This document shows positions 1 through 64,000 of a stretch of DNA of 64,000 bases, piece after piece. The stretch spans positions 24,094 through 88,093 of the forward strand of contig CAZJHY010000001.1 in the NCBI GenBank assembly GCA_964545975.1, written 5' to 3'. A model generated the notes under the pieces. It saw only the letters and a program-made list of their open reading frames with translations, searched no databases and had not been told where the DNA came from. A program made the translations under genes and the position numbers. The first letter of the stretch is position 1, and each line of letters opens with the position of its first letter. Source of the DNA: an uncultured Clostridia bacterium. Its GTDB lineage: Bacteria > Bacillota > DTU025 > MWDF01.

Positions 1-328
1 AATCGTTTCCATATTGCGTGCGGCATTACTGATTAATATATTGCCTGCATGTATGGCATATCAATCTTCTTTGTGGCATATAGATGCGAAAATAGATAAT
101 GGAACAATGGGAACGGCTTGTGGTTACAGATTTGTAAAACTTTGTTGTATATCGCATCGCCACATGGCAAAGAACGAATAAAGTGCCATAGTATAAGCCG
201 ATTGCAGAACAATGGGGATTTTTGTGGAGAATGGAAGAGGATTTTCAATAACGATGGGGAATATCAATATTATATGAAATCCTTACCACATATGAGCGCA
301 GGTAAGTCTGTAGAAGGAAGGTGCGGCG

Positions 329-1339
329 ATGGCAACGATATACGAAATTGCCAAAGCGGCGAAGGTGTCACCCTCCACCGTGTCGCGGGCGCTTTCAGGA
401 AACGGTTACGTTAGCAGAGAGAAGAAGGAAAGAATAGAAGCAGTAGCTGCGACGCTATATTACAGGCCGAACGCGCTTGCAAGGGCCTTGGTTACGAAGA
501 GGAGCAATACGATTGCATTCGTTGTAGCTGATATCGGAAATCCTTTCTTCCCGGCGATTGCCCGCGGGGTGGAGGACGAGGCAAGCTCCAGCAACTACAA
601 CGTCATACTATGCAACACAGATTCGAACAGGATAAAAGCCGATGAATACATAAGGGCATTGAGCAGCAGGCAGACTGATGGGGTGATATTCTGCACAGCC
701 AGCGTAAATGACAGGCACGTGAAGGAAGTAATCTCCGGGGGCATCCCTGTAGTGCTCGGCTACCCTAGCAAGACTATCAAGTGCGACACTGTGTCCTGCG
801 ACAATCTGCACGGAGGGATGATCGCAACGGAACACCTCATAGGGTTGGGACATACGACTATCGGCATAATCAGCGCCCTTGTCAAAAGGGTTACAGGAGG
901 AGACAGGCTCAGAGGATATAAGAAGGCGCTTTCAAAACACGGACTGCCGCTTCGCAAGGAACTCATAGTTGAGGGCGATTACAGCATGGAAAGCGGCTAT
1001 GAGAAGGCCAGGCTTCTTCTCAGGCTTAAAGACCGGCCTACGGCGATTTTCGCTACGAACGACCTAATGGCGATAGGCGCCATGAATGCGATAGAGGAGA
1101 TCGGGCTAAGGGTGCCAGATGACATCGCGATTATCGGATACGACGACATACCGATGGCATCCATAGTGAAACCCAAGCTTACCACGGTCGCTCAGCCGAA
1201 ATATGAGATAGGGCAGCTTGCCTGCAAGGCGATCCTTGAAAGGATGGGCAACCCCAATAAACCATGGGAGAATACTGTCCTTAAGCCAAAGCTGATTGTT
1301 AGGAACTCAAGCGTGGTTATGGATACCGGCAGGTCCTAG
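329..1339 (+). CDS. LacI-family transcriptional regulator
   Basis: The N-terminus has a LacI-type helix-turn-helix (MATIYEIAKAAKVSPSTVSRALSG). The C-terminal part looks like a periplasmic-binding-protein-like sugar-binding core (FATNDLMAIGA, IIGYDD). Confidence 0.9.
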   Translation: MATIYEIAKAAKVSPSTVSRALSGNGYVSREKKERIEAVAATLYYRPNALARALVTKRSNTIAFVVADIGNPFFPAIARGVEDEASSSNYNVILCNTDSNRIKADEYIRALSSRQTDGVIFCTASVNDRHVKEVISGGIPVVLGYPSKTIKCDTVSCDNLHGGMIATEHLIGLGHTTIGIISALVKRVTGGDRLRGYKKALSKHGLPLRKELIVEGDYSMESGYEKARLLLRLKDRPTAIFATNDLMAIGAMNAIEEIGLRVPDDIAIIGYDDIPMASIVKPKLTTVAQPKYEIGQLACKAILERMGNPNKPWENTVLKPKLIVRNSSVVMDTGRS

Positions 1340-1379
1340 GAGCAGGATATGCATGGACACGAAGAATAACAGGAAAGGA

Positions 1380-2579
1380 ATGACCCAGATGTCTGTATTC
1401 GAGCTAAACCCAGCAGAAAGAATGAGGCAGGTTCCGTTCTCCGGGATCCGCCGGATGTTCGAGAAGGCCAAAGCCCTTGAAAGAGAGGGTAAAGACGTAA
1501 TCATGATGGAGACCGGGCGTCCAGACTTCGACACCCCGGCCCACATCAAGCTGGCTGCCATGAAGGCCCTCGAACTGGGTCATGTGCACTACACATCCAA
1601 TTTCGGAATACCGGAGCTAAGGTCCGCCATAGCAGACAAGCTTAGAACTGAAAACGGGCTAAACTATGATTACGAAACGGAAATCATCGTGACCGCCGGA
1701 GCCTCAGAGGCTGTACTTGATGCGTTCCTTGCATTCCTCAACCCGGGCGATGAGGTCCTCTTCCCCGAACCAAGCTGGTTGAACTACGCCGCCGCCGCAA
1801 GATTGACCGGAGCTGTTCCTGTTCCCATGCCTATGAGGGAGAAGGCGAATTTCCAGCTGGACCCCCAAGAGATTGAGAAGCTCATCACGCCAAAGACCAA
1901 GGCTATGGTGCTAGTATCCCCTCATAACCCTACAGGCACAGTCCAGCGTGGAGAAGTGGTGAAAGCGCTTGCTGAAATCGCCGTTAGGCACAACCTTCTT
2001 GTGATATCGGACGAGATATACGAGAGAATCATATTCGGGACAGCCAGACATGTAAGCATTGCATCCTTTCCCGGCTTGAAAGAGAGGACCATTGTCATCA
2101 ATGGTTTCTCCAAGGCCTACTCAATGACAGGCTGGAGGCTCGGATATCTGGCTGCCACGCCTCAACTCATACAGGCGATGAACAGAGTTCACCAGTACAA
2201 TACCGCGTGTGCGAACTCCTTTGCCCAGGAAGGCGCCGTGGCAGCGCTAAGAGGCCCGCAGGACTGCGTAAGGGACATGGTCGCTGAGTTTTCGAGAAGG
2301 CGCGACCTTGTTATAGGAGAGCTTCAGTCCATGAAGGGGATTACCTGCCCTACACCTGAGGGGGCTTTCTATGCGTTCATCAATGTCAGCGGCTTGAACC
2401 TTACCTCAGAGGAGTTCTGCGAAAAGCTTATAGAGGAAACGTACGTATCCTCTGTGCCAGGACCAGTATTCGGGGAGGCGGGGCGCGGCTTTGCCAGATT
2501 TTCCTATGCTACCTCCTACGAGAAGCTCCAGGAGGCAATGCGCAGGATCAGGAAATTCACCGAGAAATATGCCGAATAG
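1380..2579 (+). CDS. Class I/II pyridoxal-phosphate aminotransferase (AspC-like)
   Basis: Motifs seen: SGIRRMFE, NPTG, and the PLP-lysine motif FSKAYSMTGWRLGY. The ORF opens at 1296 but overlaps the LacI gene. The start is more likely ATG 1380 or 1389, downstream of AGGAAAGGA. Confidence 0.85.
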   Translation: MTQMSVFELNPAERMRQVPFSGIRRMFEKAKALEREGKDVIMMETGRPDFDTPAHIKLAAMKALELGHVHYTSNFGIPELRSAIADKLRTENGLNYDYETEIIVTAGASEAVLDAFLAFLNPGDEVLFPEPSWLNYAAAARLTGAVPVPMPMREKANFQLDPQEIEKLITPKTKAMVLVSPHNPTGTVQRGEVVKALAEIAVRHNLLVISDEIYERIIFGTARHVSIASFPGLKERTIVINGFSKAYSMTGWRLGYLAATPQLIQAMNRVHQYNTACANSFAQEGAVAALRGPQDCVRDMVAEFSRRRDLVIGELQSMKGITCPTPEGAFYAFINVSGLNLTSEEFCEKLIEETYVSSVPGPVFGEAGRGFARFSYATSYEKLQEAMRRIRKFTEKYAE

Positions 2580-2605
2580 ATCGGAAGAGGCATCAATCAA
2601 GAACT

Positions 2606-4324
2606 ATGAGAAGCGAGGTGTATCGATTGGCATTTCTGCATTCTAAGGAGGAAAGCGTAGAAAGGTTGTCAGGGCTAAGCCTTAAAGGAACCATGCTCAC
2701 CACGACCCAGTATCACGACAGAAGGCATGTGCTGCCTTTTGTCCTTGAGAAGGGCGGCAAGAGCTATTTCCTGGTAAGGGAGATGGATAGCGGCAATGTA
2801 CAGGGGGCTGGATTCAATGCTCTTCCGCAGGTTCATTTCATGCCGTATTTCCTGCCTGGCGTGAAATCGGAGATTCCGGGCAATATGGCCAAGGTTGTCC
2901 TTTCCATGCTCGGGAAGGAACCTCTTGTTGTTGACGTCGAAATGCCCGTATCGGTATATAGGGAGCTCAAGGCATCAGCCGATGTCTCCATTGAGAAGCT
3001 TCCGACAAAACCGGTAGAGGCTTTCCGGATGACTGCCAAGCAAGTCCTATCAAAGTTCAACCATCACAGGGCGGACGTTGTAAGGGCTGCCAACGAGATT
3101 ACGGCGGGGCACCCGCAGTACAAGAGGCTTAATGCGCTATACAACCAGAAGGGAGATCCTTTCGGGATATTGGATGCCAAGGGCAAAGCAGCAGGGATAG
3201 GGGCTTTTCTTGGCACATGGGTTACTGACTTCCAGGAGCTCAGCGGACTTAAGGGCACCCTTTCAGAGTGCTGCGGTTATGCTGCGCTTTATCTTGCAGA
3301 GAAGGCCGAAACATGGATAATTGTCCCGGCTGGAGATGCCAAGGGGTATTCGAGCTCCTTCAGGTCGTTCGGAAGCTTCGCAGAGGCAGTGAGGGAACTT
3401 TCTGCAGGCGCAGTAGTCGGCATAGAGGAGGACACTCTGGGAGCGGAGCGCTTCGAGACCATGGCAAGACAGGGCGTGGCGATGAAGGACGCAGGGGCGA
3501 TGCTGAAAGAATGGCGCGACGAGAAAGTCAAATTCGACGTGCCATACTTCGTGCTTGCGGCGATGGCGACAAGATATGCAATGGAGGGAGCCTACGACTT
3601 CGCCGACCTTGCCATCAGGGCGAATGTGGCTGTGACTGAAAGGGAAGTGGACAGCGTATACCGCTCAAGGCTGGACGAATTTGCCAAGAAGTACAAGCTG
3701 CAGGTAGAGCTCAAGTTCTTCTTCGTGAACACACACGCAGGTTCACGGACCATCTTCCCTTCAAGGCCGACTGACTACGTAATCCATAAGGGAATCAACT
3801 CACTCAAGCTTGATTCGGGCATATTCGTGTTCGATGACGGCTTGTTCCATGCCTCGAGCGACATAGCTCGGACAGTCACGACAACGGAAGCTGCCGACGA
3901 AGTCGCGGACATCATGGAGAGGGTGCTCGTAGAGCAGACAATACCCGGTATCAAACCGGGAATGACAGGCGATGAGATACATCGTATGGGAGTAAACCAG
4001 ATGGCTGAGCAGGCAGAAGTGTTCCAGAGGAACGGATACATGCCTAGCTCATTCTCATGGAGGGATGGCTATCCCAGGGACATCGGACACTCCATGGATC
4101 GCCAGGAGACTACGCATTTCCATTTCAAACCAGGCGCTGCACTTAAAGTTCTCTCCGGAATGGTCGGTTGCATAGAGTACCATTGCGCTTACGACAATCA
4201 TGCGATAGCGGCAGAGGACACTTTCGTGCTGGATGATCAGGGCGCAATCATAATCAGCAGGGGTGCCGAGGAGTTCGGCCCCGACGGAAAAGTAACGAAG
4301 AGGCGCCGCTTGACTCGTATCTAG
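2606..4324 (+). CDS. M24-fold (creatinase/Xaa-Pro peptidase-like) hydrolase with a long uncharacterised N-terminal region
   Basis: The C-terminal roughly 230 aa shows the pita-bread pattern LDSG, SSDIARTV, GHSMD, CIEYH and AAEDTFVL, which gives five candidate metal ligands (D, D, H, E, E). I do not recognise the N-terminal roughly 330 aa. The start is ambiguous (2606 or ATG 2693). Confidence 0.55.
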   Translation: MRSEVYRLAFLHSKEESVERLSGLSLKGTMLTTTQYHDRRHVLPFVLEKGGKSYFLVREMDSGNVQGAGFNALPQVHFMPYFLPGVKSEIPGNMAKVVLSMLGKEPLVVDVEMPVSVYRELKASADVSIEKLPTKPVEAFRMTAKQVLSKFNHHRADVVRAANEITAGHPQYKRLNALYNQKGDPFGILDAKGKAAGIGAFLGTWVTDFQELSGLKGTLSECCGYAALYLAEKAETWIIVPAGDAKGYSSSFRSFGSFAEAVRELSAGAVVGIEEDTLGAERFETMARQGVAMKDAGAMLKEWRDEKVKFDVPYFVLAAMATRYAMEGAYDFADLAIRANVAVTEREVDSVYRSRLDEFAKKYKLQVELKFFFVNTHAGSRTIFPSRPTDYVIHKGINSLKLDSGIFVFDDGLFHASSDIARTVTTTEAADEVADIMERVLVEQTIPGIKPGMTGDEIHRMGVNQMAEQAEVFQRNGYMPSSFSWRDGYPRDIGHSMDRQETTHFHFKPGAALKVLSGMVGCIEYHCAYDNHAIAAEDTFVLDDQGAIIISRGAEEFGPDGKVTKRRRLTRI

Positions 4325-4355
4325 TGGACCAAGCCAAATTAAGGAGGACAGAACA

Positions 4356-5480
4356 ATGAAGCGTCTAATGGCAATGATGACACTAATGCTTGCGCTGCTC
4401 ATGGTTTCGGCGATGGTCGGGGCTGCCGCAGTGCCGTTCAAGGTCGGTTGCATAGTGCCCCTGACCGGCGGATCTGCAGCAAACGGCATGTACATCAAGA
4501 GGGGTTCTGAACTGGCGATTGCGGAAATCAACGCAAACGGTGGATTGGGCGGACGTCCCATAGAGCTCATAATGGCCGACGACGCAGGTGTACCGGCGAC
4601 TTCGGTCTCTGCCATGAACAAGCTCGTCTACCAGGACAAGGTCGACTTCCTCATCGGCGGCAACATCAGCTCGACAGTGCTTGCTCACATGCAAATCTCC
4701 GAGAAGGAAGGAATACCTTACATAGTGACCACAGCTTCCAATGCACAGATCACCACCAAAGCAAACAAATGGACAGTAAGGCTTCACCAGAATGACCTTA
4801 CTCAGGCAGTCCAACTTGCCGACTTCGTCGTGAACGTAATCAAGAAGACGAAGGTCGCTGTGATGTTTGACACAGGAGACTATGGCACCGGATGCAAGAA
4901 CGCCTTCAACGAGCAGCTCATTAAGCTGGGCTACCAGCCTCTTATCACAGTAGGCTTCAATACCGGCGACAAAGACTTCATGTCGCAGGTAATCCAGGTC
5001 AAGGGCAAGAACCCTGACGCGGTGATGGTGTTCGCAGTTCAGGCGGAGGCTGCCATAGTGACCAACCAGCTCAGGCAGATGGGCGTCAATGGAACCATCT
5101 GTGGCACCGGCGGCTACATTGTGCCTAAGTATATCGAGCTTGCTCCCGGATCCTCAGAAGGCGCGGTCGGAATGACAACCTACAGCCCGTTCGATCTGAC
5201 TCCCGAAATAAAGAAGTTCACTGATGCTTATCAGAAGACTTACGGCGAAGTTGCCACGCATCATGCCTGGAATACCTACGAGGCGTACATGTACCTGCTC
5301 AAGCCCATAACCGACAAGGTAGGGACTTCCGACAAGGCTGCTATTATGAACGCCTTGAAGTCATGGAAGTGGACAGTGGGAAGCAACTCCAAGTATTTCG
5401 ACGAGACTGGTCAGGTGATAATGCCCTCGATATTCATCTCGGTGCAGAATGGTCAGTGGAGACCCTTCAAGGCGCAGTAG
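4356..5480 (+). CDS. ABC transporter substrate-binding protein, branched-chain amino acid (LivK/LivJ) family
   Basis: It has a signal peptide, an AAGGAGG ribosome-binding site and the typical Leu/Ile/Val-binding-protein fold sequence (FKVGCIVPLTGGSAANG). Confidence 0.9.
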   Translation: MKRLMAMMTLMLALLMVSAMVGAAAVPFKVGCIVPLTGGSAANGMYIKRGSELAIAEINANGGLGGRPIELIMADDAGVPATSVSAMNKLVYQDKVDFLIGGNISSTVLAHMQISEKEGIPYIVTTASNAQITTKANKWTVRLHQNDLTQAVQLADFVVNVIKKTKVAVMFDTGDYGTGCKNAFNEQLIKLGYQPLITVGFNTGDKDFMSQVIQVKGKNPDAVMVFAVQAEAAIVTNQLRQMGVNGTICGTGGYIVPKYIELAPGSSEGAVGMTTYSPFDLTPEIKKFTDAYQKTYGEVATHHAWNTYEAYMYLLKPITDKVGTSDKAAIMNALKSWKWTVGSNSKYFDETGQVIMPSIFISVQNGQWRPFKAQ

Positions 5481-5491
5481 AGATTTTCCAA

Positions 5492-5524
5492 GGGCCGGGC
5501 CGCAGAATACCCGCGGTTCGGCCC
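5492..5524 (+). promoter_or_regulatory. Intercistronic GC-rich stem-loop after the substrate-binding protein gene
   Basis: GGGCCG(GG)CCGC ... GCGG(TT)CGGCCC forms an imperfect hairpin of about 10 bp. It lies between the stop at 5480 and the permease start at 5549. Confidence 0.5.
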
Positions 5525-5548
5525 ATCTCATGAATCGGGGGGATACGC

Positions 5549-6466
5549 TTGAGTTTTCTTACTCTTATACAGTACATCATTAGCGGACTTGCGATAGGCA
5601 GCATATATGCGTTGATAGCCGTCGGTTATGCTATGATTTGGAAAGCCATGGGTGTCCTGAATTTCTCGCAGGGCCAGGTCTTCATGCTGGGCGGGTTCTT
5701 CGGCCTAACATCCCTCAGGCTTATGGGAACTCCTAGTGCAGGAACCCTTCCGGTAATAATCGGAGTCGCCGTTTTCGTGGGAGGGCTGGCAATCTTGCTT
5801 GCGCTCTTCACTCAGACATTCGTGTTCGCTCCGATACAGAGAAGAACCCCGCCCGAGAGGCTTAAGGTGAATATGCTGGTCTCAACAATGGCCGTGGGCA
5901 TAATACTGGAAAATGCCGCAAGGCTCATATGGGGTACGGAGCCGATATTCTTTCCCAGGATATTCGGTTCAAGGGTATTCATGTTCGCAGACATATTCAT
6001 ACCTGAGCACTATATAAGGATCATCGGGCTTGCCGTGGTGCTGGTCGTGTTTCTTCAGGTACTCCTTTACAAGACAAAAATGGGCCGCGCTATGAGGGCC
6101 ATCGCACAGGACAGAGATACGGCTGCATTAATGGGTGTGAACGTGAAACAGGGTATCTATATAACGCTGTGCGTGACTTATGTCCTAGGAGCCCTGGCAG
6201 GCATGCTGGTTGCACCCCTGCTATATGTATCGTTTGACTACGGTGGGCTATTCGGCCTTAAAGGCTTCACTGCCGCTGTCATCGGCGGCATAGGCACTGT
6301 ACCGGGGGCAATTATAGGAGGGCTTGTCTTGGGCGTTGTAGAGAATGTGGGAGCTGGTCTCATAGATGCCACATACAAAAGCGCAATCGCATTCCTAATC
6401 TTGATCCTTGTGCTGCTGATTAAGCCATCCGGCCTGCTCGGCAAGCGCACGGTTCAGAAAGTGTAG
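5549..6466 (+). CDS. Branched-chain amino acid ABC transporter permease (LivH-like)
   Basis: Polytopic membrane protein with a TTG start, in operon position after the substrate-binding protein. The sequence looks LivH-like. Confidence 0.9.
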   Translation: MSFLTLIQYIISGLAIGSIYALIAVGYAMIWKAMGVLNFSQGQVFMLGGFFGLTSLRLMGTPSAGTLPVIIGVAVFVGGLAILLALFTQTFVFAPIQRRTPPERLKVNMLVSTMAVGIILENAARLIWGTEPIFFPRIFGSRVFMFADIFIPEHYIRIIGLAVVLVVFLQVLLYKTKMGRAMRAIAQDRDTAALMGVNVKQGIYITLCVTYVLGALAGMLVAPLLYVSFDYGGLFGLKGFTAAVIGGIGTVPGAIIGGLVLGVVENVGAGLIDATYKSAIAFLILILVLLIKPSGLLGKRTVQKV

Positions 6467-6473
6467 GGCTGCG

Positions 6474-7451
6474 ATGAGGAAAAAACTGCCTAAGGTGACA
6501 ATCTGGATAGCGGTTGCACTTGCAGCACTCCTTCTGCCGACCGTATCACAGCAGTATACAGTCCATATAATGGTTCTAGCCGGGATATATCTTGTGATGG
6601 CCGTAGGCTTGAGCCTTGTAAGCGGGTTTGCCGGACAGCTGTCGCTGGGGCAGGCTGCCTTCTATGCGGTTGGGGCTTACATATCGGGCCTGCTTGCGGT
6701 CAATACAGGGCTCTCATTCTGGCTTGCGCTTATTGTCGGGACAGCCGCAGCCGGCCTTCTGGGGATAATACTCGGATTGCCGACGCTAAGGCTTTCGGGC
6801 GTCTATCTTACTGTGGCGACGGTAGGCTTCGGCGAGATAGTAAGGCTTGTCCTCCTTAACTGGACACCGGTCACCAGAGGGGCGATGGGAGTGCGCGGAG
6901 TGCCACCTCCATCACTTTTCGGGTTTCTGATAGACGATCCTTACAAATACTACTACCTCGTTCTTGCAGCAGTCGTCGTGAGCCTCTTCATTGCTTCGAG
7001 GATCGTCAACTCAAGGATAGGAAGGGCGTTCATCTCCGTTGCCGACAAAGAGGTGGCGGCAAAATCGGTAGGCATAAACCCTACTTACTATAAGACCTTA
7101 GCCTTTGTGATGGGAGCATGCTTCGCAGGAGCGGCGGGAAGCCTCTATGCGCACTATATTGGCTATATCCACCCTGATGCCTTCACTCAGGCTGAATCGA
7201 TAATGGTGGTCACGATAATGGCAGTGGGCGGTGTCAGGAGTTTTCTGGGTATAACGGTCTCAGCGCTGGTGCTTGTGACGGCCATGGAATACCTGAGGGC
7301 ATTCTCTGAGTTCAGGCTGATAATGTATGCTCTTATGCTGGTGCTTAGCCTGATATTCATGCCTAATGGGGTCGGTGGTTATGTTTCGGCGCTCATGTCC
7401 AAGTCGAGCAGGAAAAAAGCTAAAGCGACCGGAGAAGGGAGGGCATCCTGA
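6474..7451 (+). CDS. Branched-chain amino acid ABC transporter permease (LivM-like)
   Basis: Polytopic membrane protein with the LivM-type motif QLSLGQAAFYAVGAY. Confidence 0.9.
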   Translation: MRKKLPKVTIWIAVALAALLLPTVSQQYTVHIMVLAGIYLVMAVGLSLVSGFAGQLSLGQAAFYAVGAYISGLLAVNTGLSFWLALIVGTAAAGLLGIILGLPTLRLSGVYLTVATVGFGEIVRLVLLNWTPVTRGAMGVRGVPPPSLFGFLIDDPYKYYYLVLAAVVVSLFIASRIVNSRIGRAFISVADKEVAAKSVGINPTYYKTLAFVMGACFAGAAGSLYAHYIGYIHPDAFTQAESIMVVTIMAVGGVRSFLGITVSALVLVTAMEYLRAFSEFRLIMYALMLVLSLIFMPNGVGGYVSALMSKSSRKKAKATGEGRAS

Positions 7452-8227
7452 TGGCTGACATGCTAAGAGTGGACAACCTCACAATGATGTTCGGCGGACT
7501 TGCTGCCCTTAAGGATGTGTCGCTGAATGTAGAGCAGGGAGAGCTCCTCTCAGTAATCGGGCCCAACGGTTCGGGAAAGACAACCCTGTTCAATGTGATT
7601 ACCGGAATCTATGTACCAACATCCGGGAAAGTAGGCTTTGACGGGCAGGACATCACGCGCTTGAGTGCATATGGTATATCAGCGCGGGGATTGGCGAGGA
7701 CCTTTCAGAACATCAACCTCTTTGATTCAATGACAGTCCTGGATAACGTTAAGGTGGGGCAGCACAGCTCTACCAAATCTGGTGTTGTCGATGCTGTACT
7801 GCGCAGCAGGCGCTACAAGCAGGAGGAGATGGAAACTGAAGCAAGGGCTAAGGAGCTCGTGGATTTCGTGGGCCTCTCGAAAGTATCCGGCGAGCTTGCC
7901 AAGAACCTTCCTTACGGAGAACAAAAAAGGCTGGAGATAGCAAGATCGCTTGCATCGAGCCCTAAGATGCTTCTTCTGGACGAACCTACCGCAGGTTTGA
8001 ACACGAGCGAGAAGGCAATGGTCGCGGACCTGATAAAAGCCGTACATGCTAAGGGGATAACCATAGTTCTCATAGAGCATGATATGCGCGTTGTTATGGG
8101 TATTTCCAGGAGGATCATAGTGCTTGACCATGGTGAGAAGATCGCTTCGGGCAACCCGATGGAGGTCAAGACCGACAAGAGGGTTATTGAGGCATACTTG
8201 GGAAAGCAGACAGCTGCAAATTGCTGA
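7451..8227 (+). CDS. ABC transporter ATP-binding protein (LivG-like)
   Basis: Walker A GPNGSGKTT, signature-like YGEQKRLEIAR and Walker B LLLDEP. The start overlaps the upstream stop. Confidence 0.9.
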   Translation: MADMLRVDNLTMMFGGLAALKDVSLNVEQGELLSVIGPNGSGKTTLFNVITGIYVPTSGKVGFDGQDITRLSAYGISARGLARTFQNINLFDSMTVLDNVKVGQHSSTKSGVVDAVLRSRRYKQEEMETEARAKELVDFVGLSKVSGELAKNLPYGEQKRLEIARSLASSPKMLLLDEPTAGLNTSEKAMVADLIKAVHAKGITIVLIEHDMRVVMGISRRIIVLDHGEKIASGNPMEVKTDKRVIEAYLGKQTAANC

Positions 8228-8952
8228 GTCTGGAGGGAACGCCGTTGCTTAGAATTAAGGGACTGAATGTATATTATGGTGCCATCCACGCCCTTAAGGG
8301 CATATCCCTTGAAGTCAACGAGGGCGAGATAGTAACCCTGATAGGATCGAACGGAGCAGGGAAAAGCACCACGATTAAAACCATAAGCGGGCTGATCGCT
8401 CCACACTCAGGAAGCGTGGAATTCCTTAACAAGCAGATAGGTGGCTTCCCTGCCCATCAGATCAATGCAATGGGTATCATCCAGATCCCCGAGGGAAGGA
8501 GGGTATTCCCTGAGATGACCGTCGGGGAGAACCTTCTGATAGGGGCATTCCTAAGAAAGGACACGAAAGGAATCAAGGATGATCTTGATAAGGTCTACGA
8601 CAGGTTTCCAAGGATGAAGGAAAGAGAAAGACAGGTAGCAGCAACTCTCAGCGGAGGAGAGCAGCAGATGCTGGCCGTCGGTAGGGCGCTAATGGCGCGC
8701 CCGAAGCTCCTGCTCCTAGATGAGCCGTCGATGGGCTTGGCTCCGATACTCGTAGACGAAGTGTTCGAGATAGTACAGGAGATCAACAGGCAGGGAACGA
8801 CGATACTTCTCGTCGAGCAGAACGCCAAGATGGCTTTAAGCGTTGCCAACAGGGGTTATGTGCTGCAGACGGGTGAGGTTGCGCTTTCGGGCACCGCCTG
8901 TGAACTGCTTCAGACTGAGGAGGTTAGAAAAGTATACCTAGGAGAGAGCTAG
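8221..8952 (+). CDS. ABC transporter ATP-binding protein (LivF-like)
   Basis: Walker A GSNGAGKST, signature LSGGEQQML and Walker B LLLDEPS. Confidence 0.9.
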   Translation: MLSLEGTPLLRIKGLNVYYGAIHALKGISLEVNEGEIVTLIGSNGAGKSTTIKTISGLIAPHSGSVEFLNKQIGGFPAHQINAMGIIQIPEGRRVFPEMTVGENLLIGAFLRKDTKGIKDDLDKVYDRFPRMKERERQVAATLSGGEQQMLAVGRALMARPKLLLLDEPSMGLAPILVDEVFEIVQEINRQGTTILLVEQNAKMALSVANRGYVLQTGEVALSGTACELLQTEEVRKVYLGES

Positions 8953-8980
8953 CGACATAACATTAACGGAGGTGCAACCA

Positions 8981-9868
8981 ATGTCTCTTAAGGTCAGAGG
9001 AATCATCCCTGCAATGGTCACGCCATTCGACAAAGACGGCAAGTTAAATCTGCCAGCGCTAAGGAAGCTTACGGATCACCTGATAGATGCAGGAGTCCAT
9101 GGGCTCTTCGCAGTAGGAGGCCAGGGCGAGTTCTGGGCTTTGGATGCTGAGGAGAAGAAGAAGGTAATTGAGACCGTCGTCGATGAGACCCGTGGCCGTG
9201 TGCCGGTATATGCAGGCACGGGAGCTGAGACCACCTGGGAAACCATCAAGCTGACCCAGATGGCCGAAGCGGCAGGCGCTGATGCCGTGTCGATAATAAC
9301 CCCTTACTATGTTGCCCCATCACAGGACGAGATGCTAGAGCACTACAAGATGGTGGCCAAGGCTACAAAGCTGCCAGTACTCATATATAACAATCCTCCA
9401 AGAACTGGGAATAACGTTTCGCCTGCCACCATGGAGAAGGCTTCCAAAGTGGAGAATATTGTTGGGGTGAAGGATTCGGGTGGCGACATGACGCAGGCTT
9501 GTGAATACATCAGGCGTACAAACAAGGATTTTGCAGTCCTGATGGGTCGCGATACGATGATTTTCGCCGGGCTATGTGTCGGCGCTAAGGGATCGATAAC
9601 CGCAACAGCAAACGTTGCTCCGAGGCTCGTCGTGGAGATTTTTGAAGCCTTCGTTGCCGGAGATATGGCAAGGGCGATTAAGGGCCAAGAGCAGCTAGCT
9701 CCTTTACGCTTAGCTTTTGAGCTAGGAACATTCCCTGTGGTAATCAAGGAAGGCCTTGAGCTGATAGGAATCGAGGCAGGGCCAACAAGAATGCCGGTGG
9801 GACCTATGAAGCCTGACAAGCGGGAAGAGCTGAAGAAGGTCCTCATAGATATGGGTCTTGTCAATTAA
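8981..9868 (+). CDS. DapA-family (dihydrodipicolinate synthase / N-acetylneuraminate lyase family) class I aldolase-lyase
   Basis: The N-terminal motif PAMVTPF...DG..N and GLFAVGGQGEF fit the family. ATG 8981 follows GGAGGTG with good spacing, whereas the GTG at 8972 lies inside that ribosome-binding site. Confidence 0.85.
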   Translation: MSLKVRGIIPAMVTPFDKDGKLNLPALRKLTDHLIDAGVHGLFAVGGQGEFWALDAEEKKKVIETVVDETRGRVPVYAGTGAETTWETIKLTQMAEAAGADAVSIITPYYVAPSQDEMLEHYKMVAKATKLPVLIYNNPPRTGNNVSPATMEKASKVENIVGVKDSGGDMTQACEYIRRTNKDFAVLMGRDTMIFAGLCVGAKGSITATANVAPRLVVEIFEAFVAGDMARAIKGQEQLAPLRLAFELGTFPVVIKEGLELIGIEAGPTRMPVGPMKPDKREELKKVLIDMGLVN

Positions 9869-9901
9869 CCGGGCAATAGAAACAGGCAGACAGTCAATAA
9901 T

Positions 9902-9940
9902 AGCCCCCTTGCCAGAGAGTTTATGGTAGGGGGCTTCTTG
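9902..9940. terminator. Hairpin between convergent genes (probable bidirectional terminator)
   Basis: AGCCCCCT (9902-9909) pairs with AGGGGGCT (9928-9935) and is followed by TCTTG. It sits between the DapA-like (+) and MarR (-) gene ends. Confidence 0.5.
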
Positions 9941-9991
9941 ATATTATGAGTATGCTCTGTAGCATGGATATCGAGTTTCTGGCAAAGGTCA

Positions 9992-10414
9992 TTACATTCG
10001 CAATATCCTATAGGCACCTTTATAAAGTGCTGAGAACTCCTCTTCAGTCAAATTCAGGCACTCTGCCATCTTGTCGGGAATGCCCTTGGCCTTGGCCTTC
10101 AAATCCTTGCCTTCCTTCGTAAGGTTGATTATGACGCTTCTCTCATCCCTGGGATCTCTCGCCCTGGTTATAAGCCTCTGCCCTTCAAGCGATTTAAGAA
10201 GGGGAGTGAGAGTCCCCGAGTCGAGGAAGAGCCTCTCTCCGATGTCCTTGAGCCCTATCCCGTCCTCCTCCCACAGCACAAGCATCACGATGTATTTTGT
10301 ATAAGTGAGTTGTAAAGGCTCAAGGAAGGGCCTGTATCTTTTTATTATCTCCCTGGAGCAAGCATATAGAGGGAAACACAACTGAGCGTCCAGCTTCAAT
10401 AGGTCCTTTTCCAT
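9992..10414 (-). CDS. ohrR: MarR-family regulator, OhrR-like (organic hydroperoxide sensor type)
   Basis: It has a winged-helix MarR core and the N-terminal LDAQLCFPLY motif, which carries the conserved sensing Cys typical of OhrR. Confidence 0.8.
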   Translation of the reverse strand: MEKDLLKLDAQLCFPLYACSREIIKRYRPFLEPLQLTYTKYIVMLVLWEEDGIGLKDIGERLFLDSGTLTPLLKSLEGQRLITRARDPRDERSVIINLTKEGKDLKAKAKGIPDKMAECLNLTEEEFSALYKGAYRILRM

Positions 10415-10437
10415 ACGCAGCCCTCCCTGTATGCTGC

Positions 10438-10971
10438 CTATAGCAGCTCCGCTATCTTACCGTCAAGGTCTTCGGGCTTTACCGTGGGTGAGAACCTTCC
10501 AACGACCTTGCCGTTTCTATCCACGAGGAATTTCGTGAAGTTCCATCGGATGTCGTCTCCCAGCACTGTCTGCTTGAGCTCCTCTAGCCGTTTTTTGAAC
10601 CTAGGCATATCCTCGTTCTCAAGTTCCGCCCTCGCCTCTTTCTTGAGGAAGGTTATCAATGGTTCGGCATTTTGCCCGTTAACATCTATCTTGGAGAAAG
10701 TCCTGAACTTGGTGCCGAAATTGAGCTGGCAGAACTCAACTATCTCGTCATTTGTCCCCGGAGCCTGGTTCAGGAATTGGTTGCTGGGGAAGTCGAGCAC
10801 CTCAAAGCCCCTGTCGCGGTATTTCTCATACAGGGCTTCAAGCCCCTTATATTGAGGTGTGAAGCCGCATTTGGTTGCGGTGTTAACTATTAGAAGAACT
10901 TTTCCCTTGTAATCGGACATGGACAAATCGTTGTACTTTGCGTCCTTGACCTTGAAATCATATATCGTCAT
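10438..10971 (-). CDS. Glutathione peroxidase family protein (Cys-type)
   Basis: Motifs VNTATKCGFTPQY, LDFPSNQF and WNFTKFLV. The active-site residue is encoded by TGC (Cys), not TGA. Confidence 0.92.
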   Translation of the reverse strand: MTIYDFKVKDAKYNDLSMSDYKGKVLLIVNTATKCGFTPQYKGLEALYEKYRDRGFEVLDFPSNQFLNQAPGTNDEIVEFCQLNFGTKFRTFSKIDVNGQNAEPLITFLKKEARAELENEDMPRFKKRLEELKQTVLGDDIRWNFTKFLVDRNGKVVGRFSPTVKPEDLDGKIAELL

Positions 10972-11008
10972 GGGATAACCTCCTCGATGTTAACATGTTA
11001 GACGATTA

Positions 11009-11036
11009 AATTGTATCAAATACAAACGGCATGTCA
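11009..11036 (-). promoter_or_regulatory. Sigma-70-type promoter of the gpx-ohrR operon
   Basis: The minus strand reads TTGACA (11036-11031), a 16-nt spacer, then TACAAT (11014-11009). The gpx start codon at 10971 is about 38 nt downstream and has a GAGGAGG ribosome-binding site. Confidence 0.6.
11010..11024. promoter_or_regulatory. Candidate OhrR operator palindrome
   Basis: TTGTAT-CAA-ATACAA is a perfect 6-3-6 inverted repeat overlapping the spacer and -10 element. It is flanked by the near-identical 10-mers ATGTTAACAT (10986-10995) and ATGTCAACAT (11030-11039). Confidence 0.5.
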
Positions 11037-11065
11037 ACATCATCCAAGGGGCTCTCCTTGATTTT

Positions 11066-11713
11066 CTACTTGTTCTGCCCGTAAGTCCTGCCGAGGGTGG
11101 AGACCAATGCCTTCACCTGTTCGTCAGTTAGTGAGGATGCCCTGCCTATTTGCGAGGCGTGTATATAGCACGAGCACATCTTCTCCAGAAGCTCGCACCT
11201 TTCAAGGGCCTTCTCAGGCGTGTCAGCGACGCAGACTGACCCGTGATTGGACATTATTGCTGCATTCTTGCTTCCTAGCGCCTTCGCGACGTTCTTTGCT
11301 AGGTCGTCGCTTCCAGACATAGCATAATCCGCTACCTCTACAGCGCCTCCGAAGCTGAAAGCGCATATATCAGTTATGACCGGAAGAGGCATCCTTGCTA
11401 CGCCAAGGGCTATCGCCATGGGTGAATGAACATGAACGACGGCTTTAACCTCAGGCCTGGCAATGTAGATCTCCCTGTGCAGCATGCTTTCTACCGAGGG
11501 CTTAAGCTTTGATGAGGAATACAGTGTCGCCAGATCCAGCTCTACTATCTGCTCAGGGGAAAGCGCCTCATAAGGTATGCCGCTGGGGGTTATCAGCATC
11601 CCGGTTCCTGATTCATTCCTGCAGCTGACATTCCCTCCGGTGCCTATAGTAAGCCCCATTTCCATCATCTTGATGCCGGTCTGGATAATTCTTCTGTTAA
11701 GCTGCTCGTTCAT
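11066..11713 (-). CDS. Class II aldolase/adducin-domain protein (FucA/AraD-like)
   Basis: Motifs GTGGNVSCR and VVHVHSP. It is transcribed divergently from the sugar operon. Confidence 0.85.
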   Translation of the reverse strand: MNEQLNRRIIQTGIKMMEMGLTIGTGGNVSCRNESGTGMLITPSGIPYEALSPEQIVELDLATLYSSSKLKPSVESMLHREIYIARPEVKAVVHVHSPMAIALGVARMPLPVITDICAFSFGGAVEVADYAMSGSDDLAKNVAKALGSKNAAIMSNHGSVCVADTPEKALERCELLEKMCSCYIHASQIGRASSLTDEQVKALVSTLGRTYGQNK

Positions 11714-12002
11714 CTTTCTCCTCCATCTGTGGCTGTTGTATTGCCAGTACGAAATTATACAGTCAATTGCATATTAATATAGCACAATAACCTAACCAGG
11801 TGCGAAGGAGCACGCTGTTTTTAATGTGAGTCAAATACATTGCAAAAGCACAGCATAAAAGCGGTATTGCTTGCATCAGCAGGACACTGCTTCCTGAATA
11901 CTGGATTCAGCTTCCTGACGCTTGTCTAGGCAGTTTGATGTATATTTTCCTCCACATAAATGATATTCTATATTAAAGCGTTTCCGGATAGTTGTATATT
12001 AT

Positions 12003-12011
12003 TGGTACAAT
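12003..12011 (+). promoter_or_regulatory. Candidate extended -10 promoter element for the sugar/RLP operon
   Basis: TGGTACAAT matches the TGn-TAnAAT pattern. It lies about 140 nt upstream of the GTG start at 12152. I see no good -35 element. Confidence 0.3.
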
Positions 12012-12151
12012 CTCCATTAGTATACAATCCAGAAAGGGGTGTTCGGCAGGCAGCTAACCACGGTAGTACCAAAATTACTAGCGACCAATCGCAAGTGGGA
12101 CAAGAAATCAATCTCCAGCGAGAAGTATAAGCAATTAGGGGAGGGAATCTT

Positions 12152-13162
12152 GTGAAGAGAACATTGTTAATCGCGGTTGTACTAGTCATGGCACTAACCA
12201 TCGTAACCGGCACTTTCGCAGCGACTACGCCTCTGTTGGTATCGGGCGGCGGTCTTAAGACGACCACTACCGTCAAGGCCAACTCGAAGTATCTCATCGC
12301 TTGCATCGTTAAGAACTCCACCAATCCTTACATGATCAAGCAGCTTGACGGCTTCAAAGCCGCCGGCGCATTCATGGGCTTCGACGCCGTCGCACTGGCT
12401 CCCGCCAAGGCCGACAACATCGAAGAGCAGGTCAAGATAATCGAAGACCTCATCCAGAAGGGCGTCAAGGGCCTCGTCATCCATCCTTCCGACTCCAACG
12501 GCATAGTCCCGATAGTCGAGAAGGCCATGTCGCTCGGCATCCCCGTGGTCGTAATAGGTACCCCGGCGAATACCGACAAGATATTCTTCCGCACCGGCAT
12601 GGACTATACCGACTCTGGCCGCAAGATCACCGAAGCTGCCATCCAGAAGATGGGCGGCAAGGGCAACGTCATAATACTTGAGGGCCCGCCCCAGGCGATC
12701 AACGCCAAGGAAAGGCTCAACGGCATGCTCGAAACTATAGCCAAGTACCCCGGCGTAAAGGTGCTTGACTCCCAGACCGCAAACTTCAACAGGCTCAACG
12801 CCCTCCAGGTCATGGAGAACCTCCTTCAGAAGCACAAGGACGTGCAGGGAGTCTTCGCGGCCAACGACGAGATGGCCCTCGGCGCGATCCAGGCTCTTGA
12901 AGCCGCCGGCAGGAAGAACGTGGTAGTCTCCGGCGTCGACGGAAGCAAGGACGCCTCGCAGGCGGTCCTCGAAGGCAGGCTCACAGTGACCTCGAATGCA
13001 GACCCCTATTCCAGCTCCTGGTGCGCCGCAGCATACATCGTGAAGTACTTGAACGACGGCACCATGCCGCCCTCCAAGTTCATCCCGTATCCCGCTGAAG
13101 TCGCCATCATCGACAAGAGCAACGTTCAGAACTACATCAACAACGACGCGTGGTGGAAGTAG
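12152..13162 (+). CDS. Sugar ABC transporter substrate-binding protein (RbsB-like, Peripla_BP_4)
   Basis: Signal peptide, GTG start after GGGGAGGG, and RbsB-like core sequences (VKNSTNPYM, AANDEMALGA, VSGVDGS). Confidence 0.88.
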   Translation: MKRTLLIAVVLVMALTIVTGTFAATTPLLVSGGGLKTTTTVKANSKYLIACIVKNSTNPYMIKQLDGFKAAGAFMGFDAVALAPAKADNIEEQVKIIEDLIQKGVKGLVIHPSDSNGIVPIVEKAMSLGIPVVVIGTPANTDKIFFRTGMDYTDSGRKITEAAIQKMGGKGNVIILEGPPQAINAKERLNGMLETIAKYPGVKVLDSQTANFNRLNALQVMENLLQKHKDVQGVFAANDEMALGAIQALEAAGRKNVVVSGVDGSKDASQAVLEGRLTVTSNADPYSSSWCAAAYIVKYLNDGTMPPSKFIPYPAEVAIIDKSNVQNYINNDAWWK

Positions 13163-13180
13163 TCTCATAGAAGTCCTGCT

Positions 13181-13210
13181 ATGGAGCCCTGTCGCAAGAC
13201 GGGGCTCCAT
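13181..13210 (+). promoter_or_regulatory. Intercistronic stem-loop after the substrate-binding protein gene
   Basis: ATGGAGCCC (13181-13189) pairs with GGGCTCCAT (13202-13210), a 9-bp stem. The ATG at 13181 is part of the stem, so it is unlikely to be the ATPase start. Confidence 0.55.
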
Positions 13211-13231
13211 GCACCCAAGGGGGCGTTATTT

Positions 13232-14752
13232 TTGGAGATAGTACCTATCCTCGAAGCGAGGAACATCAGCAAGGAGTTCCCGGGCGTAAAGGCGTTGGAT
13301 GAAGTATCCATACAGGTAAGGCCCGGCGAGGTCCATGTACTGATAGGAGAGAACGGGGCCGGAAAGAGCACGCTGTCCAAGATACTCATGGGAGTGTATA
13401 CCAGCGACAAGGGCGAGATCCTGTTCGATGGTAAGCCCGCCCACATTAGGAACCCTCATGACGCAAGGGCATTAGGCATATGCGGTGTCCATCAGGAGTT
13501 CATGCTTGTACCCTGGATGAACGTCGCACAGAACATCTTCATCAACAGAGAGCCCAGGATTTGGCCGGGGCTTCCCTTCATAGACCACAAGAAGATGCAC
13601 GAGGACAGCAGGAAGCTGCTTTCCTCCTTCAACGTGAACATCAACACCAAGCAGCCGGTGAAATACCTGGACACCGCGCTCCAGCAGATGGTGGAGATAG
13701 TAAAGGCGCTATCTACGAACCCCAAGGTCCTGATACTTGACGAACCGACTGCAGTCCTCACGGACAGGGAGGTCAACAGCCTCTTCGCCCATATAGAGGA
13801 GCTGAGAAGCCGAGGGGTTGCGATCATATACATATCGCACAGGCTTCCTGAGATCAGAAGGATAGGCGACAGGGTCACGGTCCTAAGAGACGGGAAGTAT
13901 GTAGCAACGGTTGACATCAAGGACACCCCCGACGAGGAGCTCATCAAGATGATGGTGGGCAGGAGCGTTTCGCAGCTTTATACCAGAAACCGCCAGGTTC
14001 CCGGGAAAGAGGCCCTGAGGCTTGAGAATTTCAGCGTGAAGGGCGGACCGCAGAATGTCGACCTGGTGCTGCACTACGGAGAGATCATTGGGCTTGCGGG
14101 CCTGATTGGTTCAGGGCGCACCGAGCTTGTCAGGGGCATCATGGGAATTGACCAGCAGACAGGCGGTTCCCTTTACATCGATGGCAACAAAGTCACGGTC
14201 GGAAGCCCTGACAAGGCGATAGGACTGGGGCTGGGGCTTCTGCCTGAGGACCGCAAGAGGTATGGCCTCGCCCTTAAGACGAACATCGCCTGGAATACCA
14301 TAATGGCGAGCCTCAAGCGGGAGTTCCCCAAGGGAGTAGTAAGGGAGCGCAAGGTGCGCGACATCGCCCAGGGCTATGTTAAGCAGCTGAAAATCGCCAC
14401 AGACTCGGTATCTAAGGTGGTGGGCTTCCTAAGCGGAGGCAACCAGCAGAAGGTTGTCGTCGCCAAGTGGATCAACACCAAGGCCAAGATCCTCATCTTC
14501 GACGAACCTACAAGGGGCATCGACGTGGGGGCCAAGGCAGAGGTGCACGCCCTCATGGACAAACTGGTGGCCGAAGGAAACGCGATCATAATGATTTCCT
14601 CCGACCTGCCGGAAGTCCTCGGGATGAGCGACCGCGTCTACACGATATTCCAGTGCCGTTCCATGGGGGACTGCTGCTTCCAGGAGGCGAACCAGCAGAG
14701 AATCGGCTCCCTTATGCTGGGAGTGGGGGTGAAGACAGATGCAAACCAGTAA
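13232..14752 (+). CDS. Sugar ABC transporter ATP-binding protein, duplicated ATPase (RbsA-like)
   Basis: Two nucleotide-binding domains are present (GENGAGKST; LSGGNQQKV; ILIFDEPTRGID). The preferred start is TTG 13232, 9 nt after AAGGGGG. The ORF itself opens at 13181. Confidence 0.88.
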   Translation: MEIVPILEARNISKEFPGVKALDEVSIQVRPGEVHVLIGENGAGKSTLSKILMGVYTSDKGEILFDGKPAHIRNPHDARALGICGVHQEFMLVPWMNVAQNIFINREPRIWPGLPFIDHKKMHEDSRKLLSSFNVNINTKQPVKYLDTALQQMVEIVKALSTNPKVLILDEPTAVLTDREVNSLFAHIEELRSRGVAIIYISHRLPEIRRIGDRVTVLRDGKYVATVDIKDTPDEELIKMMVGRSVSQLYTRNRQVPGKEALRLENFSVKGGPQNVDLVLHYGEIIGLAGLIGSGRTELVRGIMGIDQQTGGSLYIDGNKVTVGSPDKAIGLGLGLLPEDRKRYGLALKTNIAWNTIMASLKREFPKGVVRERKVRDIAQGYVKQLKIATDSVSKVVGFLSGGNQQKVVVAKWINTKAKILIFDEPTRGIDVGAKAEVHALMDKLVAEGNAIIMISSDLPEVLGMSDRVYTIFQCRSMGDCCFQEANQQRIGSLMLGVGVKTDANQ

Positions 14753-15704
14753 GCTCATGGGCTTTTTGAGGAAGGTCCCGCCGGCGACATACATCATACT
14801 GCTCATGATAGCCATATACGGCATCGCCGCGCCCGGCTTCTTCACCCTTGGAAACCTCGAGAACGTCGGAAACCAGGCGGCCCCCCTTCTCATCGTCGCC
14901 ATAGGTGTGACCATGGTCATCATGACGGAGGGTACAGACCTTTCGATCGGTTATGTGATGGGCATGGTCGGAGTCGTTGTATCGATTATGCTTAGGGCGA
15001 AAATCTGGATAGGCTGGGCGTTCCTTGCCGGCATCGCGGTAGGGGTGTTCTGCGGCTTCATAAACGGCGTCGCAGTCGCAAAGCTCAAGCTTCCTCCGTT
15101 CATTGCTACGCTTGGTACCGGAAACGTCATATTCGGAATAGGCCTCGTCATAACCGAAGGATACTCCATACAGGCACTTGATCCTGCGCTGCTTTTTCTG
15201 GCAAGCGGCAAGGTGTTCGGAATAAGCATGCCGATACTGATTGCCACGGTGGTCTTCGGGTTATGCTGGGTACTCATGAACTACACGCCGTTCGGGCGCA
15301 ACATAGTCTCTCTCGGAGGCAACTCCGAGGCGCTTAGAGGCGTTGGCCTTAACGTCGGGAAAGCCTCCATATCGGTATACATGATGTGTGGCTTCCTTGC
15401 GGCAATAGGAGGCCTCATAGTGGCGTCAAGGACAGGCTCAGGCTATTCGGCGGCTGCCATGGGATGGGAGTTCGACGCCATCGGAGCCAGTATAATCGGC
15501 GGTACATCCTTCGAGGAGGGCAATGGATCCATAAGCAGGACCGTAATTGGTGTCGCGCTCATATCGATACTCAGAAACGGCCTTAATGTCGTGGGCGTGC
15601 CGAACATGTACCAGTACGCGCTCATCGGCGCCATAGTGCTGACGGCCATAATCCTGGACGTTCGCTTCAGGCAGGCCGCGAAGGGAGGCGTCAAGAGAGT
15701 ATGA
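14739..15704 (+). CDS. Sugar ABC transporter permease (RbsC-like)
   Basis: Polytopic protein with the RbsC-type motif TGGIDLS/GTDLSIG. Confidence 0.9.
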   Translation: MQTSKLMGFLRKVPPATYIILLMIAIYGIAAPGFFTLGNLENVGNQAAPLLIVAIGVTMVIMTEGTDLSIGYVMGMVGVVVSIMLRAKIWIGWAFLAGIAVGVFCGFINGVAVAKLKLPPFIATLGTGNVIFGIGLVITEGYSIQALDPALLFLASGKVFGISMPILIATVVFGLCWVLMNYTPFGRNIVSLGGNSEALRGVGLNVGKASISVYMMCGFLAAIGGLIVASRTGSGYSAAAMGWEFDAIGASIIGGTSFEEGNGSISRTVIGVALISILRNGLNVVGVPNMYQYALIGAIVLTAIILDVRFRQAAKGGVKRV

Positions 15705-16696
15705 ACGAAGGTTCAAGGATGAAGGACACCCCCAAGGCGGTCGCAATCGTAAACGACAGGCTCAAGGCAAGGGAGGCCATAGCTCCCCTCTTCAGGCTCA
15801 CGTTCCTGATAGTCCTCATGATCGCACTTTCCATACTCAGCGAGGACTTCTTCACATGGAGCAACCTAATTAACGTTCTCAGGCAGTCGACTTTCCTGAT
15901 AGTAATCGGCCTCGGGCTCACAGGGGTGCTGCTTACCGGAGGCATCGACCTGTCCGTAGGCGGTGTGCTCGCATTCGTGGGCTGCGCGACTGGACAGATG
16001 ATGAGATCCGGCGTTCCGCTTTATCTTGCAGTGCCAATCGGTCTTCTAATCGGAGCGGGAGTCGGATGCTTCAACGGTTTCATGGTGGGGTACATCAAGC
16101 TTCCTCCGTTTGTGGCCACTTACGGTTCCAAGTGGATATCCGAGGGCATGGCGCTGCTTCTTATGCAGGGGCAGGTCATCTACGGCTTCCCGAGGGTGTA
16201 CCGCTGGATCGGCATCGGCTACATAGGACCCATACCAGTGCCCATCATAATTGCTGCCATCCTTGCGGTAATAATGAACTTCCTGTTCGTGAAGACCGTA
16301 TTCGGCAGGCAGGTATATGCACTGGGCGCCAACAAGGAAGCAGCATTCTACTCGGGCATCAAAGTCAAGAAGAACATCATGGTGGTATACACCCTTGCTG
16401 GCCTCATGGCGGGCATTGCCGGCCTTCTGATGCTTGCAAGGCTTGACGCCGCCGAGGTGAACATGGGAGAGGCCCTGCAGCTGCAGTCCCTCGCCGCGGT
16501 CATCATCGGGGGTGCATCCCTTCGCGGAGGCGAGGGCAGCATATTCGGCACGATAATTGGCGCCATAACCCTTACGCTGGTCGTAAACGGGCTTAACCTG
16601 CTTGGCGTGCGCTCTTTGTGGCACTCAGTGGTGCTCGGCGGCGTCATCCTGGCATCCGTGATAATGGACCTGCGCATGAAGAAGCTGGCGCAATAA
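15701..16696 (+). CDS. Sugar ABC transporter permease (RbsC-like, second copy)
   Basis: Polytopic protein with LTGGIDLSVGG. Its start forms an ATGA overlap with the upstream permease gene. Confidence 0.9.
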   Translation: MNEGSRMKDTPKAVAIVNDRLKAREAIAPLFRLTFLIVLMIALSILSEDFFTWSNLINVLRQSTFLIVIGLGLTGVLLTGGIDLSVGGVLAFVGCATGQMMRSGVPLYLAVPIGLLIGAGVGCFNGFMVGYIKLPPFVATYGSKWISEGMALLLMQGQVIYGFPRVYRWIGIGYIGPIPVPIIIAAILAVIMNFLFVKTVFGRQVYALGANKEAAFYSGIKVKKNIMVVYTLAGLMAGIAGLLMLARLDAAEVNMGEALQLQSLAAVIIGGASLRGGEGSIFGTIIGAITLTLVVNGLNLLGVRSLWHSVVLGGVILASVIMDLRMKKLAQ

Positions 16697-16727
16697 GGAT
16701 TAGCAGAAAGAAAAAGGAGGAACACCA

Positions 16728-17537
16728 ATGGCCAACCTTACGATCAGACCCATAAACACCGGTTACGCGGAAACCTACAAGAAGCAGTACCAGTACCATC
16801 ATTCTACCCACAAGTACCACAACGTCGACGACGGAAAGCTTCTTCTGCCCTGCATGGCATTCCTTATCGAGGGCGGAGACAAGCTCGTGCTGGTAGACAC
16901 CGGCATGTCCAACACCGAGATAGCCAACAAGTATCATCATCCGGGTTCGTACCAGCCTGACGGCTTTGCGATACATGAGCAGCTGGCGAAGCTGGGCATC
17001 AAGTGCGAGGACATCGACATTGTCATCTTCACGCACATGCACTGGGACCACATGCACAACATGGAGAAGTTCGTAAACGCCAGGTTCATCGCCCACAAGA
17101 AGGAATGGGAGTTCTGCCAGAACCCCATCCCGCTGTACTACAAATCATACGAGCATCCCAAGCTCGGCATAAAGGCTCCCTTCACTGGCCTTAAGATCGA
17201 GACCGTAGAGGGCGAGCAGGAGATAGTCCCCGGCATAAGGGTGTTCGAGAGCTTCGGGCATTCGCCGGGCCACATGTCCGTGGAAGTCGACTGCGAGGAC
17301 GGATCCTACATCCTCTGCGGCGATGCGGTATTCATCTACGACAACCTTAAGCCCGTGCCGGACATGTTCTATGAGATTACTCCCCCGGCCAGGTATGCCA
17401 ACATCGTCGAGTGCTGGAACAGCATAGTCGAGATGAAGCATAGGGCCAAGGAGCAGCGCTTCATACTGCCCTCCCATGAGCCTGAGATAGAGGAGCTCGC
17501 GAAGAAGTACGGAACTTTCCCGATACCCAAGAAGTAA
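16728..17537 (+). CDS. Metallo-beta-lactamase-fold hydrolase, lactonase-like (AiiA/UlaG-type fold)
   Basis: The HxHxDH motif appears as THMHWDHMHN. GHSPGH, CGD and SHEP follow, in the order expected for the zinc ligands. Confidence 0.8.
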   Translation: MANLTIRPINTGYAETYKKQYQYHHSTHKYHNVDDGKLLLPCMAFLIEGGDKLVLVDTGMSNTEIANKYHHPGSYQPDGFAIHEQLAKLGIKCEDIDIVIFTHMHWDHMHNMEKFVNARFIAHKKEWEFCQNPIPLYYKSYEHPKLGIKAPFTGLKIETVEGEQEIVPGIRVFESFGHSPGHMSVEVDCEDGSYILCGDAVFIYDNLKPVPDMFYEITPPARYANIVECWNSIVEMKHRAKEQRFILPSHEPEIEELAKKYGTFPIPKK

Positions 17538-17619
17538 CATCACACCGATTGGGGGTGCGGCCGGGAGGCAGGTCCAAGGGGGCGCGGGCCTCCGAAGACA
17601 GCCAACCCGGCCTTGTCAT

Positions 17620-18843
17620 ATGAAGACTATCGCAGTGATAACCTCGCTGGACACGAAGGGGAAAGAGACCCTCTATATAAAGGATGCGATCGAGAGGTTC
17701 GGCTCGAAGGCTCTCATCATAGACGTAGGGGTCAAGGAGCCGCCATATTTCACGCCTGATATCGCAAGGCACGAGGTGGCCGCCGCCGCCGGCATCGACT
17801 GGGATACGGTGAAGGACAAGGAGAAAAGGGTGAGGATAAGCACCATGACCTCAGGCCTTGAGGTGCTTATACCCAAGCTATATGCCGAGGGGAAGCTTTC
17901 GGCCGTGTTCTCGATGGGAGGCCTTCAGAACACAACGATGGGAACATCGGCGATGAAGACCCTGCCGCTCGGGGTGCCTAAGCTCATGCTTTCCACGATG
18001 GCGTCCAGCAACAGGCCTTTCGGTCCGTTCGTGGGAACCAAGGACATGACCCTCATGCACTCGGTGGGCGACATCCTAGGGGTAAACCCCGTCACCAAGG
18101 CCGTGATGGATAACGCCGTCGGAGCCATCGTGGGGATGGCGGAGCACGCCGGAAACAGGGTGCAGAAAACTGACAGGATCCTTGTGGGTGCCACTATGCT
18201 CGGCGTAACGAACGACGGAGTGAGCCGCGCGGTATCCTACCTCGAGGAGGCAGGCTACGACGTGGTCACCTTCCATGCGAACGGTGCGGGAGGACCGGCC
18301 ATGGAGGAGCTCATAGGACAGGACACGATAGACGCCGCGATGGATCTTACGCTGCATGAGATAGACGCTGAATTCTTCGGGGGGCACTGTTCGGGGGCGA
18401 CCAACAGGCTCCTTATGGCCGCCGAGAAGGGGATACCCCAGGTTGTTTCGCTTGGTGCCTCCGACGTCATAGACTATGAGGTCGTGGACCTCGACAAGGT
18501 AAGGGAGTATGGAAGGCGCAAGTTCGTCTATCAGCACCCCACCATCCAGCACATAAAGCTCATAGAGGAAGAGGCGCACAAGGTCGGGACGGTAATCGGG
18601 GAGAGGCTCTCAAAGGCCAAGGGTCCCCTAACCCTCGTCATACCTAGGGGAGGCTTCCACCAGAGCAGCTACAAAGGCGGTCCCATATGGGATCCTGCCA
18701 TCGACGAGATAATCATAGGACACATACTAAGCAGGATTGCGCCTTCCACAAGGGTGGTAGAGACCGCAGCCCATATCAACGAGCCCGCCTTCAGCAGGGT
18801 GGCGGCCGATGAGATGATTAAGCTTCTGAAGGCCATGCGCTAA
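17620..18843 (+). CDS. UPF0261 / Tm-1-like ATP-binding domain protein
   Basis: The N-terminus MKTIAVITSLDTKGKE matches my memory of the UPF0261 family. The length is about 400 aa. This call rests on recollection, not a search. Confidence 0.7.
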   Translation: MKTIAVITSLDTKGKETLYIKDAIERFGSKALIIDVGVKEPPYFTPDIARHEVAAAAGIDWDTVKDKEKRVRISTMTSGLEVLIPKLYAEGKLSAVFSMGGLQNTTMGTSAMKTLPLGVPKLMLSTMASSNRPFGPFVGTKDMTLMHSVGDILGVNPVTKAVMDNAVGAIVGMAEHAGNRVQKTDRILVGATMLGVTNDGVSRAVSYLEEAGYDVVTFHANGAGGPAMEELIGQDTIDAAMDLTLHEIDAEFFGGHCSGATNRLLMAAEKGIPQVVSLGASDVIDYEVVDLDKVREYGRRKFVYQHPTIQHIKLIEEEAHKVGTVIGERLSKAKGPLTLVIPRGGFHQSSYKGGPIWDPAIDEIIIGHILSRIAPSTRVVETAAHINEPAFSRVAADEMIKLLKAMR

Positions 18844-18875
18844 GCAGGGCCAGAAGCCTCACAAGGAGGATTCCG

Positions 18876-20132
18876 ATGTTCTACGGACTGCCTTTCGACA
18901 ACCCCGAGTCCATTTATGGCAGGGATTACGTTCTGGGCACCTATTTCGTGACCGGCGTCACAGGAGACGATGCGCTTAATAAGCTGGGCATGTTTGCAGT
19001 CGGCCAGTCCACCGGCACGTGGATGCCGGTGCCCGGCATAACCAGGCAGATGGTGGAGGATCATCAGGGAAGAGTCGTCGGATGCTATCCGGTGCCCGCC
19101 CAGGAGCCCGGCGCCTACGTTCTTAGGGTGGCGTTTCCCTACAGCAACATAGGCGGGTCCATCTCGATGCTGCTTACCACGCTTGCGGGAAACGACGCTT
19201 CGACTGCGCTGTGCGCGAAGCTCATAGACGTGGAGCTTGTCGGCAAGGCGAAGTCGGCCTTCCACGGTCCGCACTTCGGAATAGACGGGGTGAGGAAGCT
19301 CACGGGAGTCTACGACAGGCCCATAGTCATGAATATGATCAAGCCTTGCACGGGCTTTCCGGCTACGGCAGGGGCGGAGTTCTTCTACGCGTCCGGATCA
19401 GGCGGCGTAGACATAATAAAAGATGACGAGCTTATGGGCAACACCAGCTTCAATTCCGTCGCCGACAGGGTGAGGGAGTATGGTAAGGCTCAAGCGAGAA
19501 TCGGAGGAGAGAGGGGCAAGGCCCCTATATACCTTCCCAATGTGACCGACAGGCACGATAAAATGCGCGACAACATCAAGGCGGCGATAGACGGCGGAGC
19601 GAAGGGCGTCATGGTCAACTTCGTCTTCACCGGACTCGACAGCCTTGCCGCGCTTACATCGGAGTTCGGCGACAAGGTGATGTTCCTCGCTCATGCGGCA
19701 GGAGTTGGCGTCATGACCGGTTATCCGCAGGGCTTAAGCACCTCGCTTCTTCTAGGAAGGCTCGGAAGGCTGGCAGGCGCGGACGCGGTGGTCACCCTTT
19801 ATCCTCTCGGCATGGGAGGAGACGGCTTCCAGGAGCTTCAGATGACGGTGCAGAAGCACAGGCTGCCTCTGGGAGATGTCAAGCAAGCCTTGACCGTGGT
19901 CGGAGGAGGCGTCACGCCGCTTACCGTACCGTTTGCGGTGAAGAGCTTCGGCAAGGACATAATCATCGCCGTTGGCGGTGGCATCCAGGGCCACCCGGAC
20001 GGGGCGACGGCAGGCGCAAAGGCCATGATGGCTGCGGTGGATGCGACCATGAAGGGCGTAAGCCTGGAAGACGCGGTTAAGGACAGCCCGGAGCTCGGAA
20101 GGGCGATAACCAGATGGGGCAAGAAGGCTTAA
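18876..20132 (+). CDS. RuBisCO-like protein (form IV RLP)
   Basis: Three blocks align without gaps, by eye, to RbcL: RPIVMNMIKPCTG...GGVDIIKDDE, TVVGGGV and AVGGGIQGHPDG. The protein is only 418 aa. No small subunit, phosphoribulokinase or cbb genes are nearby. Confidence 0.85.
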   Translation: MFYGLPFDNPESIYGRDYVLGTYFVTGVTGDDALNKLGMFAVGQSTGTWMPVPGITRQMVEDHQGRVVGCYPVPAQEPGAYVLRVAFPYSNIGGSISMLLTTLAGNDASTALCAKLIDVELVGKAKSAFHGPHFGIDGVRKLTGVYDRPIVMNMIKPCTGFPATAGAEFFYASGSGGVDIIKDDELMGNTSFNSVADRVREYGKAQARIGGERGKAPIYLPNVTDRHDKMRDNIKAAIDGGAKGVMVNFVFTGLDSLAALTSEFGDKVMFLAHAAGVGVMTGYPQGLSTSLLLGRLGRLAGADAVVTLYPLGMGGDGFQELQMTVQKHRLPLGDVKQALTVVGGGVTPLTVPFAVKSFGKDIIIAVGGGIQGHPDGATAGAKAMMAAVDATMKGVSLEDAVKDSPELGRAITRWGKKA

Positions 20133-20154
20133 GGGCCGCCCGAATGATGACCGT

Positions 20155-20793
20155 ATGGAGGTAAAGCAGATGGAAGATCTTATCATGAGCATAAAAAGGG
20201 ACGTGGAGCTCGCCTGCAGGAGGGCGTACACGAGGGGAATACAGACCGGAAGCGGCGGAAACGTCAGCGCAAGGATACCGGGCACGGACCATATGATAGT
20301 GAAGCCAAGCAAGGTGTCGCTCATCGAATGCGACCCCGAGACGCTTATCATAACCGACTTCGACGGAAACTTGGTGCAGGGCTCTCTTCCTCCTACGAGG
20401 GAGGCGGTGCTTCACGGCTGGCTGTATAAGAAGTTCGGCAAGATCGGAGCGGTGGTTCACACCCATTCGCCCTGGGCTATATCCTGGTCCTTCACCAGGA
20501 GGGACCTTCCCAATATTACCATGCATACTCAGCTTAAGCTGGGATGCCCCATCCCGGTCAGGTTCTTCTCCAGCCCCAAGGGGGTTCTGAAGGAGGAGAT
20601 GCCAGAAGTCTACGGCCTTTTCGAGAAGGAACCGAACCTCGCCGCCTTCATACTCGGTGCGCACGGTGTGGTCGCAGTCGGCGACAATATCATAGAGGCC
20701 GAGCACACGGCGGAGCTCATAGAGGAGACGGCACAGATAGCATACCTGCACGAGATGGGATTGAAGCTCGGGATGTTCCCCGAGGGCAGATAA
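20155..20793 (+). CDS. Class II aldolase/adducin-domain protein
   Basis: Motifs GSGGNVSAR and VVHTHSP. Confidence 0.85.
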   Translation: MEVKQMEDLIMSIKRDVELACRRAYTRGIQTGSGGNVSARIPGTDHMIVKPSKVSLIECDPETLIITDFDGNLVQGSLPPTREAVLHGWLYKKFGKIGAVVHTHSPWAISWSFTRRDLPNITMHTQLKLGCPIPVRFFSSPKGVLKEEMPEVYGLFEKEPNLAAFILGAHGVVAVGDNIIEAEHTAELIEETAQIAYLHEMGLKLGMFPEGR

Positions 20794-20822
20794 GACGAAG
20801 ACAATCCGAACGGAGTGATCAT

Positions 20823-21284
20823 ATGTACAGGAAGATGGTAATAGGCTGCGACGAGGCGGCCTGTGAGCTGAAAAACGCCCTTATCGAGGTCCTTAAGAAG
20901 AAGGGAATTGAGTATGAGGACGTCGGAGTGCCGGATGCAAGCGACAAGACCTATTATCCCCTGGTGGCAGAGAAGGTGGCCGAGGCGATAATAGAAAGCG
21001 GCTATGAGAAGCACGGGATGCTCCTCTGCGGAACGGGCATCGGCATGGCCATATCCGCGAACAAGCACCCCGGGGTATTTGCCGCTGTATGCCACGACCA
21101 GTATTCTACCGAGAGGGCGAAGCTGAGCAACAACTGCAACGTCATCTGCATGGGGGCAAGGGTCATAGGGCCAGAGCTTGCCAAGAAGAACCTGGAGCAA
21201 TGGCTTGAGCTGACGTTCAAGGACGGCTCCTCGACCCCTAAGGTGGAGGCTGTGAAGGATATCGAGAAGAGGCATATGAAATGA
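20823..21284 (+). CDS. RpiB/LacA/LacB-family sugar-phosphate isomerase
   Basis: MVIGCDEAA, and LLCGTGIGMAISANK containing the catalytic Cys. The start is ATG 20823. The longer ORF from 20544 overlaps the aldolase gene and is rejected. Confidence 0.88.
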   Translation: MYRKMVIGCDEAACELKNALIEVLKKKGIEYEDVGVPDASDKTYYPLVAEKVAEAIIESGYEKHGMLLCGTGIGMAISANKHPGVFAAVCHDQYSTERAKLSNNCNVICMGARVIGPELAKKNLEQWLELTFKDGSSTPKVEAVKDIEKRHMK

Positions 21285-22075
21285 GGAGCCCGCTTCTTGT
21301 CGGCACGAACCTCAAGATGTACAAGGGCGTGAAGGAGACGCTGGAGTTCCTTTCGCGCCTTGCGGGAAACGTCAGCCACATAGGCAGCGAAGACATGACG
21401 CTCTTCGTCATACCCTCCTACCTTGCCCTTCATGCGGCATGCGGGTCTGATGCGCACAGCAGGATACTCCTTGGCGCGCAGAATCTGCACTGGGAGGACT
21501 CCGGGCAGTTCACCGGTGAGATATCCCCCATGATGCTCAAGGAGATAGGCATAGATATCGCTGAGATCGGCCACTCGGAACGAAGGCAGCTTTTCGGTGA
21601 GACGGACGTGACAGTGGGGCTTAAGGCCAAGGCAGCGCTCAGGCACGGCATGAGGGCCCTGGTATGCATAGGGGAGACCGCAGACGACAAGGCGTCGGGC
21701 ATTACCTATGAGAAGCTGAGGATGCAGGTGAAGGTGGCCTTAAAGGGGATTTCTGCGGATGAGCTCGAGGGGCTTTGGGTAGCATACGAGCCGGTATGGG
21801 CCATCGGGATCCACGGGGTCCCGGCTGAGCCCGGATACGCCGAGAAGAGCCACAGGATGATAAAAGACGTGCTGGAAGAGCTTTACCCTAATAAGGGCGC
21901 AGGCGTTCCCGTGCTGTACGGCGGAAGCGTCAACATGGAAAACGCCATGGAGCTCATCGTCCAGCCGAGCATAGACGGCTTGTTCATAGGAAGGACCGCT
22001 TGGGACGCGGACAGGTTCGCGTCGCTGATCAAGGATGTCCTCCCCTTGTGGAAGGCCAAGGCTGAGAGAGAATAG
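21281..22075 (+). CDS. Triosephosphate-isomerase-family protein (TpiA/EryH/LerI-like)
   Basis: Motifs NLKMY, GHSERR, AYEPVWAIG and YGGSVN. Its start forms an ATGA overlap with the RpiB-like gene. Confidence 0.88.
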   Translation: MRSPLLVGTNLKMYKGVKETLEFLSRLAGNVSHIGSEDMTLFVIPSYLALHAACGSDAHSRILLGAQNLHWEDSGQFTGEISPMMLKEIGIDIAEIGHSERRQLFGETDVTVGLKAKAALRHGMRALVCIGETADDKASGITYEKLRMQVKVALKGISADELEGLWVAYEPVWAIGIHGVPAEPGYAEKSHRMIKDVLEELYPNKGAGVPVLYGGSVNMENAMELIVQPSIDGLFIGRTAWDADRFASLIKDVLPLWKAKAERE

Positions 22076-22104
22076 GGCAAGGCTTACGAAGGCGGTGTGA
22101 TGCA

Positions 22105-22776
22105 ATGGCGGACATGGTCATGGAGGCGAAAAGGCAGTTAATAGAGATCGGAAGGCAGATAGCTGCCAAGGGACTTGTGATAGGACCCGGCGGAAATACC
22201 AGCTTAAGGGCAGGCGCCCTCATGGTGATATCCGCCAGCGGCTCTTCATTCGAGTGCTCCGACGAGAGCGACTACGTCGCGATAGACATAGAGACAGGAA
22301 AACAGGCCGACGGCGGCAAGAGGCCGTCTTCCGAAGTGCTGATGCACCTTGAGTGCTACAGGAGGCGCCCGGATGTAAACGCTGTAGTCCATACCCATCC
22401 GACGTGGTCGACATCTGTAGCAAGCTCGGGCACCAAGATGCCCCCGATGTTCCCGGATTACGTCGTGTTCGTGGGCAAGCCCGCGACCCTGGATTACGTG
22501 ATACCGACGACGAAGCTTCTGGCCGATGCCGTGGCCGAAGTCATAGGGGAGCATAATGTGGTGCTCATGAGCAATCACGGGGTGCTTGCCGTCGCAGGCG
22601 ACCTCAAGATGGCGCTATTAAGGGTGGAGCTGGCAGAGGAGAACGCAAGGATGCTCGTGATAGCAAACTCCCTCGGCAAGCCGCGATCCCTTACGGATGC
22701 CGAAGTCCAGGCGATATTTGACCTGGAGAGCGAGAAGTACAGGCAGAGGCTTCTGAAAAACGAGGGCGGGAAGTAG
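22105..22776 (+). CDS. Class II aldolase/adducin-domain protein
   Basis: Motifs GPGGNTSLR and VVHTHP. Confidence 0.85.
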   Translation: MADMVMEAKRQLIEIGRQIAAKGLVIGPGGNTSLRAGALMVISASGSSFECSDESDYVAIDIETGKQADGGKRPSSEVLMHLECYRRRPDVNAVVHTHPTWSTSVASSGTKMPPMFPDYVVFVGKPATLDYVIPTTKLLADAVAEVIGEHNVVLMSNHGVLAVAGDLKMALLRVELAEENARMLVIANSLGKPRSLTDAEVQAIFDLESEKYRQRLLKNEGGK

Positions 22777-22798
22777 TCCTAAAAAGGAGGACGCACCA

Positions 22799-24271
22799 TT
22801 GTCCGACAGGCTTTTCATGGGGATAGACGTGGGCACGGGCGGAGCCAGGGTCATAGTCTGCGACGAGTACGGGTTGCCCCTGGCGGAAAGCTCGAGGCCG
22901 TTTGCCGCAGGTGCCGGCGCATCTGACATGCCCCAGGGCTGGCATCAGCAGTCGCCCGCAGCCTGGTGGGACGCGACTTCCGCATGTATAAGGCAGGTCA
23001 TGGGCTCACCCGGACTCGGCGGAAATCCTGGCAGGGTGTTCTCTGTTTCCGTCACATCCACATCAGGTACTGTGATCCCGCTTAGGGAGGATTGCGAACC
23101 GCTCTGGGATGCGGTCATGTACAACGACAGCAGGTCGTCCGCGCAGGCGGAAAGGGCGAACGAGGCGCTTAAGGAATTATGCGGGAAGCTCGCCTACAGG
23201 TTCGACACATCCTTCGGGCTTCCGAAGATGCTATGGTTCATGGACAGCAAGCCTGAGCTGTTCAGAAGGACCAGATTCTTCGTCCACGCTGGCGATTATA
23301 TTATCGGGAAGCTCTGCGGCTGCTTCGGTTTCACCGACTATTCCAACTCGCTGAAGTCTGGATACGACATCGATGAGCTGATATGGCCGAAGGAGATAGA
23401 GGAGAAACTGGGCGTCCCGGCGTCCAAACTGCCGGAAGTGCTCGCCCCGGGCACGGTAGTCGGGAAGGTCTGCGCCGCCTGCTCCGCAGAGACGGGCCTT
23501 CCGGAAAGCACCAACGTCGCGCTGGGCATGACGGACGGCTGCGCCTCGCAGATTGCATCGGGTGCCGCGTCCTTAGGCGACTGGAACACCACGATCGGCA
23601 CAACGCTTGTAATCAAGGGGGTCACCGAGAGGCTCCTCTTCGACCCGAAGGGAAGGATATACAGCCACAGGCATCCCGACGGGCACTGGATGCCAGGCGG
23701 GGCCAGCAACGTCGGCGGCGACTGCATAAGAAGCAACTTCCGCGACGATGAGCTGGATACGCTGAACGCGTCCGTGCGCCCTGAGAAGCCGACAGGCATG
23801 CTGGTGTACCCTCTGGAGAAGAAGGGCGAGAGGTTCCCGAACAGAGATCCTTTGGCAGAGGGGTTCATAATGGGAAGCCCATCAGGAAGGCCCGAGCTCT
23901 ATCAGGCCTACCTTGAGGGTGTTGCGCTGGTGGAGAAGATGTCATACGAGATGCTTCAGAGCTTGGGGGCGGCAATCGGTGACACGATCTTTGCGGCGGG
24001 AGGCGCCACGAAAAGCGAGCCATGGCTCAAGGTAAGGTCGAATATGCTCGACCGGCGCATTGCAGTCCCGGAGATTGCAGGAGGATTCATGGGAGCCGCC
24101 ATACTAGCAGCTTCCCTCTCCCATTGGGGCTCGCTCGGTGAGGCTGCCAAAAACATGGTAAAAATTTCCAAGACGATATGCCCGGACCCTGCCGCTGTCG
24201 ATGCCTATAAGGATAAGTACGGGCAGTTCATAAGAGAGATGGGAAGCAGGGGATATACCCTGGAGGGATGA
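22799..24271 (+). CDS. FGGY-family carbohydrate kinase
   Basis: N-terminal MGIDVGTGGARV and C-terminal FAAGGATKS, typical of xylulokinase/ribulokinase-type kinases. TTG start after AAGGAGG. Confidence 0.85.
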   Translation: MSDRLFMGIDVGTGGARVIVCDEYGLPLAESSRPFAAGAGASDMPQGWHQQSPAAWWDATSACIRQVMGSPGLGGNPGRVFSVSVTSTSGTVIPLREDCEPLWDAVMYNDSRSSAQAERANEALKELCGKLAYRFDTSFGLPKMLWFMDSKPELFRRTRFFVHAGDYIIGKLCGCFGFTDYSNSLKSGYDIDELIWPKEIEEKLGVPASKLPEVLAPGTVVGKVCAACSAETGLPESTNVALGMTDGCASQIASGAASLGDWNTTIGTTLVIKGVTERLLFDPKGRIYSHRHPDGHWMPGGASNVGGDCIRSNFRDDELDTLNASVRPEKPTGMLVYPLEKKGERFPNRDPLAEGFIMGSPSGRPELYQAYLEGVALVEKMSYEMLQSLGAAIGDTIFAAGGATKSEPWLKVRSNMLDRRIAVPEIAGGFMGAAILAASLSHWGSLGEAAKNMVKISKTICPDPAAVDAYKDKYGQFIREMGSRGYTLEG

Positions 24272-24275
24272 TGAT

Positions 24276-25673
24276 ATGAGCATTTACAAGGCCTGCGACA
24301 TAAGGGGAGTCTACCCTTCGTCGCTCGACGAGAAGACGTCATACGATATAGGAGCGGCTTTGGGGGAGATGCTCGGCCCTGTAAGCATGCTCGTCGCAGG
24401 CGACGTGAGGGTCAGCACGCCGCCTTTGAAGCAAAGCCTTATAAACGGCCTTGTGGACGCCGGATGCGAAGTAGTGGACATCGGCATGGCCCCGACCCCG
24501 GCCTTCTACTACGCGCTTCATAAGCTGGGCACCGAGTCGGGCGTGACGGTGACGGCATCCCATAATCCGGCCAAGTACAACGGCTTCAAGATAGCGCCGC
24601 ACGGGCAGCCCATGACTGAAGACGTGATGGACGACCTGAGGAAGATGGTCGAAGCTGGAGGATTCAAGCCATATGGGCAAGGGAGCGTAAGGAAGGCTGA
24701 GGTCATCGAGGATTACAAGAGATTCGTGCTTGATAAGATAGGAGAGCTAACGGGAACGAAGTGCAGCGCTCATGGTTCGAGTAATGCCCTCAAAGCCGTG
24801 GTGGACTGCGGCAACGGCTGCTACAGCACGATAGCCCCTGAAGTTCTAAGGCAAGCTGGCATCGCGGTTGAGGAGCTCTATTGCTGGGAGGATGGAACTT
24901 TCCCTAACAGGGAGCCAAACCCAGCTGTAGCTGAGAATCTCGAGGCTTTATGCGGCAAGGTCAGAGATACGGGGGCAGACCTTGGCATTGCCTTCGACGG
25001 GGACGGTGACAGGGTGGTCTTCGTGGACGAGCTGGGCAAAGTGGTCCCTAGCGACAATGCGATAGCACTTTTCGCCGGCTTCCTCCTTAAGAATCACCCC
25101 GGCTCGAAGGTGGTTTTCGACATCAAGTGCTCAAGCCTTGTGTCGGATTCGATCAAGGCGGCGGGCGGCATTCCAGTGATGGAGAAGTCAGGCCACGCTT
25201 ACATCAAGAACAACCTGCTGAGAAACGGCGCGGTTTTCGCAGGCGAGATCAGCGGGCACTTCTTCTTCCAGGTGCTCAAGGGGGATGACGGGCTGTTCGC
25301 GGCTCTTCTGATGGCCGAGATCATGATGTCGGAGGGCAGAAGCCTGGGGAAGATGGTGGAGTCGCAGCCGAAGTACTTCACTACAAGAGACTTCAGGATA
25401 CCGTTCTCGGGGAGCACGGCCGAGCTGTTCGGAAGGCTCAAAGCGCGCCTTGAGGCAAGCGGAGGCGCAAACCTGTCGTACCTGGACGGCATAAGGGCGG
25501 AGTTTTCTGAAGGCTGGGGGCTTATAAGGGCATCAGTCACTGAGCCACTGGTTACGCTGAGGTTCGAGGGGAAGTCGTTGGAGAGCCTTGATAGGATAAG
25601 GGATAGCTTCCTTGCTGCAGATGAGGACTTGCTTGATGCCGTAAGGGAGGTTTGGGCAAACCATCTTCCTTAG
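24276..25673 (+). CDS. Phosphomannomutase/phosphoglucomutase-family phosphosugar mutase
   Basis: Active-site loop TASHNPAKYNGFK, metal loop FDGDGDR and GEISGH. Confidence 0.9.
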   Translation: MSIYKACDIRGVYPSSLDEKTSYDIGAALGEMLGPVSMLVAGDVRVSTPPLKQSLINGLVDAGCEVVDIGMAPTPAFYYALHKLGTESGVTVTASHNPAKYNGFKIAPHGQPMTEDVMDDLRKMVEAGGFKPYGQGSVRKAEVIEDYKRFVLDKIGELTGTKCSAHGSSNALKAVVDCGNGCYSTIAPEVLRQAGIAVEELYCWEDGTFPNREPNPAVAENLEALCGKVRDTGADLGIAFDGDGDRVVFVDELGKVVPSDNAIALFAGFLLKNHPGSKVVFDIKCSSLVSDSIKAAGGIPVMEKSGHAYIKNNLLRNGAVFAGEISGHFFFQVLKGDDGLFAALLMAEIMMSEGRSLGKMVESQPKYFTTRDFRIPFSGSTAELFGRLKARLEASGGANLSYLDGIRAEFSEGWGLIRASVTEPLVTLRFEGKSLESLDRIRDSFLAADEDLLDAVREVWANHLP

Positions 25674-25685
25674 CCGAATGGACGT

Positions 25686-26372
25686 CTACTTCTCGGTGAA
25701 CTCCCTCATATAGCACTCGTATTTGCTGCAGTTCACCTGTATTCTCCTGTTTACGCTCCGGATGAATCCTTCGTTGGCAAGCTCGTTCATTAGCTTGCTT
25801 ACGGTCACCCTTGCAGCTCCTACGATGACTCCCAGCTCATAGTGCGTGTATCTCACCTTGAGCTCATACCAGCCGGGGTCGGCCTCGGCTTCCCTGTCGA
25901 CAGAGGAGCAGAGAAGCCTTGCTATCCTGTCCTTGCATGAGTTGAAGGTCAGGTTTTCAATCTCGAACCTGGTAATCAGGAGCTTCGTCGCCAGGCAACG
26001 GATGAATGCGTCCCTGAAGACAGCGCTGCTGTCCAGAAGCTGCCTCACCTTGTCCGGCGGTATCTTGCAAAGGACGACATCGGTCTCGGCTTGGGAGTAA
26101 AGTCCGGTCTTCCTTCCCAGGTAGAAGCCCATCTCACCGAAGAGCCAGCCCGGAGTGAGAGCATAGAGGACCTTTTCAAGCCCGTCCTCGTTCGCCATGA
26201 AATGCTTGGTCCTGCCCGACTTGATGTACAAGACGCCGCCGAAATCGCTCCCGGGCACAGAGAAGAGCGTCTTGGCAGGATAGGTAACCCTAATCGAGTT
26301 CTGCTCGATTATCTTCTCCAGTGCCTCGTTGTATGCATCGGGCATTAAGAGCCCCGTCTCCTCAAGGCGCAA
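25686..26372 (-). CDS. Crp/Fnr-family transcriptional regulator
   Basis: It has a cNMP-binding-like beta-barrel (GWLFGEMGF) and a C-terminal helix-turn-helix (THYELGVIVGAARVTVSKLMNEL). Confidence 0.85.
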   Translation of the reverse strand: MRLEETGLLMPDAYNEALEKIIEQNSIRVTYPAKTLFSVPGSDFGGVLYIKSGRTKHFMANEDGLEKVLYALTPGWLFGEMGFYLGRKTGLYSQAETDVVLCKIPPDKVRQLLDSSAVFRDAFIRCLATKLLITRFEIENLTFNSCKDRIARLLCSSVDREAEADPGWYELKVRYTHYELGVIVGAARVTVSKLMNELANEGFIRSVNRRIQVNCSKYECYMREFTEK

Positions 26373-26598
26373 AATGAACCACCTCCTGCAACTTTCATTC
26401 TACCATCACTGGAGATCCTTTTCCCTCTGCCTTGAGTTGAGGTGAAAAAGGTTTCATTAGCAGCAATGATGCAGAGCTGTTCCGTATTGCCGCAATTGTA
26501 ACAAAGTATACAAATCCTATTCATATACTGAAATACTTTGAGCTTCGTCCTATATTTGAATCGGAGGCCATTAATCTTCCCGCATAAGGAGGGATATC

Positions 26599-27513
26599 TT
26601 GATAAAACCTACCGGCTCATGGGTGGCGATGCCGACCCCTTTCAATCAGGATGAAACCATCGACTTCGGTGGATTCAAGACGCTCATCGACAGGCAGATA
26701 GAGTACGGGACCTCTTTATTGTTCGTGCTCGGATCGTGCGGAGAGACCACGCTTCTTACGATTGATGAGAAGAAGCAGATAGTCAAGCAGGTCGTAGCGA
26801 TGACCAAGGGGCGCATTCCGGTGTTCTTCAACGCATCCGCCCCCACTACGGCCCAGAGCGTAGAGTTTGCCAAGTTCTGCGAGGCGGAGCACGCCGACGG
26901 TGTGATATTCACCGTGCCGCCATATGTGCTCATACCGCAGAATGCGGTATATGAGCACCTCAACACGTGCATGTCAGCGACCGGCCTTCCCTGCGGAATC
27001 TACAACAACCCTTCCAGGGTGGGCGTGCACATCGAACCTGAGACGATAGCGAAGCTTTCGGCCAACAATCCCAACTTCATAGTGGACAAGGAAGCCATGC
27101 CCAGCGTAAAGCAGCTTGTGGAAGTCAAGCGCAAGTGCGGCGACAACATCAACATACTCTGCTGCGACTTCCCTAACTACTCCATAGTGCTTCCAACACT
27201 AGCAATAGGTGGAAACGGAACCGCGAACATAGGAGGAAACGTCATACCTGAGGAGATGGCCGCAATCTCCAGGCCGTGGGACAGCATCGAGAAGATGTTT
27301 GAGGCGCGCGAGCTGTACTTCAAGTATTTCCCCGTCCTTCAGGGCCTGTATATGTTCTCGAACCCCATCGTGGTCAAGGCGGCCATGAAGATGCTCGGCC
27401 TTCCCGGCGGGCCGCTCAGGAAGCCCTACCTAGAGCTCTCAGGGCAGAAGTACGACGAGTTCGAGGCGCTCCTCAAGGAAATGGGCATAGTCGAGAAATA
27501 TGGCGTCAAGTAA
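26599..27513 (+). CDS. DapA-family class I aldolase-lyase (second paralog)
   Basis: Motifs VAMPTPF, VLGSCGE and GIYNNP. TTG start 5 nt after AAGGAGGG. Confidence 0.85.
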   Translation: MIKPTGSWVAMPTPFNQDETIDFGGFKTLIDRQIEYGTSLLFVLGSCGETTLLTIDEKKQIVKQVVAMTKGRIPVFFNASAPTTAQSVEFAKFCEAEHADGVIFTVPPYVLIPQNAVYEHLNTCMSATGLPCGIYNNPSRVGVHIEPETIAKLSANNPNFIVDKEAMPSVKQLVEVKRKCGDNINILCCDFPNYSIVLPTLAIGGNGTANIGGNVIPEEMAAISRPWDSIEKMFEARELYFKYFPVLQGLYMFSNPIVVKAAMKMLGLPGGPLRKPYLELSGQKYDEFEALLKEMGIVEKYGVK

Positions 27514-27602
27514 GCTCGAAAGACCTGATCGAATAGAATTGGCAAGTTGCTTCGAAGCATAGTGGGAAGCAGATAAAAAGAAACGAAGGAGGAAGACCTG
27601 TC

Positions 27603-28577
27603 ATGAAGAAGACTTCCATGCGCCTGATGCTGGCAGCAGCCCTCGTGATCTCGATCATGTTCTCGTCCGTGGCAGCCGCACCTAAGTTCCTTACCATATC
27701 CACCGGCCCTGTGGGCGGGGAATGGTACATACTTGGCGGAATACTCTCCGAGCTCCTGAAACCGGTGCTTCCTGACACCAAGGTAACCGCAACAACCGGC
27801 GGCGGCGTCGCAAACCTCAGCACAGTGGCCTCCGGCAAGAGCGACATAGGCACCACGCAGGATCAGCTCCTGTATGATGCCCGCAATGGCACGACTGACT
27901 TCACCTCAGGAAAGCTCACCAACGTCGTCGCCATCGGATACCTGGCAGACATCTACATGAGCGTATTCCTCGTGCGCGAGGACTACAACATAACATCTCT
28001 TGATGACCTTGCAGCCAGGAAGATCGGCATGCGCATACTAACCGCCCCCACGGGCTCGACGCCTTCAAGGGCCGCGGTCAGGATGCTTGAGGAATACGGA
28101 GTGACCCCCGATCTCCTTAAGTCATGGGGGGGAAGCTTGAGCTACGTCGCCTATGCGGACGCAAGCTCGATGATCAGGGACGGCCATGCCGACGCCTATG
28201 TGGGCCCCATCATGCCCGCCATCATAGAGCTCACCGTCTCCCGCAAGATGAAGATGCTGCCGGTGAAAGAGACCGTCCTTAAGGCCATGACTGCCAAGTA
28301 CGCATATGGCAGGGCCACAATACCCGCTGGAGCATATGACTTCGTGAAGGCCAACACGCCCGTCATGACCGAGTCGCCCGTCCTCATCGTCAGGGATGAC
28401 GTCGACGAGCAGACCGTATACCTCATAACCAAGGCGATAGCCGAGAACCCTGCGAAGATCCAGGGCGCCGGCGCGACCTATGCAAAGTTCGACCCCAAGA
28501 TGATGCCCAACATATCGGGCGGTCCCATACATCCCGGAGCCCTCAGGTACTATAAGGAGAAGGGCTGGGTCAAGTAG
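27603..28577 (+). CDS. TAXI-family TRAP transporter solute receptor
   Basis: A signal peptide is followed by LTISTGPVGGEWYILGG, which is characteristic of TAXI receptors. Confidence 0.85.
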   Translation: MKKTSMRLMLAAALVISIMFSSVAAAPKFLTISTGPVGGEWYILGGILSELLKPVLPDTKVTATTGGGVANLSTVASGKSDIGTTQDQLLYDARNGTTDFTSGKLTNVVAIGYLADIYMSVFLVREDYNITSLDDLAARKIGMRILTAPTGSTPSRAAVRMLEEYGVTPDLLKSWGGSLSYVAYADASSMIRDGHADAYVGPIMPAIIELTVSRKMKMLPVKETVLKAMTAKYAYGRATIPAGAYDFVKANTPVMTESPVLIVRDDVDEQTVYLITKAIAENPAKIQGAGATYAKFDPKMMPNISGGPIHPGALRYYKEKGWVK

Positions 28578-28594
28578 GCTTCCTTAAAGCAGCA

Positions 28595-28617
28595 GAGGGG
28601 CCGGAAACCGGCCCCTC
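28595..28617 (+). promoter_or_regulatory. Intercistronic perfect 10-bp GC hairpin after the solute-receptor gene
   Basis: GAGGGGCCGG-AAA-CCGGCCCCTC, located between the stop at 28577 and the permease start at 28626. Confidence 0.55.
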
Positions 28618-28625
28618 CAAGACTT

Positions 28626-30506
28626 ATGGGGGTATATGCCATGAAGGACAACAAGATACTTAAGTCGGTCCTGGCGGTGCTTTCGCTCGCCTTTCTGTGC
28701 TTTCATCTCTATACAGCGGTCTACGGCACTTTCATCCCTCAGCTTCAGCGGCCGCTCCACCTGGCGTTCGCCGTCGTAATCGGCTTCCTGGCATATCCCA
28801 TGTTCCAGAAGAGGGACTACAAGTGGCTCGACATAATCCTTGCTCTGATATCGGCAGGGGCTTACGGGTACATTGCCGTGAAAGCCCAGGAGATATCGAT
28901 GAGGCAGACAATGGTGAGCCCCCTTTCGGCTCTTGACCTTATAGTAGGCGCAGTGATCATTGTGCTGCTTCTGGAGCTTACGAGAAGGGCCGTCGGCTGG
29001 ATAATGAGCTTCGTTGCCATAGTATTCCTCATCTATGCCGTGGCGGGCCCTTACTTGCCGGATCTTATCTCCCACAGGGGATTTCCCATCGCGGACCTCA
29101 TCGACTATCAGGTATTCGGCCTGGACGGCATCTATTCCATACCGCTTAGCATCTCTGCGACATACATCGTCCTGTTCATCATCCTGGGCACCTTGATGGA
29201 GTATACCGGGGCGGGCGATGTGATAATGGACATCGGCAAGGCAGTGGCGGGAGGATTCAGAGGCGGCCCCGCAAAGGTCGCGACTATATCCTCAGCCCTG
29301 TTCGGATCGATTTCAGGAAGCGCCGCTGCCAATGTATATGCAACAGGCACCTTCACCATCCCTATGATGAAGAAGATAGGATACAGCCCAGCGTTCTCTG
29401 GGGCCGTCGAGGCTGTCGCATCGACAGGAGGCCAAATAATGCCCCCCGTAATGGGCGCTGCGGCCTTCCTCATGGCTGAGCTTCTGGGAATGCCCTACAT
29501 CGAGATATGCAAAGTGGCCCTCATCCCGGCCATACTCTACTATGTATCCCTGTTCATAGTCCTGGATTTCGAGGCGGCAAGGATAGGAATCAAGGGGCTT
29601 GACAGGAAGGACCTGCCTAAGTGGAAGGACATCCTTCCCAGGCTCTACCTGATGCTTCCCCTGATAGTCCTGGTAGCGATACTTATGATGGGCTATACGC
29701 CGTTCCGCTCCGCTTATTATGCGATAGTGCTCACCTTCGCGCTCAGCTTCTTCAGCAAGAAGACGCGGTTTACAGTAGCGACCTTCATCGACGCAATGGT
29801 AGTGTCGGCGAAGCGCACAGTGATGATAGCGGCAGCCTGCGGGGCGGCGGGCATCGTAATAGGGGTGATAACGCTGACCGGAGTGGGGCTGTCCCTCTCC
29901 AGCGTGATAATCTCCCTGTCAGGCGGAGTGAAGATACTGGCGCTTATCATGGTGATGATATCTGCGATAATCATGGGGATGGGAACCCCCACAACAGTCG
30001 CCTACATCGTTGTATCGACCCTTGCTGTGCCTATCATGAAGGACCTGGGGTACGCAGCCCTTCCCTCGCACCTTTTCGTATTCTACTTTGCTGTGCTCTC
30101 AATGATAACCCCGCCTGTTGCGCTTGCTGCCTATGCGGCGGCTGACATCGCCAAGGAGAGCTCCATGAAAATCGGCTTCACCGCGATGAGGATAGGGGCA
30201 ATCGTGTTCACCATACCGTTCATCTTCCTTCTGGACCCGCCACTTCTCATGCAGGGTTCATGGGGGATGATAGCCTTCAGGTTCGTGATGACGGTGTTCT
30301 CGGCTGTGGCCTTCGCCGGAGCGGCGACAGGATGGTTCGGTAAGAGCATCAATATCATAGGAAGGCTGCTCATGCTAGCGATATTCGGACTGATAATCTC
30401 GCCTGAGACGGTGACTACATTCATCGGTCTGGGCCTTCTCTGTGGGATGTGGTTTCTTAAGGGTCTGTTTGAAGTAAAGCGCGTGGCTAATGCGGGACGC
30501 GCTTAA
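28626..30506 (+). CDS. TRAP transporter fused permease (TAXI-associated 4TM/12TM fusion)
   Basis: A 626-aa polytopic protein directly after the TAXI receptor gene. Confidence 0.85.
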   Translation: MGVYAMKDNKILKSVLAVLSLAFLCFHLYTAVYGTFIPQLQRPLHLAFAVVIGFLAYPMFQKRDYKWLDIILALISAGAYGYIAVKAQEISMRQTMVSPLSALDLIVGAVIIVLLLELTRRAVGWIMSFVAIVFLIYAVAGPYLPDLISHRGFPIADLIDYQVFGLDGIYSIPLSISATYIVLFIILGTLMEYTGAGDVIMDIGKAVAGGFRGGPAKVATISSALFGSISGSAAANVYATGTFTIPMMKKIGYSPAFSGAVEAVASTGGQIMPPVMGAAAFLMAELLGMPYIEICKVALIPAILYYVSLFIVLDFEAARIGIKGLDRKDLPKWKDILPRLYLMLPLIVLVAILMMGYTPFRSAYYAIVLTFALSFFSKKTRFTVATFIDAMVVSAKRTVMIAAACGAAGIVIGVITLTGVGLSLSSVIISLSGGVKILALIMVMISAIIMGMGTPTTVAYIVVSTLAVPIMKDLGYAALPSHLFVFYFAVLSMITPPVALAAYAAADIAKESSMKIGFTAMRIGAIVFTIPFIFLLDPPLLMQGSWGMIAFRFVMTVFSAVAFAGAATGWFGKSINIIGRLLMLAIFGLIISPETVTTFIGLGLLCGMWFLKGLFEVKRVANAGRA

Positions 30507-30520
30507 GACGGAGGTTACAT

Positions 30521-30907
30521 ATGCCTGATCTTAGAATGCTTGACGGGGCCATTGCAGGTGTCCTTCATCTGGAGGAGCACTCGGACCTCTTCTCTGAGCT
30601 GAGGGAGTTCCTCACCGAAGGAGGATGGACCGAGGTGGTCATCACAGGATGCGCCGGTTCCCTTGAGAAAGCGGTGGCAAATTACCCCAGGGACATGACG
30701 CTTCCTCCCATAGTGGAGCATGTGGTCATGGAAGGGGCATACGAGGTGTGCACCCTGAACGGGAACGTAACCTGGTACGAGGGGAAACCCAAGGTGCACA
30801 TACACGGATCGTTTGCGGAGAAGGGCACCAAGGTCTACGGAGGGGCCATCGGGGACGGCACCAGGATATTCAAGTCTGCGGACCTGTTCGTCCTCTGCCA
30901 TAAGTAG
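30521..30907 (+). CDS. PPC (DUF296)-domain protein
   Basis: About 128 aa. The pattern G.AGSL....Y.....EG.YEV..L.G......GKPKVHIHGSF......YGG resembles the PPC/DUF296 domain. Confidence 0.5.
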   Translation: MPDLRMLDGAIAGVLHLEEHSDLFSELREFLTEGGWTEVVITGCAGSLEKAVANYPRDMTLPPIVEHVVMEGAYEVCTLNGNVTWYEGKPKVHIHGSFAEKGTKVYGGAIGDGTRIFKSADLFVLCHK

Positions 30908-30912
30908 TCGCA

Positions 30913-30941
30913 GCAGCCCGCCTCGACCAGAGGCGGGCTGC
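30913..30941 (+). terminator. Strong 12-bp GC hairpin after the TRAP/PPC operon (terminator-like, no U-tract)
   Basis: GCAGCCCGCCTC-GACCA-GAGGCGGGCTGC, beginning 6 nt after the stop at 30907. Confidence 0.5.
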
Positions 30942-31249
30942 CTCACTGGCAAAACTTTACATAGTGCAATATATATGTTTTAATACTGTTGTCGGTCCGC
31001 CCTCAGGACCGAATTCCATCCTATTGTCATCGATTTGCCGCCAAGGCTTTGTTTACGTAGTTTGAGGGGTGTATACGAAATGACGATTATTACCTGTTGG
31101 CACAGATAACTGAATAGGGTTCATGAAGGCGGCGAGGCTCCTGTTCATTCATGTGGGCCTTTCGGTCCTTCGCTTTCCCGCGGAGGGGGCTTAACCTCCC
31201 CGCTTCAAGATAGAACCGGTGCTGTTTACTAAGAAAGGGGTGTCTACAA

Positions 31250-31618
31250 ATGGCTTCAGTAAGGGATCTGACTTCATTCATCAGAAGACCGGGCGCGTTC
31301 GAGAGCATAAGGTGTGGAGTATGCGGAAGCATATGTGATGTGGAGAGGGGCGCGATGGGGCCTACGTGCTTCGTGGAGGCCATGGCCGGCAGGTCAAGAG
31401 AACATGACAGGTTCGAGTGCCCTCACACAGGCGAGGCTTGGCACGACAGGTGCCTCATATTCCACTCTGCATGGAGGCACATCGACGACTGGGAGCTGAC
31501 AGAAGTCGCCCGCGAGGAGCTTCTGGCGGCAGTGAGGGAGAATGCCGGGGGCGACAATGCTGAATGGGTGGAATCCGCCTCCGAATGCGAAGGCGGCGCG
31601 GTCAGGTGGCGGGAATAA
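31250..31618 (+). CDS. Hypothetical small Cys/His-rich protein (possible zinc-ribbon)
   Basis: An AAAGGGG ribosome-binding site lies 8 nt upstream, and the gene has its own terminator. CGVCGS ... ECPH could form a zinc-binding knuckle pair. I recognise no family. Confidence 0.45.
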   Translation: MASVRDLTSFIRRPGAFESIRCGVCGSICDVERGAMGPTCFVEAMAGRSREHDRFECPHTGEAWHDRCLIFHSAWRHIDDWELTEVAREELLAAVRENAGGDNAEWVESASECEGGAVRWRE

Positions 31619-31637
31619 GGGTACTGCTTGAACAGTT

Positions 31638-31665
31638 AGGAGGGCGCAAGCCCTCCTTTATTCTT
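31638..31665 (+). terminator. Rho-independent terminator
   Basis: AGGAGGGC-GCAA-GCCCTCCT followed by TTATTCTT. Confidence 0.8.
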
Positions 31666-31772
31666 ATGGTATATTCCTGCGCTTTTTGGTATTAATTATT
31701 TCATATGGATATCGGGAAAAGGTAGCGTCCTTCGGCAGGAACTAGCCTCGGTTATCTTCAGGGAGGGAACAT

Positions 31773-32711
31773 ATGCCGTTCAGCAGGAACGAAAAGATGG
31801 GATATGCAGCGTTTTTAGGAGCCTCGCTCATCTGGGGCTTCTCTTTCATGTTCACCAAGAGGGCGCTTGACCACTTGGACGGGAGGCTGTTCGACCTTCT
31901 GACATACAGGTTTGTAATCAGCTCCGCAGTCATGCTAATCCTGTGGGCGGCAAAGGCAATAAAGATAGACTTCAGGGGCAAGGACATGAAGGGCCTAATG
32001 GTGATGGCTATACTTCAACCCGGCGCCTACTTCATCTTCGAGACCATGGGCATCGACAGGGTGGCGACCTCTGAAGTGGGCCTCATCCTAGCGATGTTCC
32101 CCATAGTCACGACCGTCTTCGGCGTAGCCTTCCTGAAAGAGAAGGTCACGTCGAAGCACTGGGGATTCATCATCTTCTCCGTGATAGGCGTGGTAATAAT
32201 AAACGGGTTCGGATACAAACCGGGAAGCAGCACCAACCTGGGAAGGCTACTTCTGATGATGGCGGTGCTAATCGGCACTATTTACAACATGCTTTCAAGG
32301 AAGCTGTCCACTCAGTTCACAGCCGAGGAGAGGACGCTTGCGATGATGGTCCTCGGTGCGGTATTCTTCGGGGCCATCTCCCTGACAAACCACATCAAGG
32401 CGGGAACGCTTGGCATGCTAGTGACCAGCCTCATTGATCCAAGCTTCACTTTCTCTATCGCCTACCTATCTATAGGCTGCTCGCTGTTGGCCTTCTTCTT
32501 CGTCAGCTTTTCGGCAACGCACCTTGAGCTTTCCAGGGCTTCCGTGCTGGGTAACACCAACACGCTTGTGTCGGTTCTGGCCGGAGTTCTGATTCTGAAG
32601 GAGCCCTTCTATTGGTACCACGTCCTGGGGGGCCTGGTGATAGTATCAGGCGTCATAGGTGCGGCGCTTGCATCAAGGGCTATGGTGAGCGATACAAGGA
32701 AGCTGACCTAA
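31773..32711 (+). CDS. EamA/DMT-family transporter
   Basis: About 10 transmembrane segments with a duplicated EamA architecture. Confidence 0.85.
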   Translation: MPFSRNEKMGYAAFLGASLIWGFSFMFTKRALDHLDGRLFDLLTYRFVISSAVMLILWAAKAIKIDFRGKDMKGLMVMAILQPGAYFIFETMGIDRVATSEVGLILAMFPIVTTVFGVAFLKEKVTSKHWGFIIFSVIGVVIINGFGYKPGSSTNLGRLLLMMAVLIGTIYNMLSRKLSTQFTAEERTLAMMVLGAVFFGAISLTNHIKAGTLGMLVTSLIDPSFTFSIAYLSIGCSLLAFFFVSFSATHLELSRASVLGNTNTLVSVLAGVLILKEPFYWYHVLGGLVIVSGVIGAALASRAMVSDTRKLT

Positions 32712-32895
32712 GGTCGGTAAGGCTGACATTGCCGTCCGCCTGATGCATCATTTTGCCTGGGGAAACCTGCACCCCTGGCGTTCTATCTTTCTGCGCCAGA
32801 TTCATAATATTATAAGGTTATCAGGGGAAATGTAAACAAGTGCTTCAGTAGTAAGGTCCAGTTGCAAGCCTTGAAGAAGGAAAGCGGTGGAGACG

Positions 32896-34758
32896 ATGAG
32901 AGAAACCATTGTTATCGGTGCAGGGCTGTCGGGTCTGGCAGCAGCAAGCCTTTTAGCCAAAAGGGGACTTAAGGTTACCGTCGTGGAGCACGCATTCAAG
33001 CCGGGCGGCTCATGCGGCATCTTCAAAAGGGACGGAGCGATATTCGACCAAGGCGCCGCGATGATGTACGGTTTCGGCAAAAGGGGCTTCAACTCCCATC
33101 GCTTCATATTCAACTGCCTTGAAGAACCTATAGACGTGATTAGAAACGAAGCGCTCTACGACGTCCATTACCAAGGGCACAGGATCAGGTTCCATAGGGA
33201 CATCGACAGGTACATCGATGAGCTGACAAAGGTGTTTCCGAACGAGAAGGAGAACCTCAGGCGCTTCTACGCAGACATGAAGGTGCTCTACAATGACGTT
33301 ATAGCAAACGAACCCAACTTCACGACTCCGGACAGGACCGACCGTATAGGGGCTATAAAGCAGGTGCTTAAGCACCCGGTCTCCTTCATCAAGTTCCTTA
33401 CATACCTGAACAGGAGCACTGAGAGCGTCCTCAGGAGCTACTTCAAGGATGGGGCGATACTGGCCTACTTCAACAAGCTCACTTCGACATACTGCTATAC
33501 TGATGTATCCGAGACACCTGCTGTAATGGCCGCTGTGATGTTCGTTGACAACCATATGGGCGGAAGCTTCTACCCCAAAGGCTCCACCATATTCGTTCCA
33601 GGTAAGCTAGAGAAGTCGATAGAGGAGCATGGGGGCACCATGCTTTACGAGAAGACTGTAGAGAGGATATTGGTGGAGAACAACAGGGCTACGGGCGTCC
33701 TGCTTGATGACGGCACCCGGCTAATGGCCGACGCAGTCATTTACTCAGGCACTGTATGGAACCTCTATGGCAAGCTTCTTGAGGATGCGCCGGTACCTGA
33801 TACCAGGAGGAAGTGGGCGCAGGGCCTCAAAGCCTCTTATCCGAGCGTTCTTCTGTACACCATCGTGAAAAAGGATGCCATCCCGGAAGGCACCGGCCCC
33901 ATCACTCTTTTCTCGAACGACTCGGACCGCCTCGACGATAACGAGGTCACTACCTATATCTTCAGCATCGACGACCCTTCCATATGCCCTCCGGACTGCC
34001 ATGCGGTGACTGTCATAGGGCCTACCTACAAGAAGTGGCCCGAATTCACCGAGCGCTATCAGTCCTCAGAAGAGTACAGGAGGCTCAAGTCCGAGGAGGA
34101 AGAAAGGCTTCTTGCCCTTCTTGAAAGCAAGTTCCCCGGCTTCAGCTCGAAGGTGGTGCACAAGGAGGTGGCAACGCCCCTTAGCATAGAAAGGTATACC
34201 ATGAAGAACCGCGGAAGCGTGGCAGGCCCGCTGCAGTCCATGGGGCAGCACATGTTCAGGAGGCTTCATATCAATTCTGAGTTCACAGGGCTGTACTATT
34301 GCGGGGAATCGACGATCATGGGCACCGGGACTCCGACTGTCACAGTCTCTGGGATCAGCGCGGCGAACGCCCTTCTTAAGGAGCTTGGCATGGAGGAGTT
34401 CAAATATCGCGAGGGGATGAAGGATTACGTGCGCGAGCATGCTCCCGGAGCAGTCGTCGTACAGGACGAAGAGCCGAAGGGCGATATAACCGAGCTGGCT
34501 AGGCTTGCGTGGAGATGCGAATTCTGCGAGCATCCGGCCTGTATGGCTGGCATCGGGCTTGATATCCGCGGCATCAACAGGAGGCTTGCTGTAGGCAACG
34601 TCTGCGGAGCAAACAAGCTGGCAAAAGCCTCCCCGCAAGCAGATGACGCCCTTGAAGCTGCCGAGAGAAGGTGCGTGCTCGGCAGGAGGGGCGAGCCGGT
34701 CGCAATCAAGAGGATCATAGGCATGCTTACGAGAACAGAAGACCCGGATTGTATGTGA
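32896..34758 (+). CDS. FAD-dependent oxidoreductase (phytoene-desaturase/CrtI-like) with a Cys-containing C-terminal tail
   Basis: Rossmann dinucleotide-binding motif VIGAGLSGLAAASLLAKRGLKVTVVE...GG, and a CrtI-like C-terminus (YYCGESTIMGTGTP). An extra tail of about 110 aa starts RCEFCEHPAC. Start is ATG 32896 (or GTG 32887). Confidence 0.78.
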   Translation: MRETIVIGAGLSGLAAASLLAKRGLKVTVVEHAFKPGGSCGIFKRDGAIFDQGAAMMYGFGKRGFNSHRFIFNCLEEPIDVIRNEALYDVHYQGHRIRFHRDIDRYIDELTKVFPNEKENLRRFYADMKVLYNDVIANEPNFTTPDRTDRIGAIKQVLKHPVSFIKFLTYLNRSTESVLRSYFKDGAILAYFNKLTSTYCYTDVSETPAVMAAVMFVDNHMGGSFYPKGSTIFVPGKLEKSIEEHGGTMLYEKTVERILVENNRATGVLLDDGTRLMADAVIYSGTVWNLYGKLLEDAPVPDTRRKWAQGLKASYPSVLLYTIVKKDAIPEGTGPITLFSNDSDRLDDNEVTTYIFSIDDPSICPPDCHAVTVIGPTYKKWPEFTERYQSSEEYRRLKSEEEERLLALLESKFPGFSSKVVHKEVATPLSIERYTMKNRGSVAGPLQSMGQHMFRRLHINSEFTGLYYCGESTIMGTGTPTVTVSGISAANALLKELGMEEFKYREGMKDYVREHAPGAVVVQDEEPKGDITELARLAWRCEFCEHPACMAGIGLDIRGINRRLAVGNVCGANKLAKASPQADDALEAAERRCVLGRRGEPVAIKRIIGMLTRTEDPDCM

Positions 34759-35010
34759 AAATATTCACAGCTAAGCGAAGGAATCCGCCCAAGAGCCATA
34801 CAAGCAAATAAGAGTCACAATACTGCCTGAGGCCTTTCCTTAGCTCGAACAAGGACGGAACGGGCATACTACGCTCCGTATATGGCGATTTCACTGCTAC
34901 TGCAACTATCATTGCTAAGTAGACCTGGAAACAGCGGCAACCGGAGAGGCGACCAATCAGTAAGCCATGGCTTACCGGAACCGCCGGAGCCAACTGCCCC
35001 AATTTGAAAA

Positions 35011-35019
35011 TGGTATAAT
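35011..35019 (+). promoter_or_regulatory. Candidate extended -10 promoter element
   Basis: TGGTATAAT lies about 83 nt upstream of ATG 35102. Confidence 0.35.
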
Positions 35020-35101
35020 CCTCAGTAATGATGCGACCTGGCGGGATGCCGGGTCGTTCGGGCGCCGAGGGCAGAAAAGCTTCGCGCCCGGGAGGGATAC
35101 C

Positions 35102-35758
35102 ATGGCAGCGGACCCAAGGCAGGAGATAGTTTCGACAGGGCAGTACCTTCTTTCCCATCAGCTCGCATGGGGAAGCACCGGCAACATCAGCGCGCGCTTC
35201 GACGACAGCTCATTTTTCATAAGCGCATCAGGTGCGAGCCTCGGGACCCTTACGACCGAGAGCCTCTCTTTGTGCAAGGTCAACGGCGAGATGGTCACCC
35301 ACAACGTAACCCCGTCGAAAGAGCATAGGGTGCACGCCGCAGTCTATATAAACGATCCGAAGGCGCGGGCCGTGATACACACTTCGCCTCCTTATGTGTC
35401 GCTGATAGCGGCAGCCAGGAATTTCGGGGATTTCACCGTGGAGCATTTCATCGAAGCGGCTGTCATGCTGCAGAAGGTAGCATGGATAACGTTCATGCTG
35501 CCCGGAAGCGCTGAGATAATTGAGGCTGTTGGTAAAGCAGCAAAGGAATCCGATGTGCTCATGATGCAGAACCACGGCATCATGGTGACAGGCGAGAGCA
35601 TGAGGAAGGCGCTCAACAAGGTGGACACTATGGAGTTCCTTTGCCGCATGGTTATAACCGCCAGGTCCGCCGGGATAGACCTCAGGGCGCTTTCTAGGGA
35701 AGAGCTGGAGATGCTTCTAAGCGATTCGCGAGCAAGGAACCTAAACTACGGCTCCTGA
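35102..35758 (+). CDS. Class II aldolase/adducin-domain protein (fourth paralog)
   Basis: Motifs GSTGNISAR and VIHTSPP. Start is ATG 35102 after GGGAGGG. The ORF extension from 34967 has no supporting signal. Confidence 0.8.
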   Translation: MAADPRQEIVSTGQYLLSHQLAWGSTGNISARFDDSSFFISASGASLGTLTTESLSLCKVNGEMVTHNVTPSKEHRVHAAVYINDPKARAVIHTSPPYVSLIAAARNFGDFTVEHFIEAAVMLQKVAWITFMLPGSAEIIEAVGKAAKESDVLMMQNHGIMVTGESMRKALNKVDTMEFLCRMVITARSAGIDLRALSREELEMLLSDSRARNLNYGS

Positions 35759-35856
35759 TTTGTTAGAATCCATAGCAGGGAAAGCCTGTTCCCGACCATC
35801 TAAAGTAGGGATTAACTATCATCACCACTGCACTGGTCTGCTAGAGAGATTCGGCA

Positions 35857-37152
35857 GTGGCGGATTTCTGCTCGGAGGATATGGCAATGAACAAGATGAA
35901 ACAAGAGCATATTAGGGCTGGTAAAGGCGAAGTCCTTTTCTTCATTGTCCTCCTTGCCGCTTATTTTCTTACATACTTTTTCAGAGTGTCAGCCTCTGTG
36001 GTTATGCCCATGATTGCTTCTCAGTGGGGGCTTACTGCCACCATTACAGGGCTTCTTTCATCAATGTACTTCTATACATATGCCTTGATGCAACCGATAA
36101 GTGGCGTGCTTAACGACAGCTTCGGACCCTCCAGGGTAGTGTCGGCAGGACTGCTTGTCGCAGGATCGGGGGCTCTGCTGATGGCTTTCGCAAGAGGGGC
36201 TTTTATAATGGGACTGGGACGCCTTCTGACAGGGCTCGGTCTTGCGCCGATGCTGTCCGGAGCCCTTGTTTTCCAGGGCGCTGCCTTTAACCCGGAAAGG
36301 TATTCGACATATTCAGGACTAATTCTGTTCATCGGAAACTTGGGAGCGGTAAGCTCTGTGGTGCCTCTTCAGAAGGCGTTGGACGCATGGGGAAGAGAGA
36401 GCGTTTTCACTGGCATATTCCTTATCACGTTATTAATCGCAGCCTTGCTCATCATAGGAAGAGGGTTTGACAAGGTTGCAATTCGGAGCACAGGCAGAAA
36501 AACATCATTATTAGTTGCCATCAAAGGCCTTGGTCCAGCTTTTAAGGTAGTTTTCTCTTCGAGGCCACTAATTGCGATTACTTTCATATGGTGCGGTTCG
36601 ATGAGCGCGCTTATGTCCTTGCAAGGCTTATGGGCAGTGACATGGAGCAGGCAGATCTATGGATCGGGAGAAGGAGTTGCCGGTCTATGGGCAACCTTGA
36701 TAGGAGTAGGTGTAATGGCAGGAAGTCTTGCGGGTGCATCGGTTCTTATGAACAGGAAGCGACGCAGAATGGCTGTGGTGCAACTACAGGTTCTACTCCT
36801 GGCTTCATGGGCGGTTCTTCTTGCTGGCATGCACTATGTATTGCCATTCTGGTTCACTGCGGGAGTATGCTTTCTAATCGGAGCGATTGTTGGGTTCTTG
36901 CATACGCATCTTACCGCGGCAGTGAACGAGCTTGCTCCTGTAGGGCAGGGAGGTTCTGTGTTCGGGGCAGCTAACATGCTCATCTTCGGCTCTGTGATAA
37001 TCATGCAGTCATTAACCGGGGTAATCATAACGAGGATATCAGGAGGAAGCGGATACAGCTCTGAAGCATTCCTGGGAGCCTTTGGCATGGTAGGGTTAGT
37101 GTTGCTGCTAGGAATGCTTGCAGTACCAGCATTATTAAGTGAAGATAGATGA
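35857..37152 (+). CDS. MFS transporter
   Basis: Twelve-transmembrane-like hydrophobic profile with a G..LGRL loop. The start is ambiguous (GTG 35857, or an ATG at 35881 or 35887). Confidence 0.8.
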   Translation: MADFCSEDMAMNKMKQEHIRAGKGEVLFFIVLLAAYFLTYFFRVSASVVMPMIASQWGLTATITGLLSSMYFYTYALMQPISGVLNDSFGPSRVVSAGLLVAGSGALLMAFARGAFIMGLGRLLTGLGLAPMLSGALVFQGAAFNPERYSTYSGLILFIGNLGAVSSVVPLQKALDAWGRESVFTGIFLITLLIAALLIIGRGFDKVAIRSTGRKTSLLVAIKGLGPAFKVVFSSRPLIAITFIWCGSMSALMSLQGLWAVTWSRQIYGSGEGVAGLWATLIGVGVMAGSLAGASVLMNRKRRRMAVVQLQVLLLASWAVLLAGMHYVLPFWFTAGVCFLIGAIVGFLHTHLTAAVNELAPVGQGGSVFGAANMLIFGSVIIMQSLTGVIITRISGGSGYSSEAFLGAFGMVGLVLLLGMLAVPALLSEDR

Positions 37153-37651
37153 ATCTGCACAAGCGCTCCGCGTAAAGCAGCAACCATGATGCTAGTCAAT
37201 AATAGTGGAGTAATCGGCGATAAAATGGCTATCTGAGGGAGCAGAGACATGAAGAGGAGCATGAACTTCCGTGCTCAAGAAGTTCAGCTGGGTTCACCAG
37301 TCGAGGAAATATTCTAAAAATGCTAACCAGAGAGCATTTCTTAGGCGGAGACTGTGTTCGTAGGGATTCCTCCGGAAGGCATTTGTCCTGAAGTAATATT
37401 AATCAGGAAAACTCTAAGTTCAGGGAGGCACTTGAGGAGCCAGGCATGGATAGGGTCATGTTGCAGGATTCGTAATCCTATCAGAAGAATTCTGTAACCT
37501 ACCCGCCACTGCAAGATAATCCGCATGTATCGCTCTAAGGCAATAGAAGCAAGTGCAGGCTTCCTAGGAAAAAAGGCTAGCAATCACATGCGCATTCGTG
37601 GCGCCATTTAAGAGAAGAGGTCTTTGTGTGGCAGGGGAGAAAGGGAAGATC

Positions 37652-38182
37652 ATGGACAAAAACATTGAAGCTAAGTTAATTAAAAGGGCATTTGAAACAG
37701 GGTTCAATTATGAGAAGACTTATCGCGGGTGCGCACAGTGCACATTGGCAACTTTCTTCGACATTTCCGGGCACACGGATCCTGCACTTTTCAAAGCTGC
37801 AAGCGGTTTATCGGCCGGAATCGGAATCAATGGAGACGGTTCCTGTGGCGGATACACAGGAGGGGTGCTCTTCATGAGTTCGCTCGTTGGGCGCAGGCTT
37901 GATCGCATACCTATCGATAGAGACAGGGCAGCCCAGCTGAAATCCTATGAGATGGCGCAAAAGCTCCATGACAAGTTCATTGAGACTTATGGCAGCGTCA
38001 CTTGTGCTGAGATTCATAAGAGCATCTTCGGTAAGTCCTATTGCTTAAGGGAACCTGGAGTACTGGAAGCATTCGAAGAGGCGGGCGCCCATGTTGATAA
38101 GTGCACAACCGTTGTAGGGAATGCATGTGCCTGGGTGGCGAAAATTCTAATAGACGAAGGATTGCTCAATATCGAAGAATGA
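37652..38182 (+). CDS. C_GCAxxG_C_C-family putative redox-active protein
   Basis: The conserved Cys spacing of that family is present: YRGCAQCTL ... DGSCGGYTGG ... VTCAEI ... KCTTVVGNAC. Start is ATG 37652 after GGGGAGAAAGGGAAG. Confidence 0.55.
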   Translation: MDKNIEAKLIKRAFETGFNYEKTYRGCAQCTLATFFDISGHTDPALFKAASGLSAGIGINGDGSCGGYTGGVLFMSSLVGRRLDRIPIDRDRAAQLKSYEMAQKLHDKFIETYGSVTCAEIHKSIFGKSYCLREPGVLEAFEEAGAHVDKCTTVVGNACAWVAKILIDEGLLNIEE

Positions 38183-38567
38183 TGCCCTGGGTGTTCCAAT
38201 TTACCTCGAGCAATACTGGCTTCGTCATTCTGAATTGCCCTCATGCGAGAATTCCCATTTATGAGGTTTGAGGTGGATTTCCATTTGGTGAGGCTCGGGC
38301 ATATCTTCAGTGGCAGAGTGCAGAAGGCAAAGCGCCTTATTGTTGTTGTCCTGCTAGGCGCGGACGATGACCATCTTTCTGCTGATTGGCCAACTAAAGG
38401 TAAGGGGAACGCAGGTCATATTGTTGAATGCAGAAATGCACGGAAATCTCTGTGCCGTTTAGCTAACAATGGAAACCGGTTCATTAGCAATACCTGTATA
38501 AAGGGAATGGCTATGATGACGTAGAAGATACCCACATATGAAGGATGATAGCTAAGGAGATGTTTAT

Positions 38568-39245
38568 ATGAAGCTTTTGAGAGCGTCTAAGATCCTACTT
38601 GTGATGATAATACTAGTTATGCTTTCCGGGTGTTTAAATGCCAGCTACTATTTCAATTTTGCAGATGAGCAGTCTGTTTCGAATGCCGAGGGCGAATGGT
38701 TGCTGCAGGGGGAGGGCCTCACCGGGTTCAATGCTTTCGGGATTTATGTAAACGGAGTGTGTCTAACATCCCCTTTGAAATTCGCAGGAGACTTCTCGGT
38801 AACAGCCAACTTCTGGCTTGGAGTTACTGCCGAGTATCCGGGTTATGTTGGGGTCGTGCTCTCTGATTTGCCCTTCGAGGGATTACCCGGAAATTGGTTG
38901 GACATCGAATTCTTAGACTTAGCCACAGATAACGAGACGCTCAGGATAACAGACAGCGACGGTACTGAGTTATTCACCCATGCGGATGCATTAGGCGAGA
39001 TAAAGGCATTGAACAAAGGTCATTGGAACAAGCTGGAGGTCAGTAAGAAAGGCAATAGGATCACCCTGAGCGTGAACTCGAGAAGGCTTTCTGCGTTCGA
39101 CATTGTTTATTGCTCGGCTGACTACCTGTACTTAAATATCGTATCTGAGTCAAGTTCCGTAGAGGATCCAACCGACCCATCGCTTGGCTTCATACTAAAA
39201 GATGTGAAGGTCGATTACATGGAAGGACAGGCCGCAACTTTGTAA
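38568..39245 (+). CDS. Predicted lipoprotein of unknown function (possibly a concanavalin/LamG-like fold)
   Basis: The signal peptide carries a lipobox (VMLSGC), and the gene has an AAGGAG ribosome-binding site. The fold guess comes from ...HWNKLEVSKKGNRITLSVN... and is weak. Confidence 0.55.
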   Translation: MKLLRASKILLVMIILVMLSGCLNASYYFNFADEQSVSNAEGEWLLQGEGLTGFNAFGIYVNGVCLTSPLKFAGDFSVTANFWLGVTAEYPGYVGVVLSDLPFEGLPGNWLDIEFLDLATDNETLRITDSDGTELFTHADALGEIKALNKGHWNKLEVSKKGNRITLSVNSRRLSAFDIVYCSADYLYLNIVSESSSVEDPTDPSLGFILKDVKVDYMEGQAATL

Positions 39246-39278
39246 GAGCCCCGTTCAAGATACTGAGAACGAAAGCTT

Positions 39279-39311
39279 ACCGGCCCTCCTAAGCAGGGCC
39301 GGTTTCTTGTT
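39279..39311 (+). terminator. Rho-independent terminator
   Basis: ACCGGCCCT-CCTAAGC-AGGGCCGGT followed by TTCTTGTT. Confidence 0.8.
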
Positions 39312-39590
39312 AAGATCGCACAAGATTTTCCCTTGGTAGGACCAAGGCGGGAAGCTTTCTGCGATCAAGCAGTCAAATGATTGTTGTAATCGCCAGCGCG
39401 CGGCCTTCAGGCTATTTAAGTGCAGATATATGAAGTTGACTGAAATGAGTCTGGAATAATTGTTTGCTGATATGAGTATGTGAAATAAATATTTATGTTT
39501 GAGAAGCGCGAAATATGGTGTAGGATTTAGTTGGTTGTCATACCATCATACAAAGCAAGCCTAAATGCTAATGAAGGTTATGGTGGAACG

Positions 39591-40286
39591 ATGAGGATAC
39601 AGCCAATAGAACGTAGTACCCTGCCGGATGCCATTATCGAGCGGATTAAAGGAATGATCATCGACGGGAATCTCAAACCCGGCGACAAGCTCCCTCCCGA
39701 AAGGGATCTGGCTGCCAGCATGCAAGTAGGGAGAGCCACTGTAAGGGAGGCTCTAAAGGCGTTATCTTCAATCGGTCTCCTGCAAAGAAGCACCGAAGGG
39801 ACATATATAAAAGAGAAGATCGAGTACTTCCAGCAACCTCTTACATACAGCCTAATAATGGACCACATAACGCTCAAGGAGCTAATCGAGGCTAGAAGGA
39901 TACTTGAAGTCAAGATTTCTGAATTGGCAGCATTAAGGGCTACTGACGAAGAAATCGCTGGCATAGAAGATGCTGTTATGATACAGAAGATGCACCCGAG
40001 AGATACAGATTACCTCTTCTATGAGGCCGACTTGAAGTTTCATCTGACATTAGCAGCTGCTGCAAAGAATAGGGTTCTCAGCGAGACCATTGTCTGTACA
40101 AGGCATTTGTTGTTTAAGGCGCAGCAGGCAGTGGGTAAACTCCCGGGAATGACAGATAAAGCCCTAGTTAGTCATTCAGCCCTCTTGGAAGCAATCAAGA
40201 GCAAAGATGCCGAGAAGGCCAGAAGCGTAATGGAAGATCATATAGATGACGTGGAAGAAGGCTTCAGGAAGCTCAACTTGATTTAG
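39591..40286 (+). CDS. GntR-family regulator, FadR subfamily (FCD domain)
   Basis: Winged-helix motif KLPPERDLAASMQVGRATVREALKAL, followed by an all-helical C-terminal domain. Start is ATG 39591. Confidence 0.88.
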   Translation: MRIQPIERSTLPDAIIERIKGMIIDGNLKPGDKLPPERDLAASMQVGRATVREALKALSSIGLLQRSTEGTYIKEKIEYFQQPLTYSLIMDHITLKELIEARRILEVKISELAALRATDEEIAGIEDAVMIQKMHPRDTDYLFYEADLKFHLTLAAAAKNRVLSETIVCTRHLLFKAQQAVGKLPGMTDKALVSHSALLEAIKSKDAEKARSVMEDHIDDVEEGFRKLNLI

Positions 40287-40321
40287 TTGGCGATTGGCCT
40301 TCTTTTCTATTTGGGTTCATC

Positions 40322-40335
40322 ATTGGTAGGACAAT
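40322..40335. promoter_or_regulatory. Candidate FadR-subfamily (PdhR/LldR-type) operator
   Basis: ATTGGT-AGG-ACAAT resembles the ATTGGTnnnACCAAT box with one base missing. A second ATTGG occurs 14 nt downstream. The site is about 150 nt upstream of the operon start. Confidence 0.3.
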
Positions 40336-40482
40336 GCGACCATTGGCAATCGCTACAAAAAAGCCATGACTGATGCTGAAGCATAATGAAAATGCTAAGA
40401 CTATTGCGAGTAGCGAGATACCATTAATAGCAATAGATAGGGGCAAGAACCGAACATTCCATCTTGTTAGGAGGAATATCAG

Positions 40483-41451
40483 ATGAGTGGGATCAAGAAA
40501 GTGCTCGTTACAGACTACGTATTCCCCAACTTAGATCCGGAGAAGGCGATCATTGGAGCTGCTGGCGGAGAAGTCATATTCGCCGGAAAAGACGCCGATG
40601 ATGCCAAGATCTTGGAGCTTGCCAAGGACGCGGATGCAATCCTCAACTGCTACAAGAAGATACCTGCCGAGCTTTACTCAACTGCAAGTAAGTGCAAGCT
40701 CATCGTAAGATACGGCATCGGCACAGACACCATAGACATCCCAGAGGCCACGAAGCACCATATTGCGGTGAGCAATATGCCCGACTATTGCATAGACGAG
40801 GTTTCAGACCACGCTTTGACACTCATACTAAGCAGCATAAGGAAGATCACCACTGCCAACAAGCTTATCAAGAGCGGAACTTGGAGCCTCGGTCCTTTGA
40901 AGCCGATAAGAAGACTTAAGACCCTCACGCTTGGTTTGCACGGCTTCGGCCGCATCCCGAGGATGGTAGCTGAGAAGGCGAAGTCATTCGGGTTTAAGAT
41001 CATCGCCTGCGATCCGTACATTAGCAAGGAGTTGGCCGATAAGATGGGAGTCCAGACGGTAAGCTTCGATGAGCTTTGCGCAATGTCGGACGTCATATCG
41101 ATACATGCCCCCCTTACGAAGGAGACCAGCGAGATATTCAACGGAGAAGCTTTTGCAAAGATGAAAGACGGTGTAGTGATAGTTAACACAGCAAGAGGCG
41201 GGCTTATAAAAGAAGCCGACCTGGTTGAGGCACTTAAGTCTGGCAAAGTCGGGGCTGCTGGCTTAGACGTAACCAATCCCGAGCCACCGGCAAAGAACAA
41301 TCCGCTATTCGACTTCGATAATGTGACCTTCACACCGCATGAGGCATGGTATAGCGAGGAAGCGTTGGTAGAGCTACAGAACAAGGCAGCTGGCGAAATT
41401 GCCCGCTCACTTAAGGGAGAACCTCTCAAGTACCAACTCAATAAGCTCTAG
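40483..41451 (+). CDS. D-isomer-specific 2-hydroxyacid dehydrogenase family (NAD-binding)
   Basis: Motifs GLHGFGRIPRMVAEKA and IHAPLT, plus the catalytic R/E/H context (NTARGGLI, TPHEAW). Confidence 0.88.
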   Translation: MSGIKKVLVTDYVFPNLDPEKAIIGAAGGEVIFAGKDADDAKILELAKDADAILNCYKKIPAELYSTASKCKLIVRYGIGTDTIDIPEATKHHIAVSNMPDYCIDEVSDHALTLILSSIRKITTANKLIKSGTWSLGPLKPIRRLKTLTLGLHGFGRIPRMVAEKAKSFGFKIIACDPYISKELADKMGVQTVSFDELCAMSDVISIHAPLTKETSEIFNGEAFAKMKDGVVIVNTARGGLIKEADLVEALKSGKVGAAGLDVTNPEPPAKNNPLFDFDNVTFTPHEAWYSEEALVELQNKAAGEIARSLKGEPLKYQLNKL

Positions 41452-41462
41452 GAAGGGTGCAG

Positions 41463-42677
41463 ATGTATAAGACTGCCTGGAGAATTGCGCCTAGGGAGTA
41501 TCCCGGGGTGCCCAATATTAGAGAGGCCGTCAAAGAAGCTCTAAGGAAGCCTTTGGGGATTGGCCTTGCTGAACTGGTCAAGCCTGGCAACAAAGTAGCG
41601 ATTGCCGTGGATGATCTTACCAGGCCTACACCACAGGCGGAGCTTCTACCCGTCATCCTAGATGAGCTGGCAATGCTGGGCATCGACGAAAAGGACATAA
41701 CAATTATCATCGGGCTCGGTGCGCACAGGCGCATGAGCAAGGCAGAGATCGAGACCCGTTTCGGGGCTGCAGCGCAGAGGGTAGGCGCAATAATCAACCA
41801 CGATGTGGAAGACTGTATAGCGATAGGAAGGACCTCAACGGGTGGCGATATTGCCGTTAATAGGATTTTCTGTGAGGCTGATGCCAAAATTGCGGTTGGT
41901 TGCATTCTGCCCCACATATATGCGGGGTGGAGCGGCGGCGCAAAAATGATTCAACCTGGAATATCCAGCGTGAAGACCACAACGCACGTACACAGAATTG
42001 CCAATTTGCACCTTTACGAGATACTCGGCAATACCGAGAACCTCGTGAGAATTGAAATGGAACAGATAGCAGCACTTGCTGGTCTGAAATTCATTATCAA
42101 TGTCGTGCTCAATGACAAAAACGAAGTTATCGCCGTCGTCGCTGGGGACACAGTGGAGGCTCACAGGAAGGGCGTCGGCAAAGCCGAGAAGGTTTACGGT
42201 TGGAACGGCTTGAAACCCGTGGACGTAGCGGTAGCGTACGCACCTGGTGTAGCAACAGACCTCTGGCAAAGCGCAAAGAGCCTTACGGTCGGTGCGATGG
42301 CAATCAAGCAGGGTGGAACTGTGGTGCTAGTCGCAGCCTGCCCCGAGGGGATTGCGCCTGGGCACCCGATAATAAAGGAATTGGGAACAGCCTCTTTCGA
42401 AGAGGTGCTGTACAAGGTAGATAATGGGCTCTTGGAAGATACGGTAGGGGCGTTGGTCCATATGACCATAGCCAAATGCCGGGAAAAAGGCAGGGTGATA
42501 CTAGTGTCATCCGGCATATCAAAACAAGAGGCAACCTGTCTGGGAATGGAGTCAGCAGCCGATGTGGAAGAGGCATTGAGAATGGCCGTCAGCCGTTACA
42601 ATGTTGCGCCTGAGGTCGGCTTCATAGAGTGCGCTGGCGAGTTGTCTATTTCAATTAAGGAGGAATACTGCAAATGA
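41463..42677 (+). CDS. LarA-like nickel-pincer-cofactor-dependent 2-hydroxyacid racemase/epimerase homolog (DUF2088)
   Basis: Motifs VDDLTRPTP, GLGAHRRM and LPHIYAGWSGGAK. These carry His and Lys at the positions recalled for the LarA catalytic His residues and the cofactor-tethering Lys. Start is ATG 41463 or GTG 41457. Confidence 0.8.
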   Translation: MYKTAWRIAPREYPGVPNIREAVKEALRKPLGIGLAELVKPGNKVAIAVDDLTRPTPQAELLPVILDELAMLGIDEKDITIIIGLGAHRRMSKAEIETRFGAAAQRVGAIINHDVEDCIAIGRTSTGGDIAVNRIFCEADAKIAVGCILPHIYAGWSGGAKMIQPGISSVKTTTHVHRIANLHLYEILGNTENLVRIEMEQIAALAGLKFIINVVLNDKNEVIAVVAGDTVEAHRKGVGKAEKVYGWNGLKPVDVAVAYAPGVATDLWQSAKSLTVGAMAIKQGGTVVLVAACPEGIAPGHPIIKELGTASFEEVLYKVDNGLLEDTVGALVHMTIAKCREKGRVILVSSGISKQEATCLGMESAADVEEALRMAVSRYNVAPEVGFIECAGELSISIKEEYCK

Positions 42678-43924
42678 GCGAATGGAAAAAGGAAGAGCTA
42701 AACGGCAAACCTTGGTTCGACAATGAGAAATTCTGGGGATCCCCGCATAACTACTCGCCCAGTATCACGAAGCTTCTACCTAAGAGCGTCTATATCCATG
42801 ACGTGACTCTCCGGGACGGCGAGCAGACCCCGGGAGTGGCATTCAAAGCTGACGAAAGAATAGTTATCGCCGAAGCCCTTAACGAATTGGGAGTGGCGAG
42901 AATCGAAGCCGGGATGCCCATAGTCTCCAAGGATATCGCCAACGGCATAAAGAAGCTCGTCAATATGAACCTCAAGTCGCAGGTAGTCGCCTTCGCCAGA
43001 GCACATAAGGACGACATCAATGCCTCTCTCGACTGTGGTGTTAAGGCAATCGTAGTAGAGCATACAGTAAACCCGTACCTTTGCAGATGGGGCTATGACC
43101 TCACAGAGGACAAGGTAATCGAGAGGCTCATCACCAGCGTCAGGATGGCTAAGGACAATGGTCTGCATACAACGTTCATGGGTTGGGACTTCTTCAGAGC
43201 CCCGCTCGATTTCTCCAAGAAGATCTACACAGAAGTAGTCAAGAACGCACATCCCGACGCCCTTACATTAGTAGACACCCTCGGCGTTGCCACACCGGCA
43301 GCAGTCCAGGAGACCTTCGTCGAGTTCAGGAAGATGTTCCCCGATATGGTGCTTGAGTTCCACGTGCATAACGACTATGGTATGGCAGTAGGCGCAGTCC
43401 TCGCAGCAGTGATTGGCGGCGCAAACGGCATCCACACCGCAATGAACGGCATAGGCGAGAGGACCGGCAACGTTGCGACAGAGGAAGTCTGTATGGCCCT
43501 TGAAATGCTCTGGGGCATAAAGACCGGCGTAGACACCACCAAGTTCATGTATGTCAGCAAGATAGTGGAGGAGATCTCCAAGTTCAAGCTCGCCAAGAAC
43601 AAGCCCATAGTCGGCGAACACCTCTTCGATATCGAATCCGGCGTTGTTACCCATATCGTCAACGAGATGAATAAGCAGGGCTTCAAGCCTGTTATGACAC
43701 CGTTCACACCCGAAATGGTTAATCAGAAGCCCGTCCGTTTCGTCCTTGGCAAGGGATCAGGAAAGGTCACCATTCTACAGCATTTGGACAAGCTTGGTAT
43801 CAAGTGCACTGATGAGCAGGCAGACGAGATAACCGAAGAAGTCAAGGCCTACGGAAGAGTCATGAAGGCTCTACTCAGCGATGACGACCTCGTAAGAATA
43901 ACTAAGCGCATCCTGGCAAAGTAA
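42674..43924 (+). CDS. HMGL-like / 2-isopropylmalate-homocitrate-citramalate synthase family (DRE-TIM metallolyase) protein
   Basis: Motifs HDVTLRDGEQTPG and HVHNDYGMAV...NGIGERTGN. It has no LeuA-type C-terminal regulatory domain. Its start forms an ATGA overlap with the LarA-like gene. Confidence 0.85.
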   Translation: MSEWKKEELNGKPWFDNEKFWGSPHNYSPSITKLLPKSVYIHDVTLRDGEQTPGVAFKADERIVIAEALNELGVARIEAGMPIVSKDIANGIKKLVNMNLKSQVVAFARAHKDDINASLDCGVKAIVVEHTVNPYLCRWGYDLTEDKVIERLITSVRMAKDNGLHTTFMGWDFFRAPLDFSKKIYTEVVKNAHPDALTLVDTLGVATPAAVQETFVEFRKMFPDMVLEFHVHNDYGMAVGAVLAAVIGGANGIHTAMNGIGERTGNVATEEVCMALEMLWGIKTGVDTTKFMYVSKIVEEISKFKLAKNKPIVGEHLFDIESGVVTHIVNEMNKQGFKPVMTPFTPEMVNQKPVRFVLGKGSGKVTILQHLDKLGIKCTDEQADEITEEVKAYGRVMKALLSDDDLVRITKRILAK

Positions 43925-43959
43925 GGGTCCAGCTAAAAAAGAAAGGAGTCTAAAAAAGA

Positions 43960-45099
43960 ATGAAGCTGAACAGAATTCTAGTTGCATTCTCAATCCTGGC
44001 GCTAATGATGGTAGCGACAGTAGGAGCAGCAGCTCCGAAGACTTACAAAATCGCCCATCTATCGCCACTGACCGGCTCCGCATCATCCTACGGCTACTAC
44101 ATGGTAAACGCCGCCAAGATGGCCGTTGAGGAAATCAACGCCAAAGGTGGAGTCAACGGAGTAATGCTGGAGTACATGGAAATCGATGAGACTTCCAACT
44201 CGGCTCAAGCCATTGACGCAGCTTACAAGGCAGTCGCATGGGATCCGCTAGTAATACTAGGCCCCAACCGCTCCGGCGGTGTACTTGCCGCAGAGTTCGT
44301 ATGGAAAGAGGCCAAGATCCCCACAATAACCGACGGAACGAGCGCTGAGACAACTAGGAAGGGCAACCCCTATACTTTCAGGATGCAGATCTCCTCTGAG
44401 TATTGGATCCCGTTGCTCGTCCGTACGGCCGTTGAAGTATACAAGTCGAAGAAGATTGCCGTCATGTACGGCCTCAATGACTATTCCAAGGCCAACTGGG
44501 TTGCCACTGAACCCGCGATGAAGAAGTACGGCATCACCCCAGTAACGGTTCAGACGTTCAACGACGGCGACCAGGACTTCACAGCCCAGCTGCTGAAGGT
44601 AAAGGCCTCCGGCGCCGATGCTCTGTTCGTATACTCCTACACGCCTGAAATCGGCATGATCCTCAAGCAGAGGGCCGAGCTTGGTATGCCTAACCTGCTC
44701 GTATTCAGCGAGCGCGCGGCAAGCGTCCCCTCAGTTGAGGACCTCGCTGGCACCAAGAACTATGAGGGTCTCGTCTGCACAACCACCCTGTCCCCCGGAG
44801 ACCCAAGGCCAGGCGTGCAGAAGTTCATTAAGGACTACGAAGCCAAGTATAAGCACATCGTATCCTCGACGCATATCAATCACTACGACTCCGTATACAT
44901 CGTAGCTGACATTATCAAGAGGGTCGGTCCCGACCGTGAGAAGATCAGGCAGGAACTCGCCAAGCTGGATTACGTAGGCGTACTAGGCCACTATGTAGCC
45001 GATAAGGAAGGCAACTTCGTACACACCATGTACACCCAGGTCCGCGAGAACGGCAAGTGGAAGCTGCTCTTGACGGAGGAGTATCCGGTAGTAAGGTAG
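43960..45099 (+). CDS. ABC transporter substrate-binding protein (Leu/Ile/Val-binding family, second system)
   Basis: Signal peptide followed by YKIAHLSPLTGSASSYG. Confidence 0.9.
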   Translation: MKLNRILVAFSILALMMVATVGAAAPKTYKIAHLSPLTGSASSYGYYMVNAAKMAVEEINAKGGVNGVMLEYMEIDETSNSAQAIDAAYKAVAWDPLVILGPNRSGGVLAAEFVWKEAKIPTITDGTSAETTRKGNPYTFRMQISSEYWIPLLVRTAVEVYKSKKIAVMYGLNDYSKANWVATEPAMKKYGITPVTVQTFNDGDQDFTAQLLKVKASGADALFVYSYTPEIGMILKQRAELGMPNLLVFSERAASVPSVEDLAGTKNYEGLVCTTTLSPGDPRPGVQKFIKDYEAKYKHIVSSTHINHYDSVYIVADIIKRVGPDREKIRQELAKLDYVGVLGHYVADKEGNFVHTMYTQVRENGKWKLLLTEEYPVVR

Positions 45100-45113
45100 T
45101 CTAGTAACAGTCG

Positions 45114-45137
45114 CCCGGCGCGGGTAACCGCGCCGGG
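45114..45137 (+). promoter_or_regulatory. Intercistronic perfect 10-bp GC hairpin with a GTAA tetraloop after the substrate-binding protein gene
   Basis: CCCGGCGCGG-GTAA-CCGCGCCGGG, located between the stop at 45099 and the permease ribosome-binding site AAGGAGG (45154-45160). Confidence 0.6.
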
Positions 45138-45169
45138 TAACCTTGCTTATCGTAAGGAGGCTTAAGCCC

Positions 45170-46057
45170 TTGAACCTCACAACTTTGATTCAATTGGTTA
45201 TCAACGGACTGGCCATGGGCCTTCTCTATGCGCTTCCCGCGCTGGGCATCTCCCTTATCTGGAACGCCTCCGGGCTTTTCAACTTCGCTCAAGGGGACCT
45301 GCTTACATTTGGGGCATACATCATGCTATCGCTCTTCAGCAAAGTGGGCCTGCCTTACGTGCTGTCCTTCCTGCTCACATTTCTGCTTTTGGGTTCGATA
45401 GGCTACATACTCAGCTCAATCTACTTCTACCCGATGTTCCGGGCTAGGATAAACCCCCAGATCATACTAATAGGCACGGTCGCCCTTTCTGTATTCATAA
45501 GGAATGCGATCCTTCTAATCTGGGGCCCCCATGCTCAGTCCTACCAGAACCCGTTCGGCTCGTCCGCCATCCAGTTTGGCGAGGTATATGTCATGCCGCA
45601 CATTTTCGGCATATTCATAATAGTCACCCTGCTGTTGGGCGCTTTACAGCTGTTCCTCAGGGGCACGATCACAGGCATCGGCATGAGGGCGGTCGCCCAA
45701 AGGCCCGTAGCCTCGTCTCTGATGGGAATAAAGAACAACAGGATGGTGGCCCTCACATTCTTCATGTCGACAGGCATAGCTGCTGTGTCAGGCATATTGA
45801 TCGCCCCAATACTTCCTCTGACGCCTGAAACCGGCGGCATGATAGCCATCAAGGCCTTCGCTGCGGTACTTATCGGAGGCCTGGGAAGCTTCTCAGGAGC
45901 GCTCGTAGGAGGCATAGCCGTCGGCATAACCGAGATGGTTTTTGCCACCTTGCTGGCTCCGACCTACAAGGACGTCTTCATATTCATAGTCCTTGCGATA
46001 TTCCTGGTATTAAGGCCCGGCGGCATATTCAGGGCCCAGATATCAGAGAAAGTGTAG
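45170..46057 (+). CDS. ABC transporter permease (LivH-like)
   Basis: Polytopic membrane protein. The preferred start is TTG 45170, 9 nt after AAGGAGG. The ORF opens at TTG 45143. Confidence 0.85.
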   Translation: MNLTTLIQLVINGLAMGLLYALPALGISLIWNASGLFNFAQGDLLTFGAYIMLSLFSKVGLPYVLSFLLTFLLLGSIGYILSSIYFYPMFRARINPQIILIGTVALSVFIRNAILLIWGPHAQSYQNPFGSSAIQFGEVYVMPHIFGIFIIVTLLLGALQLFLRGTITGIGMRAVAQRPVASSLMGIKNNRMVALTFFMSTGIAAVSGILIAPILPLTPETGGMIAIKAFAAVLIGGLGSFSGALVGGIAVGITEMVFATLLAPTYKDVFIFIVLAIFLVLRPGGIFRAQISEKV

Positions 46058-46067
46058 GAGGGGTCAC

Positions 46068-47021
46068 ATGCGTGCAGTGTTAAAGTTTTTGAAGGACAAA
46101 GCATTCTTCGCCCTGGCGCTGTTCCTTGTGATCGCACCTTATGTGATGCAGCGCTACCAGTTCTACATCCTGCAGCGCGGGGTGCAGAACTCGATACATG
46201 TGCTGGGCTTGGTCATACTAGTAGGCTTCACGGGCCTTCTGTCATTGGGTCATGCGGGCTTCGTGGCGCTGGGGGCCTACGCCTACGGGATTGCAATGGT
46301 GAAGCTGGGGCTTCCTGTATGGGCGGCGCTCATTATAGCGCCCCTATTCTCTATGCTCATCAGCATGTTGCTGGCATATCCTTCCTTCAAGCTATCGGGC
46401 CCGTTCCTAGTGGTTATCACGATAGCCTTCGGCGAGATAGTGAGGATATTGATACTTAACCTGCAGGGCATCACAGGAGGTCCTTACGGACTGACGGGGT
46501 ACAAAGTGCTCTTCACAAACTCCAAGGTGCTCTACTACGTCATGCTCGGAACATTGTTCCTGCTTGCCCTGTTTGTTCGGAGGCTCGGCAACTCCAGAAT
46601 CGGACTTGCTTTCAAGGCAATCAAGGAGGACGAGGTCGCAGCAGACGTCATGGGCGTAAACGTCAGGAAGCACAAGCTCATGGCATTCATGCTAAGCTCG
46701 GCGCTGGCCGGCCTTTCAGGCGTGTTCCTTGCGAGCCTTACAAGGTACATCAACCCAGACTCGTTCACGTTCGCGGAGAGCTCGACCTACCTTCTGATGG
46801 TGGTCATGGGCGGTATGCAGAATGTGTTCGGCGCGATAACCTCGACCATAGTCATCACAGCGCTCCCTGAGGTGTTGAGGTTCCTTGCGCGCAGCAGGCT
46901 GCTTATATACTCACTAACGCTTCTGGTATATCTCAGGATGTACGGCAACAAGGGCGGCCTACTGCAGATGTTCGGCATTAAGCCCAAGAAGGCGAATATA
47001 AATACAGGTTCGAGGAGCTGA
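46068..47021 (+). CDS. ABC transporter permease (LivM-like)
   Basis: Polytopic membrane protein with LLSLGHAGFVALGAY. Confidence 0.88.
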   Translation: MRAVLKFLKDKAFFALALFLVIAPYVMQRYQFYILQRGVQNSIHVLGLVILVGFTGLLSLGHAGFVALGAYAYGIAMVKLGLPVWAALIIAPLFSMLISMLLAYPSFKLSGPFLVVITIAFGEIVRILILNLQGITGGPYGLTGYKVLFTNSKVLYYVMLGTLFLLALFVRRLGNSRIGLAFKAIKEDEVAADVMGVNVRKHKLMAFMLSSALAGLSGVFLASLTRYINPDSFTFAESSTYLLMVVMGGMQNVFGAITSTIVITALPEVLRFLARSRLLIYSLTLLVYLRMYGNKGGLLQMFGIKPKKANINTGSRS

Positions 47022-47025
47022 GACT

Positions 47026-47808
47026 ATGGAACTACTAAGGACTGAGGGCATAGTCAGGAAGTTCGGCGGCCTTGTGGCTGTCAGCGAACTTTGCGTGAAC
47101 GTCAACGAGGGCGAGATAGTGGCACTTATCGGTCCCAACGGTTCAGGAAAGACCACAGCCCTGAACCTCATCACGGGCATCTACTCATGCGATGAGGGAA
47201 AGATACTGCTGAAGGGCCAGGAGATCCAGAGCGCGGCCCCCTTCTCGATAACGCAGAAGGGAATAGCCAGGACCTTCCAGAACATAAGGATACTCGAGTC
47301 CCTCTCCGTTTTCGACAACGCGAGGCTTGGAACCATATTCTCCACGAAGTCCAACCTGCTGGACATCGCCCTTGAGACGCCAAGGTTCAGAAGGGAGAAG
47401 AAGGCGGTGACAGAGGAGGTCAACAAGGTCCTGGATTTCGTGGGACTTCTGGACCAGGCGAATGAGATTGCCGCCAACTTGCCTTACGGCAAGAAGAGGG
47501 CGCTTGAGATCGCAAGGGCGCTTGTAACGAAGCCCAACCTGCTTCTTCTGGACGAGCCCGCGGCTGGTCTGAATACGCAGGAAGTCTACAACCTAATGGA
47601 GCTCATTAAGAAGATAAGAGGCCTTGGCATCACCATATTCCTGGTAGAGCATAGGATGGAGCTAGTCGGCGGCCTCGCTGACAGGGTCTACGTGCTCAAC
47701 TACGGCAAAAAGATCTGCGAGGGCCCGTTCTGCGACATCAAAGAGGACACCTCCGTCATCGAGGCGTATCTCGGCAAGAGGAGGCAGGTCGATGCTAAAG
47801 GTAGATAA
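47026..47808 (+). CDS. ABC transporter ATP-binding protein (LivG-like)
   Basis: Motifs GPNGSGKTT, YGKKRALEIAR and LLLDEPAAG. Confidence 0.9.
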   Translation: MELLRTEGIVRKFGGLVAVSELCVNVNEGEIVALIGPNGSGKTTALNLITGIYSCDEGKILLKGQEIQSAAPFSITQKGIARTFQNIRILESLSVFDNARLGTIFSTKSNLLDIALETPRFRREKKAVTEEVNKVLDFVGLLDQANEIAANLPYGKKRALEIARALVTKPNLLLLDEPAAGLNTQEVYNLMELIKKIRGLGITIFLVEHRMELVGGLADRVYVLNYGKKICEGPFCDIKEDTSVIEAYLGKRRQVDAKGR

Positions 47809-48517
47809 GGTCGTAGTCGCCTACGGCGTAGCCCCGGTAATCCATGAAGTCTCGCTTACCGTCCCCGACGGCAAGATCGTAACGCTCCTCGGTGCCAACG
47901 GCGCCGGCAAGTCTACGATACTGAAGACCATATCCGGCCTCTTGAAGCCCATAAGCGGAGAGGTAACATTCGACGGAGCGGTAATATCAAAGGAGCCGCC
48001 CGAAGCGATAGTAAAAAGAGGTATAGCTCACGTTCCGGAGGGAAGGCTCGTGTTCCCCGGGCTCACTGTGCTTGAGAACCTGAAGATGGGATCCTACGTG
48101 ATAAGGCACAAGCGGAAGAACCTCAAAGAGAACTTAGAAAAGGTGTATGAGCTGTTCCCCAGGCTACTTGAGAGGAAGAACCAGACCGCCGGTACGCTAT
48201 CAGGCGGAGAGCAGCAGATGCTCGCCATCGGCAGGGGCCTCATGAGCGAGCCTAAGCTTCTTATGCTTGACGAGCCGTCGCTGGGGCTTGCTCCCGTAAT
48301 CATCGACAGCATCATCGACAAGATAATCGAGATCAACAAGCAGGGGATGACCATCCTCCTGATAGAGCAGAACGCGCATCTGGCCCTTGAAGTCTGCGAC
48401 TATGGTTACTTGCTTTCTGTCGGCAACATAATGATGCACGGCGAGAAGCAGAAGCTGGTGAGCGAAGAGGGCATGATTAATGCCTATCTGGGCGGAGGCA
48501 AGCAGGAGGCCGTCTGA
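47792..48517 (+). CDS. ABC transporter ATP-binding protein (LivF-like)
   Basis: Motifs GANGAGKST, LSGGEQQML and LMLDEPS. Confidence 0.9.
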   Translation: MLKVDKVVVAYGVAPVIHEVSLTVPDGKIVTLLGANGAGKSTILKTISGLLKPISGEVTFDGAVISKEPPEAIVKRGIAHVPEGRLVFPGLTVLENLKMGSYVIRHKRKNLKENLEKVYELFPRLLERKNQTAGTLSGGEQQMLAIGRGLMSEPKLLMLDEPSLGLAPVIIDSIIDKIIEINKQGMTILLIEQNAHLALEVCDYGYLLSVGNIMMHGEKQKLVSEEGMINAYLGGGKQEAV

Positions 48518-49704
48518 TGAAGATCCTTATATGCAATGTGGGTAGCACTTCATTGAAGTACCGCCTGTTCGAGGACACTGCATGGGAATGCATATCAAAG
48601 GGCAAGGTGGAGAGGATCGGCAGCGATAGCTCCACCTTCCAGTTTTCATTGCTCAATGGGGCAGTCCAAAGCGGCACAGTCGCGATAACGGACTATGAGT
48701 CCGCGATATCCCTGATGCTAGAGCACCTGGTGGGGGCTGCAGCTCCGCTAAAAAGCCTGGAAGAGCTGTCTGCCGTAGGCTTCAAGGTAGTGCACGCTAA
48801 GGGCATAACTGGCGTGCAGCTGCTGGATGAGCGGGTCATAAAGGCCATGGAGGACTACAACTCCATAGCGCCTGCGCATAATCCCCCCTATATAAAGGCC
48901 ATTAAGATATTCTCCAAACTTCTTCCCGGAGTGCCGATGGTGGGAAGCTTCGAGACCGGCTTTCATTCCAGGATGCCGAGATGCGCATATCTCTACGGCA
49001 TACCCTATGAGTGGTATGAGAAGTACGGTATAAGAAGGTACGGATTTCACGGGGCATCGCACCAGTACGTATCGGAGAGGATCACGGCGCTTCTCGGTCA
49101 CAGGCCAAAGAGGCTTATTACATGCCACCTTGGCGGAAGCTCATCGCTTTGCGCCATCAAGGACGGCGTATCTATAGATACTAGCCTTGGCTTCTCTCTT
49201 CAAAGCGGCGTCGAGCACCAATACAGGTGCGGGGACATCGATTCATTTATCATGCCGTTTCTTATGAAAAGCGCAGGTATGAGCGAGGAAGATATCGAGA
49301 TTGGCATGACGAAGAAGGGCGGCTTAGCCGGAATCTCCGGGCTGTCGGGAGACATAAGGGACCTTGAGGAGGCTTCGGGGGCCGGCAACGACCGCGCCCT
49401 TGCGGCGCTCGAAGTGTTCGCCTATGAGGTGAAGAAATACATAGGGGCATATGCCGCGGCTTTAGGAGGCGCCGATGCCATCTGCTTTGCAGGCGGAATC
49501 GGTGAAAACGGTTCAAAGATGCGCGCAAGGATTCTGAAAGGTATGGAATACCTGGGTATCGAGATAGACGAAACAAAAAATTACGAGCTCAAGGGCGAAG
49601 GGGAGATTTCTGCGCCTGAATCCAAAGTGAAGGTCTTCATAATCCCGACCGATGAAGAGCAGATAGTAGCTAAGCTAACAATAAACCTTGTAAAAGGGGC
49701 ATAG
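48517..49704 (+). CDS. Acetate/propionate/butyrate kinase family (ASKHA) acyl-phosphate kinase
   Basis: N-terminal ILICNVGSTSLKY, plus GFHGASH and the family length of about 395 aa. Its start codon shares one base with the ATPase stop codon (TGATG). Confidence 0.85.
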   Translation: MKILICNVGSTSLKYRLFEDTAWECISKGKVERIGSDSSTFQFSLLNGAVQSGTVAITDYESAISLMLEHLVGAAAPLKSLEELSAVGFKVVHAKGITGVQLLDERVIKAMEDYNSIAPAHNPPYIKAIKIFSKLLPGVPMVGSFETGFHSRMPRCAYLYGIPYEWYEKYGIRRYGFHGASHQYVSERITALLGHRPKRLITCHLGGSSSLCAIKDGVSIDTSLGFSLQSGVEHQYRCGDIDSFIMPFLMKSAGMSEEDIEIGMTKKGGLAGISGLSGDIRDLEEASGAGNDRALAALEVFAYEVKKYIGAYAAALGGADAICFAGGIGENGSKMRARILKGMEYLGIEIDETKNYELKGEGEISAPESKVKVFIIPTDEEQIVAKLTINLVKGA

Positions 49705-49732
49705 TTGCCGGTTGTCCGGTAGAGGAGCAAAA

Positions 49733-50020
49733 ATGGACAAGCGTACATTGATGATTAATGAGGAAGACAACGTTGCGACTGCTATGCAAAAGATCATGCC
49801 AGGAGACAAGCTGGACGGTTACGTCGCCCTTCAGGTGATACCGTTCGGGCACAAGGTTTCGGTAGTCCCGATTATGAAGGGAGAGCACATTATCAAATAT
49901 GGCGAAGTGATAGGGGTCGCCAGCGTCGATATAAGAGCTGGTGAACACGTGCATATTCACAACATGGATGGGATCAGGGGAAGAGGGGATGTTTACTCAG
50001 AACCGGGTCATAAGGAGTAG
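49733..50020 (+). CDS. SAF-domain small subunit of a split UxaA/GarD/SuyAB-family dehydratase/lyase
   Basis: The sequence INEEDNVATA ... IPFGHKV ... GEHIIKYGEVIG ... AGEHVHIHN matches the altronate-dehydratase N-terminal (SAF) module. Start is ATG 49733 after GAGGAG. Confidence 0.8.
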   Translation: MDKRTLMINEEDNVATAMQKIMPGDKLDGYVALQVIPFGHKVSVVPIMKGEHIIKYGEVIGVASVDIRAGEHVHIHNMDGIRGRGDVYSEPGHKE

Positions 50021-50023
50021 ACA

Positions 50024-51196
50024 ATGAATCAAAATACAAACCAGTTCATGGGGTACCTCAGGGAGAACGGCACAGTCGGCGTTAGGAACTACGTTTTAAT
50101 CCTACCTACCGTAGTTTGCGCCAATGCCACTGCAAGATCGATTGCTTCCATGGTGCCGGGCAGCACCGTTGTAACTCACCAGCACGGTTGTGCCCAGCTA
50201 GGAGCGGATTTTGCGCAGACACAAAGGACGCTTATTGGCTTAGGAAAGAACCCTAATGTCAGATCTGTACTTGTTGTGGGGCTCGGCTGCGAGAACATGG
50301 AAGGTGAGGTTGTCGCGGTTTCAATTGCAACAACTGGCAAGAAAGTAGAGCTCATCACCATACAGAAGCTTGGCGGCACATTGAAGGCAACCGAGCTGGG
50401 AGTTCGCATCGCATCTGAGATGATGCGATCAAAGTCAACCGACTTAAGGGTCCCAGTAGGAATAGAGAAGCTTACGCTCGCACTCGAGTGCGGGGCCTCT
50501 GATTCGACTTCGGGAATAACAGCTAACCCCGCAACCGGGATTGCTGTGGATATGCTTGTCGAAAAGGGAGGCTCAGCCATACTCTCAGAGACTCCGGAAA
50601 TGATAGGAGCGGAACACATTCTGGCCAAGAGATGCTTCTCGATAGTAGTTAAAGACGCCTTGTACGGTATTATCGGAGATGCTGAGAGGGGCATAAGTGG
50701 CATGGGCGTAGACGTTAGAGGCTCGAATCCGACACCTGGGAATATTGCAGGTGGCTTAAGCAGCATAGAGGAGAAGTCCCTTGGTTGCATCTACAAGGCT
50801 GGGTCTGGCAAGATAATGCAGGTAGTCAGATATGCCGAGACACCCACCGAGAAGGGTCTTGTTATAATGGACACACCAGGTCATGATGTAGAATCGATGA
50901 CAGGGATGGCTGCAGGTGGTGCTCAGGTTTGCGTTTTCACGACCGGCCTTGGCGCAGTAACAGGATTTCCTATAATGCCTGTCATCAAGGTATGCGGCAA
51001 TCCTAGGACAAGCGCCTTCATAAGCGATAACATTGATATCGACGCGGGCCAAGTGCTAGATGGCAAGGCTAGCCTCCAGCAGGTGGCGGAGCAGATTTTA
51101 TGCGAGGTCATGGAAGTCTCGTCGGGCAAAGCCACCAAGGCTGAGAGCCTCGGATATGCAGACATCGCGATTAACAGAATCGGCCCTACTACATGA
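50024..51196 (+). CDS. UxaA-family large subunit (altronate/galactarate dehydratase C-terminal or SuyB-like)
   Basis: Motifs GYLRENGTVGVRNYVLILPTV.CAN, HQHGC and GLGCE, typical of the UxaA C-terminal domain. It begins 3 nt after the small-subunit stop. Confidence 0.85.
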   Translation: MNQNTNQFMGYLRENGTVGVRNYVLILPTVVCANATARSIASMVPGSTVVTHQHGCAQLGADFAQTQRTLIGLGKNPNVRSVLVVGLGCENMEGEVVAVSIATTGKKVELITIQKLGGTLKATELGVRIASEMMRSKSTDLRVPVGIEKLTLALECGASDSTSGITANPATGIAVDMLVEKGGSAILSETPEMIGAEHILAKRCFSIVVKDALYGIIGDAERGISGMGVDVRGSNPTPGNIAGGLSSIEEKSLGCIYKAGSGKIMQVVRYAETPTEKGLVIMDTPGHDVESMTGMAAGGAQVCVFTTGLGAVTGFPIMPVIKVCGNPRTSAFISDNIDIDAGQVLDGKASLQQVAEQILCEVMEVSSGKATKAESLGYADIAINRIGPTT

Positions 51197-52215
51197 TTGT
51201 AGATAAGGAAATGAGGGATTCTTCGGAAAGGTACAGAATGCAGAAGTTCAAGAAATGGGTCGAAGAGAACGGCTTGAGGTTCGCTTTCTTCAGAAGCTGC
51301 GATATCGACATGGCGGTGTCTAGGGTACGCAACCTTGCTCCTGCCATAGACCAGGTGATCTTCAATAGGTATTTCGAAAGCTTCAAGACGTCTGGCGAGC
51401 TTGGGCTTTCAGCGGAAGAGCTGGCTCTCATTATCTACATCCCCAAGGAAGTCCGCACTGTTCAGTTCGAACTCTGCGATAAACGATATGAGGCGAGCAT
51501 CCCACCGCCCATATACTGCGATGAACCTTCCGATATCGATGAGTTCGACAAGGCGGTGAACGATAGGCTCGACGGTAAAGCAAGACCAGTAAGATTGCCC
51601 ATGAAATCATTGAGCGTGCTGCTTGGCATCTCACGCTATGGCAGGAACAACATCACCTATATCGATGGATTAGGAAGCCTTTTCATCATGCGATCTTATG
51701 CGGTGAAGGGGCTTGATGAGAACGATATCGAAATCAGCAAGCCGCTGGGTGGGTTCATCGATGAGGACTTGCAATGCCCGGAGTGCGATGGCTGTTTCGC
51801 ATGTATTGCCTCATGCCCTACAGGCGCTATCTCAAACGATCGTTTCCTATTGCATGCTGAGAGGTGTATGACCTACCATAACAAGAATGACAAGGAATTT
51901 CCAGCATGGATTGACGGAAGCTCTCACAATTGCATCTTCGGATGCCTTCAATGCCAAGTCTGCTGCCCGATGGATTTTGGCAAGCTAATCAAGAAGCCAT
52001 CGGGAGTAGTTTTCGATGAAGATGAGACCAGGTACCTTGTAGGAATCCACGAGACTTCTGAAGTCAAGGCCATCGAGGCAGGAATTGAAAGTAAGCTCGC
52101 AAAACTGGGCATAGCATATCTGAGAGAGTTGATGCCAAGAAACCTAAGAGCCCTCTTCGCAAGCGGGAATCTTATAAACACGGAGCCAAAGTTGGAGGAA
52201 ACTGATGCCAAGTAA
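51193..52215 (+). CDS. QueG/reductive-dehalogenase-like 4Fe-4S dicluster protein
   Basis: Two ferredoxin-type Cys motifs are present (CPECDGCFACIASCPTGAI and CIFGCLQCQVCCP). The upstream LPMKSLSVLLGISRYGRNN resembles the epoxyqueuosine-reductase core. Its start forms an ATGA overlap with the UxaA-like gene. Confidence 0.55.
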   Translation: MIVDKEMRDSSERYRMQKFKKWVEENGLRFAFFRSCDIDMAVSRVRNLAPAIDQVIFNRYFESFKTSGELGLSAEELALIIYIPKEVRTVQFELCDKRYEASIPPPIYCDEPSDIDEFDKAVNDRLDGKARPVRLPMKSLSVLLGISRYGRNNITYIDGLGSLFIMRSYAVKGLDENDIEISKPLGGFIDEDLQCPECDGCFACIASCPTGAISNDRFLLHAERCMTYHNKNDKEFPAWIDGSSHNCIFGCLQCQVCCPMDFGKLIKKPSGVVFDEDETRYLVGIHETSEVKAIEAGIESKLAKLGIAYLRELMPRNLRALFASGNLINTEPKLEETDAK

Positions 52216-53095
52216 AAGAAGTCAACAACTTCTAGGCTACCTTTTCATAATGTTCACTGGGGTGATGTTCGGCTCGTTGGAAGTCGCTTCCAAGCTTGTG
52301 CCCCATATAAACCCATTCCAGATGAACTTCGTTCGTTTTTTGATCGGAGGGCTAGTCATCATACCGTTCGCATTGTACGAAGTTAGATCCAGGAAGCTCA
52401 AAGTAAGCTTCGGAGATATCGTCTATTCAGGGTTCCTGGGGTTGATCTTGGTCGGTTTCTCCATGACGCTCATGCAGGTAGGAATATCGAAAGTGCCTGC
52501 ACCTCAGGTAGCTTTTATATTCGCCTCTAACCCGATAATCATCGCTGTGCTCGCGGCCTTCATATTAAAGGAGAAGCCGGGGTTGTTCACCTTCATATTC
52601 ATAGCACTGGGCATGACAGGCATAGTGTTCATTGTCGACCCCTTCCAGAAATCATTCAACCTGGACGTGTTATACCCTATAGCGGCTGTGACCCTTATGG
52701 GGACCTATATAGTGCTTGCTAGGAAGCTGTCCATGAGGCTTGGAAGCCTATATGTAACTGGTACGGCGATAATCCTGGGAACAATAGGATTAGGCATATT
52801 CAACCTGATTATCGGAAAGGGGTTATTCTCTGACATAAGGCCTGCGGATGTTCCTATCGTTTTCTTCATGGGGGCGTTCATCTCAGGGCTTGCGTACGTT
52901 ACCTATTTCAAGGGTATGGAGTTCATTAACACGAGCACGGGCAGCATTACATTCTTTTTAAAGGCCATAACTGCGACTGTACTATCCATATTGGTACTGA
53001 AGGATACCCCTGCGTTGTCCACGTACATAGGTGCAGCTTTCATCTTGGCCGGTACCGTGGTCCTAATAATCTCAAACAACCGTGCAGTTCGGTAA
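52205..53095 (+). CDS. EamA/DMT-family transporter
   Basis: Ten-transmembrane-like protein whose start overlaps the upstream gene by 11 nt. Confidence 0.8.
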   Translation: MPSKRSQQLLGYLFIMFTGVMFGSLEVASKLVPHINPFQMNFVRFLIGGLVIIPFALYEVRSRKLKVSFGDIVYSGFLGLILVGFSMTLMQVGISKVPAPQVAFIFASNPIIIAVLAAFILKEKPGLFTFIFIALGMTGIVFIVDPFQKSFNLDVLYPIAAVTLMGTYIVLARKLSMRLGSLYVTGTAIILGTIGLGIFNLIIGKGLFSDIRPADVPIVFFMGAFISGLAYVTYFKGMEFINTSTGSITFFLKAITATVLSILVLKDTPALSTYIGAAFILAGTVVLIISNNRAVR

Positions 53096-53145
53096 AGAAG
53101 TAGCGTAAAGACGTCACTACAATACTAAGAATGGAGGTAATCTGA

Positions 53146-53331
53146 ATGCCAATCATCGAGGTTAAGGTGCTTGAAGGTAAGTCCATCGAGCAGAAGCGCA
53201 AGGTGGCGGAAGGAATTACTCAGGTGTGCATAAACGAGTTCGGTGTAGCTCCAGATGCGGTAAGGGTAATCTTCACGATTATGAGGAAGGAAGACTTTGC
53301 GGTCGCTGGAAAGCTTAGAAGCGACAGCTAG
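53146..53331 (+). CDS. 4-oxalocrotonate tautomerase family protein
   Basis: A 61-aa protein starting MPIIEVKVLEG with the catalytic Pro1. The gene has a GGAGG ribosome-binding site. Confidence 0.8.
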   Translation: MPIIEVKVLEGKSIEQKRKVAEGITQVCINEFGVAPDAVRVIFTIMRKEDFAVAGKLRSDS

Positions 53332-53482
53332 TAGCATCAAATAGCTGGGAGCAAGAGAAGGTGCGACCCCAAAGCCCTCTTTTTCATACTATATGCTTCA
53401 CATCTTGAGAGGCAGTCGGAGAGAGGGTTGCTTATGGTGGTTCTTGGACCTTAGAACGTACGAGGGAGAATTCTCCATAATG

Positions 53483-53526
53483 GTGACCTGCCCCCGAAGC
53501 TAGTGGCATCCAAGGGGGAAGGTCAC
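53483..53526. other. Long imperfect hairpin between convergent genes
   Basis: GTGACCTGCCCCC (53483-53495) pairs with GGGGGAAGGTCAC (53514-53526). The stem is 13 bp with one mismatch and the loop is 18 nt. Confidence 0.5.
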
Positions 53527-53608
53527 TTCGCTTATGCAGACGCTGCCTCCTTTGCATATTCTGAGTGCGCCTCTATGTCCACTTAGGGGGGATCATATCA
53601 ACCCGCCC

Positions 53609-54442
53609 CTACCTTTCCTGTTTTACTTGTTCATAACGCACTTCCACCTGATAATAGGACCTTATGTGCCGAAAGCCGCAGGCGATTGCGGTCCTGAAAG
53701 AAGGGGTGTTATCGGAGTAGCAGTTCCAGCCAACTTTCTGCATGCCATGGTCGCTGCACTCCACGAGGAACCTGTCTGTAAGGGCTTTGGCTATGCCGCG
53801 CCCTCTGTGATCTTCCAGGACTTCTATCCCTATCTCGCATCCGACCGAACACATATACTCGCTCAGGCACCATCCGGCCAGAGCGTTTCCGTGAATCGCA
53901 GCAACTCCCAGGAAACCGTCGGATTTCTTTGTCATGCTGTCGAAGCGGTAAGCGCATTCAGATCTGAGAAGGTCAATATCCGATATCGTGTCGTCTCTCA
54001 ATAGGTCATTTTCGACATCTGCGAAGCGGTAGCCCTCGATTAGAGGGTGAGGCATCGATTCGAAAGGCAGGGAAGCCTCAAGATACTCCCTGCCCCGTGC
54101 AGTATGCGCAATTCCCTTCAGCATCCCCGACAGGGCGTCACCGATGGTTCGGTCGAATGCCCGCACGATCGCCCTGTCATGGGCGTGCCCCTCGAGCTTT
54201 CGCAAGGACACCTCTTTTCTGACGAACTTTCCGAGGAAATCTGCGTCCTGCTGTGTGTTTATTGATCCGGCCAGGTAGAGCTTGTTCTCAAACCTTATCG
54301 CCCCGAAACGAGGGTTCTCTTCGTCGTCCACCCAGGCATCGCAATCTTTTATCCCCTCAAGCACCGCAACAAGGCGGACTATCCGGGAGCTGTCCCCGAG
54401 CAGTTCGATTACCTGCCTTATAGTTTTCCTTCGGAAATGCAT
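53609..54442 (-). CDS. GNAT-family N-acetyltransferase with an extra N-terminal domain
   Basis: The C-terminal region has the acetyl-CoA-binding pattern EDHRGRGIAKAL. Start is ATG 54442 after GGAGGCAGAAG. The ORF opens at 54487. Confidence 0.7.
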   Translation of the reverse strand: MHFRRKTIRQVIELLGDSSRIVRLVAVLEGIKDCDAWVDDEENPRFGAIRFENKLYLAGSINTQQDADFLGKFVRKEVSLRKLEGHAHDRAIVRAFDRTIGDALSGMLKGIAHTARGREYLEASLPFESMPHPLIEGYRFADVENDLLRDDTISDIDLLRSECAYRFDSMTKKSDGFLGVAAIHGNALAGWCLSEYMCSVGCEIGIEVLEDHRGRGIAKALTDRFLVECSDHGMQKVGWNCYSDNTPSFRTAIACGFRHIRSYYQVEVRYEQVKQER

Positions 54443-54590
54443 CTTCTGCCTCCGCGCCTGAAAAGGGCTTTGGCAACCACGCCCCATAGGCGCTTTTTGC
54501 CATTATGAACCGGACTGGGGCTTTTTTCAACTGCCAGACAGGGCGACGGGCTGCGTTAATTGCAGCCCGTCACTGCATTTACCCTTCTTG

Positions 54591-55016
54591 CTACTTGGCA
54601 GGCATATCGGGCCTCTCAAGCTCACCATAGGCCTTAAGAAGGATGCCTATCTGACCTGAGAGCCTCTCCATGCGCCTCATCCAGGAAGCTAGCTGGACCA
54701 TGCCCTCTTCGCTAAGCATGTAGACCCGCCTTGCCGGACCTGTGCCGCTTGTGTCCCACTCGGAGTAGGTGAAACCCATCATGTCCATCCTTCTGAGGGT
54801 GCGATAGACAGCTGCCTGATCCATCTCAGTGTCTGCAACAGATAGCCTGGATGCCTCCTGGGCTATCTGGTACCCGTGCGCCTTTCCCAGCTTTGCAAGG
54901 GCTATGGCGACTACAGGCACCATGAACCTGAACATCTTGCCGAGCCCGTGTCCCTCCATGCCCCCCTCAATGCCGCGCATCCTGCCCAACCCGAAACCGC
55001 CTCTTGCTCCGTGCAT
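54591..55016 (-). CDS. PadR-family transcriptional regulator
   Basis: Motifs HGYQIAQE and VYRTLRRMDMMGF...RRVYMLSEEG. The protein has an unusual Gly/Met-rich N-terminal extension. Confidence 0.8.
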   Translation of the reverse strand: MHGARGGFGLGRMRGIEGGMEGHGLGKMFRFMVPVVAIALAKLGKAHGYQIAQEASRLSVADTEMDQAAVYRTLRRMDMMGFTYSEWDTSGTGPARRVYMLSEEGMVQLASWMRRMERLSGQIGILLKAYGELERPDMPAK

Positions 55017-55143
55017 GATATCACTCCTTTAAGTGTCATTAACATCTATATACATTAAGCATAATGATGTGTCAATAGAGAAAGTAAAGCGATGGCGTTG
55101 ACACGGAAGCTTTGCTGTGCGATTTTCATATTGAGGTGATCGA

Positions 55144-55362
55144 ATGATTGAGATAAGGGGCAGGGTTCCCCTCGAGAAGTACTCCGGTTTCTTACCAGTC
55201 TCTTCTGACACAAAGGTAAGGCAGCTCTTCGACATCCTCGGCATCCCCGAGGATCTCAGAGGTTACATACTTGCCATAAGAAACGGCAAGATAATCCAGC
55301 ACAGCGACATTGTTGCGGACGGAAGCGCAATCGATCTGATTATTATCCCCGAGGGCGGTTGA
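55144..55362 (+). CDS. ThiS/MoaD-like beta-grasp small protein ending in Gly-Gly
   Basis: 72 aa with a GAGGTGA ribosome-binding site. The C-terminus is ...ADGSAIDLIIIPEGG followed directly by the stop codon, which is the classic sulfur-carrier/ubiquitin-like terminus. Confidence 0.55.
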   Translation: MIEIRGRVPLEKYSGFLPVSSDTKVRQLFDILGIPEDLRGYILAIRNGKIIQHSDIVADGSAIDLIIIPEGG

Positions 55363-55496
55363 TCCTCGAAGGCATCCGAAAAACATGTGAAATGTGCCGC
55401 TGAAAAGGCGGCACATCTCTTATACCTGAAGGAATATGTCAACAGATGAAGAAACATACTCCGACGGGCCGACAGCCCGTAAAAGGAGTGAGGCAT

Positions 55497-57107
55497 ATGG
55501 CAATGAGGATGATCAAATTCCTCGCGGCGGCTATCCTTCTATCAATGCTAACCGGCGCAGCCGCCGGAGCGCCTGTTCCTGTGACGCCCCTGATAAACCT
55601 TCCGCCTTCTGTCCTTACTACGAAGATAACCAGCCTTGCCCTCTCAAACCTCATAACCATGGGCGATGTCGAGGGGACCACCTTCGGGGCATCAAGAAAC
55701 CAGATGGTGGCTCTTGACGCTGAGGGCAAGGTGACAAGGACCATAGCGATACCGATAGAGCAGCCCGCAGGCATATCGGCATATACGGCGGGCAAGGCGA
55801 TAGTGGGCGACGCTGGGACCGGCTCGGTTTTCTCGGTGGACGTCAGGTCAGGCCAGGCGATTAAGCTGCTGGACTTAAGGTCCACCCAAGCCGGAAGCCT
55901 GATTGCAGGCGATATCCTGAAAAGCGGCAGGCTTTCGAGCGTGGCATTCGACGGCAAATATGTATACGTGGCGATATCGGCAGGATACTCAAGCTCCATT
56001 TTCGCGGTCGACCCTGCGACCAACAGGGCGCTCATGCAGGCATGGTCGCCTGGAGACGAACCGACCGCCATGCAGTTCACGGCAGGAAACCTCTATGTGC
56101 TGGACGGGGCGAACGGACAGCTGAGGCTCTATGATTCCGCGTTCAAGCTAAGCATGCAGTCCATCGACCTTGCAGTACCCGATGCGAAAGGCATAGTCAT
56201 AAGGGGCAACGAAGTAAGGGTGCTCTCGCCTACGGAAAGGAGCATCACCCTTCTTAAGCCGGACCTGAACCTTCTCAAGATACAGCTGATAGAACCGGTC
56301 TGGCGGCCGATAGATGTGGTGATCGGCCCCATACTCACACTTGCGAGGCACTATGCCCTCCTTATCTGCGGCGATGTCGCCGAGAGCGGGTACGATGAGT
56401 TCTGGAACGACACCGTATGGATGTACAAGACGCTTCTTGACGCAGGGTACAAGGAGGACAATATTTATGTCCTCTATGGCTGGGGAAACGATTACATCTC
56501 AGCCAATCCAAACTACAAGCACGCCAGCAAGGTCACCGACTTCCCGGCTACAGTCGCATGGGTGAACAAAGTCCTGAACGGCTTGAAGAACGGAGACTCC
56601 TCCATAGGGGTCAACAAGCTGACGGCGAATGACAGCCTGTTCATTTGGGTGTTCGACCATGGAGGAGGGGGAAACCCCGCATACTTCTGCCTTAGAGACG
56701 GAGTGTATTACGATTCGGATTTCGCCAACAGCCTGAACCCCCTTCCTTACAGCAAGAGGGCGATTTTCATGCAGCAGTGCAGAAGCGGAGGCTTCCTGGA
56801 CAACATGCAGAATGACAGGAGCTTCGTGTCTACAGCCTGCCTTTGGAGCGAGAATGCGCACAGGTCAGATTCGGAGAATGAAACCTACGGAGGGAAAATA
56901 TACCATCACGGCGAGTACAATTACTATGTAATAAGCGCTTTGGCAGGCAAGACCGCGACTGGCGCCTCCGTGAACGCGGACAGCAACGGAGACGGCAAGA
57001 TAAGCGCCAGGGAGATGCACCAGTTCATGAGCGCCAGGGAGAATCAGCCCGAGACCCCGCAGATATGGGACAGCTTCGGAATAGGTAGCAGCTTCGCGGT
57101 GAAGTAA
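55497..57107 (+). CDS. Secreted beta-propeller-like domain fused to a legumain-like (peptidase C13, caspase-fold) cysteine peptidase
   Basis: It has a signal peptide (MAMRMIKFLAAAILLSMLTGAAAGA). The C-terminal half aligns by eye with legumain: RHYALLICGD, IWVFDHGG (catalytic His) and IFMQQCRSGGF (catalytic Cys). Near the C-terminus is an EF-hand/dockerin-like loop, DSNGDGKISAREM. The ORF opens at 55446. Confidence 0.75.
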   Translation: MAMRMIKFLAAAILLSMLTGAAAGAPVPVTPLINLPPSVLTTKITSLALSNLITMGDVEGTTFGASRNQMVALDAEGKVTRTIAIPIEQPAGISAYTAGKAIVGDAGTGSVFSVDVRSGQAIKLLDLRSTQAGSLIAGDILKSGRLSSVAFDGKYVYVAISAGYSSSIFAVDPATNRALMQAWSPGDEPTAMQFTAGNLYVLDGANGQLRLYDSAFKLSMQSIDLAVPDAKGIVIRGNEVRVLSPTERSITLLKPDLNLLKIQLIEPVWRPIDVVIGPILTLARHYALLICGDVAESGYDEFWNDTVWMYKTLLDAGYKEDNIYVLYGWGNDYISANPNYKHASKVTDFPATVAWVNKVLNGLKNGDSSIGVNKLTANDSLFIWVFDHGGGGNPAYFCLRDGVYYDSDFANSLNPLPYSKRAIFMQQCRSGGFLDNMQNDRSFVSTACLWSENAHRSDSENETYGGKIYHHGEYNYYVISALAGKTATGASVNADSNGDGKISAREMHQFMSARENQPETPQIWDSFGIGSSFAVK

Positions 57108-57151
57108 TGCAACAGAAAACCGAGCCACAGGAACCCGGCTGAGCATCAGGA

Positions 57152-57190
57152 AGCGGCAGGTCAGGACCTGCCGCTTTCCTTCTTGTTCTT
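57152..57190 (+). terminator. Rho-independent terminator (its 3' arm overlaps the last codons of the convergent GGDEF gene)
   Basis: AGCGGCAGGTC-AG-GACCTGCCGCT followed by TTCCTTCTTGTTCTT. Confidence 0.7.
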
Positions 57191-58297
57191 GTACATAAGC
57201 TCGTCAATCCTTCTTAGGAACTGCTCCGCCGTCATCTTCGACTCCGGCATGTATATCGACCAGCCGTAGCTAAGGACCAGAGGGAAAGGAAACCTTTCAA
57301 GCCTGTTGAAGTCGTTGAAGCTCTCCCTTATCCTTTCAACGGTCCTTGTCAGGGCCTCATCCGAGCTCATCTTGGGAGCTATGACCAGGAATTCATCGCC
57401 GCCGTACCTGGCGATGAAGTCGTCTGACCTGAGGCTTCTTTTCAGTATGTCCGCGGTGACTCTAAGCGCCTCATCGCCGGTGCTGTGGCCGTACTTGTCA
57501 TTTATCTCCTTGAAACCGTCTATATCCATGAATATTCCGCTGAAGCCTCCATCCTTGGAGGCGGATCTGATCTGGGAGTTGAGGAAGGAATCTATGTCCC
57601 GCCTGTTAGACACCCCCGTCAGATAATCGGAACCCAGCTCAGTCTCCTGAAGGTTCATATAGGTGAATAGGAGCATAAGCGTCACTCCTGCCCACATCGA
57701 CGGCATGCCGTAAAGGAAAGCCTGCAGTATGCCGCCTGCAGTTGGAGGAACATTGAAAAGCAGGAGGGTATAAAAAGCCCTTTTAGAAAATCTCCGCCTG
57801 TTCAGATAGGTTATGCAAAGTGAGTAGAAGATATAAAGGGTATACATGGCGGCAATCAGCGCGAAACCAGGCCCTCTTTCATATACATTTGCGCTGTCTA
57901 CGCTGAACATGAAACCCGTGTAAGCCGTAGCGAGAGTCGGGATCACCTGCACAAGCCCCGGGATGATGAGGATTGCATTGAGAGTTCTGTTCCATACCGT
58001 GTCCCCGAATATCTTGGAATGCAGGTAGACTATCCATAGATAGAAGGCCAGAGCCCCCGATGTATAATAAGCGATGTTGAAAGCGTAGTTCAGAAGGATG
58101 CAATAAGGATGTGGCCTCTTGTCTACCGCCCAGGCAAGGGCTTCGAAGGCGATGACAAGGATGGTGGCATAGATAAGCCGTATAAATGGCCTCTGCTTAT
58201 GCGACCTCAGCTCGTTCTGATTCCTTATGCCGGTGAGTATAGCCCCCAGAATCATCATTGAGAAGAGGCTCATGCTCACCTGAAGAATCGTATACAT
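57161..58297 (-). CDS. Membrane-anchored diguanylate cyclase (GGDEF domain)
   Basis: The N-terminal part has multiple transmembrane segments. The C-terminal part carries RYGGDEFLVIA and DIDGFKEINDKYGH. Confidence 0.88.
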   Translation of the reverse strand: MYTILQVSMSLFSMMILGAILTGIRNQNELRSHKQRPFIRLIYATILVIAFEALAWAVDKRPHPYCILLNYAFNIAYYTSGALAFYLWIVYLHSKIFGDTVWNRTLNAILIIPGLVQVIPTLATAYTGFMFSVDSANVYERGPGFALIAAMYTLYIFYSLCITYLNRRRFSKRAFYTLLLFNVPPTAGGILQAFLYGMPSMWAGVTLMLLFTYMNLQETELGSDYLTGVSNRRDIDSFLNSQIRSASKDGGFSGIFMDIDGFKEINDKYGHSTGDEALRVTADILKRSLRSDDFIARYGGDEFLVIAPKMSSDEALTRTVERIRESFNDFNRLERFPFPLVLSYGWSIYMPESKMTAEQFLRRIDELMYKNKKESGRS

Positions 58298-58421
58298 GGG
58301 ATCCTCCGGTGATACGATTGTTTGACTTTACAAATACTTTACTACATCCTGCGTTTGAATACCTGCACATACTGATGCTGCCCATGGATTATAATACGAG
58401 TATCGTCAGTGAGGTGATCTG

Positions 58422-60044
58422 ATGGAAAACCCGGCGAGGGATGCTTCGAAGGCGAAGCTATTCAAAGGAGCTGCCATACTTGCGGCTGCCAGCCTGTTTG
58501 CAAGGGTCCTGGGGGCAGTGTACCGCATACCTCTGGCCAACATGCTTGGAGACGAGGGCATGGGTCTGTTCGAGATGGCAAACCCCATATACTTCTTCCT
58601 GCTTTCGATATCCGTATCGGGCATACCACTTGCCATATCGAAGCTCATAGCTGAGAAGAAGGCAAAAGAGGACGGCCTGGGGGCAAGCAGGGTAGTGAAG
58701 GTCGCAGTGGCAATGATGGCAGCGGCAGGGCTTGCCGCGAGCCTCTCGCTTTTCATCCTTGCTCCCTATATTGCAGAGAGGGTCTTCCACGATCCAAGGT
58801 CGGTTCTTCCCCTGCGGGCGATTTCACCTGCGCTTGCGTTCATGACGGTCATGTCTGCGATGAGGGGCTACTTCCAGGGGATGCAAAGAATGGGTCCATC
58901 GGCTGTCTCCCAGATGATCGAGCAGGTGGCTAGGGTGGCCTTCATGCTGCTTATGGCGATGCTGCTTCTCCCGAAGGGCATCGAATACGGCGCGGCTGGC
59001 GCTGCAAGCGGTGCTGCAGTTGGCGCCTTCATGGGGATGGGCTTCCTGCTTATGGCCTACTACCTTCTCAGGAAAAGGACTGACTACCACATACCACGCG
59101 GGAATGCCGCTCAAGAATCCGGCAAGGGCATAGCCTACAGGATACTGAGGCTTGCCGTGCCGGTGTCGATAACAGGATCCCTGGCATCGATAAAAAGCGT
59201 CATAGATGCGGCTATCGTGCCTGGAAGGCTCGCTCGCGCCGGGTTTGCCCAAAGCGAGGCCACCGCGCTCTACGGCCAGTTCAACGGCATGGCCTATCCT
59301 ATAGTGTACTTCCCCACTTCAATAACAGCCGGCATAGCATCTGCCGCCGTGCCTTCAATTGCGGAATGCCACGCCAGGGGGGATGCAGCAGGAATCCGCG
59401 AAAGGTCGATATATGTCCTGAAGCTGACCAGCATAATCGCCATACCGGCAACAGCGGGGCTGCTGGTCCTGGCCTCCCCTATTACCTCCCTGCTGTACGG
59501 AAGGCCGGATGTAGGCCCGATTCTCGCAACGCTTTCGGCGGCGAGCGCCCTTCTGTGCCTGCAGCAGACCAGCGCGTCCATATTAAGCGGAATGGGGTTC
59601 GTTGCAGACCCTCTAATAAGCGCGCTCATAGGGGTGCTGGCGAAAATCGCCCTTGAGTTCTGGCTGACGTCCATGCCCGGGCTCAATGTGAAGGGGGCTG
59701 CCATCAGCACGGTGGTCGGATCGCTTATTACAGTTGTGATTAACCTCATGAGGGTTGAGAAGAGGCTTGGCATAAAGGTGGGCTATGCCAAAGCATTCTC
59801 GGGTCCGATGGTAGCCTCACTGATCATGGGTGCCGCAGTATTCGCGTTCAGGGCGCTTGCTTTGCGGCTCTTGCCCGAAGGCAGGCTCATAACAGTTGCA
59901 GCGGTGGGAGTAGGAGGCGCGGTCTATGCCGCAGCAGTGCTTCTCATGGGCATAATGACTGCAGAGGAGCTGGAGGCTATACCGCTTATGGGAAGGCATG
60001 CGGCAAGGCTTTCGTCCAAATTGGGGGCAAGGAGGGGCAGATGA
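58422..60044 (+). CDS. MOP-superfamily flippase (SpoVB/MurJ/polysaccharide-biosynthesis-protein-like)
   Basis: About 14 transmembrane segments. The N-terminus is FKGAAILAAASLFARVLGAVYRIPLANMLGDEGMG. Confidence 0.8.
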   Translation: MENPARDASKAKLFKGAAILAAASLFARVLGAVYRIPLANMLGDEGMGLFEMANPIYFFLLSISVSGIPLAISKLIAEKKAKEDGLGASRVVKVAVAMMAAAGLAASLSLFILAPYIAERVFHDPRSVLPLRAISPALAFMTVMSAMRGYFQGMQRMGPSAVSQMIEQVARVAFMLLMAMLLLPKGIEYGAAGAASGAAVGAFMGMGFLLMAYYLLRKRTDYHIPRGNAAQESGKGIAYRILRLAVPVSITGSLASIKSVIDAAIVPGRLARAGFAQSEATALYGQFNGMAYPIVYFPTSITAGIASAAVPSIAECHARGDAAGIRERSIYVLKLTSIIAIPATAGLLVLASPITSLLYGRPDVGPILATLSAASALLCLQQTSASILSGMGFVADPLISALIGVLAKIALEFWLTSMPGLNVKGAAISTVVGSLITVVINLMRVEKRLGIKVGYAKAFSGPMVASLIMGAAVFAFRALALRLLPEGRLITVAAVGVGGAVYAAAVLLMGIMTAEELEAIPLMGRHAARLSSKLGARRGR

Positions 60045-60367
60045 TGCTAAACGAGCTGGCAGCAAGGCTCAATGACACCGCCGTAAGGCACGGATGGTGG
60101 GATGAGGACAAGCCTTTTCCGGAGGTGATAGCCCTTTGCCATAGCGAGCTGTCTGAAGCCCTGGAGGAGTACCGGGCGCACAGAAGGCTGGATGAGGTCT
60201 ATTTGAACGGCGGCAAACCGGAGGGGATACCGGTAGAGCTGGCTGACTGCATGATAAGGATACTTGATTTCTGCGGAAGGCATGGCATCGACATAGATGC
60301 AGCCCTGGAGGCTAAGGCTGCCTATAACGAATCAAGGCCATTCAGGCACGGCGGAAAGAGGATCTGA
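60041..60367 (+). CDS. MazG-like nucleotide pyrophosphohydrolase domain protein
   Basis: CHSELSEALEEY and ELADCMIRILD match the EExxE/ExxD helix pair of the all-alpha NTP pyrophosphatases. Its start forms an ATGA overlap with the flippase gene. Confidence 0.55.
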   Translation: MMLNELAARLNDTAVRHGWWDEDKPFPEVIALCHSELSEALEEYRAHRRLDEVYLNGGKPEGIPVELADCMIRILDFCGRHGIDIDAALEAKAAYNESRPFRHGGKRI

Positions 60368-60395
60368 TAGGCAAGGCATAATGGCGAAGGACTCA

Positions 60396-60438
60396 TTAAG
60401 GCGCTGCGGCGTAGGATGGGTTGCCTGCGGCGCCTTAA
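60396..60438. terminator. Hairpin between convergent genes
   Basis: TTAAGGCGC (60396-60404) pairs with GCGCCTTAA (60430-60438). The 3' arm includes the MFS stop codon. Confidence 0.45.
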
Positions 60439-61646
60439 AGCTGCTTGAAACCCCTGACCTTAAGAAGAAACAGCGAGGCTGACATTATTAGAAGCCCTGT
60501 CACGGCGGGGAAGTAGAACACGAGGTCCATATTCGCACGCGCCACAAGGCTGAAAAGTGCAAGGCTTATTGGAGACAGAAGCGATGTAATGAAATGTGTG
60601 AAAGCGGTCATCTTTCCCCTCATGTTGTCAGGGGTATGCGAAAGCAGGAGCACACCGGCGTTTATCGTTATGATGACCATCATGAAGCCAGAGACCACGC
60701 TAATAGCGTAGAACCACCAAAGTGTGGGGATCATTATCCAGGAGATAAGCGCTAATCCTATGCCTATGCCCGCAAGGACTATCATGGGCGAGCGCCTTCT
60801 GGGGTTCTTCATCGTACCCATCATCACAGACCCGGTAATGCTCCCGATGCTAAGAAACGTCATCACGAGCCCAAGCTCGGTAGCCGTCTTTCCCAGCCTG
60901 TCCTTAATGATGTACGGGACGGTCACGCTTGAAAGCGGCGCGAGGGCGAAGTTCATCAGGCCGAACACGAGCAGAATCCCGATTATGGTGGGAGTGCCGA
61001 AAGTGAAGTCCACGGCTTTCTTGAGGGCCTTCCAGCCATCTGCCTCGTTGTCTAAGGGCATGTATCCGCACCTTATGAACACCTCGGAGATTCCTGACAG
61101 CATCAGGGCGATAGCGTTCACCAGGAAAGCCGTCGCATAACCGAAGCTTGATACAAGCAGGCCACCGATGACAGGACCGAAGATGCCGACCATGCCGCCG
61201 AAGGCCTGCGTAACGCTTTGGGCTCTTTGCAGGTTCTCCACCCCGACGAGCTGGGGTATCAAGGCCGAGCATGCGGGGCTGAAGAAAGAGGAGATTATCC
61301 CGATCAGCACGCTTGACAGGACGACGTGCCAAATCCGAAGCCTGCCGTAAAAGGCGAGAAGGGCTATGGCTCCTATCACCGCCGCCCGGCAGAAGTCCAT
61401 GCTGTATACTATCCTCCTCCTGTCCAGCCTGTCGGCAAGCACTCCAAGGTAAGGGCCGAGCACGAGGGCGGGTATCATCGCCGCCATTGTCAGCAGCCCT
61501 GTGGTTCCGGGGGAGCCCGTTACGTTATAAAGCCACCAGATGAGGGCAACCTGGTGTATGCTGTCTCCGCAAAGCGAAGTGAAGTAACCTATGGCTAGCA
61601 GAGCGAAGTTCCTGTTGATAAGCGGATTGAAGCGCAAAGCATCCAC
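60435..61646 (-). CDS. MFS transporter (MFS_3/EntS-like)
   Basis: Twelve-transmembrane-like protein with the LADRLDRRRI loop. Confidence 0.85.
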   Translation of the reverse strand: MDALRFNPLINRNFALLAIGYFTSLCGDSIHQVALIWWLYNVTGSPGTTGLLTMAAMIPALVLGPYLGVLADRLDRRRIVYSMDFCRAAVIGAIALLAFYGRLRIWHVVLSSVLIGIISSFFSPACSALIPQLVGVENLQRAQSVTQAFGGMVGIFGPVIGGLLVSSFGYATAFLVNAIALMLSGISEVFIRCGYMPLDNEADGWKALKKAVDFTFGTPTIIGILLVFGLMNFALAPLSSVTVPYIIKDRLGKTATELGLVMTFLSIGSITGSVMMGTMKNPRRRSPMIVLAGIGIGLALISWIMIPTLWWFYAISVVSGFMMVIITINAGVLLLSHTPDNMRGKMTAFTHFITSLLSPISLALFSLVARANMDLVFYFPAVTGLLIMSASLFLLKVRGFKQL

Positions 61647-61726
61647 TCCTTAATAAAGACTGACAGGCCGGCGCCTCCATAAGCTTGCCAGTTATGGCCT
61701 CGATTATTCCTTACTGCATAATTCTA

Positions 61727-62929
61727 TCAAAGCTCCCTGTATCCCTTTATGGCGAGCATGCCCAATGTTATCGATAATATGAGAATCCCGCTTACGACCG
61801 GGTAGTAGAAGATCAGCCCTTCATTGGACTTGGCCGCAAGGCTGAAGAGCGACAGGCCTATTGGTGCCATGAACTGGGTTAACGAGTTCATGAAGGCGCT
61901 AAGTTTTCCCATCATCCGGTCCGGTGTGACCTGCACGAAGATTACTCCGGCGTTGATGTTTATGAGAGATGCGGCGAAACCCACAGCCGCGTTGATTACA
62001 TACAGCCACATGAGCTGCGGAAGAATCACCCATGAGGCTAAGAATCCGCCCATTACGACAGCGCCGGCTGTAATCAGGTTTGAGCGCCTCTTCGGGTTCT
62101 TGAGCACCCCCATAAGAAGCGAGCCTGCGATACCACCGACGCTTATCGCCGTCATTGAGAAGCCCAGCTCCGCTGATCCTGCTGCAAGTCTTGCCTTGAT
62201 GAGATATGGGAGAGTGAGCGAGCCGAGGTGCGAGACAGAGAAGTTCATCATTGCGAAAACGAGGAGGATTCCCATTATAGTGGGCATTCCAAGTGCGAAG
62301 CGCATCGCCTCGGCCATCTCTGCGAAATGGCCCCGCTTGGAAGCATGCACAGCCTGCTTATACTTTATGAACATCTCCGATACGGCAGACAGGACGAAGG
62401 AGATTGCGTTCATAAGGAACACCGCCGAATAGCCTATGGCCGCAACAAGCGCGCCGCCCAGAGCCGGGCCGATTATCCCGACCATACCCATCATCATCTG
62501 AAGCATGCCCTGCGCCTTCTGCAGCTTGTCCATGCCTACCAGGCCCGGGATCATAGCACTCACGGCGGGATTGAACAATGAGGAGCATGCGCTCACAAGC
62601 ACGCTTGATGCCACGAGGTGCCAAGTCCTCAGGCTCCCTGTGAAGGACAGGACCGCTACTGCCGCGATGACAGCCCCTCTTGCATAGTCCATCATGTACA
62701 CTATCTTGCGCCTGTCCCACCTGTCGGCAAGCACCCCCATGTAAGGGGAGAGAAGTATCGATGGTATCATGGATGCAAGGGACAGGAGTCCGGTGGTGGA
62801 GGGCGAACCGGTCACATTGTAGATCCACCAGATAAGGGCCACCCTATGGATGCCGTCGCCGATTGCGGAGACGAACTGCCCTATGGAAAGCAGGGCGAAA
62901 TCCCTATTGATTAGAGGGTTGACCGCCAT
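61727..62929 (-). CDS. MFS transporter (tandem paralog of the previous gene)
   Basis: Collinear with the neighbouring MFS protein over its whole length (NPLINR.FALL, VALIWW.YNVTGSP.TTGLL, LADR.DRR.IVY). Confidence 0.85.
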   Translation of the reverse strand: MAVNPLINRDFALLSIGQFVSAIGDGIHRVALIWWIYNVTGSPSTTGLLSLASMIPSILLSPYMGVLADRWDRRKIVYMMDYARGAVIAAVAVLSFTGSLRTWHLVASSVLVSACSSLFNPAVSAMIPGLVGMDKLQKAQGMLQMMMGMVGIIGPALGGALVAAIGYSAVFLMNAISFVLSAVSEMFIKYKQAVHASKRGHFAEMAEAMRFALGMPTIMGILLVFAMMNFSVSHLGSLTLPYLIKARLAAGSAELGFSMTAISVGGIAGSLLMGVLKNPKRRSNLITAGAVVMGGFLASWVILPQLMWLYVINAAVGFAASLININAGVIFVQVTPDRMMGKLSAFMNSLTQFMAPIGLSLFSLAAKSNEGLIFYYPVVSGILILSITLGMLAIKGYREL

Positions 62930-62953
62930 GGTTATCCTCCTTTGCAGGTATCT

Positions 62954-63754
62954 CTACAGTTTTATTAAGCTTCGTTTCCTTTCGCTGAACGTAGCCGCAC
63001 AGGTGAAACCGGCCGACTTCGCATATTCGGCCAGATCTCCGAAACCATAGGCTACATGCTCCGGGTAGTGCGCATCTGAGGCGAGGCTTATATGGCATCC
63101 GGCTTTGAAGGCGGCTTTCAGGAGCATCCTGCCGGGATAGTATTCGCCCACCGGCTTTCTCAACCCTGCCGAGGAGACCTCAAGGCAGGTATCCGATCCC
63201 GCAGCAGCTTCAGCAAGCGCCCTGTGCCATCCAGCAAGCTCCTCATCGAAGCCTGGTCCGGGCCTAATGCCGAAGACCTTGATAACGTCCGGGTGGGCGA
63301 AGATGTCGAACATCCCGGAAGAGACCGCCTTCACCGCCGTCTTGAAATATGACCTCCAGACATCCTCGACGGACATGCCCTCCCATGCCTCCGATTTCCA
63401 ATCGAAGACCCAGCCTTCCAGCCAGTGCACAGAACCAATGCAGTAGTCGAACGGGTTAGACTCAAGATATGCCCTCAGCTCGTTTTCGGTCTCGGGTATG
63501 TAGTCGGCTTCGATTCCAACCTTTGCGCCGGATGCCTTCACGGCATCTATGTAGGAGGAGGTGGACCAGCCGAGAAGAGGGATTCCTTCCGGCAGAGGCC
63601 TACCTAAAAGCGCGGGCCCCATGTCAAGGTTGTGAAGATGCTCTGATATGCCGTAGTCGCTCAAACCGGCCTTCCTTGCCGCCTCCGCATAAAGCCTAAG
63701 GTATCCGGGTTCTGGAGAACCGTTCTCAATGTGCATGTGATAGTCCGCTGCCAA
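62954..63754 (-). CDS. PHP-family histidinol-phosphatase-like hydrolase
   Basis: N-terminal DYHMHIE, then SEH, GSVHW, FAHPD and ASDAH, which are the metal-binding motifs of the PHP fold. Confidence 0.8.
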   Translation of the reverse strand: MAADYHMHIENGSPEPGYLRLYAEAARKAGLSDYGISEHLHNLDMGPALLGRPLPEGIPLLGWSTSSYIDAVKASGAKVGIEADYIPETENELRAYLESNPFDYCIGSVHWLEGWVFDWKSEAWEGMSVEDVWRSYFKTAVKAVSSGMFDIFAHPDVIKVFGIRPGPGFDEELAGWHRALAEAAAGSDTCLEVSSAGLRKPVGEYYPGRMLLKAAFKAGCHISLASDAHYPEHVAYGFGDLAEYAKSAGFTCAATFSERKRSLIKL

Positions 63755-64000
63755 AACAATGCCCCCTATCGGAGTAGAATCGCCGTCATGCTTCGTTTCA
63801 TATTATGATTAAGATATCATAGCTTGGAGGAGCGCGCCTCCCCGGCACCTTGTTATTTCCCACGGGAGGCGCTTCGCTGGTGATTATTGATTGGCCGAGC
63901 CTCTTAAGGGATTATCCTGTCACCTGCATCTGGCCTTGGGAAACCAAAGGGTCGGGAGAAGGCGGTATGGCAGGAAGGAAGGCGCCGGTAAGCGCAATGG

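Follow-up and report, generated by a model that had tools for sequence, protein, structure and literature searches.

We describe a bacterial gene cluster, real and widely conserved, that is distributed mainly in Bacillota and that combines transport and catabolism around a form-IV RuBisCO-like protein (RLP), as Pfam matches and synteny agree. It was analysed in a 64,000-nucleotide stretch of DNA from an uncultured Clostridia bacterium, referred to here as the window. In our tentative reading, in which we place somewhat less than even confidence, the cluster would be a catabolic operon for an imported sugar-like compound, with no redox step and ending in D-erythrose-4-phosphate. If this reading holds, it represents an uncharacterised RLP-centred sugar-lactone catabolic operon. 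We have found no description of this system in the literature searched or in the curated family models, and the sources searched contain no sugar-related function for this RuBisCO relative or for the UPF0261 kinase family. Among the RLP pathways checked, i.e., MtnW, the R. rubrum isomerase, OiaC/OiaX with a DUF1537 kinase, and the hamamelose oxygenase, none uses this gene set, as the preliminary description had also stated.

Organization of the gene cluster

An ORF check and Pfam matches confirmed the 13 tightly packed, co-directional genes reported initially, as well as the two flanking genes (Table 1). The successive spacings are 18, -14, -4, 31, 82, 32, 22, 29, -4, 29, 22, and 4 nt, with two ATGA overlaps at 15701 and 21281. 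Only the RpiB start had to be corrected: the mechanical ORF begins at 20544, running into the aldolase gene, and the true start is likely the ATG at 20823, which is preceded by a GGAG motif. Promoter and terminator consensus scans across the cluster gave background-level scores, and the scan found no convincing plus-strand terminator within it.

Table 1. Genes of the RLP cluster and its flanks (window coordinates).
Feature	Position	Strand	Evidence
FucA-like class II aldolase paralogue, PSVE motif	11066..11713	-	Pfam Aldolase_II, 163.5 bits
CUT2-type (RbsB-like) substrate-binding protein, secreted	12152..13162	+	Pfam Peripla_BP_4, 200.5 bits
ABC transporter ATPase, two ABC domains	13181..14752	+	Pfam ABC_tran, two stretches
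ABC permease 1	14739..15704	+	Pfam BPD_transp_2
ABC permease 2, ATGA overlap with permease 1	15701..16696	+	Pfam BPD_transp_2
MBL-fold hydrolase, lactonase-like	16728..17537	+	Pfam Lactamase_B
UPF0261 (Tm-1/MarK-type) ATP-dependent kinase	17620..18843	+	Pfam UPF0261 + UPF0261_C
RLP, distinct clade	18876..20132	+	Pfam RuBisCO_large
AldII_a, class-II-aldolase-fold enzyme	20155..20793	+	Pfam Aldolase_II
RpiB-family isomerase, probably D-erythrulose-4-P isomerase (DerI/EryI-like)	20823..21284	+	Pfam LacAB_rpiB
TIM-like isomerase	21281..22075	+	Pfam TIM
AldII_b, FucA-like class II aldolase, canonical PSSE motif	22105..22776	+	Pfam Aldolase_II, 145.8 bits
FGGY-family carbohydrate kinase, TTG start	22799..24271	+	Pfam FGGY_N/C
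PGM/PMM-family phosphomutase	24276..25673	+	Pfam PGM_PMM I-IV
Crp/Fnr-family regulator, convergent	25686..26372	-	Pfam cNMP_binding + HTH_Crp_2

Conservation of the core genes

The gene set recurs around RLP homologues that are 40-82% identical in dozens of independent contigs, and thus represents more than a chance association. A survey of about 95 related loci gave a conserved core consisting of the ribose-type ABC importer, the MBL lactonase-like hydrolase, the UPF0261 kinase, the RLP, AldII_a, and the RpiB-like and TIM-like isomerases. Only 10 of the 13 genes proposed as one unit thus form a conserved unit; the other three, i.e., those for the second aldolase, the FGGY kinase, and the phosphomutase, were added in a particular lineage. 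The neighbourhood comparison also showed the block from UPF0261 to TIM to be strongly co-conserved across genomes. Synteny extends to the cultured Hydrogenispora ethanolica (core cluster), a Negativicutes MAG, and the gut MAG Candidatus Bariatricus faecipullorum.

Co-occurrence was counted in the 23 loci that extend 3 kb or more to either side of the RLP: UPF0261 is present in 17, UPF0261 or FGGY in 21, and RpiB or TIM in 16, and none of the 23 has AldII_a without UPF0261. Of the related loci, only L002, the closest relative, retains the flanking genes, with 60% identity for the divergent aldolase, whose link with the cluster is weak, and 75% for the Crp/Fnr regulator, whose link is uncertain; a GntR/FCD regulator takes the place of the latter in 20 other loci.

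Predicted import, lactone opening, and phosphorylation

The substrate-binding protein has a GTG start after AGGGGAGGG, followed by a signal-peptide-like N-terminus. Its best solved match is the ribose-binding protein 2ioy, but it reaches only 153 bits against the RbsB equivalog (cutoff 337), and it is 30% identical to the R. etli counterpart adjoining the oiaX cluster. The synteny of the ABC ATPase is conserved among related loci.

The MBL protein is better conserved than any other enzyme encoded in the cluster. It represents a system-specific hydrolase family: the best 120 of its 467 homologues are 56-97% identical, and the RLP is present in every homologue context examined. In NCBIfam and PDB it comes closest to 4-pyridoxolactonase and AiiA-type lactonases, far under the cutoffs in every case. 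The most likely substrate is a gamma-lactone of a keto or branched acid sugar, or the corresponding free acid, because gamma-lactonases are the nearest relatives of the MBL protein, 20 loci carry GntR/FCD regulators, and one locus (L027) carries a TRAP transporter. L027, which has the RLP without AldII_a, is an awkward fit for the proposed pathway.

The UPF0261 protein matches NCBIfam NF002674, named only 'hypothetical protein', and its solved relatives are Tm-1 and 9mpy (152.7 bits; labelled 'UPF0261 domain-containing protein'), which we take to be MarK. Lys13 of the window protein aligns with Lys16 of the 9mpy chain. This is an ATP-contact position, represented by MarK E16K and Tm-1 K20, and ATP-dependent kinase activity has been proven for the UPF0261 fold (PMC12624787).

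Proposed pathway

Gene content, synteny, co-conservation, and active-site signatures were observed directly; we infer every reaction, the AldII_a/RLP order, and the substrate. The RbsB-type ABC system would import the compound, the MBL-fold hydrolase would open the lactone, and the UPF0261 kinase would phosphorylate a primary hydroxymethyl group adjoining a carbonyl. AldII_a, a class-II-aldolase-fold enzyme acting through a Zn-enediolate, would then remove the extra carbon as CO2 or aldehyde, yielding a tetrulose-1-phosphate with fold-typical stereochemistry, i.e., D-erythrulose-1-P. At its carbamylated-Lys/Mg site the RLP may form the 2,3-enediolate and reprotonate it to L-erythrulose-1-P, setting the C3 configuration and filling the slot of EryC in Brucella. 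The LerI-type TIM paralogue would convert L-erythrulose-1-P into D-erythrulose-4-P, and the DerI-type RpiB paralogue would convert the latter into erythrose-4-P. The class II aldolases FucA and RhaD give D-erythrulose-1-P, and EryC is required before LerI and DerI (PMC10733421). The cluster encodes no oxidoreductase, and no core enzyme can make the keto group that the RLP requires, so the predicted entry compound has to be a keto-lactone, uronolactone, reductone, or ketose ester from the outset.

Aldolase-fold proteins and isomerases

AldII_a belongs to a system-specific subfamily of the class-II-aldolase fold: its three Zn-binding His and catalytic Glu are invariant (34/34), K50 (31/34) and R82 (30/34) replace phosphate-pocket residues, and all homologue contexts examined contain an RLP. 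It is about equally far from 6btd ('fuculose phosphate aldolase', presumably DrdA aldolase), 6vop ('aldolase', presumably the YgbL/OtnC decarboxylase), and AraD epimerase. This equidistance leaves the division of labour with the RLP ambiguous, and the two roles could be reversed with respect to the order proposed above. The aldolase-type Glu, not the epimerase-type Asp, is retained in each of the three aldolase-fold proteins; since the cluster also lacks UlaD and UlaE equivalents, and its MBL protein is similar to lactonases of the AiiA and 4-pyridoxolactonase types, the suggested parallel with the Ula/Yia routes is weak. The divergent aldolase is matched best in NCBIfam by FucA or L-ribulose-5-P 4-epimerase models, without reaching the cutoff of any of them.

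The TIM-like protein can be assigned to the LerI type from its sequence. Its best solved relative is 11ef, 'L-erythrulose-1-phosphate isomerase' (202.5 bits vs at most 179 for triosephosphate isomerases), with which it shares the diagnostic loop-8 motif DGLFIGR[ST]AW, and Arg238 is invariant in 31/31 cluster copies. It is 49-51% identical to TIM paralogues of tetrulose clusters, its best plasmid matches lying in those of R. etli (RLP, DUF1537 kinase, TIM, RpiB) and P. multocida (DhaKL, TIM-barrel protein, RpiB, TIM, tal, tkt). The RpiB-like protein is probably a DerI/EryI-like D-erythrulose-4-P isomerase, being 53% and 45% identical to RpiB from the tetrulose clusters of P. multocida and R. 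etli, respectively; it misses the cutoffs of the DerI model (150.9 bits vs 240) and the rpiB equivalog (124.1 vs 138.65), and the relatives with solved structures are ordinary RpiBs. As anticipated, the pair points to erythrose-4-P, and the relationship of the TIM-like protein to 11ef, together with the loop-8 motif, makes the output from L-erythrulose-1-P through D-erythrulose-4-P to erythrose-4-P most likely. Erythrose-4-P may not be the sole exit in some loci (L060, L079, L080, and L094), which lack LerI and RpiB nearby despite having MBL, UPF0261, AldII_a, and the RLP.

Role of the RuBisCO-like protein

The RLP falls under every NCBIfam equivalog cutoff (MtnW, 266 vs 409; form III, 207 vs 497; OiaX, 128 vs 700). 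In RuBisCO numbering, its clade signature is E60Q, T65, W66, N123 with an invariant adjoining Asp, K175, K177C, K201, D203, E204, and H294, with loss of R295, H327, K334, and S379. The active site retains the enolisation machinery and the P1 phosphate site without the P2 site and the carboxylase residues, which fits a 1-phospho-2-keto-3-hydroxy monophosphate substrate. The RLP forms part of a separate clade, distinct from MtnW and OiaC/OiaX, and is not a carboxylase.

Same-signature RLPs also occur in polyol-type operons (L055 and L071), beside transketolase, RpiB, TIM, a DeoR regulator, a glycerol-3-P-oxidase-like enzyme, and an FGGY kinase; another locus (L003) holds just FGGY, RLP, TIM, and RpiB. 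The Brucella set comprises EryA, EryB, EryC, EryH, and EryI (PMC5992420). No EryC-like gene was found in L055 or L071, where the RLP occupies the slot of the Brucella EryC epimerase and the rest parallels the Ery set. The clade may be mixed in function, since some members lie beside URO-D-like, DeoC, Amidohydro_2, and PF09370 genes, without TIM or RpiB. The preliminary description had the RLP either decarboxylating or rearranging the imported sugar; because the polyol-type operons, with their polyol kinase and glycerol-3-P-oxidase-like enzyme, have no acid-handling genes, an EryC-like C3 epimerase/isomerase is favoured, and an obligatory decarboxylase is disfavoured.

Accessory genes

AldII_b, which scores best in NCBIfam against FucA (130 bits; cutoff, 264), was found only in the window and its near relatives L002 and L006. 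The FGGY kinase (194 bits vs 380 for the XylB model) and the phosphomutase (354 bits vs 439 for the archaeal-type GlmM model) accompany the RLP in these three and in L027. The three enzymes may constitute an accessory route by which a second, related substrate enters the pathway. More distant FGGY kinases are present in the polyol-type loci.

Organization of the gene cluster

The ORF listing of the window contains 13 closely packed genes on the forward strand, which are separated by at most 82 nt and include two ATGA overlaps. Together with the Pfam assignments, it bears out the layout claimed in a preliminary description of this DNA, i.e., 13 genes with gaps of at most about 80 nt, two such overlaps, a divergent aldolase gene on one side and a convergent regulator gene on the other. 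For the gene of the RpiB-like protein, the ATG at 20823, preceded by GGAG, was favoured over the mechanical ORF start at 20544. According to Pfam, none of the 13 products contains an oxidoreductase domain. The consensus promoter and terminator scans of the cluster yielded scores at background level. The surrounding operons are listed with the cluster.

Coordinates of the gene cluster, of its surroundings in the window and of features in related loci (L numbers are loci gathered around homologues of the RuBisCO-like protein)
Sequence	Feature	Coordinates	Strand	Product or content
Window	Upstream operon	329-9868	+	LacI regulator, class I/II aminotransferase, 572-aa M24-like peptidase, LIV-type ABC transporter (binding protein, two permeases, two ATPases), DHDPS-family lyase
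Window	Genes between upstream operon and divergent aldolase	9992-10971	minus	MarR-family regulator, glutathione peroxidase
Window	Divergent aldolase	11066-11713	minus	Aldolase_II (Pfam)
Window	Whole cluster	12152-25673	+	13 genes, in the order of the following rows
Window	Substrate-binding protein (SBP)	12152-13162	+	Peripla_BP_4 (Pfam)
Window	ABC ATPase		+	Double ABC ATPase (Pfam)
Window	Two permeases		+	BPD_transp_2, both (Pfam)
Window	MBL, lactonase-like		+	MBL-fold hydrolase (Pfam)
Window	UPF0261, kinase family		+	Two-domain UPF0261 (Pfam)
Window	RuBisCO-like protein (RLP)	18876-20132	+	RuBisCO large-chain homologue (Pfam)
Window	AldII_a, first aldolase-fold protein	20155-20793	+	Aldolase_II (Pfam)
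Window	RpiB	20823-21284	+	RpiB (Pfam)
Window	TIM	21281-22075	+	TIM (Pfam)
Window	AldII_b, second, FucA-like	22105-22776	+	Aldolase_II (Pfam)
Window	FGGY kinase		+	FGGY kinase (Pfam)
Window	Mutase		+	Four-domain PGM/PMM mutase (Pfam)
Window	Convergent regulator	25686-26372	minus	Crp/Fnr (Pfam)
Window	Downstream genes	26599-30506		Second DHDPS-family lyase, then TAXI-type TRAP system (NMT1_3 binding protein, 626-aa fused DctM)
Window	Another hydroxy-acid cluster	40483-53095		D-2-hydroxyacid dehydrogenase, LarA-like nickel-pincer racemase/epimerase, HMGL-like lyase, acetate-kinase-family and altronate/galactarate-dehydratase-family proteins
Window	Binding protein of that cluster	43960-45099		LIV-type, followed by unannotated ORFs
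L055	RLP locus	1-15300		
L071	RLP locus	1-7653		
L057	RLP locus, PTS-dependent variant	1-18420		
L008/L024	AFOR gene	14471-16360		Aldehyde:ferredoxin oxidoreductase
L038	AFOR gene	5546-7435		Aldehyde:ferredoxin oxidoreductase
L027	Second MBL-fold gene	15686-16609		Lactamase_B

Conservation of the cluster in other genomes

A pattern scan of metagenome contigs found at least 328 confirmed relatives of the RLP, 80 of which were kept, and a single-sequence scan of genome contigs gave 5 loci; the exact-sequence look-up of the window RLP returned no match. The window proteins were compared with 88 loci by tblastn and all the ORFs were clustered. RLP homologues are numerous, mostly in Bacillota MAGs, and the 88 loci contain a recurrent unit formed by an RbsB-type ABC system, MBL, UPF0261, RLP, RpiB, TIM, and then one aldolase-fold protein, AldII_a. 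The unit usually closes with a GntR/FCD regulator (20 loci) or with a GpsA-like dehydrogenase, which recurs in narrow lineages only (8 loci, seven of them closely related, many from peat samples). A kinase gene lies immediately upstream of the RLP gene in most loci.

Neighbours were counted in the 23 loci having at least 3 kb on either side of the RLP gene, and features were scored within 8 kb of it. UPF0261 was found in 17 of the 23 loci, UPF0261 or an FGGY kinase in 21, RpiB and/or TIM in 16, and MBL, UPF0261, and AldII_a together in 10; among these 23 loci there were 0 cases of AldII_a without UPF0261. The recurrent unit is found in the cultured Hydrogenispora ethanolica, in a Negativicutes MAG and, with no TIM or RpiB nearby, in the gut MAG Candidatus Bariatricus faecipullorum. 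The collection indexes the AldII_a sequence of this gut MAG in 216 blocks. Homologue searches with MBL and, separately, with AldII_a retrieved hundreds of close relatives, and since every context that was opened also held an RLP, both families look system-specific.

Conservation of the UPF0261-RLP-aldolase-RpiB-TIM block was one of the checks proposed beforehand, and this block does recur in order and content in dozens of divergent contigs from at least three lineages. The claimed 13-gene unit stands for 10 genes, which make up the conserved core, but not for AldII_b, the FGGY kinase, and the mutase. Among the 88 loci, AldII_b is present only in the window, L002, and L006, and the kinase and the mutase occur in these same three and also in L027. 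L002 alone retains the divergent aldolase and the Crp regulator.

Three loci, all of narrow lineages (L008/L024 and L038), carry in or beside the RLP cluster a gene for an aldehyde:ferredoxin oxidoreductase (AFOR) with a small partner ORF, a hint of possible aldehyde by-product formation in some lineages. H. ethanolica has bicupin and LarA-like genes upstream, which were discarded as recurrent neighbours, because they do not recur across loci. A second, distinct MBL-fold gene (Lactamase_B) often follows the GntR regulator of the cluster (L027, L029, L088, L090, L091), with Anti-Pycsar_Apyc1-like matches in L090 and L091. In L027, a locus without UPF0261 and AldII_a, it is found with a TRAP transporter, an FGGY kinase, and a mutase.

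The RuBisCO-like protein

The RLP has the catalytic domain of form IV proteins (Pfam RuBisCO_large, 135.8 bits; RuBisCO_large_N, 21.2 bits) and scores below the cutoff of every curated NCBIfam equivalog, i.e., 265.8 bits with the MtnW model NF007095 (cutoff 409), 220 bits with the MtnW model TIGR03332 (cutoff 513.6), 206.8 bits with the form III RuBisCO model TIGR03326 (cutoff 497), and 128 bits with the OiaX model NF042437 (cutoff 700). It belongs to a clade apart from MtnW, OiaC/OiaX, and the carboxylases. None of the RLP pathways that were checked has the gene set of the window, as the preliminary description had stated.

Taking the form I enzyme of L005 as the reference for residue numbering, the RLP clade keeps T65, W66, N123, K175, K201, D203, E204, H294, G380/381, and G403/404, has Gln in place of E60, Cys in place of K177 and an invariant Asp after N123, and is devoid of R295, H327, K334, and S379. 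In the window RLP the KDDE motif is present, R295 is Ala, H327 is Val, S379 is Gly, and the K334 equivalent is absent. The carbamylated Lys and the Mg ligands (K201, D203, E204) are therefore kept and the residues essential for carboxylation are missing, as corresponds to form IV. The signature is common to all 72 RLPs of the family, irrespective of gene context. The position of R295 (residue 274 of the window RLP) is Tyr or Phe in almost all the clade, with Ala in the window and Gly in L002, and the distal pocket could be larger or different in the window/L002 lineage.

In RuBisCO, the residues that are kept here serve enolisation and the proximal phosphate site, and those that are lost serve the distal phosphate site and CO2 handling. 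The pattern would accordingly fit a substrate having a single phosphate, with the structure P-O-CH2-CO-CH(OH)-R. Besides, RuBisCO misprotonates its enediol at C3, yielding xylulose bisphosphate, and thus a C3 epimerisation would be a natural reaction for the RLP.

At the N123 position Asn is invariant in the clade, versus Lys in three MtnW-type chains; this Lys is catalytic in MtnW (K98 in the Geobacillus kaustophilus enzyme). In the RLP of the Rhizobium etli apionate cluster, N123 is replaced by Gly and R295 is kept. An MtnW of methionine salvage was rejected as the identity of the window RLP, which falls under the model cutoffs, lacks the catalytic Lys, and has a different genomic context. 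Being a carboxylating RuBisCO of a pentose-bisphosphate route is ruled out by the residue losses, since neither the carboxylase site nor the pair of phosphate sites is complete.

The TIM and RpiB isomerases

The best solved relative of the TIM is annotated as L-erythrulose-1-phosphate isomerase (hereafter LerI; 11ef/11eg/13gn), with 202.5 bits versus at most 179 for triosephosphate isomerases. Both proteins have in common the unusual loop-8 sequence DGLFIGR[ST]AW, whose Arg is invariant in 31 of the 31 cluster copies. NCBIfam names the TIM a triose-phosphate isomerase (NF000722, 295.8 bits, cutoff 293). We predict that it is a LerI-type enzyme, being closer to the solved LerI than to triosephosphate isomerases and having a diverged loop 8. 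The best plasmid-borne relatives (49-51% identity) are TIM paralogues within tetrulose clusters. The p42f locus of R. etli CFN42 contains NanR, an RLP annotated as oiaX in RefSeq, a four-carbon acid-sugar kinase, TIM, RpiB, an RbsB-like binding protein, an ABC system, Gfo/Idh/MocA, and DhaKL, and the locus of Pasteurella multocida contains DhaKL, a TIM-barrel protein, RpiB, TRAP, TIM, tal, and tkt.

The window RpiB shares 45-53% identity with the RpiB proteins of these two loci. It misses the cutoffs of both the D-erythrulose-4-P isomerase (DerI) model NF051858 (150.9 bits, cutoff 240) and the rpiB equivalog (124.1 bits, cutoff 138.65), and passes the RpiB subfamily model only. The LerI likeness of the TIM and the relations of RpiB suggest that the terminal steps are most likely L-erythrulose-1-P to D-erythrulose-4-P to erythrose-4-P, and the function of the two adjoining isomerases can be named with some confidence. 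The pathways of Brucella and Mycobacterium use these same steps (PMC5992420, PMC10733421). The parallel drawn before with the TIM plus RpiB ends of the erythritol, threitol, and apionate routes is supported by the LerI-type match and by the tetrulose-cluster relatives.

The putative entry enzymes

The Zn triad (H102, H104, H170) and the catalytic Glu (E83) of AldII_a are invariant in 34 sequences, and in 30-31 of these 34 members K50 and R82 replace the canonical phosphate-pocket residues, presumably T43/G44 and S71/S72 in FucA numbering. AldII_a reaches no FucA model cutoff, scores 84.9 bits with the OtnC model NF043034 (cutoff 250), and matches the MtnB models weakly (71 bits). One of its nearest structures is 6vop ('aldolase'), which we take to be YgbL/OtnC and which has Ala at the position of the AldII_a Glu. 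The nearest relatives of MBL are the gamma-lactonases AiiA and 4-pyridoxolactonase, with scores far under their cutoffs, and the UlaG model is not among its matches.

Ribose-binding proteins contact ribose by an Asp/Arg pair. These contacts are missing in the SBP, so its ligand would not be ribose. An AI-2 (Lsr) system was rejected, since the LsrB model gives just 43.6 bits and LsrF and LsrG are absent.

The two UPF0261 domains match Pfam with 183.6 and 207.5 bits, and K13 aligns with K16 of chain 9mpy, taken here as MarK. The Lys that contacts ATP is K16 in the E16K variant of MarK and K20 in Tm-1, and MarK, acting on aromatics, is the one demonstrated activity of this kinase fold (PMC12624787). 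The window protein carries the ATP-contact Lys natively and has the same two domains as MarK, and is hence a predicted MarK-type kinase. Unlike MarK, whose substrates are aromatic monomers, it has only sugar or sugar-phosphate enzymes as neighbours.

The FCD-type regulators and the TRAP transporter of L027 suggest an acid intermediate. As there is no oxidoreductase, a compound entering the pathway has to possess the oxidation level of 'tetrulose plus CO2 or aldehyde' from the start, the candidates being a ketose ester or one of three lactones (a keto-lactone, a reductone lactone, or a uronolactone). The sequence alone neither supports nor excludes as substrate ascorbate, dehydroascorbate/2,3-diketogulonate, erythroascorbate, uronolactones, apiose/apionate, aceric acid, tetronates, or isosaccharinates.

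RLPs in polyol-type operons

The metagenome loci L055 and L071 contain a transketolase, RpiB, a LerI-type TIM, a DeoR regulator, and an RLP with the clade signature, together with an FAD enzyme resembling glycerol-3-P oxidase and its Pyr_redox_2 and DUF1667 partners, and with an FGGY kinase and a PTS EIIA. Both an EryC-like gene and an acid-handling gene are absent from the two loci. By analogy, they would represent an Ery-like polyol operon matching EryA, EryB, EryH, and EryI of Brucella, with the RLP in the slot of EryC, a xylose-isomerase-like barrel. The FGGY kinase and the oxidase-like enzyme parallel EryA and EryB in the Brucella route, which runs through EryA, EryB, EryC, EryH (or TpiA2), and EryI (RpiB) (PMC5992420). 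L003 contains FGGY, RLP, TIM, and RpiB, and nothing more, and L075 contains FGGY, a 2-hydroxyacid dehydrogenase, RpiB, TIM, and RLP. The window cluster itself has the terminal TIM and RpiB paralogue pair of erythritol/tetritol catabolism (Brucella; LerK-LerI-DerI of M. smegmatis), but in it a lactonase and a UPF0261 kinase take the place of the polyol kinase and dehydrogenase, and the RLP that of EryC.

Proposed pathway

We propose that MBL would open a lactone, UPF0261 would phosphorylate the product, AldII_a would act upstream of the RLP, and the RLP would epimerise C3, converting D-erythrulose-1-P into L-erythrulose-1-P in place of EryC. The reasons for placing AldII_a upstream are that the RLP teams up with LerI and RpiB even where AldII_a is lacking, and that AldII_a is found solely in loci carrying MBL and UPF0261. 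The class II aldolases FucA/RhaD make D-erythrulose-1-P, which EryC must epimerise before LerI can use the product (PMC10733421). Following this precedent, the contiguous RLP, RpiB, TIM, and AldII block has exactly the four slots of the synthetic erythrulose monophosphate (EuMP) module (FucA/RhaD, EryC, LerI, DerI; PMC10733421), provided that the RLP is the epimerase. In contrast to this engineered, formaldehyde-assimilating module, the window block is natural and lies within an uptake operon, and the phosphate pocket of AldII_a is altered (K50, R82). The tetronate pathways OtnK (DUF1537)/OtnC (PMC12994016) likewise use a kinase and then a class-II-aldolase-fold enzyme on a phosphorylated keto acid. 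They differ from the window in that the dehydrogenase and OtnI are absent here, AldII_a has Glu where 6vop has Ala, and the product is probably a tetrulose-P and not DHAP.

A possible but rather doubtful joint reading is that the RLP clade C3-epimerises a ketose-1-P and that UPF0261 is the first sugar or acid-sugar kinase of its family. With a dedicated lactonase and a lyase of the aldolase fold, the two would make up a redox-free route from an abundant lactone to erythrose-4-P in anaerobic Bacillota of gut, peat, and digesters; possible substrates are a reductone of the ascorbate family or a branched sugar acid from plant walls. If true, a side reaction of RuBisCO, the misprotonation, would have been turned into a physiological function, a reaction type so far unrecorded for RLPs.

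The full-text literature search found no paper tying an RLP to UPF0261/Tm-1, to a lactonase, or to erythritol/erythrulose metabolism. NCBIfam (June 2026) names the window UPF0261 'hypothetical protein', and the only NCBI name of the RLP homologues is 'RuBisCO large subunit C-terminal-like domain-containing protein'. RLP activities were limited to enolase, isomerase, decarboxylase/transcarboxylase, and oxygenase in a 2023 review (PMC10176493). The system would belong with the RLP-containing sugar catabolic routes that end in erythrose-4-P, and its RLP may catalyse a reaction so far unrecorded for RLPs. Four uncharacterised, system-specific enzyme families travel together in it, i.e., the RLP, UPF0261, MBL lactonase-like, and aldolase-fold clades, and the metagenomic contigs that carry them, from peat, digesters, and the gut of animals or humans, number in the hundreds. 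The narrow prediction is that the RLP should supply L-erythrulose-1-P, and H. ethanolica is a culturable host. Solving it would add a function to those of the RLPs, give the UPF0261 family its first sugar-related kinase, reveal a nutrient of common anaerobes, and possibly provide natural parts for synthetic erythrulose-monophosphate C1 assimilation.

Alternative explanations

A rather doubtful but possible alternative is that the cluster encodes a variant, with non-orthologous enzymes, of the oxidative D-apionate-type pathway. In this case the RLP would be a beta-keto-acid decarboxylase like OiaC, acting on the phosphorylated acid that MBL and UPF0261 produce, L-erythrulose-1-P would pass straight to LerI and DerI, and AldII_a would be an auxiliary epimerase or an erythrulose-1-P aldolase. 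The oxidative D-apiose/D-apionate pathway, reportedly described by Carter et al. in 2018, is said to comprise the lactonase ApnL, ApnO, the DUF1537 kinase OiaK, the RLP OiaC/OiaX, LerI, and DerI. Like it, the window system and its relatives have an RbsB-type ABC uptake, a lactonase step, an acid-sugar kinase beside the RLP (directly upstream in most loci), TIM and RpiB paralogues leading to erythrose-4-P, and an RLP with Gln at the E60 position; most related loci also have a GntR/FCD-type regulator. The layout of the R. etli p42f locus is closely parallel (GntR/FCD-type regulator, RLP, acid-sugar kinase, TIM, RpiB, RbsB-like ABC), with identities to the window proteins of 49% (TIM), 45% (RpiB), and 30% (SBP); we take the R. 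etli SBP to be the apiose binder of Carter et al. The FCD regulators and the TRAP system point to an acid, and hydrolase, UPF0261, and RLP recur even without TIM and RpiB. On the other hand, the window kinase is UPF0261 and not DUF1537, its lactonase has an MBL and not an amidohydrolase fold, it has no ApnO/ApsD-type oxidoreductase, and it has a dedicated class-II-aldolase-fold enzyme. The DUF1537 kinase and the Gfo/Idh/MocA oxidoisomerase that neighbour OiaC/OiaX are absent from the window and the related loci examined and present in R. etli; their LerI-type and DerI-type isomerase neighbours do have counterparts in the window. Between the RLP and its R. etli counterpart, identity is only 31% over 263 residues. 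The RLP scores far below the OiaX cutoff, and it keeps N123 and loses R295, the reverse of the R. etli enzyme. Moreover, RLPs of the same signature occur in polyol-type operons without any acid-handling gene. The decarboxylase and the epimerase roles are compatible, since both reactions share one enediolate and one enzyme could do both.

It is improbable that the cluster is an ABC-dependent counterpart of the Ula/Yia L-ascorbate route, in which MBL would stand for UlaG, the kinase for the PTS, the RLP for UlaD and/or UlaE, and the aldolase-fold protein for UlaF, ending in a pentulose-5-P. A lactone substrate needing no redox step, the presence of both MBL and class-II-aldolase-fold proteins, the abundance of the clade in gut and plant-litter metagenomes, and the in vitro decarboxylation of 3-keto-hexonate-6-P by OtnC-type enzymes (PMC12994016) would agree with it. 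However, the RLP lacks the distal (P2) phosphate site needed for a 5- or 6-phosphate substrate, and the LerI-type TIM implies a tetrulose and not a pentulose. The Ula/Yia parallel of the preliminary description is weak, as OMPDC-family and UlaE-type genes are absent, all the aldolase-fold proteins have Glu and not the epimerase-type Asp, and MBL is nearest to AiiA and pyridoxolactonase.

Still more improbable is a sugar analogue of MtnK/MtnB/MtnW, where UPF0261 would give a ketose-1-P, AldII_a would dehydrate it to a 2,3-diketo-1-phosphate, and the RLP would tautomerise the latter. Methionine salvage has the same triad of kinase, class-II-aldolase-fold enzyme, and RLP, the MtnW enzymes are the nearest characterised relatives of the RLP, AldII_a has the Glu used by aldolases and by MtnB along with its weak MtnB matches, and the RLP of L057 and L094 has an HAD phosphatase-like gene close by. 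Nevertheless, the catalytic Lys of MtnW is replaced by the invariant Asn, the context is different and offers no sulfur or dioxygenase steps nor conserved MtnA, MtnX, or MtnD equivalents, and the link to the LerI-type TIM and RpiB would be unexplained, since a diketo-deoxy product needs further enzymes to feed them.

Finally, a chance mosaic of unrelated sugar genes, or an ordinary MtnW or carboxylating RuBisCO, is highly improbable and already contradicted by the synteny and active-site data: homologues are auto-annotated as '2,3-diketo-5-methylthiopentyl-1-phosphate enolase' and 3 of the 13 genes are outside the core, but the core is kept across the divergent lineages, the MtnW and RuBisCO equivalog cutoffs are missed, and the catalytic residues of both are missing.

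Other contexts of the RLP clade

In some loci, MBL, UPF0261, and AldII_a accompany the RLP with no isomerases nearby. RLPs with the clade signature and without TIM or RpiB are also found in L049 and L051 (human gut) and in L041, L045, and L076, which represent two further contexts. One of them contains Amidohydro_2, PF09370 (PEP_hydrolase-like), UPF0261, and MBL, and the other MBL, two UPF0261, two URO-D-like genes, and a DeoC-family aldolase. The PTS-dependent variant L057 contains no kinase and encodes a PRD/EIIA regulator, an EIIC-GAT permease, RpiB, RLP, an unassigned 209-aa protein, a class II aldolase, and an HAD (Cof-type) phosphatase.

Follow-up and report, generated by a model that had tools for sequence, protein, structure and literature searches.

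A UPF0261 protein as putative kinase partner of a RuBisCO-like protein in a conserved sugar-catabolism operon

Most clades of RuBisCO-like proteins (RLPs) have no assigned reaction, and UPF0261 is a very large family with one characterised member. That member, MarK (Saro_1862; PDB 9MPY) of Novosphingobium aromaticivorans, is the only UPF0261 protein with demonstrated activity and was shown in 2025 to be a kinase that converts ATP to ADP (PMC12624787). A lysine, K16 in MarK and K20 in Tm-1, contacts the alpha-phosphate of ATP, and Gly195 N and His219 of MarK are the ligands of the acceptor oxygen (PMC12624787). A preliminary description of the DNA studied here still treated UPF0261 as a family without known function, a view that MarK has made outdated. 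Routes for C4 acid sugars combine a DUF1537 kinase with a class II aldolase-family decarboxylase (PMC12994016), and tetritol pathways comprise EryA-EryB-EryC-EryH-EryI in Brucella and LerK/LerI/DerI in Mycobacterium smegmatis (PMC11508834, PMC10733421). Among the papers searched, none linking UPF0261 with RLPs was found. OiaK is the DUF1537 kinase and OiaX/OiaC are the RLPs of the apiose routes, in one of which a lactonase, that kinase and the RLP decarboxylase OiaX lead to L-erythrulose 1-phosphate. The ascorbate system of E. coli consists of the UlaABC PTS, the MBL-fold lactonase UlaG and the class II aldolase-family epimerase UlaF.

The window (the whole stretch of 64,000 nucleotides analysed here, from an uncultured Clostridia bacterium) carries a UPF0261 gene and an RLP gene in one plus-strand operon of the sugar-breakdown type, whose limits rest on gene spacing only because scans for promoters and terminators found no more than expected by chance. 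The order is ABC sugar transporter, MBL-fold lactonase-like enzyme, UPF0261, RLP, class II aldolase-family enzyme, RpiB and TIM-like isomerase (Table 1). As initially described, the UPF0261 gene lies directly upstream of the RLP gene; the 32-nt spacer (18844-18875) contains an AAGGAGG ribosome-binding site, and a GGAG site precedes the ATG of the RpiB gene at 20823. The solved structures nearest to the periplasmic protein are ribose- and monosaccharide-binding proteins, and its gene keeps its position in related loci. In NCBIfam and the PDB the lactonase-like product comes closest to 4-pyridoxolactonase and to lactonases of the AiiA type, below cutoff throughout, and the class II aldolase-family product following the RLP weakly matches models for L-ribulose-5-P 4-epimerase and 3-oxo-tetronate-4-P decarboxylase (85 bits for the latter). 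No tRNA gene was found in the window, and tblastn revealed no PEP-hydrolase-like (PF09370) homologue there. No DUF1537 kinase emerged from a Pfam scan of 30 ORFs of the window, a set that takes in all those of 378-431 aa, in line with the preliminary description.

Table 1. Genes of the operon and of the adjoining accessory block, in window coordinates.
Feature	Coordinates	Strand	Evidence
RbsB-like periplasmic sugar-binding protein (ABC transporter, Peripla_BP_4)	12152..13162	+	PF13407 E 4.6e-59
ABC transporter ATP-binding protein, two ABC domains	13181..14752	+	PF00005, two stretches; NCBIfam sugar-type ATPase models
ABC transporter permease 1	14739..15704	+	PF02653 E 2.4e-40
ABC transporter permease 2	15701..16696	+	PF02653 E 3.1e-38
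MBL-fold hydrolase, lactonase type	16728..17537	+	PF00753 E 3e-24
UPF0261 / Tm-1-like ATP-binding protein, proposed pathway kinase	17620..18843	+	407 aa; PF06792 + PF23189
RuBisCO-like protein (RLP)	18876..20132	+	418 aa; PF00016 E 2.5e-39
Class II aldolase/adducin-family enzyme (aldolase, epimerase or decarboxylase)	20155..20793	+	PF00596 E 9.4e-37
RpiB	20823..21284	+	PF02502; passes NCBIfam RpiB subfamily model
TIM-like isomerase, LerI-like	21281..22075	+	best solved match 11ef
Second class II aldolase-family enzyme, fuculose-phosphate-aldolase-like	22105..22776	+	PF00596 E 1.7e-42
FGGY-family sugar kinase	22799..24271	+	PF00370 + PF02782
Phosphohexomutase-family enzyme (PGM/PMM)	24276..25673	+	PF02878, PF02879, PF02880, PF00408

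Downstream lies an accessory block, confined to the closest relatives, that consists of the second aldolase-family gene, the FGGY kinase gene and the phosphohexomutase gene. Close homologues of the first occupy the same place only in L001, L007 and L009, with weaker matches (28-34% identity) in further loci; the phosphohexomutase, which scores below the NCBIfam cutoffs, occurs among related loci only in L007 and L009. The FGGY kinase scored 194 bits on the XylB model (cutoff 380). Since it sits in a three-gene block of the closest relatives only, it was rejected as the conserved supplier of the RLP substrate for the window's subclade.

The UPF0261 protein comprises two domains, PF06792 (residues 2-176, E 4.3e-54) and PF23189 (residues 187-402, E 2e-61), and with 397 bits exceeds the cutoff of 335 set for the NCBIfam subfamily model NF002674. 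Its best solved relative is MarK (9MPY, E 1.3e-43), the two proteins falling in separate clades of the family tree. Residue K13 aligns with MarK K16 and Tm-1 K20 and is invariant in 35 subfamily sequences, and G195 and H219, aligned with the MarK acceptor ligands, are invariant across the subfamily. The aromatic pocket of MarK is not kept (T196->V196, F283->V283, I285->D285, H304->Q305, H348->S349), three of the five replaced residues being polar (D285, Q305, S349). We infer that the window protein, like MarK, would phosphorylate small molecules, its acceptor pocket being polar instead of aromatic.

In a neighbour-joining tree, built without support values, the window protein belongs to a clade of 52-53 members linked only to RLP or to lactonase/aldolase genes, with none linked to PF09370 in the sampled tree. 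In 39 of 80 UPF0261 loci sampled from metagenomes, a PF09370 homologue adjoins the UPF0261 gene, which agrees with the PEP-hydrolase-like partnership given in the preliminary description; genes of the URO-D family pair with UPF0261 in L061, L066 and L111. The clade of the window protein also occurs as a lactonase-like/UPF0261/aldolase-family triad with no RLP in the locus (L088, L090). Next to such triads lies either KdgT, in which case a GntR/FCD regulator is also present, or an acid permease of the lactate type, and a LerI-like gene is retained beside the triad in L088. The arrangement, which speaks for a lactone or acid substrate, parallels the pairs of DUF1537 kinase and class II aldolase-family decarboxylase (PMC12994016).

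The RLP reached the cutoff in none of the curated equivalog models for RuBisCOs and RLPs (form III, 207 bits versus 497; MtnW models, 266 versus 409 and 220 versus 514; OiaX, 128 versus 700), and its PF00016 barrel and motif residues are those by which it is assigned to form IV of the RuBisCO superfamily. It retains the positions of RuBisCO N123, K175, K201, D203, E204 and H294. The K-D-D-E motif of the carbamylated lysine is present, with K182, D184 and E185 invariant, and the clade is marked by a KPC motif and by an invariant Asn (N106) at the N123 position. The phosphate-binding glycines mentioned in the preliminary description are indeed kept: both loops of the P1-phosphate site (G343-G345, G367-G368) are invariant in the clade. 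C158 occupies the K177 position, where the invariant cysteine may act as a second acid/base; Ala or Tyr stands at R295, no His is found at H327, and the loop-6 region (K334) is not conserved. The lack of R295 and H327 fits a monophosphate ketose. A true RuBisCO of forms I-III was rejected because carboxylase residues are missing and the form III score is low, and an MtnW because Asn replaces the catalytic Lys and the scores lie below cutoff; OiaX was rejected on its score and on the absence of a DUF1537 kinase from the scanned ORFs.

Linkage was surveyed in 80 species genomes carrying the window's RLP clade, the loci being picked by similarity to the window RLP and mostly metagenome-assembled and phylogenetically related, so that the following counts are not independent. 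A UPF0261 gene lay within 300 nt of the RLP gene in 42 genomes, all in the same gene order with gaps of 12-230 nt, and within 10 kb in 56. Where RLP identity was at least 50% and enough upstream DNA was available, UPF0261 was directly upstream in 25 of 28 loci. The adjacency seen in the window is thus far beyond chance and conserved in four phyla (Bacillota, Acidobacteriota, Spirochaetota and Chloroflexota), as is the recurring cluster of lactonase-like, UPF0261, RLP, RpiB, TIM-like and aldolase-family genes. Within 3 kb of the RLP, a lactonase-like homologue, mostly directly upstream of UPF0261, was found in 34 of the 80 loci and a class II aldolase-family member in 46. Variants with UPF0261 and RLP and no RpiB or TIM-like gene nearby occur in L015, L018, L023 and L024. 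A UPF0261/PEP-hydrolase pair adjoins the RLP gene in Petroclostridium sp. X23 and Clostridium magnum. The suggestion that the RLP stands in for the PEP-hydrolase-like TIM-barrel partner was rejected because of such coexistence (L060, L071), and the RLP-less triads of the window's UPF0261 subfamily also speak against it.

Three phosphorylating systems accompany the RLP clade. Among 70 loci with at least 3 kb of upstream DNA, 49 had UPF0261 only, 11 an FGGY kinase only and 6 a PTS only; of the remainder, three combined UPF0261 with FGGY and one had none, FGGY thus accompanying UPF0261 in only 3 of 52 UPF0261-bearing loci. The PTS is of the UlaA/GatC type, with an EIIC of family PF03611. These systems are almost mutually exclusive (Fisher p = 2e-12, relatedness uncorrected), which fits a kinase role for UPF0261 upstream of the RLP, and the active-site residues of the RLP are identical in the three groups. 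No lactonase-like gene accompanies the RLP in PTS-type loci or in most of those of FGGY type (in L051 one lies about 8 kb off), so that their substrates differ from that of the window. For the argument from kinase swapping to hold, the RLP step must therefore be common to all of them. The original proposal of UPF0261 as the kinase for the RLP substrate gains support from the exclusivity, the unchanged RLP site and the conservation of the MarK lysine and Gly195/His219 pair.

Several contexts point to tetrulose phosphates instead of an acid sugar as the substrate of the RLP. The best solved match of the TIM-like product is an L-erythrulose-1-phosphate isomerase (202 bits, 45% identity), by a modest margin over true TIMs (at most 179 bits, 43% identity). 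It shares the extra residue (longer loop) of LerI after AYEPVWAIG, a loop type found in 41 of 45 cluster-linked TIM-like homologues. The closeness of this gene to LerI suggests that the products are tetrulose phosphates and erythrose 4-phosphate. The RpiB product reached 154 bits with the DerI model, whose cutoff is 240, a transketolase gene follows the cluster in L064 and L071, and PFK-family genes lie near it in L047, L064 and L071. Two FGGY-type loci (L050, L055) encode a regulator, a membrane protein, two FGGY kinases, a GlpD-like dehydrogenase set, the RLP, and the TIM-like and RpiB enzymes, a layout equal to that for erythritol in Brucella with the RLP in the place of EryC (compare PMC11508834, PMC10733421). 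No EryC-like gene was found in these two loci, and of the enzymes in FGGY-type loci that otherwise match the Brucella pathway, the RLP alone has no assigned step. A conserved 295-aa protein of FGGY-type loci was rejected as an EryC-like enzyme, since the lack of a Pfam match and the presence of 6-8 hydrophobic segments make it a likely transporter. In Paenibacillus pasadenensis, two genes of the AP_endonuc_2 family, the fold family of EryC, lie in the same cluster as the RLP, and this weakens the idea of EryC replacement for that variant.

On balance, we consider it probable that UPF0261 and RLP act in a conserved operon for the breakdown of a sugar-derived compound after its import, with UPF0261 as the kinase supplying the RLP. 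The kinase activity of UPF0261, the reaction of the RLP, the compound used and the sequence of steps are inferred as follows. The compound, probably a lactone or the acid from its opening, would be imported by the ABC transporter and opened by the MBL-fold lactonase-like enzyme, and UPF0261 would use ATP to phosphorylate a hydroxyl group. The resulting monophosphate would be bound by the RLP through its retained P1 phosphate site, and the RLP would shift or invert the centre next to the carbonyl using RuBisCO-type enolisation residues. The class II aldolase-family enzyme would then remove CO2, or split or epimerise the chain, and the LerI-like TIM and the RpiB enzyme would convert a tetrulose phosphate to erythrose 4-phosphate. 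By analogy with tetritol pathways, the RLP may be an enolising isomerase or epimerase doing the job of EryC, the interconversion of D- and L-erythrulose 1-phosphate. The core cluster contains no dehydrogenase, so that either the compound already has a carbonyl or enediol or the needed enzyme is encoded elsewhere. Ascorbate/dehydroascorbate, erythroascorbate, 3-oxo-isoapionate, 3-oxo-tetronate, AI-2 and erythrulose were considered as substrates, and none fits every gene. A fuller version is possible but doubtful as a whole: the RLP clade would epimerise, or migrate the carbonyl of, a 1-phospho-2-ketotetrose (the EryC reaction), the UPF0261 subfamily would be carbohydrate kinases, and an unrecognised route in four phyla would yield erythrose 4-phosphate from a lactone or keto acid taken up by the cell.

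What was observed directly comprises the identities of the genes, their linkage across genomes, the complementary distribution of the three phosphorylating systems and the conserved residues; other readings of these observations were weighed. The RLP might be an OiaX-like beta-keto-acid decarboxylase, UPF0261 phosphorylating a 3-oxo acid sugar released by the lactonase-like enzyme, the RLP producing L-erythrulose 1-phosphate for conversion to erythrose 4-phosphate by the LerI-like and RpiB enzymes, and the aldolase-family enzyme playing a side role. The gene set does mirror the apiose route, the LerI-like and DerI-like genes come straight after the RLP, and related loci have the lactonase-like gene, GntR/FCD regulators and acid permeases. 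However, the poor OiaX score, the absence of an oxidoisomerase or dehydrogenase to make the 3-oxo acid, and the presence of the same RLP clade, with an identical active site, in polyol-type loci (FGGY kinases, GlpD-like dehydrogenase) showing no sign of a carboxylate substrate render this reading unlikely.

Unlikely, too, is a partition of the operon into two modules, in which the lactonase-like, UPF0261 and aldolase-family enzymes would make dihydroxyacetone phosphate from a lactone, after the manner of the 3-oxo-tetronate kinase/decarboxylase route, and the RLP, RpiB and TIM-like enzymes would handle a parallel intermediate, so that the RLP substrate would not come from UPF0261. Such a split would explain the RLP-less triads, the RLP/RpiB/TIM-like triads that occur without UPF0261, and the 85-bit decarboxylase match. 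It sits poorly with the fixed order and close spacing of UPF0261 and RLP in the 42 loci, with the single phosphorylating system of almost all RLP-clade loci, and with the LerI-like gene that stays beside the triad in L088. Finally, it is very unlikely that UPF0261 is an ATP-binding partner in complex with barrel enzymes (RLP here, PEP-hydrolase-like or URO-D-like elsewhere) whose reactions it would power or control, for instance through phosphorylation of an enol intermediate, as these varied pairings, the distance of about 25 A between the ATP and acceptor sites of MarK, its unsettled mechanism and the acidic phenolic oxygen it phosphorylates might suggest (PMC12624787), because MarK is active alone, as a homodimer (PMC12624787), the window's subfamily is also found without RLP, the RLP clade pairs instead with FGGY kinases or a PTS, the co-occurrence of RLP, UPF0261 and PEP-hydrolase-like genes shows that the RLP is not replacing that partner, and no UPF0261-RLP fusion is among the matches listed.

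The preferred reading, with UPF0261 as the kinase upstream of the RLP, gives this RLP clade and UPF0261 subfamily a concrete, testable role. If true, UPF0261 would gain a second substrate class and the RuBisCO superfamily a new activity, the EryC reaction being a new reaction type for that superfamily, and a carbon route of soil, peat and gut anaerobes would be revealed. Metabolic engineers would be interested in such a route as the counterpart in nature to the erythrulose-monophosphate module that has been engineered.

Among known systems, the nearest characterised RLP is MtnW/YkrW (PDB 2OEK, 2ZVI; E about 1e-55), the 2,3-diketo-5-methylthiopentyl-1-phosphate enolase. The P1 site and the equivalents of K175, K201, D203, E204 and H294 are common to both, whereas the catalytic Lys98 of the Geobacillus enzyme aligns with Asn106 of the window RLP, as in true RuBisCO; no methionine-salvage genes were found near the window RLP. 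The pairs of Tm-1/UPF0261 with PF09370 (PMC5028733) share a UPF0261 module with an adjacent gene for a barrel-type enzyme, but PF09370 is absent from the window, and in the sampled tree no member of the subfamily of the window protein is linked to it. The cluster resembles the Ula system in combining a lactonase-type MBL-fold enzyme with a phosphorylation step and a member of the class II aldolase family, and its PTS-type relatives share with Ula the EIIC family PF03611; in the window, however, phosphorylation would be carried out by a soluble enzyme after ABC import, and RLP, LerI-like and RpiB genes are present instead of UlaD- and UlaE-type genes. The DUF1537 kinases OtnK and OiaK, with OtnC or OiaX/OiaC, follow the same logic, from lactone or acid sugar through a kinase and a class II aldolase-family enzyme and/or RLP to a central sugar phosphate; they differ in an unrelated kinase family, in an RLP far from that of the window by the OiaX model, and in a dehydrogenase or oxidoisomerase that the core cluster of the window lacks. 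MarK has the same two-domain architecture, ATP-site Lys and Gly195/His219 pair as the window UPF0261, in the context of acetovanillone rather than carbohydrate catabolism. To the tetritol pathways the cluster is linked by the LerI/EryH-like TIM and DerI/EryI-like RpiB genes next to the RLP and by FGGY-type relatives that, as in Brucella, have a kinase and a GlpD-like dehydrogenase. It differs in that ABC transporter, lactonase-like and UPF0261 genes stand at the start of the window's version in place of a polyol kinase and dehydrogenase, and in having no EryC-type gene, the place of which is occupied by the RLP.

A run of closely spaced genes occupies the + strand of the window from position 12152 to 25673. 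The preliminary description had placed and identified its UPF0261/RLP (RuBisCO-like protein) pair correctly; 32 nt separate the UPF0261 stop from the RLP start, and the gap includes an AAGGAGG site. Two public contigs show the same gene order and an identical UPF0261 protein, and the nearest genome record to the window is that of an uncultured Clostridia bacterium (L006).

Organization of the operon and of other loci in the window
Feature	Position	Strand	Remarks
Third class II aldolase-family gene	11066-11713	-	Divergent from the operon
RbsB-like binding protein, ABC ATPase, two permeases	12152-16696	+	
Metallo-beta-lactamase-fold (MBL) hydrolase	16728-17537	+	Lactonases are the best matches
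UPF0261 protein	17620-18843	+	
RLP	18876-20132	+	
Class II aldolase-family protein	20155-20793	+	
RpiB-family isomerase	20823-21284	+	
TIM-family isomerase (TIM-like)	21281-22075	+	
Second class II aldolase-family gene (fuculose-aldolase-like), FGGY kinase, phosphohexomutase	22105-25673	+	
DHDPS-family gene, then NMT1_3 binding protein and 626-aa DctM-type membrane protein	26599-30506		DapA model 200.5 bits, just below the cutoff of 206
LarA-like nickel-pincer racemase homologue adjoining HMGL-like gene and Peripla_BP_6 binding-protein gene	41457-49704		299 bits against the cutoff of 500 of the malate racemase LarAH6 model; span extends to the end of the acetate kinase gene
Acetate kinase	48517-49704		Further downstream of the LarA-like gene
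Galactarate/altronate-dehydratase-like gene, then two ORFs (340 and 296 aa)	50024-53095		No NCBIfam match for either ORF at E 1e-20

Among related loci, the aldolase/FGGY/mutase block is found only in L007 and L009, the two closest full-length relatives of the window. It looks like an add-on to the core cluster, a module for a second substrate; its FGGY kinase scores 194 bits on the XylB model, against a cutoff of 380. The divergent aldolase-family gene, which has a counterpart at the same place in L009, finds its best models in the L-ribulose-5-P 4-epimerase subfamily and L-fuculose-phosphate aldolase (about 141-143 bits, below cutoff). The locus carrying the DHDPS-family gene resembles an uptake system of the TRAP/TAXI type accompanied by an aldolase or dehydratase more than a locus for lysine biosynthesis.

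Conservation of the pair was surveyed in the 80 best among 305 loci matched on one-genome-per-species contigs, with neighbours labelled by tblastn with the window proteins. The adjacency proved conserved: of these 80 best loci, 42 had the UPF0261 gene no more than 300 nt from the RLP gene and 56 had it inside 10 kb. It was directly upstream in 25 of the 28 loci that combined an RLP identity of 50% or more with sufficient upstream DNA. Carriers among the 80 belong to four phyla (Bacillota, Acidobacteriota, Spirochaetota and Chloroflexota). Clustering of all ORFs from the RLP loci returned as recurrent families RLP, UPF0261, TIM-like, class II aldolase family, RpiB, ABC components, MBL and a GntR/FCD regulator, with URO-D and FGGY as rarer ones; it yielded no further conserved unknown gene in the cluster. 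Our literature search returned no paper connecting UPF0261 with RLPs. The operon is a previously undescribed, widespread one; it couples an RLP clade of unassigned reaction to a dedicated UPF0261 subfamily and points to tetrulose-phosphate chemistry.

The view, expressed in the preliminary description, that nothing is known of the function of the UPF0261 family is out of date. A 2025 study of MarK, the best solved relative of the window protein (9MPY, E 1.3e-43), demonstrated phosphorylation of acetovanillone at the expense of ATP, with ADP as a product; no activity had been reported for any family member before (PMC12624787). K13 of the window protein aligns with MarK K16 and Tm-1 K20, which contact the ATP alpha-phosphate. 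In MarK, the residues that align with G195 and H219 form hydrogen bonds to the acceptor oxygen. K13, G195 and H219 do not vary among 35 subfamily sequences. The positions of the MarK aromatic pocket are taken by V196, V283, D285, Q305 and S349. As judged from these alignments, the putative catalytic apparatus is kept and the predicted pocket is shifted towards a polar substrate.

The distribution of phosphorylating systems was then compared in 70 RLP-clade loci with at least 3 kb of upstream DNA. UPF0261 was the only such system in 49 loci and FGGY in 11; three loci, L007 and L009 among them, had both, the FGGY kinase of these two lying within the same block as that of the window. A UlaA/GatC-type PTS (EIIC PF03611 with EIIB and EIIA) stood alone in six, and the one locus with no phosphorylating system had no downstream DNA. 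Fisher's test gave p = 2e-12, a value that overstates independence, the loci being related. All mapped RLP active-site positions are identical across the UPF0261, FGGY and PTS groups; hence the RLP reaction is likely common to, or very similar in, the three. The comparative evidence lends good support both to a conserved UPF0261-RLP coupling and to a putative kinase role of UPF0261. The original observation is confirmed and its interpretation supported in part: UPF0261 as kinase of the RLP pathway has this comparative support, replacement of the PEP-hydrolase-like partner by the RLP has not (see below).

The nearest structures to the RLP are of the YkrW/MtnW type (4NAS, 2OEK). Assignment as MtnW, OiaX (a decarboxylase RLP) or form III RuBisCO was rejected, scores falling below each cutoff. 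Lys98, the catalytic base of the Geobacillus MtnW-type enzyme, aligns with RLP Asn106, the state of RuBisCO N123. The clade retains the equivalents of K175, K201, D203, E204 and H294 along with the two glycine loops of the P1 site, lacks Arg at R295 and His at H327, and has an invariant Cys at the K177 position (residue 158, KPC motif). The motif formed part of one of the two locus search patterns; the Cys is also invariant in the clade alignment of 28 database homologues, none of which was selected by it. By analogy with RuBisCO, these residues would make up the set for enolising a 1-phospho-2-keto-3-hydroxy compound, with the second phosphate site missing. Since the enolising set is kept without that site, a ketose or keto acid bearing a single phosphate is the probable substrate, as RuBisCO enzymology suggests. 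Cys158 might, speculatively, serve as a second acid/base for an epimerase-type reaction.

The neighbouring genes bear on the products. The best solved match of the TIM-like protein is 11ef, an L-erythrulose-1-phosphate isomerase (202 bits, 45% identity), triosephosphate isomerases scoring lower (at most 179 bits, 43%). An extra residue after AYEPVWAIG is common to this protein and the tetrulose-phosphate isomerase LerI, and the LerI-type loop is present in 41 of 45 cluster-linked TIM-like homologues. On the NCBIfam model for D-erythrulose-4-phosphate isomerase, which has a cutoff of 240 bits, the RpiB gene product reaches 154. A transketolase gene comes after the cluster in L064 and L071; genes of the PFK family are near it in these two loci and in L047. 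Enzymes of the TIM-like and RpiB types carry erythrulose 1-phosphate on to erythrose 4-phosphate in Brucella and Mycobacterium smegmatis, where the epimerase EryC provides the right erythrulose-phosphate stereoisomer (PMC11508834, PMC10733421). The FGGY-type loci L050 and L055 comprise a DeoR regulator, a multi-pass membrane protein, two FGGY kinases, a GlpD-like flavoprotein set, RLP, TIM-like and RpiB, L055 having in addition Dak1/Dak2, a class II FBP aldolase and a PFK-family gene. Both loci lack an EryC-like gene, which leaves the RLP as the sole enzyme for the EryC step; by this analogy, the RLP would fill that step in loci of this type. The FGGY variant is also carried by a cultured organism, Lactonifactor longoviformis DSM 17459. 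The class II aldolases FucA and RhaD give D-erythrulose 1-phosphate, which requires EryC ahead of LerI (PMC10733421), and an aldolase-family enzyme beside a putative epimerase in the window cluster would fit this need. The conserved membrane protein of about 295 aa (L050 8999-9892, L055 4824-5696), which contains 6-8 hydrophobic segments and matches no Pfam family, probably represents an undescribed transporter family for a polyol-like substrate.

Variant loci set limits to the model. L015, L018, L023 and L024 combine an aldolase-family gene, ABC genes, GntR, a ferredoxin-like gene, an aldehyde:ferredoxin oxidoreductase, UPF0261 and RLP, with no RpiB or TIM-like gene near the RLP in any of the four; a URO-D-family gene follows the RLP in L015 and L023. 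The oxidoreductase gene lies directly upstream of the UPF0261-RLP pair (L015 6510-8730; L023/L086 6374-8597; L019 2-1978; L024 6522-8751), preceded in L015, L023 and L024 by the small ferredoxin-like gene. The enzyme could oxidise an aldehyde from the aldolase-family enzyme, for example formaldehyde out of erythrulose 1-phosphate. Chloroflexota loci have UPF0261/URO-D pairs ahead of the RLP. URO-D-family genes also recur beside UPF0261 (L061 1468-8715; L066 3474-9986; L111 9090-13839; L086 11278-12300), at times as repeated pairs and also beside the RLP, so that UPF0261 has three partner families: PEP-hydrolase-like, URO-D-like and RLP. Paenibacillus pasadenensis, a cultured carrier whose locus has two AP_endonuc_2 genes, and some Christensenellaceae have an additional GH38 glycosidase and zinc dehydrogenase; the core cluster has no dehydrogenase. 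There is more than one entry substrate among the variants. Petroclostridium sp. X23 and Clostridium magnum DSM 2767 (L060 8554-15893 and L071 9971-17135) carry RpiB, TIM-like, RLP, an Amidohydro_2 hydrolase, the PEP-hydrolase-like PF09370, a 29%-identical UPF0261, a second MBL and a DUF1097 membrane protein. This co-occurrence of RLP, PF09370 and UPF0261 argues against the suggestion that the RLP substitutes for the PF09370 partner. Both organisms are cultured, and their loci may offer a handle on the function of the classic UPF0261/PF09370 pair.

A second set comprised 80 metagenomic UPF0261 loci, their proteins 35-49% identical to that of the window, and placed the subfamily within its family. 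PF09370 was a neighbour in 39 of these loci and an RLP in two; an MBL and aldolase-family pair occurred in five, one of them also with an RLP. On a neighbour-joining tree with 145 sequences (no support values), the clade that holds the window protein has 52-53 members. Each of these is linked either to an RLP or to MBL and aldolase-family genes, none to PF09370, and MarK falls outside the clade. The MBL/UPF0261/aldolase-family triad is also found in loci lacking an RLP: that of L088 adjoins a KdgT-type permease, a LerI-like gene and a GntR/FCD regulator, and that of L090 a lactate-type permease and a ketopantoate-reductase-family gene. The triad resembles the pairs of DUF1537 kinase and class II aldolase-family decarboxylase of four-carbon acid-sugar routes (PMC12994016), and this likeness is the best support for a putative acid or lactone substrate.
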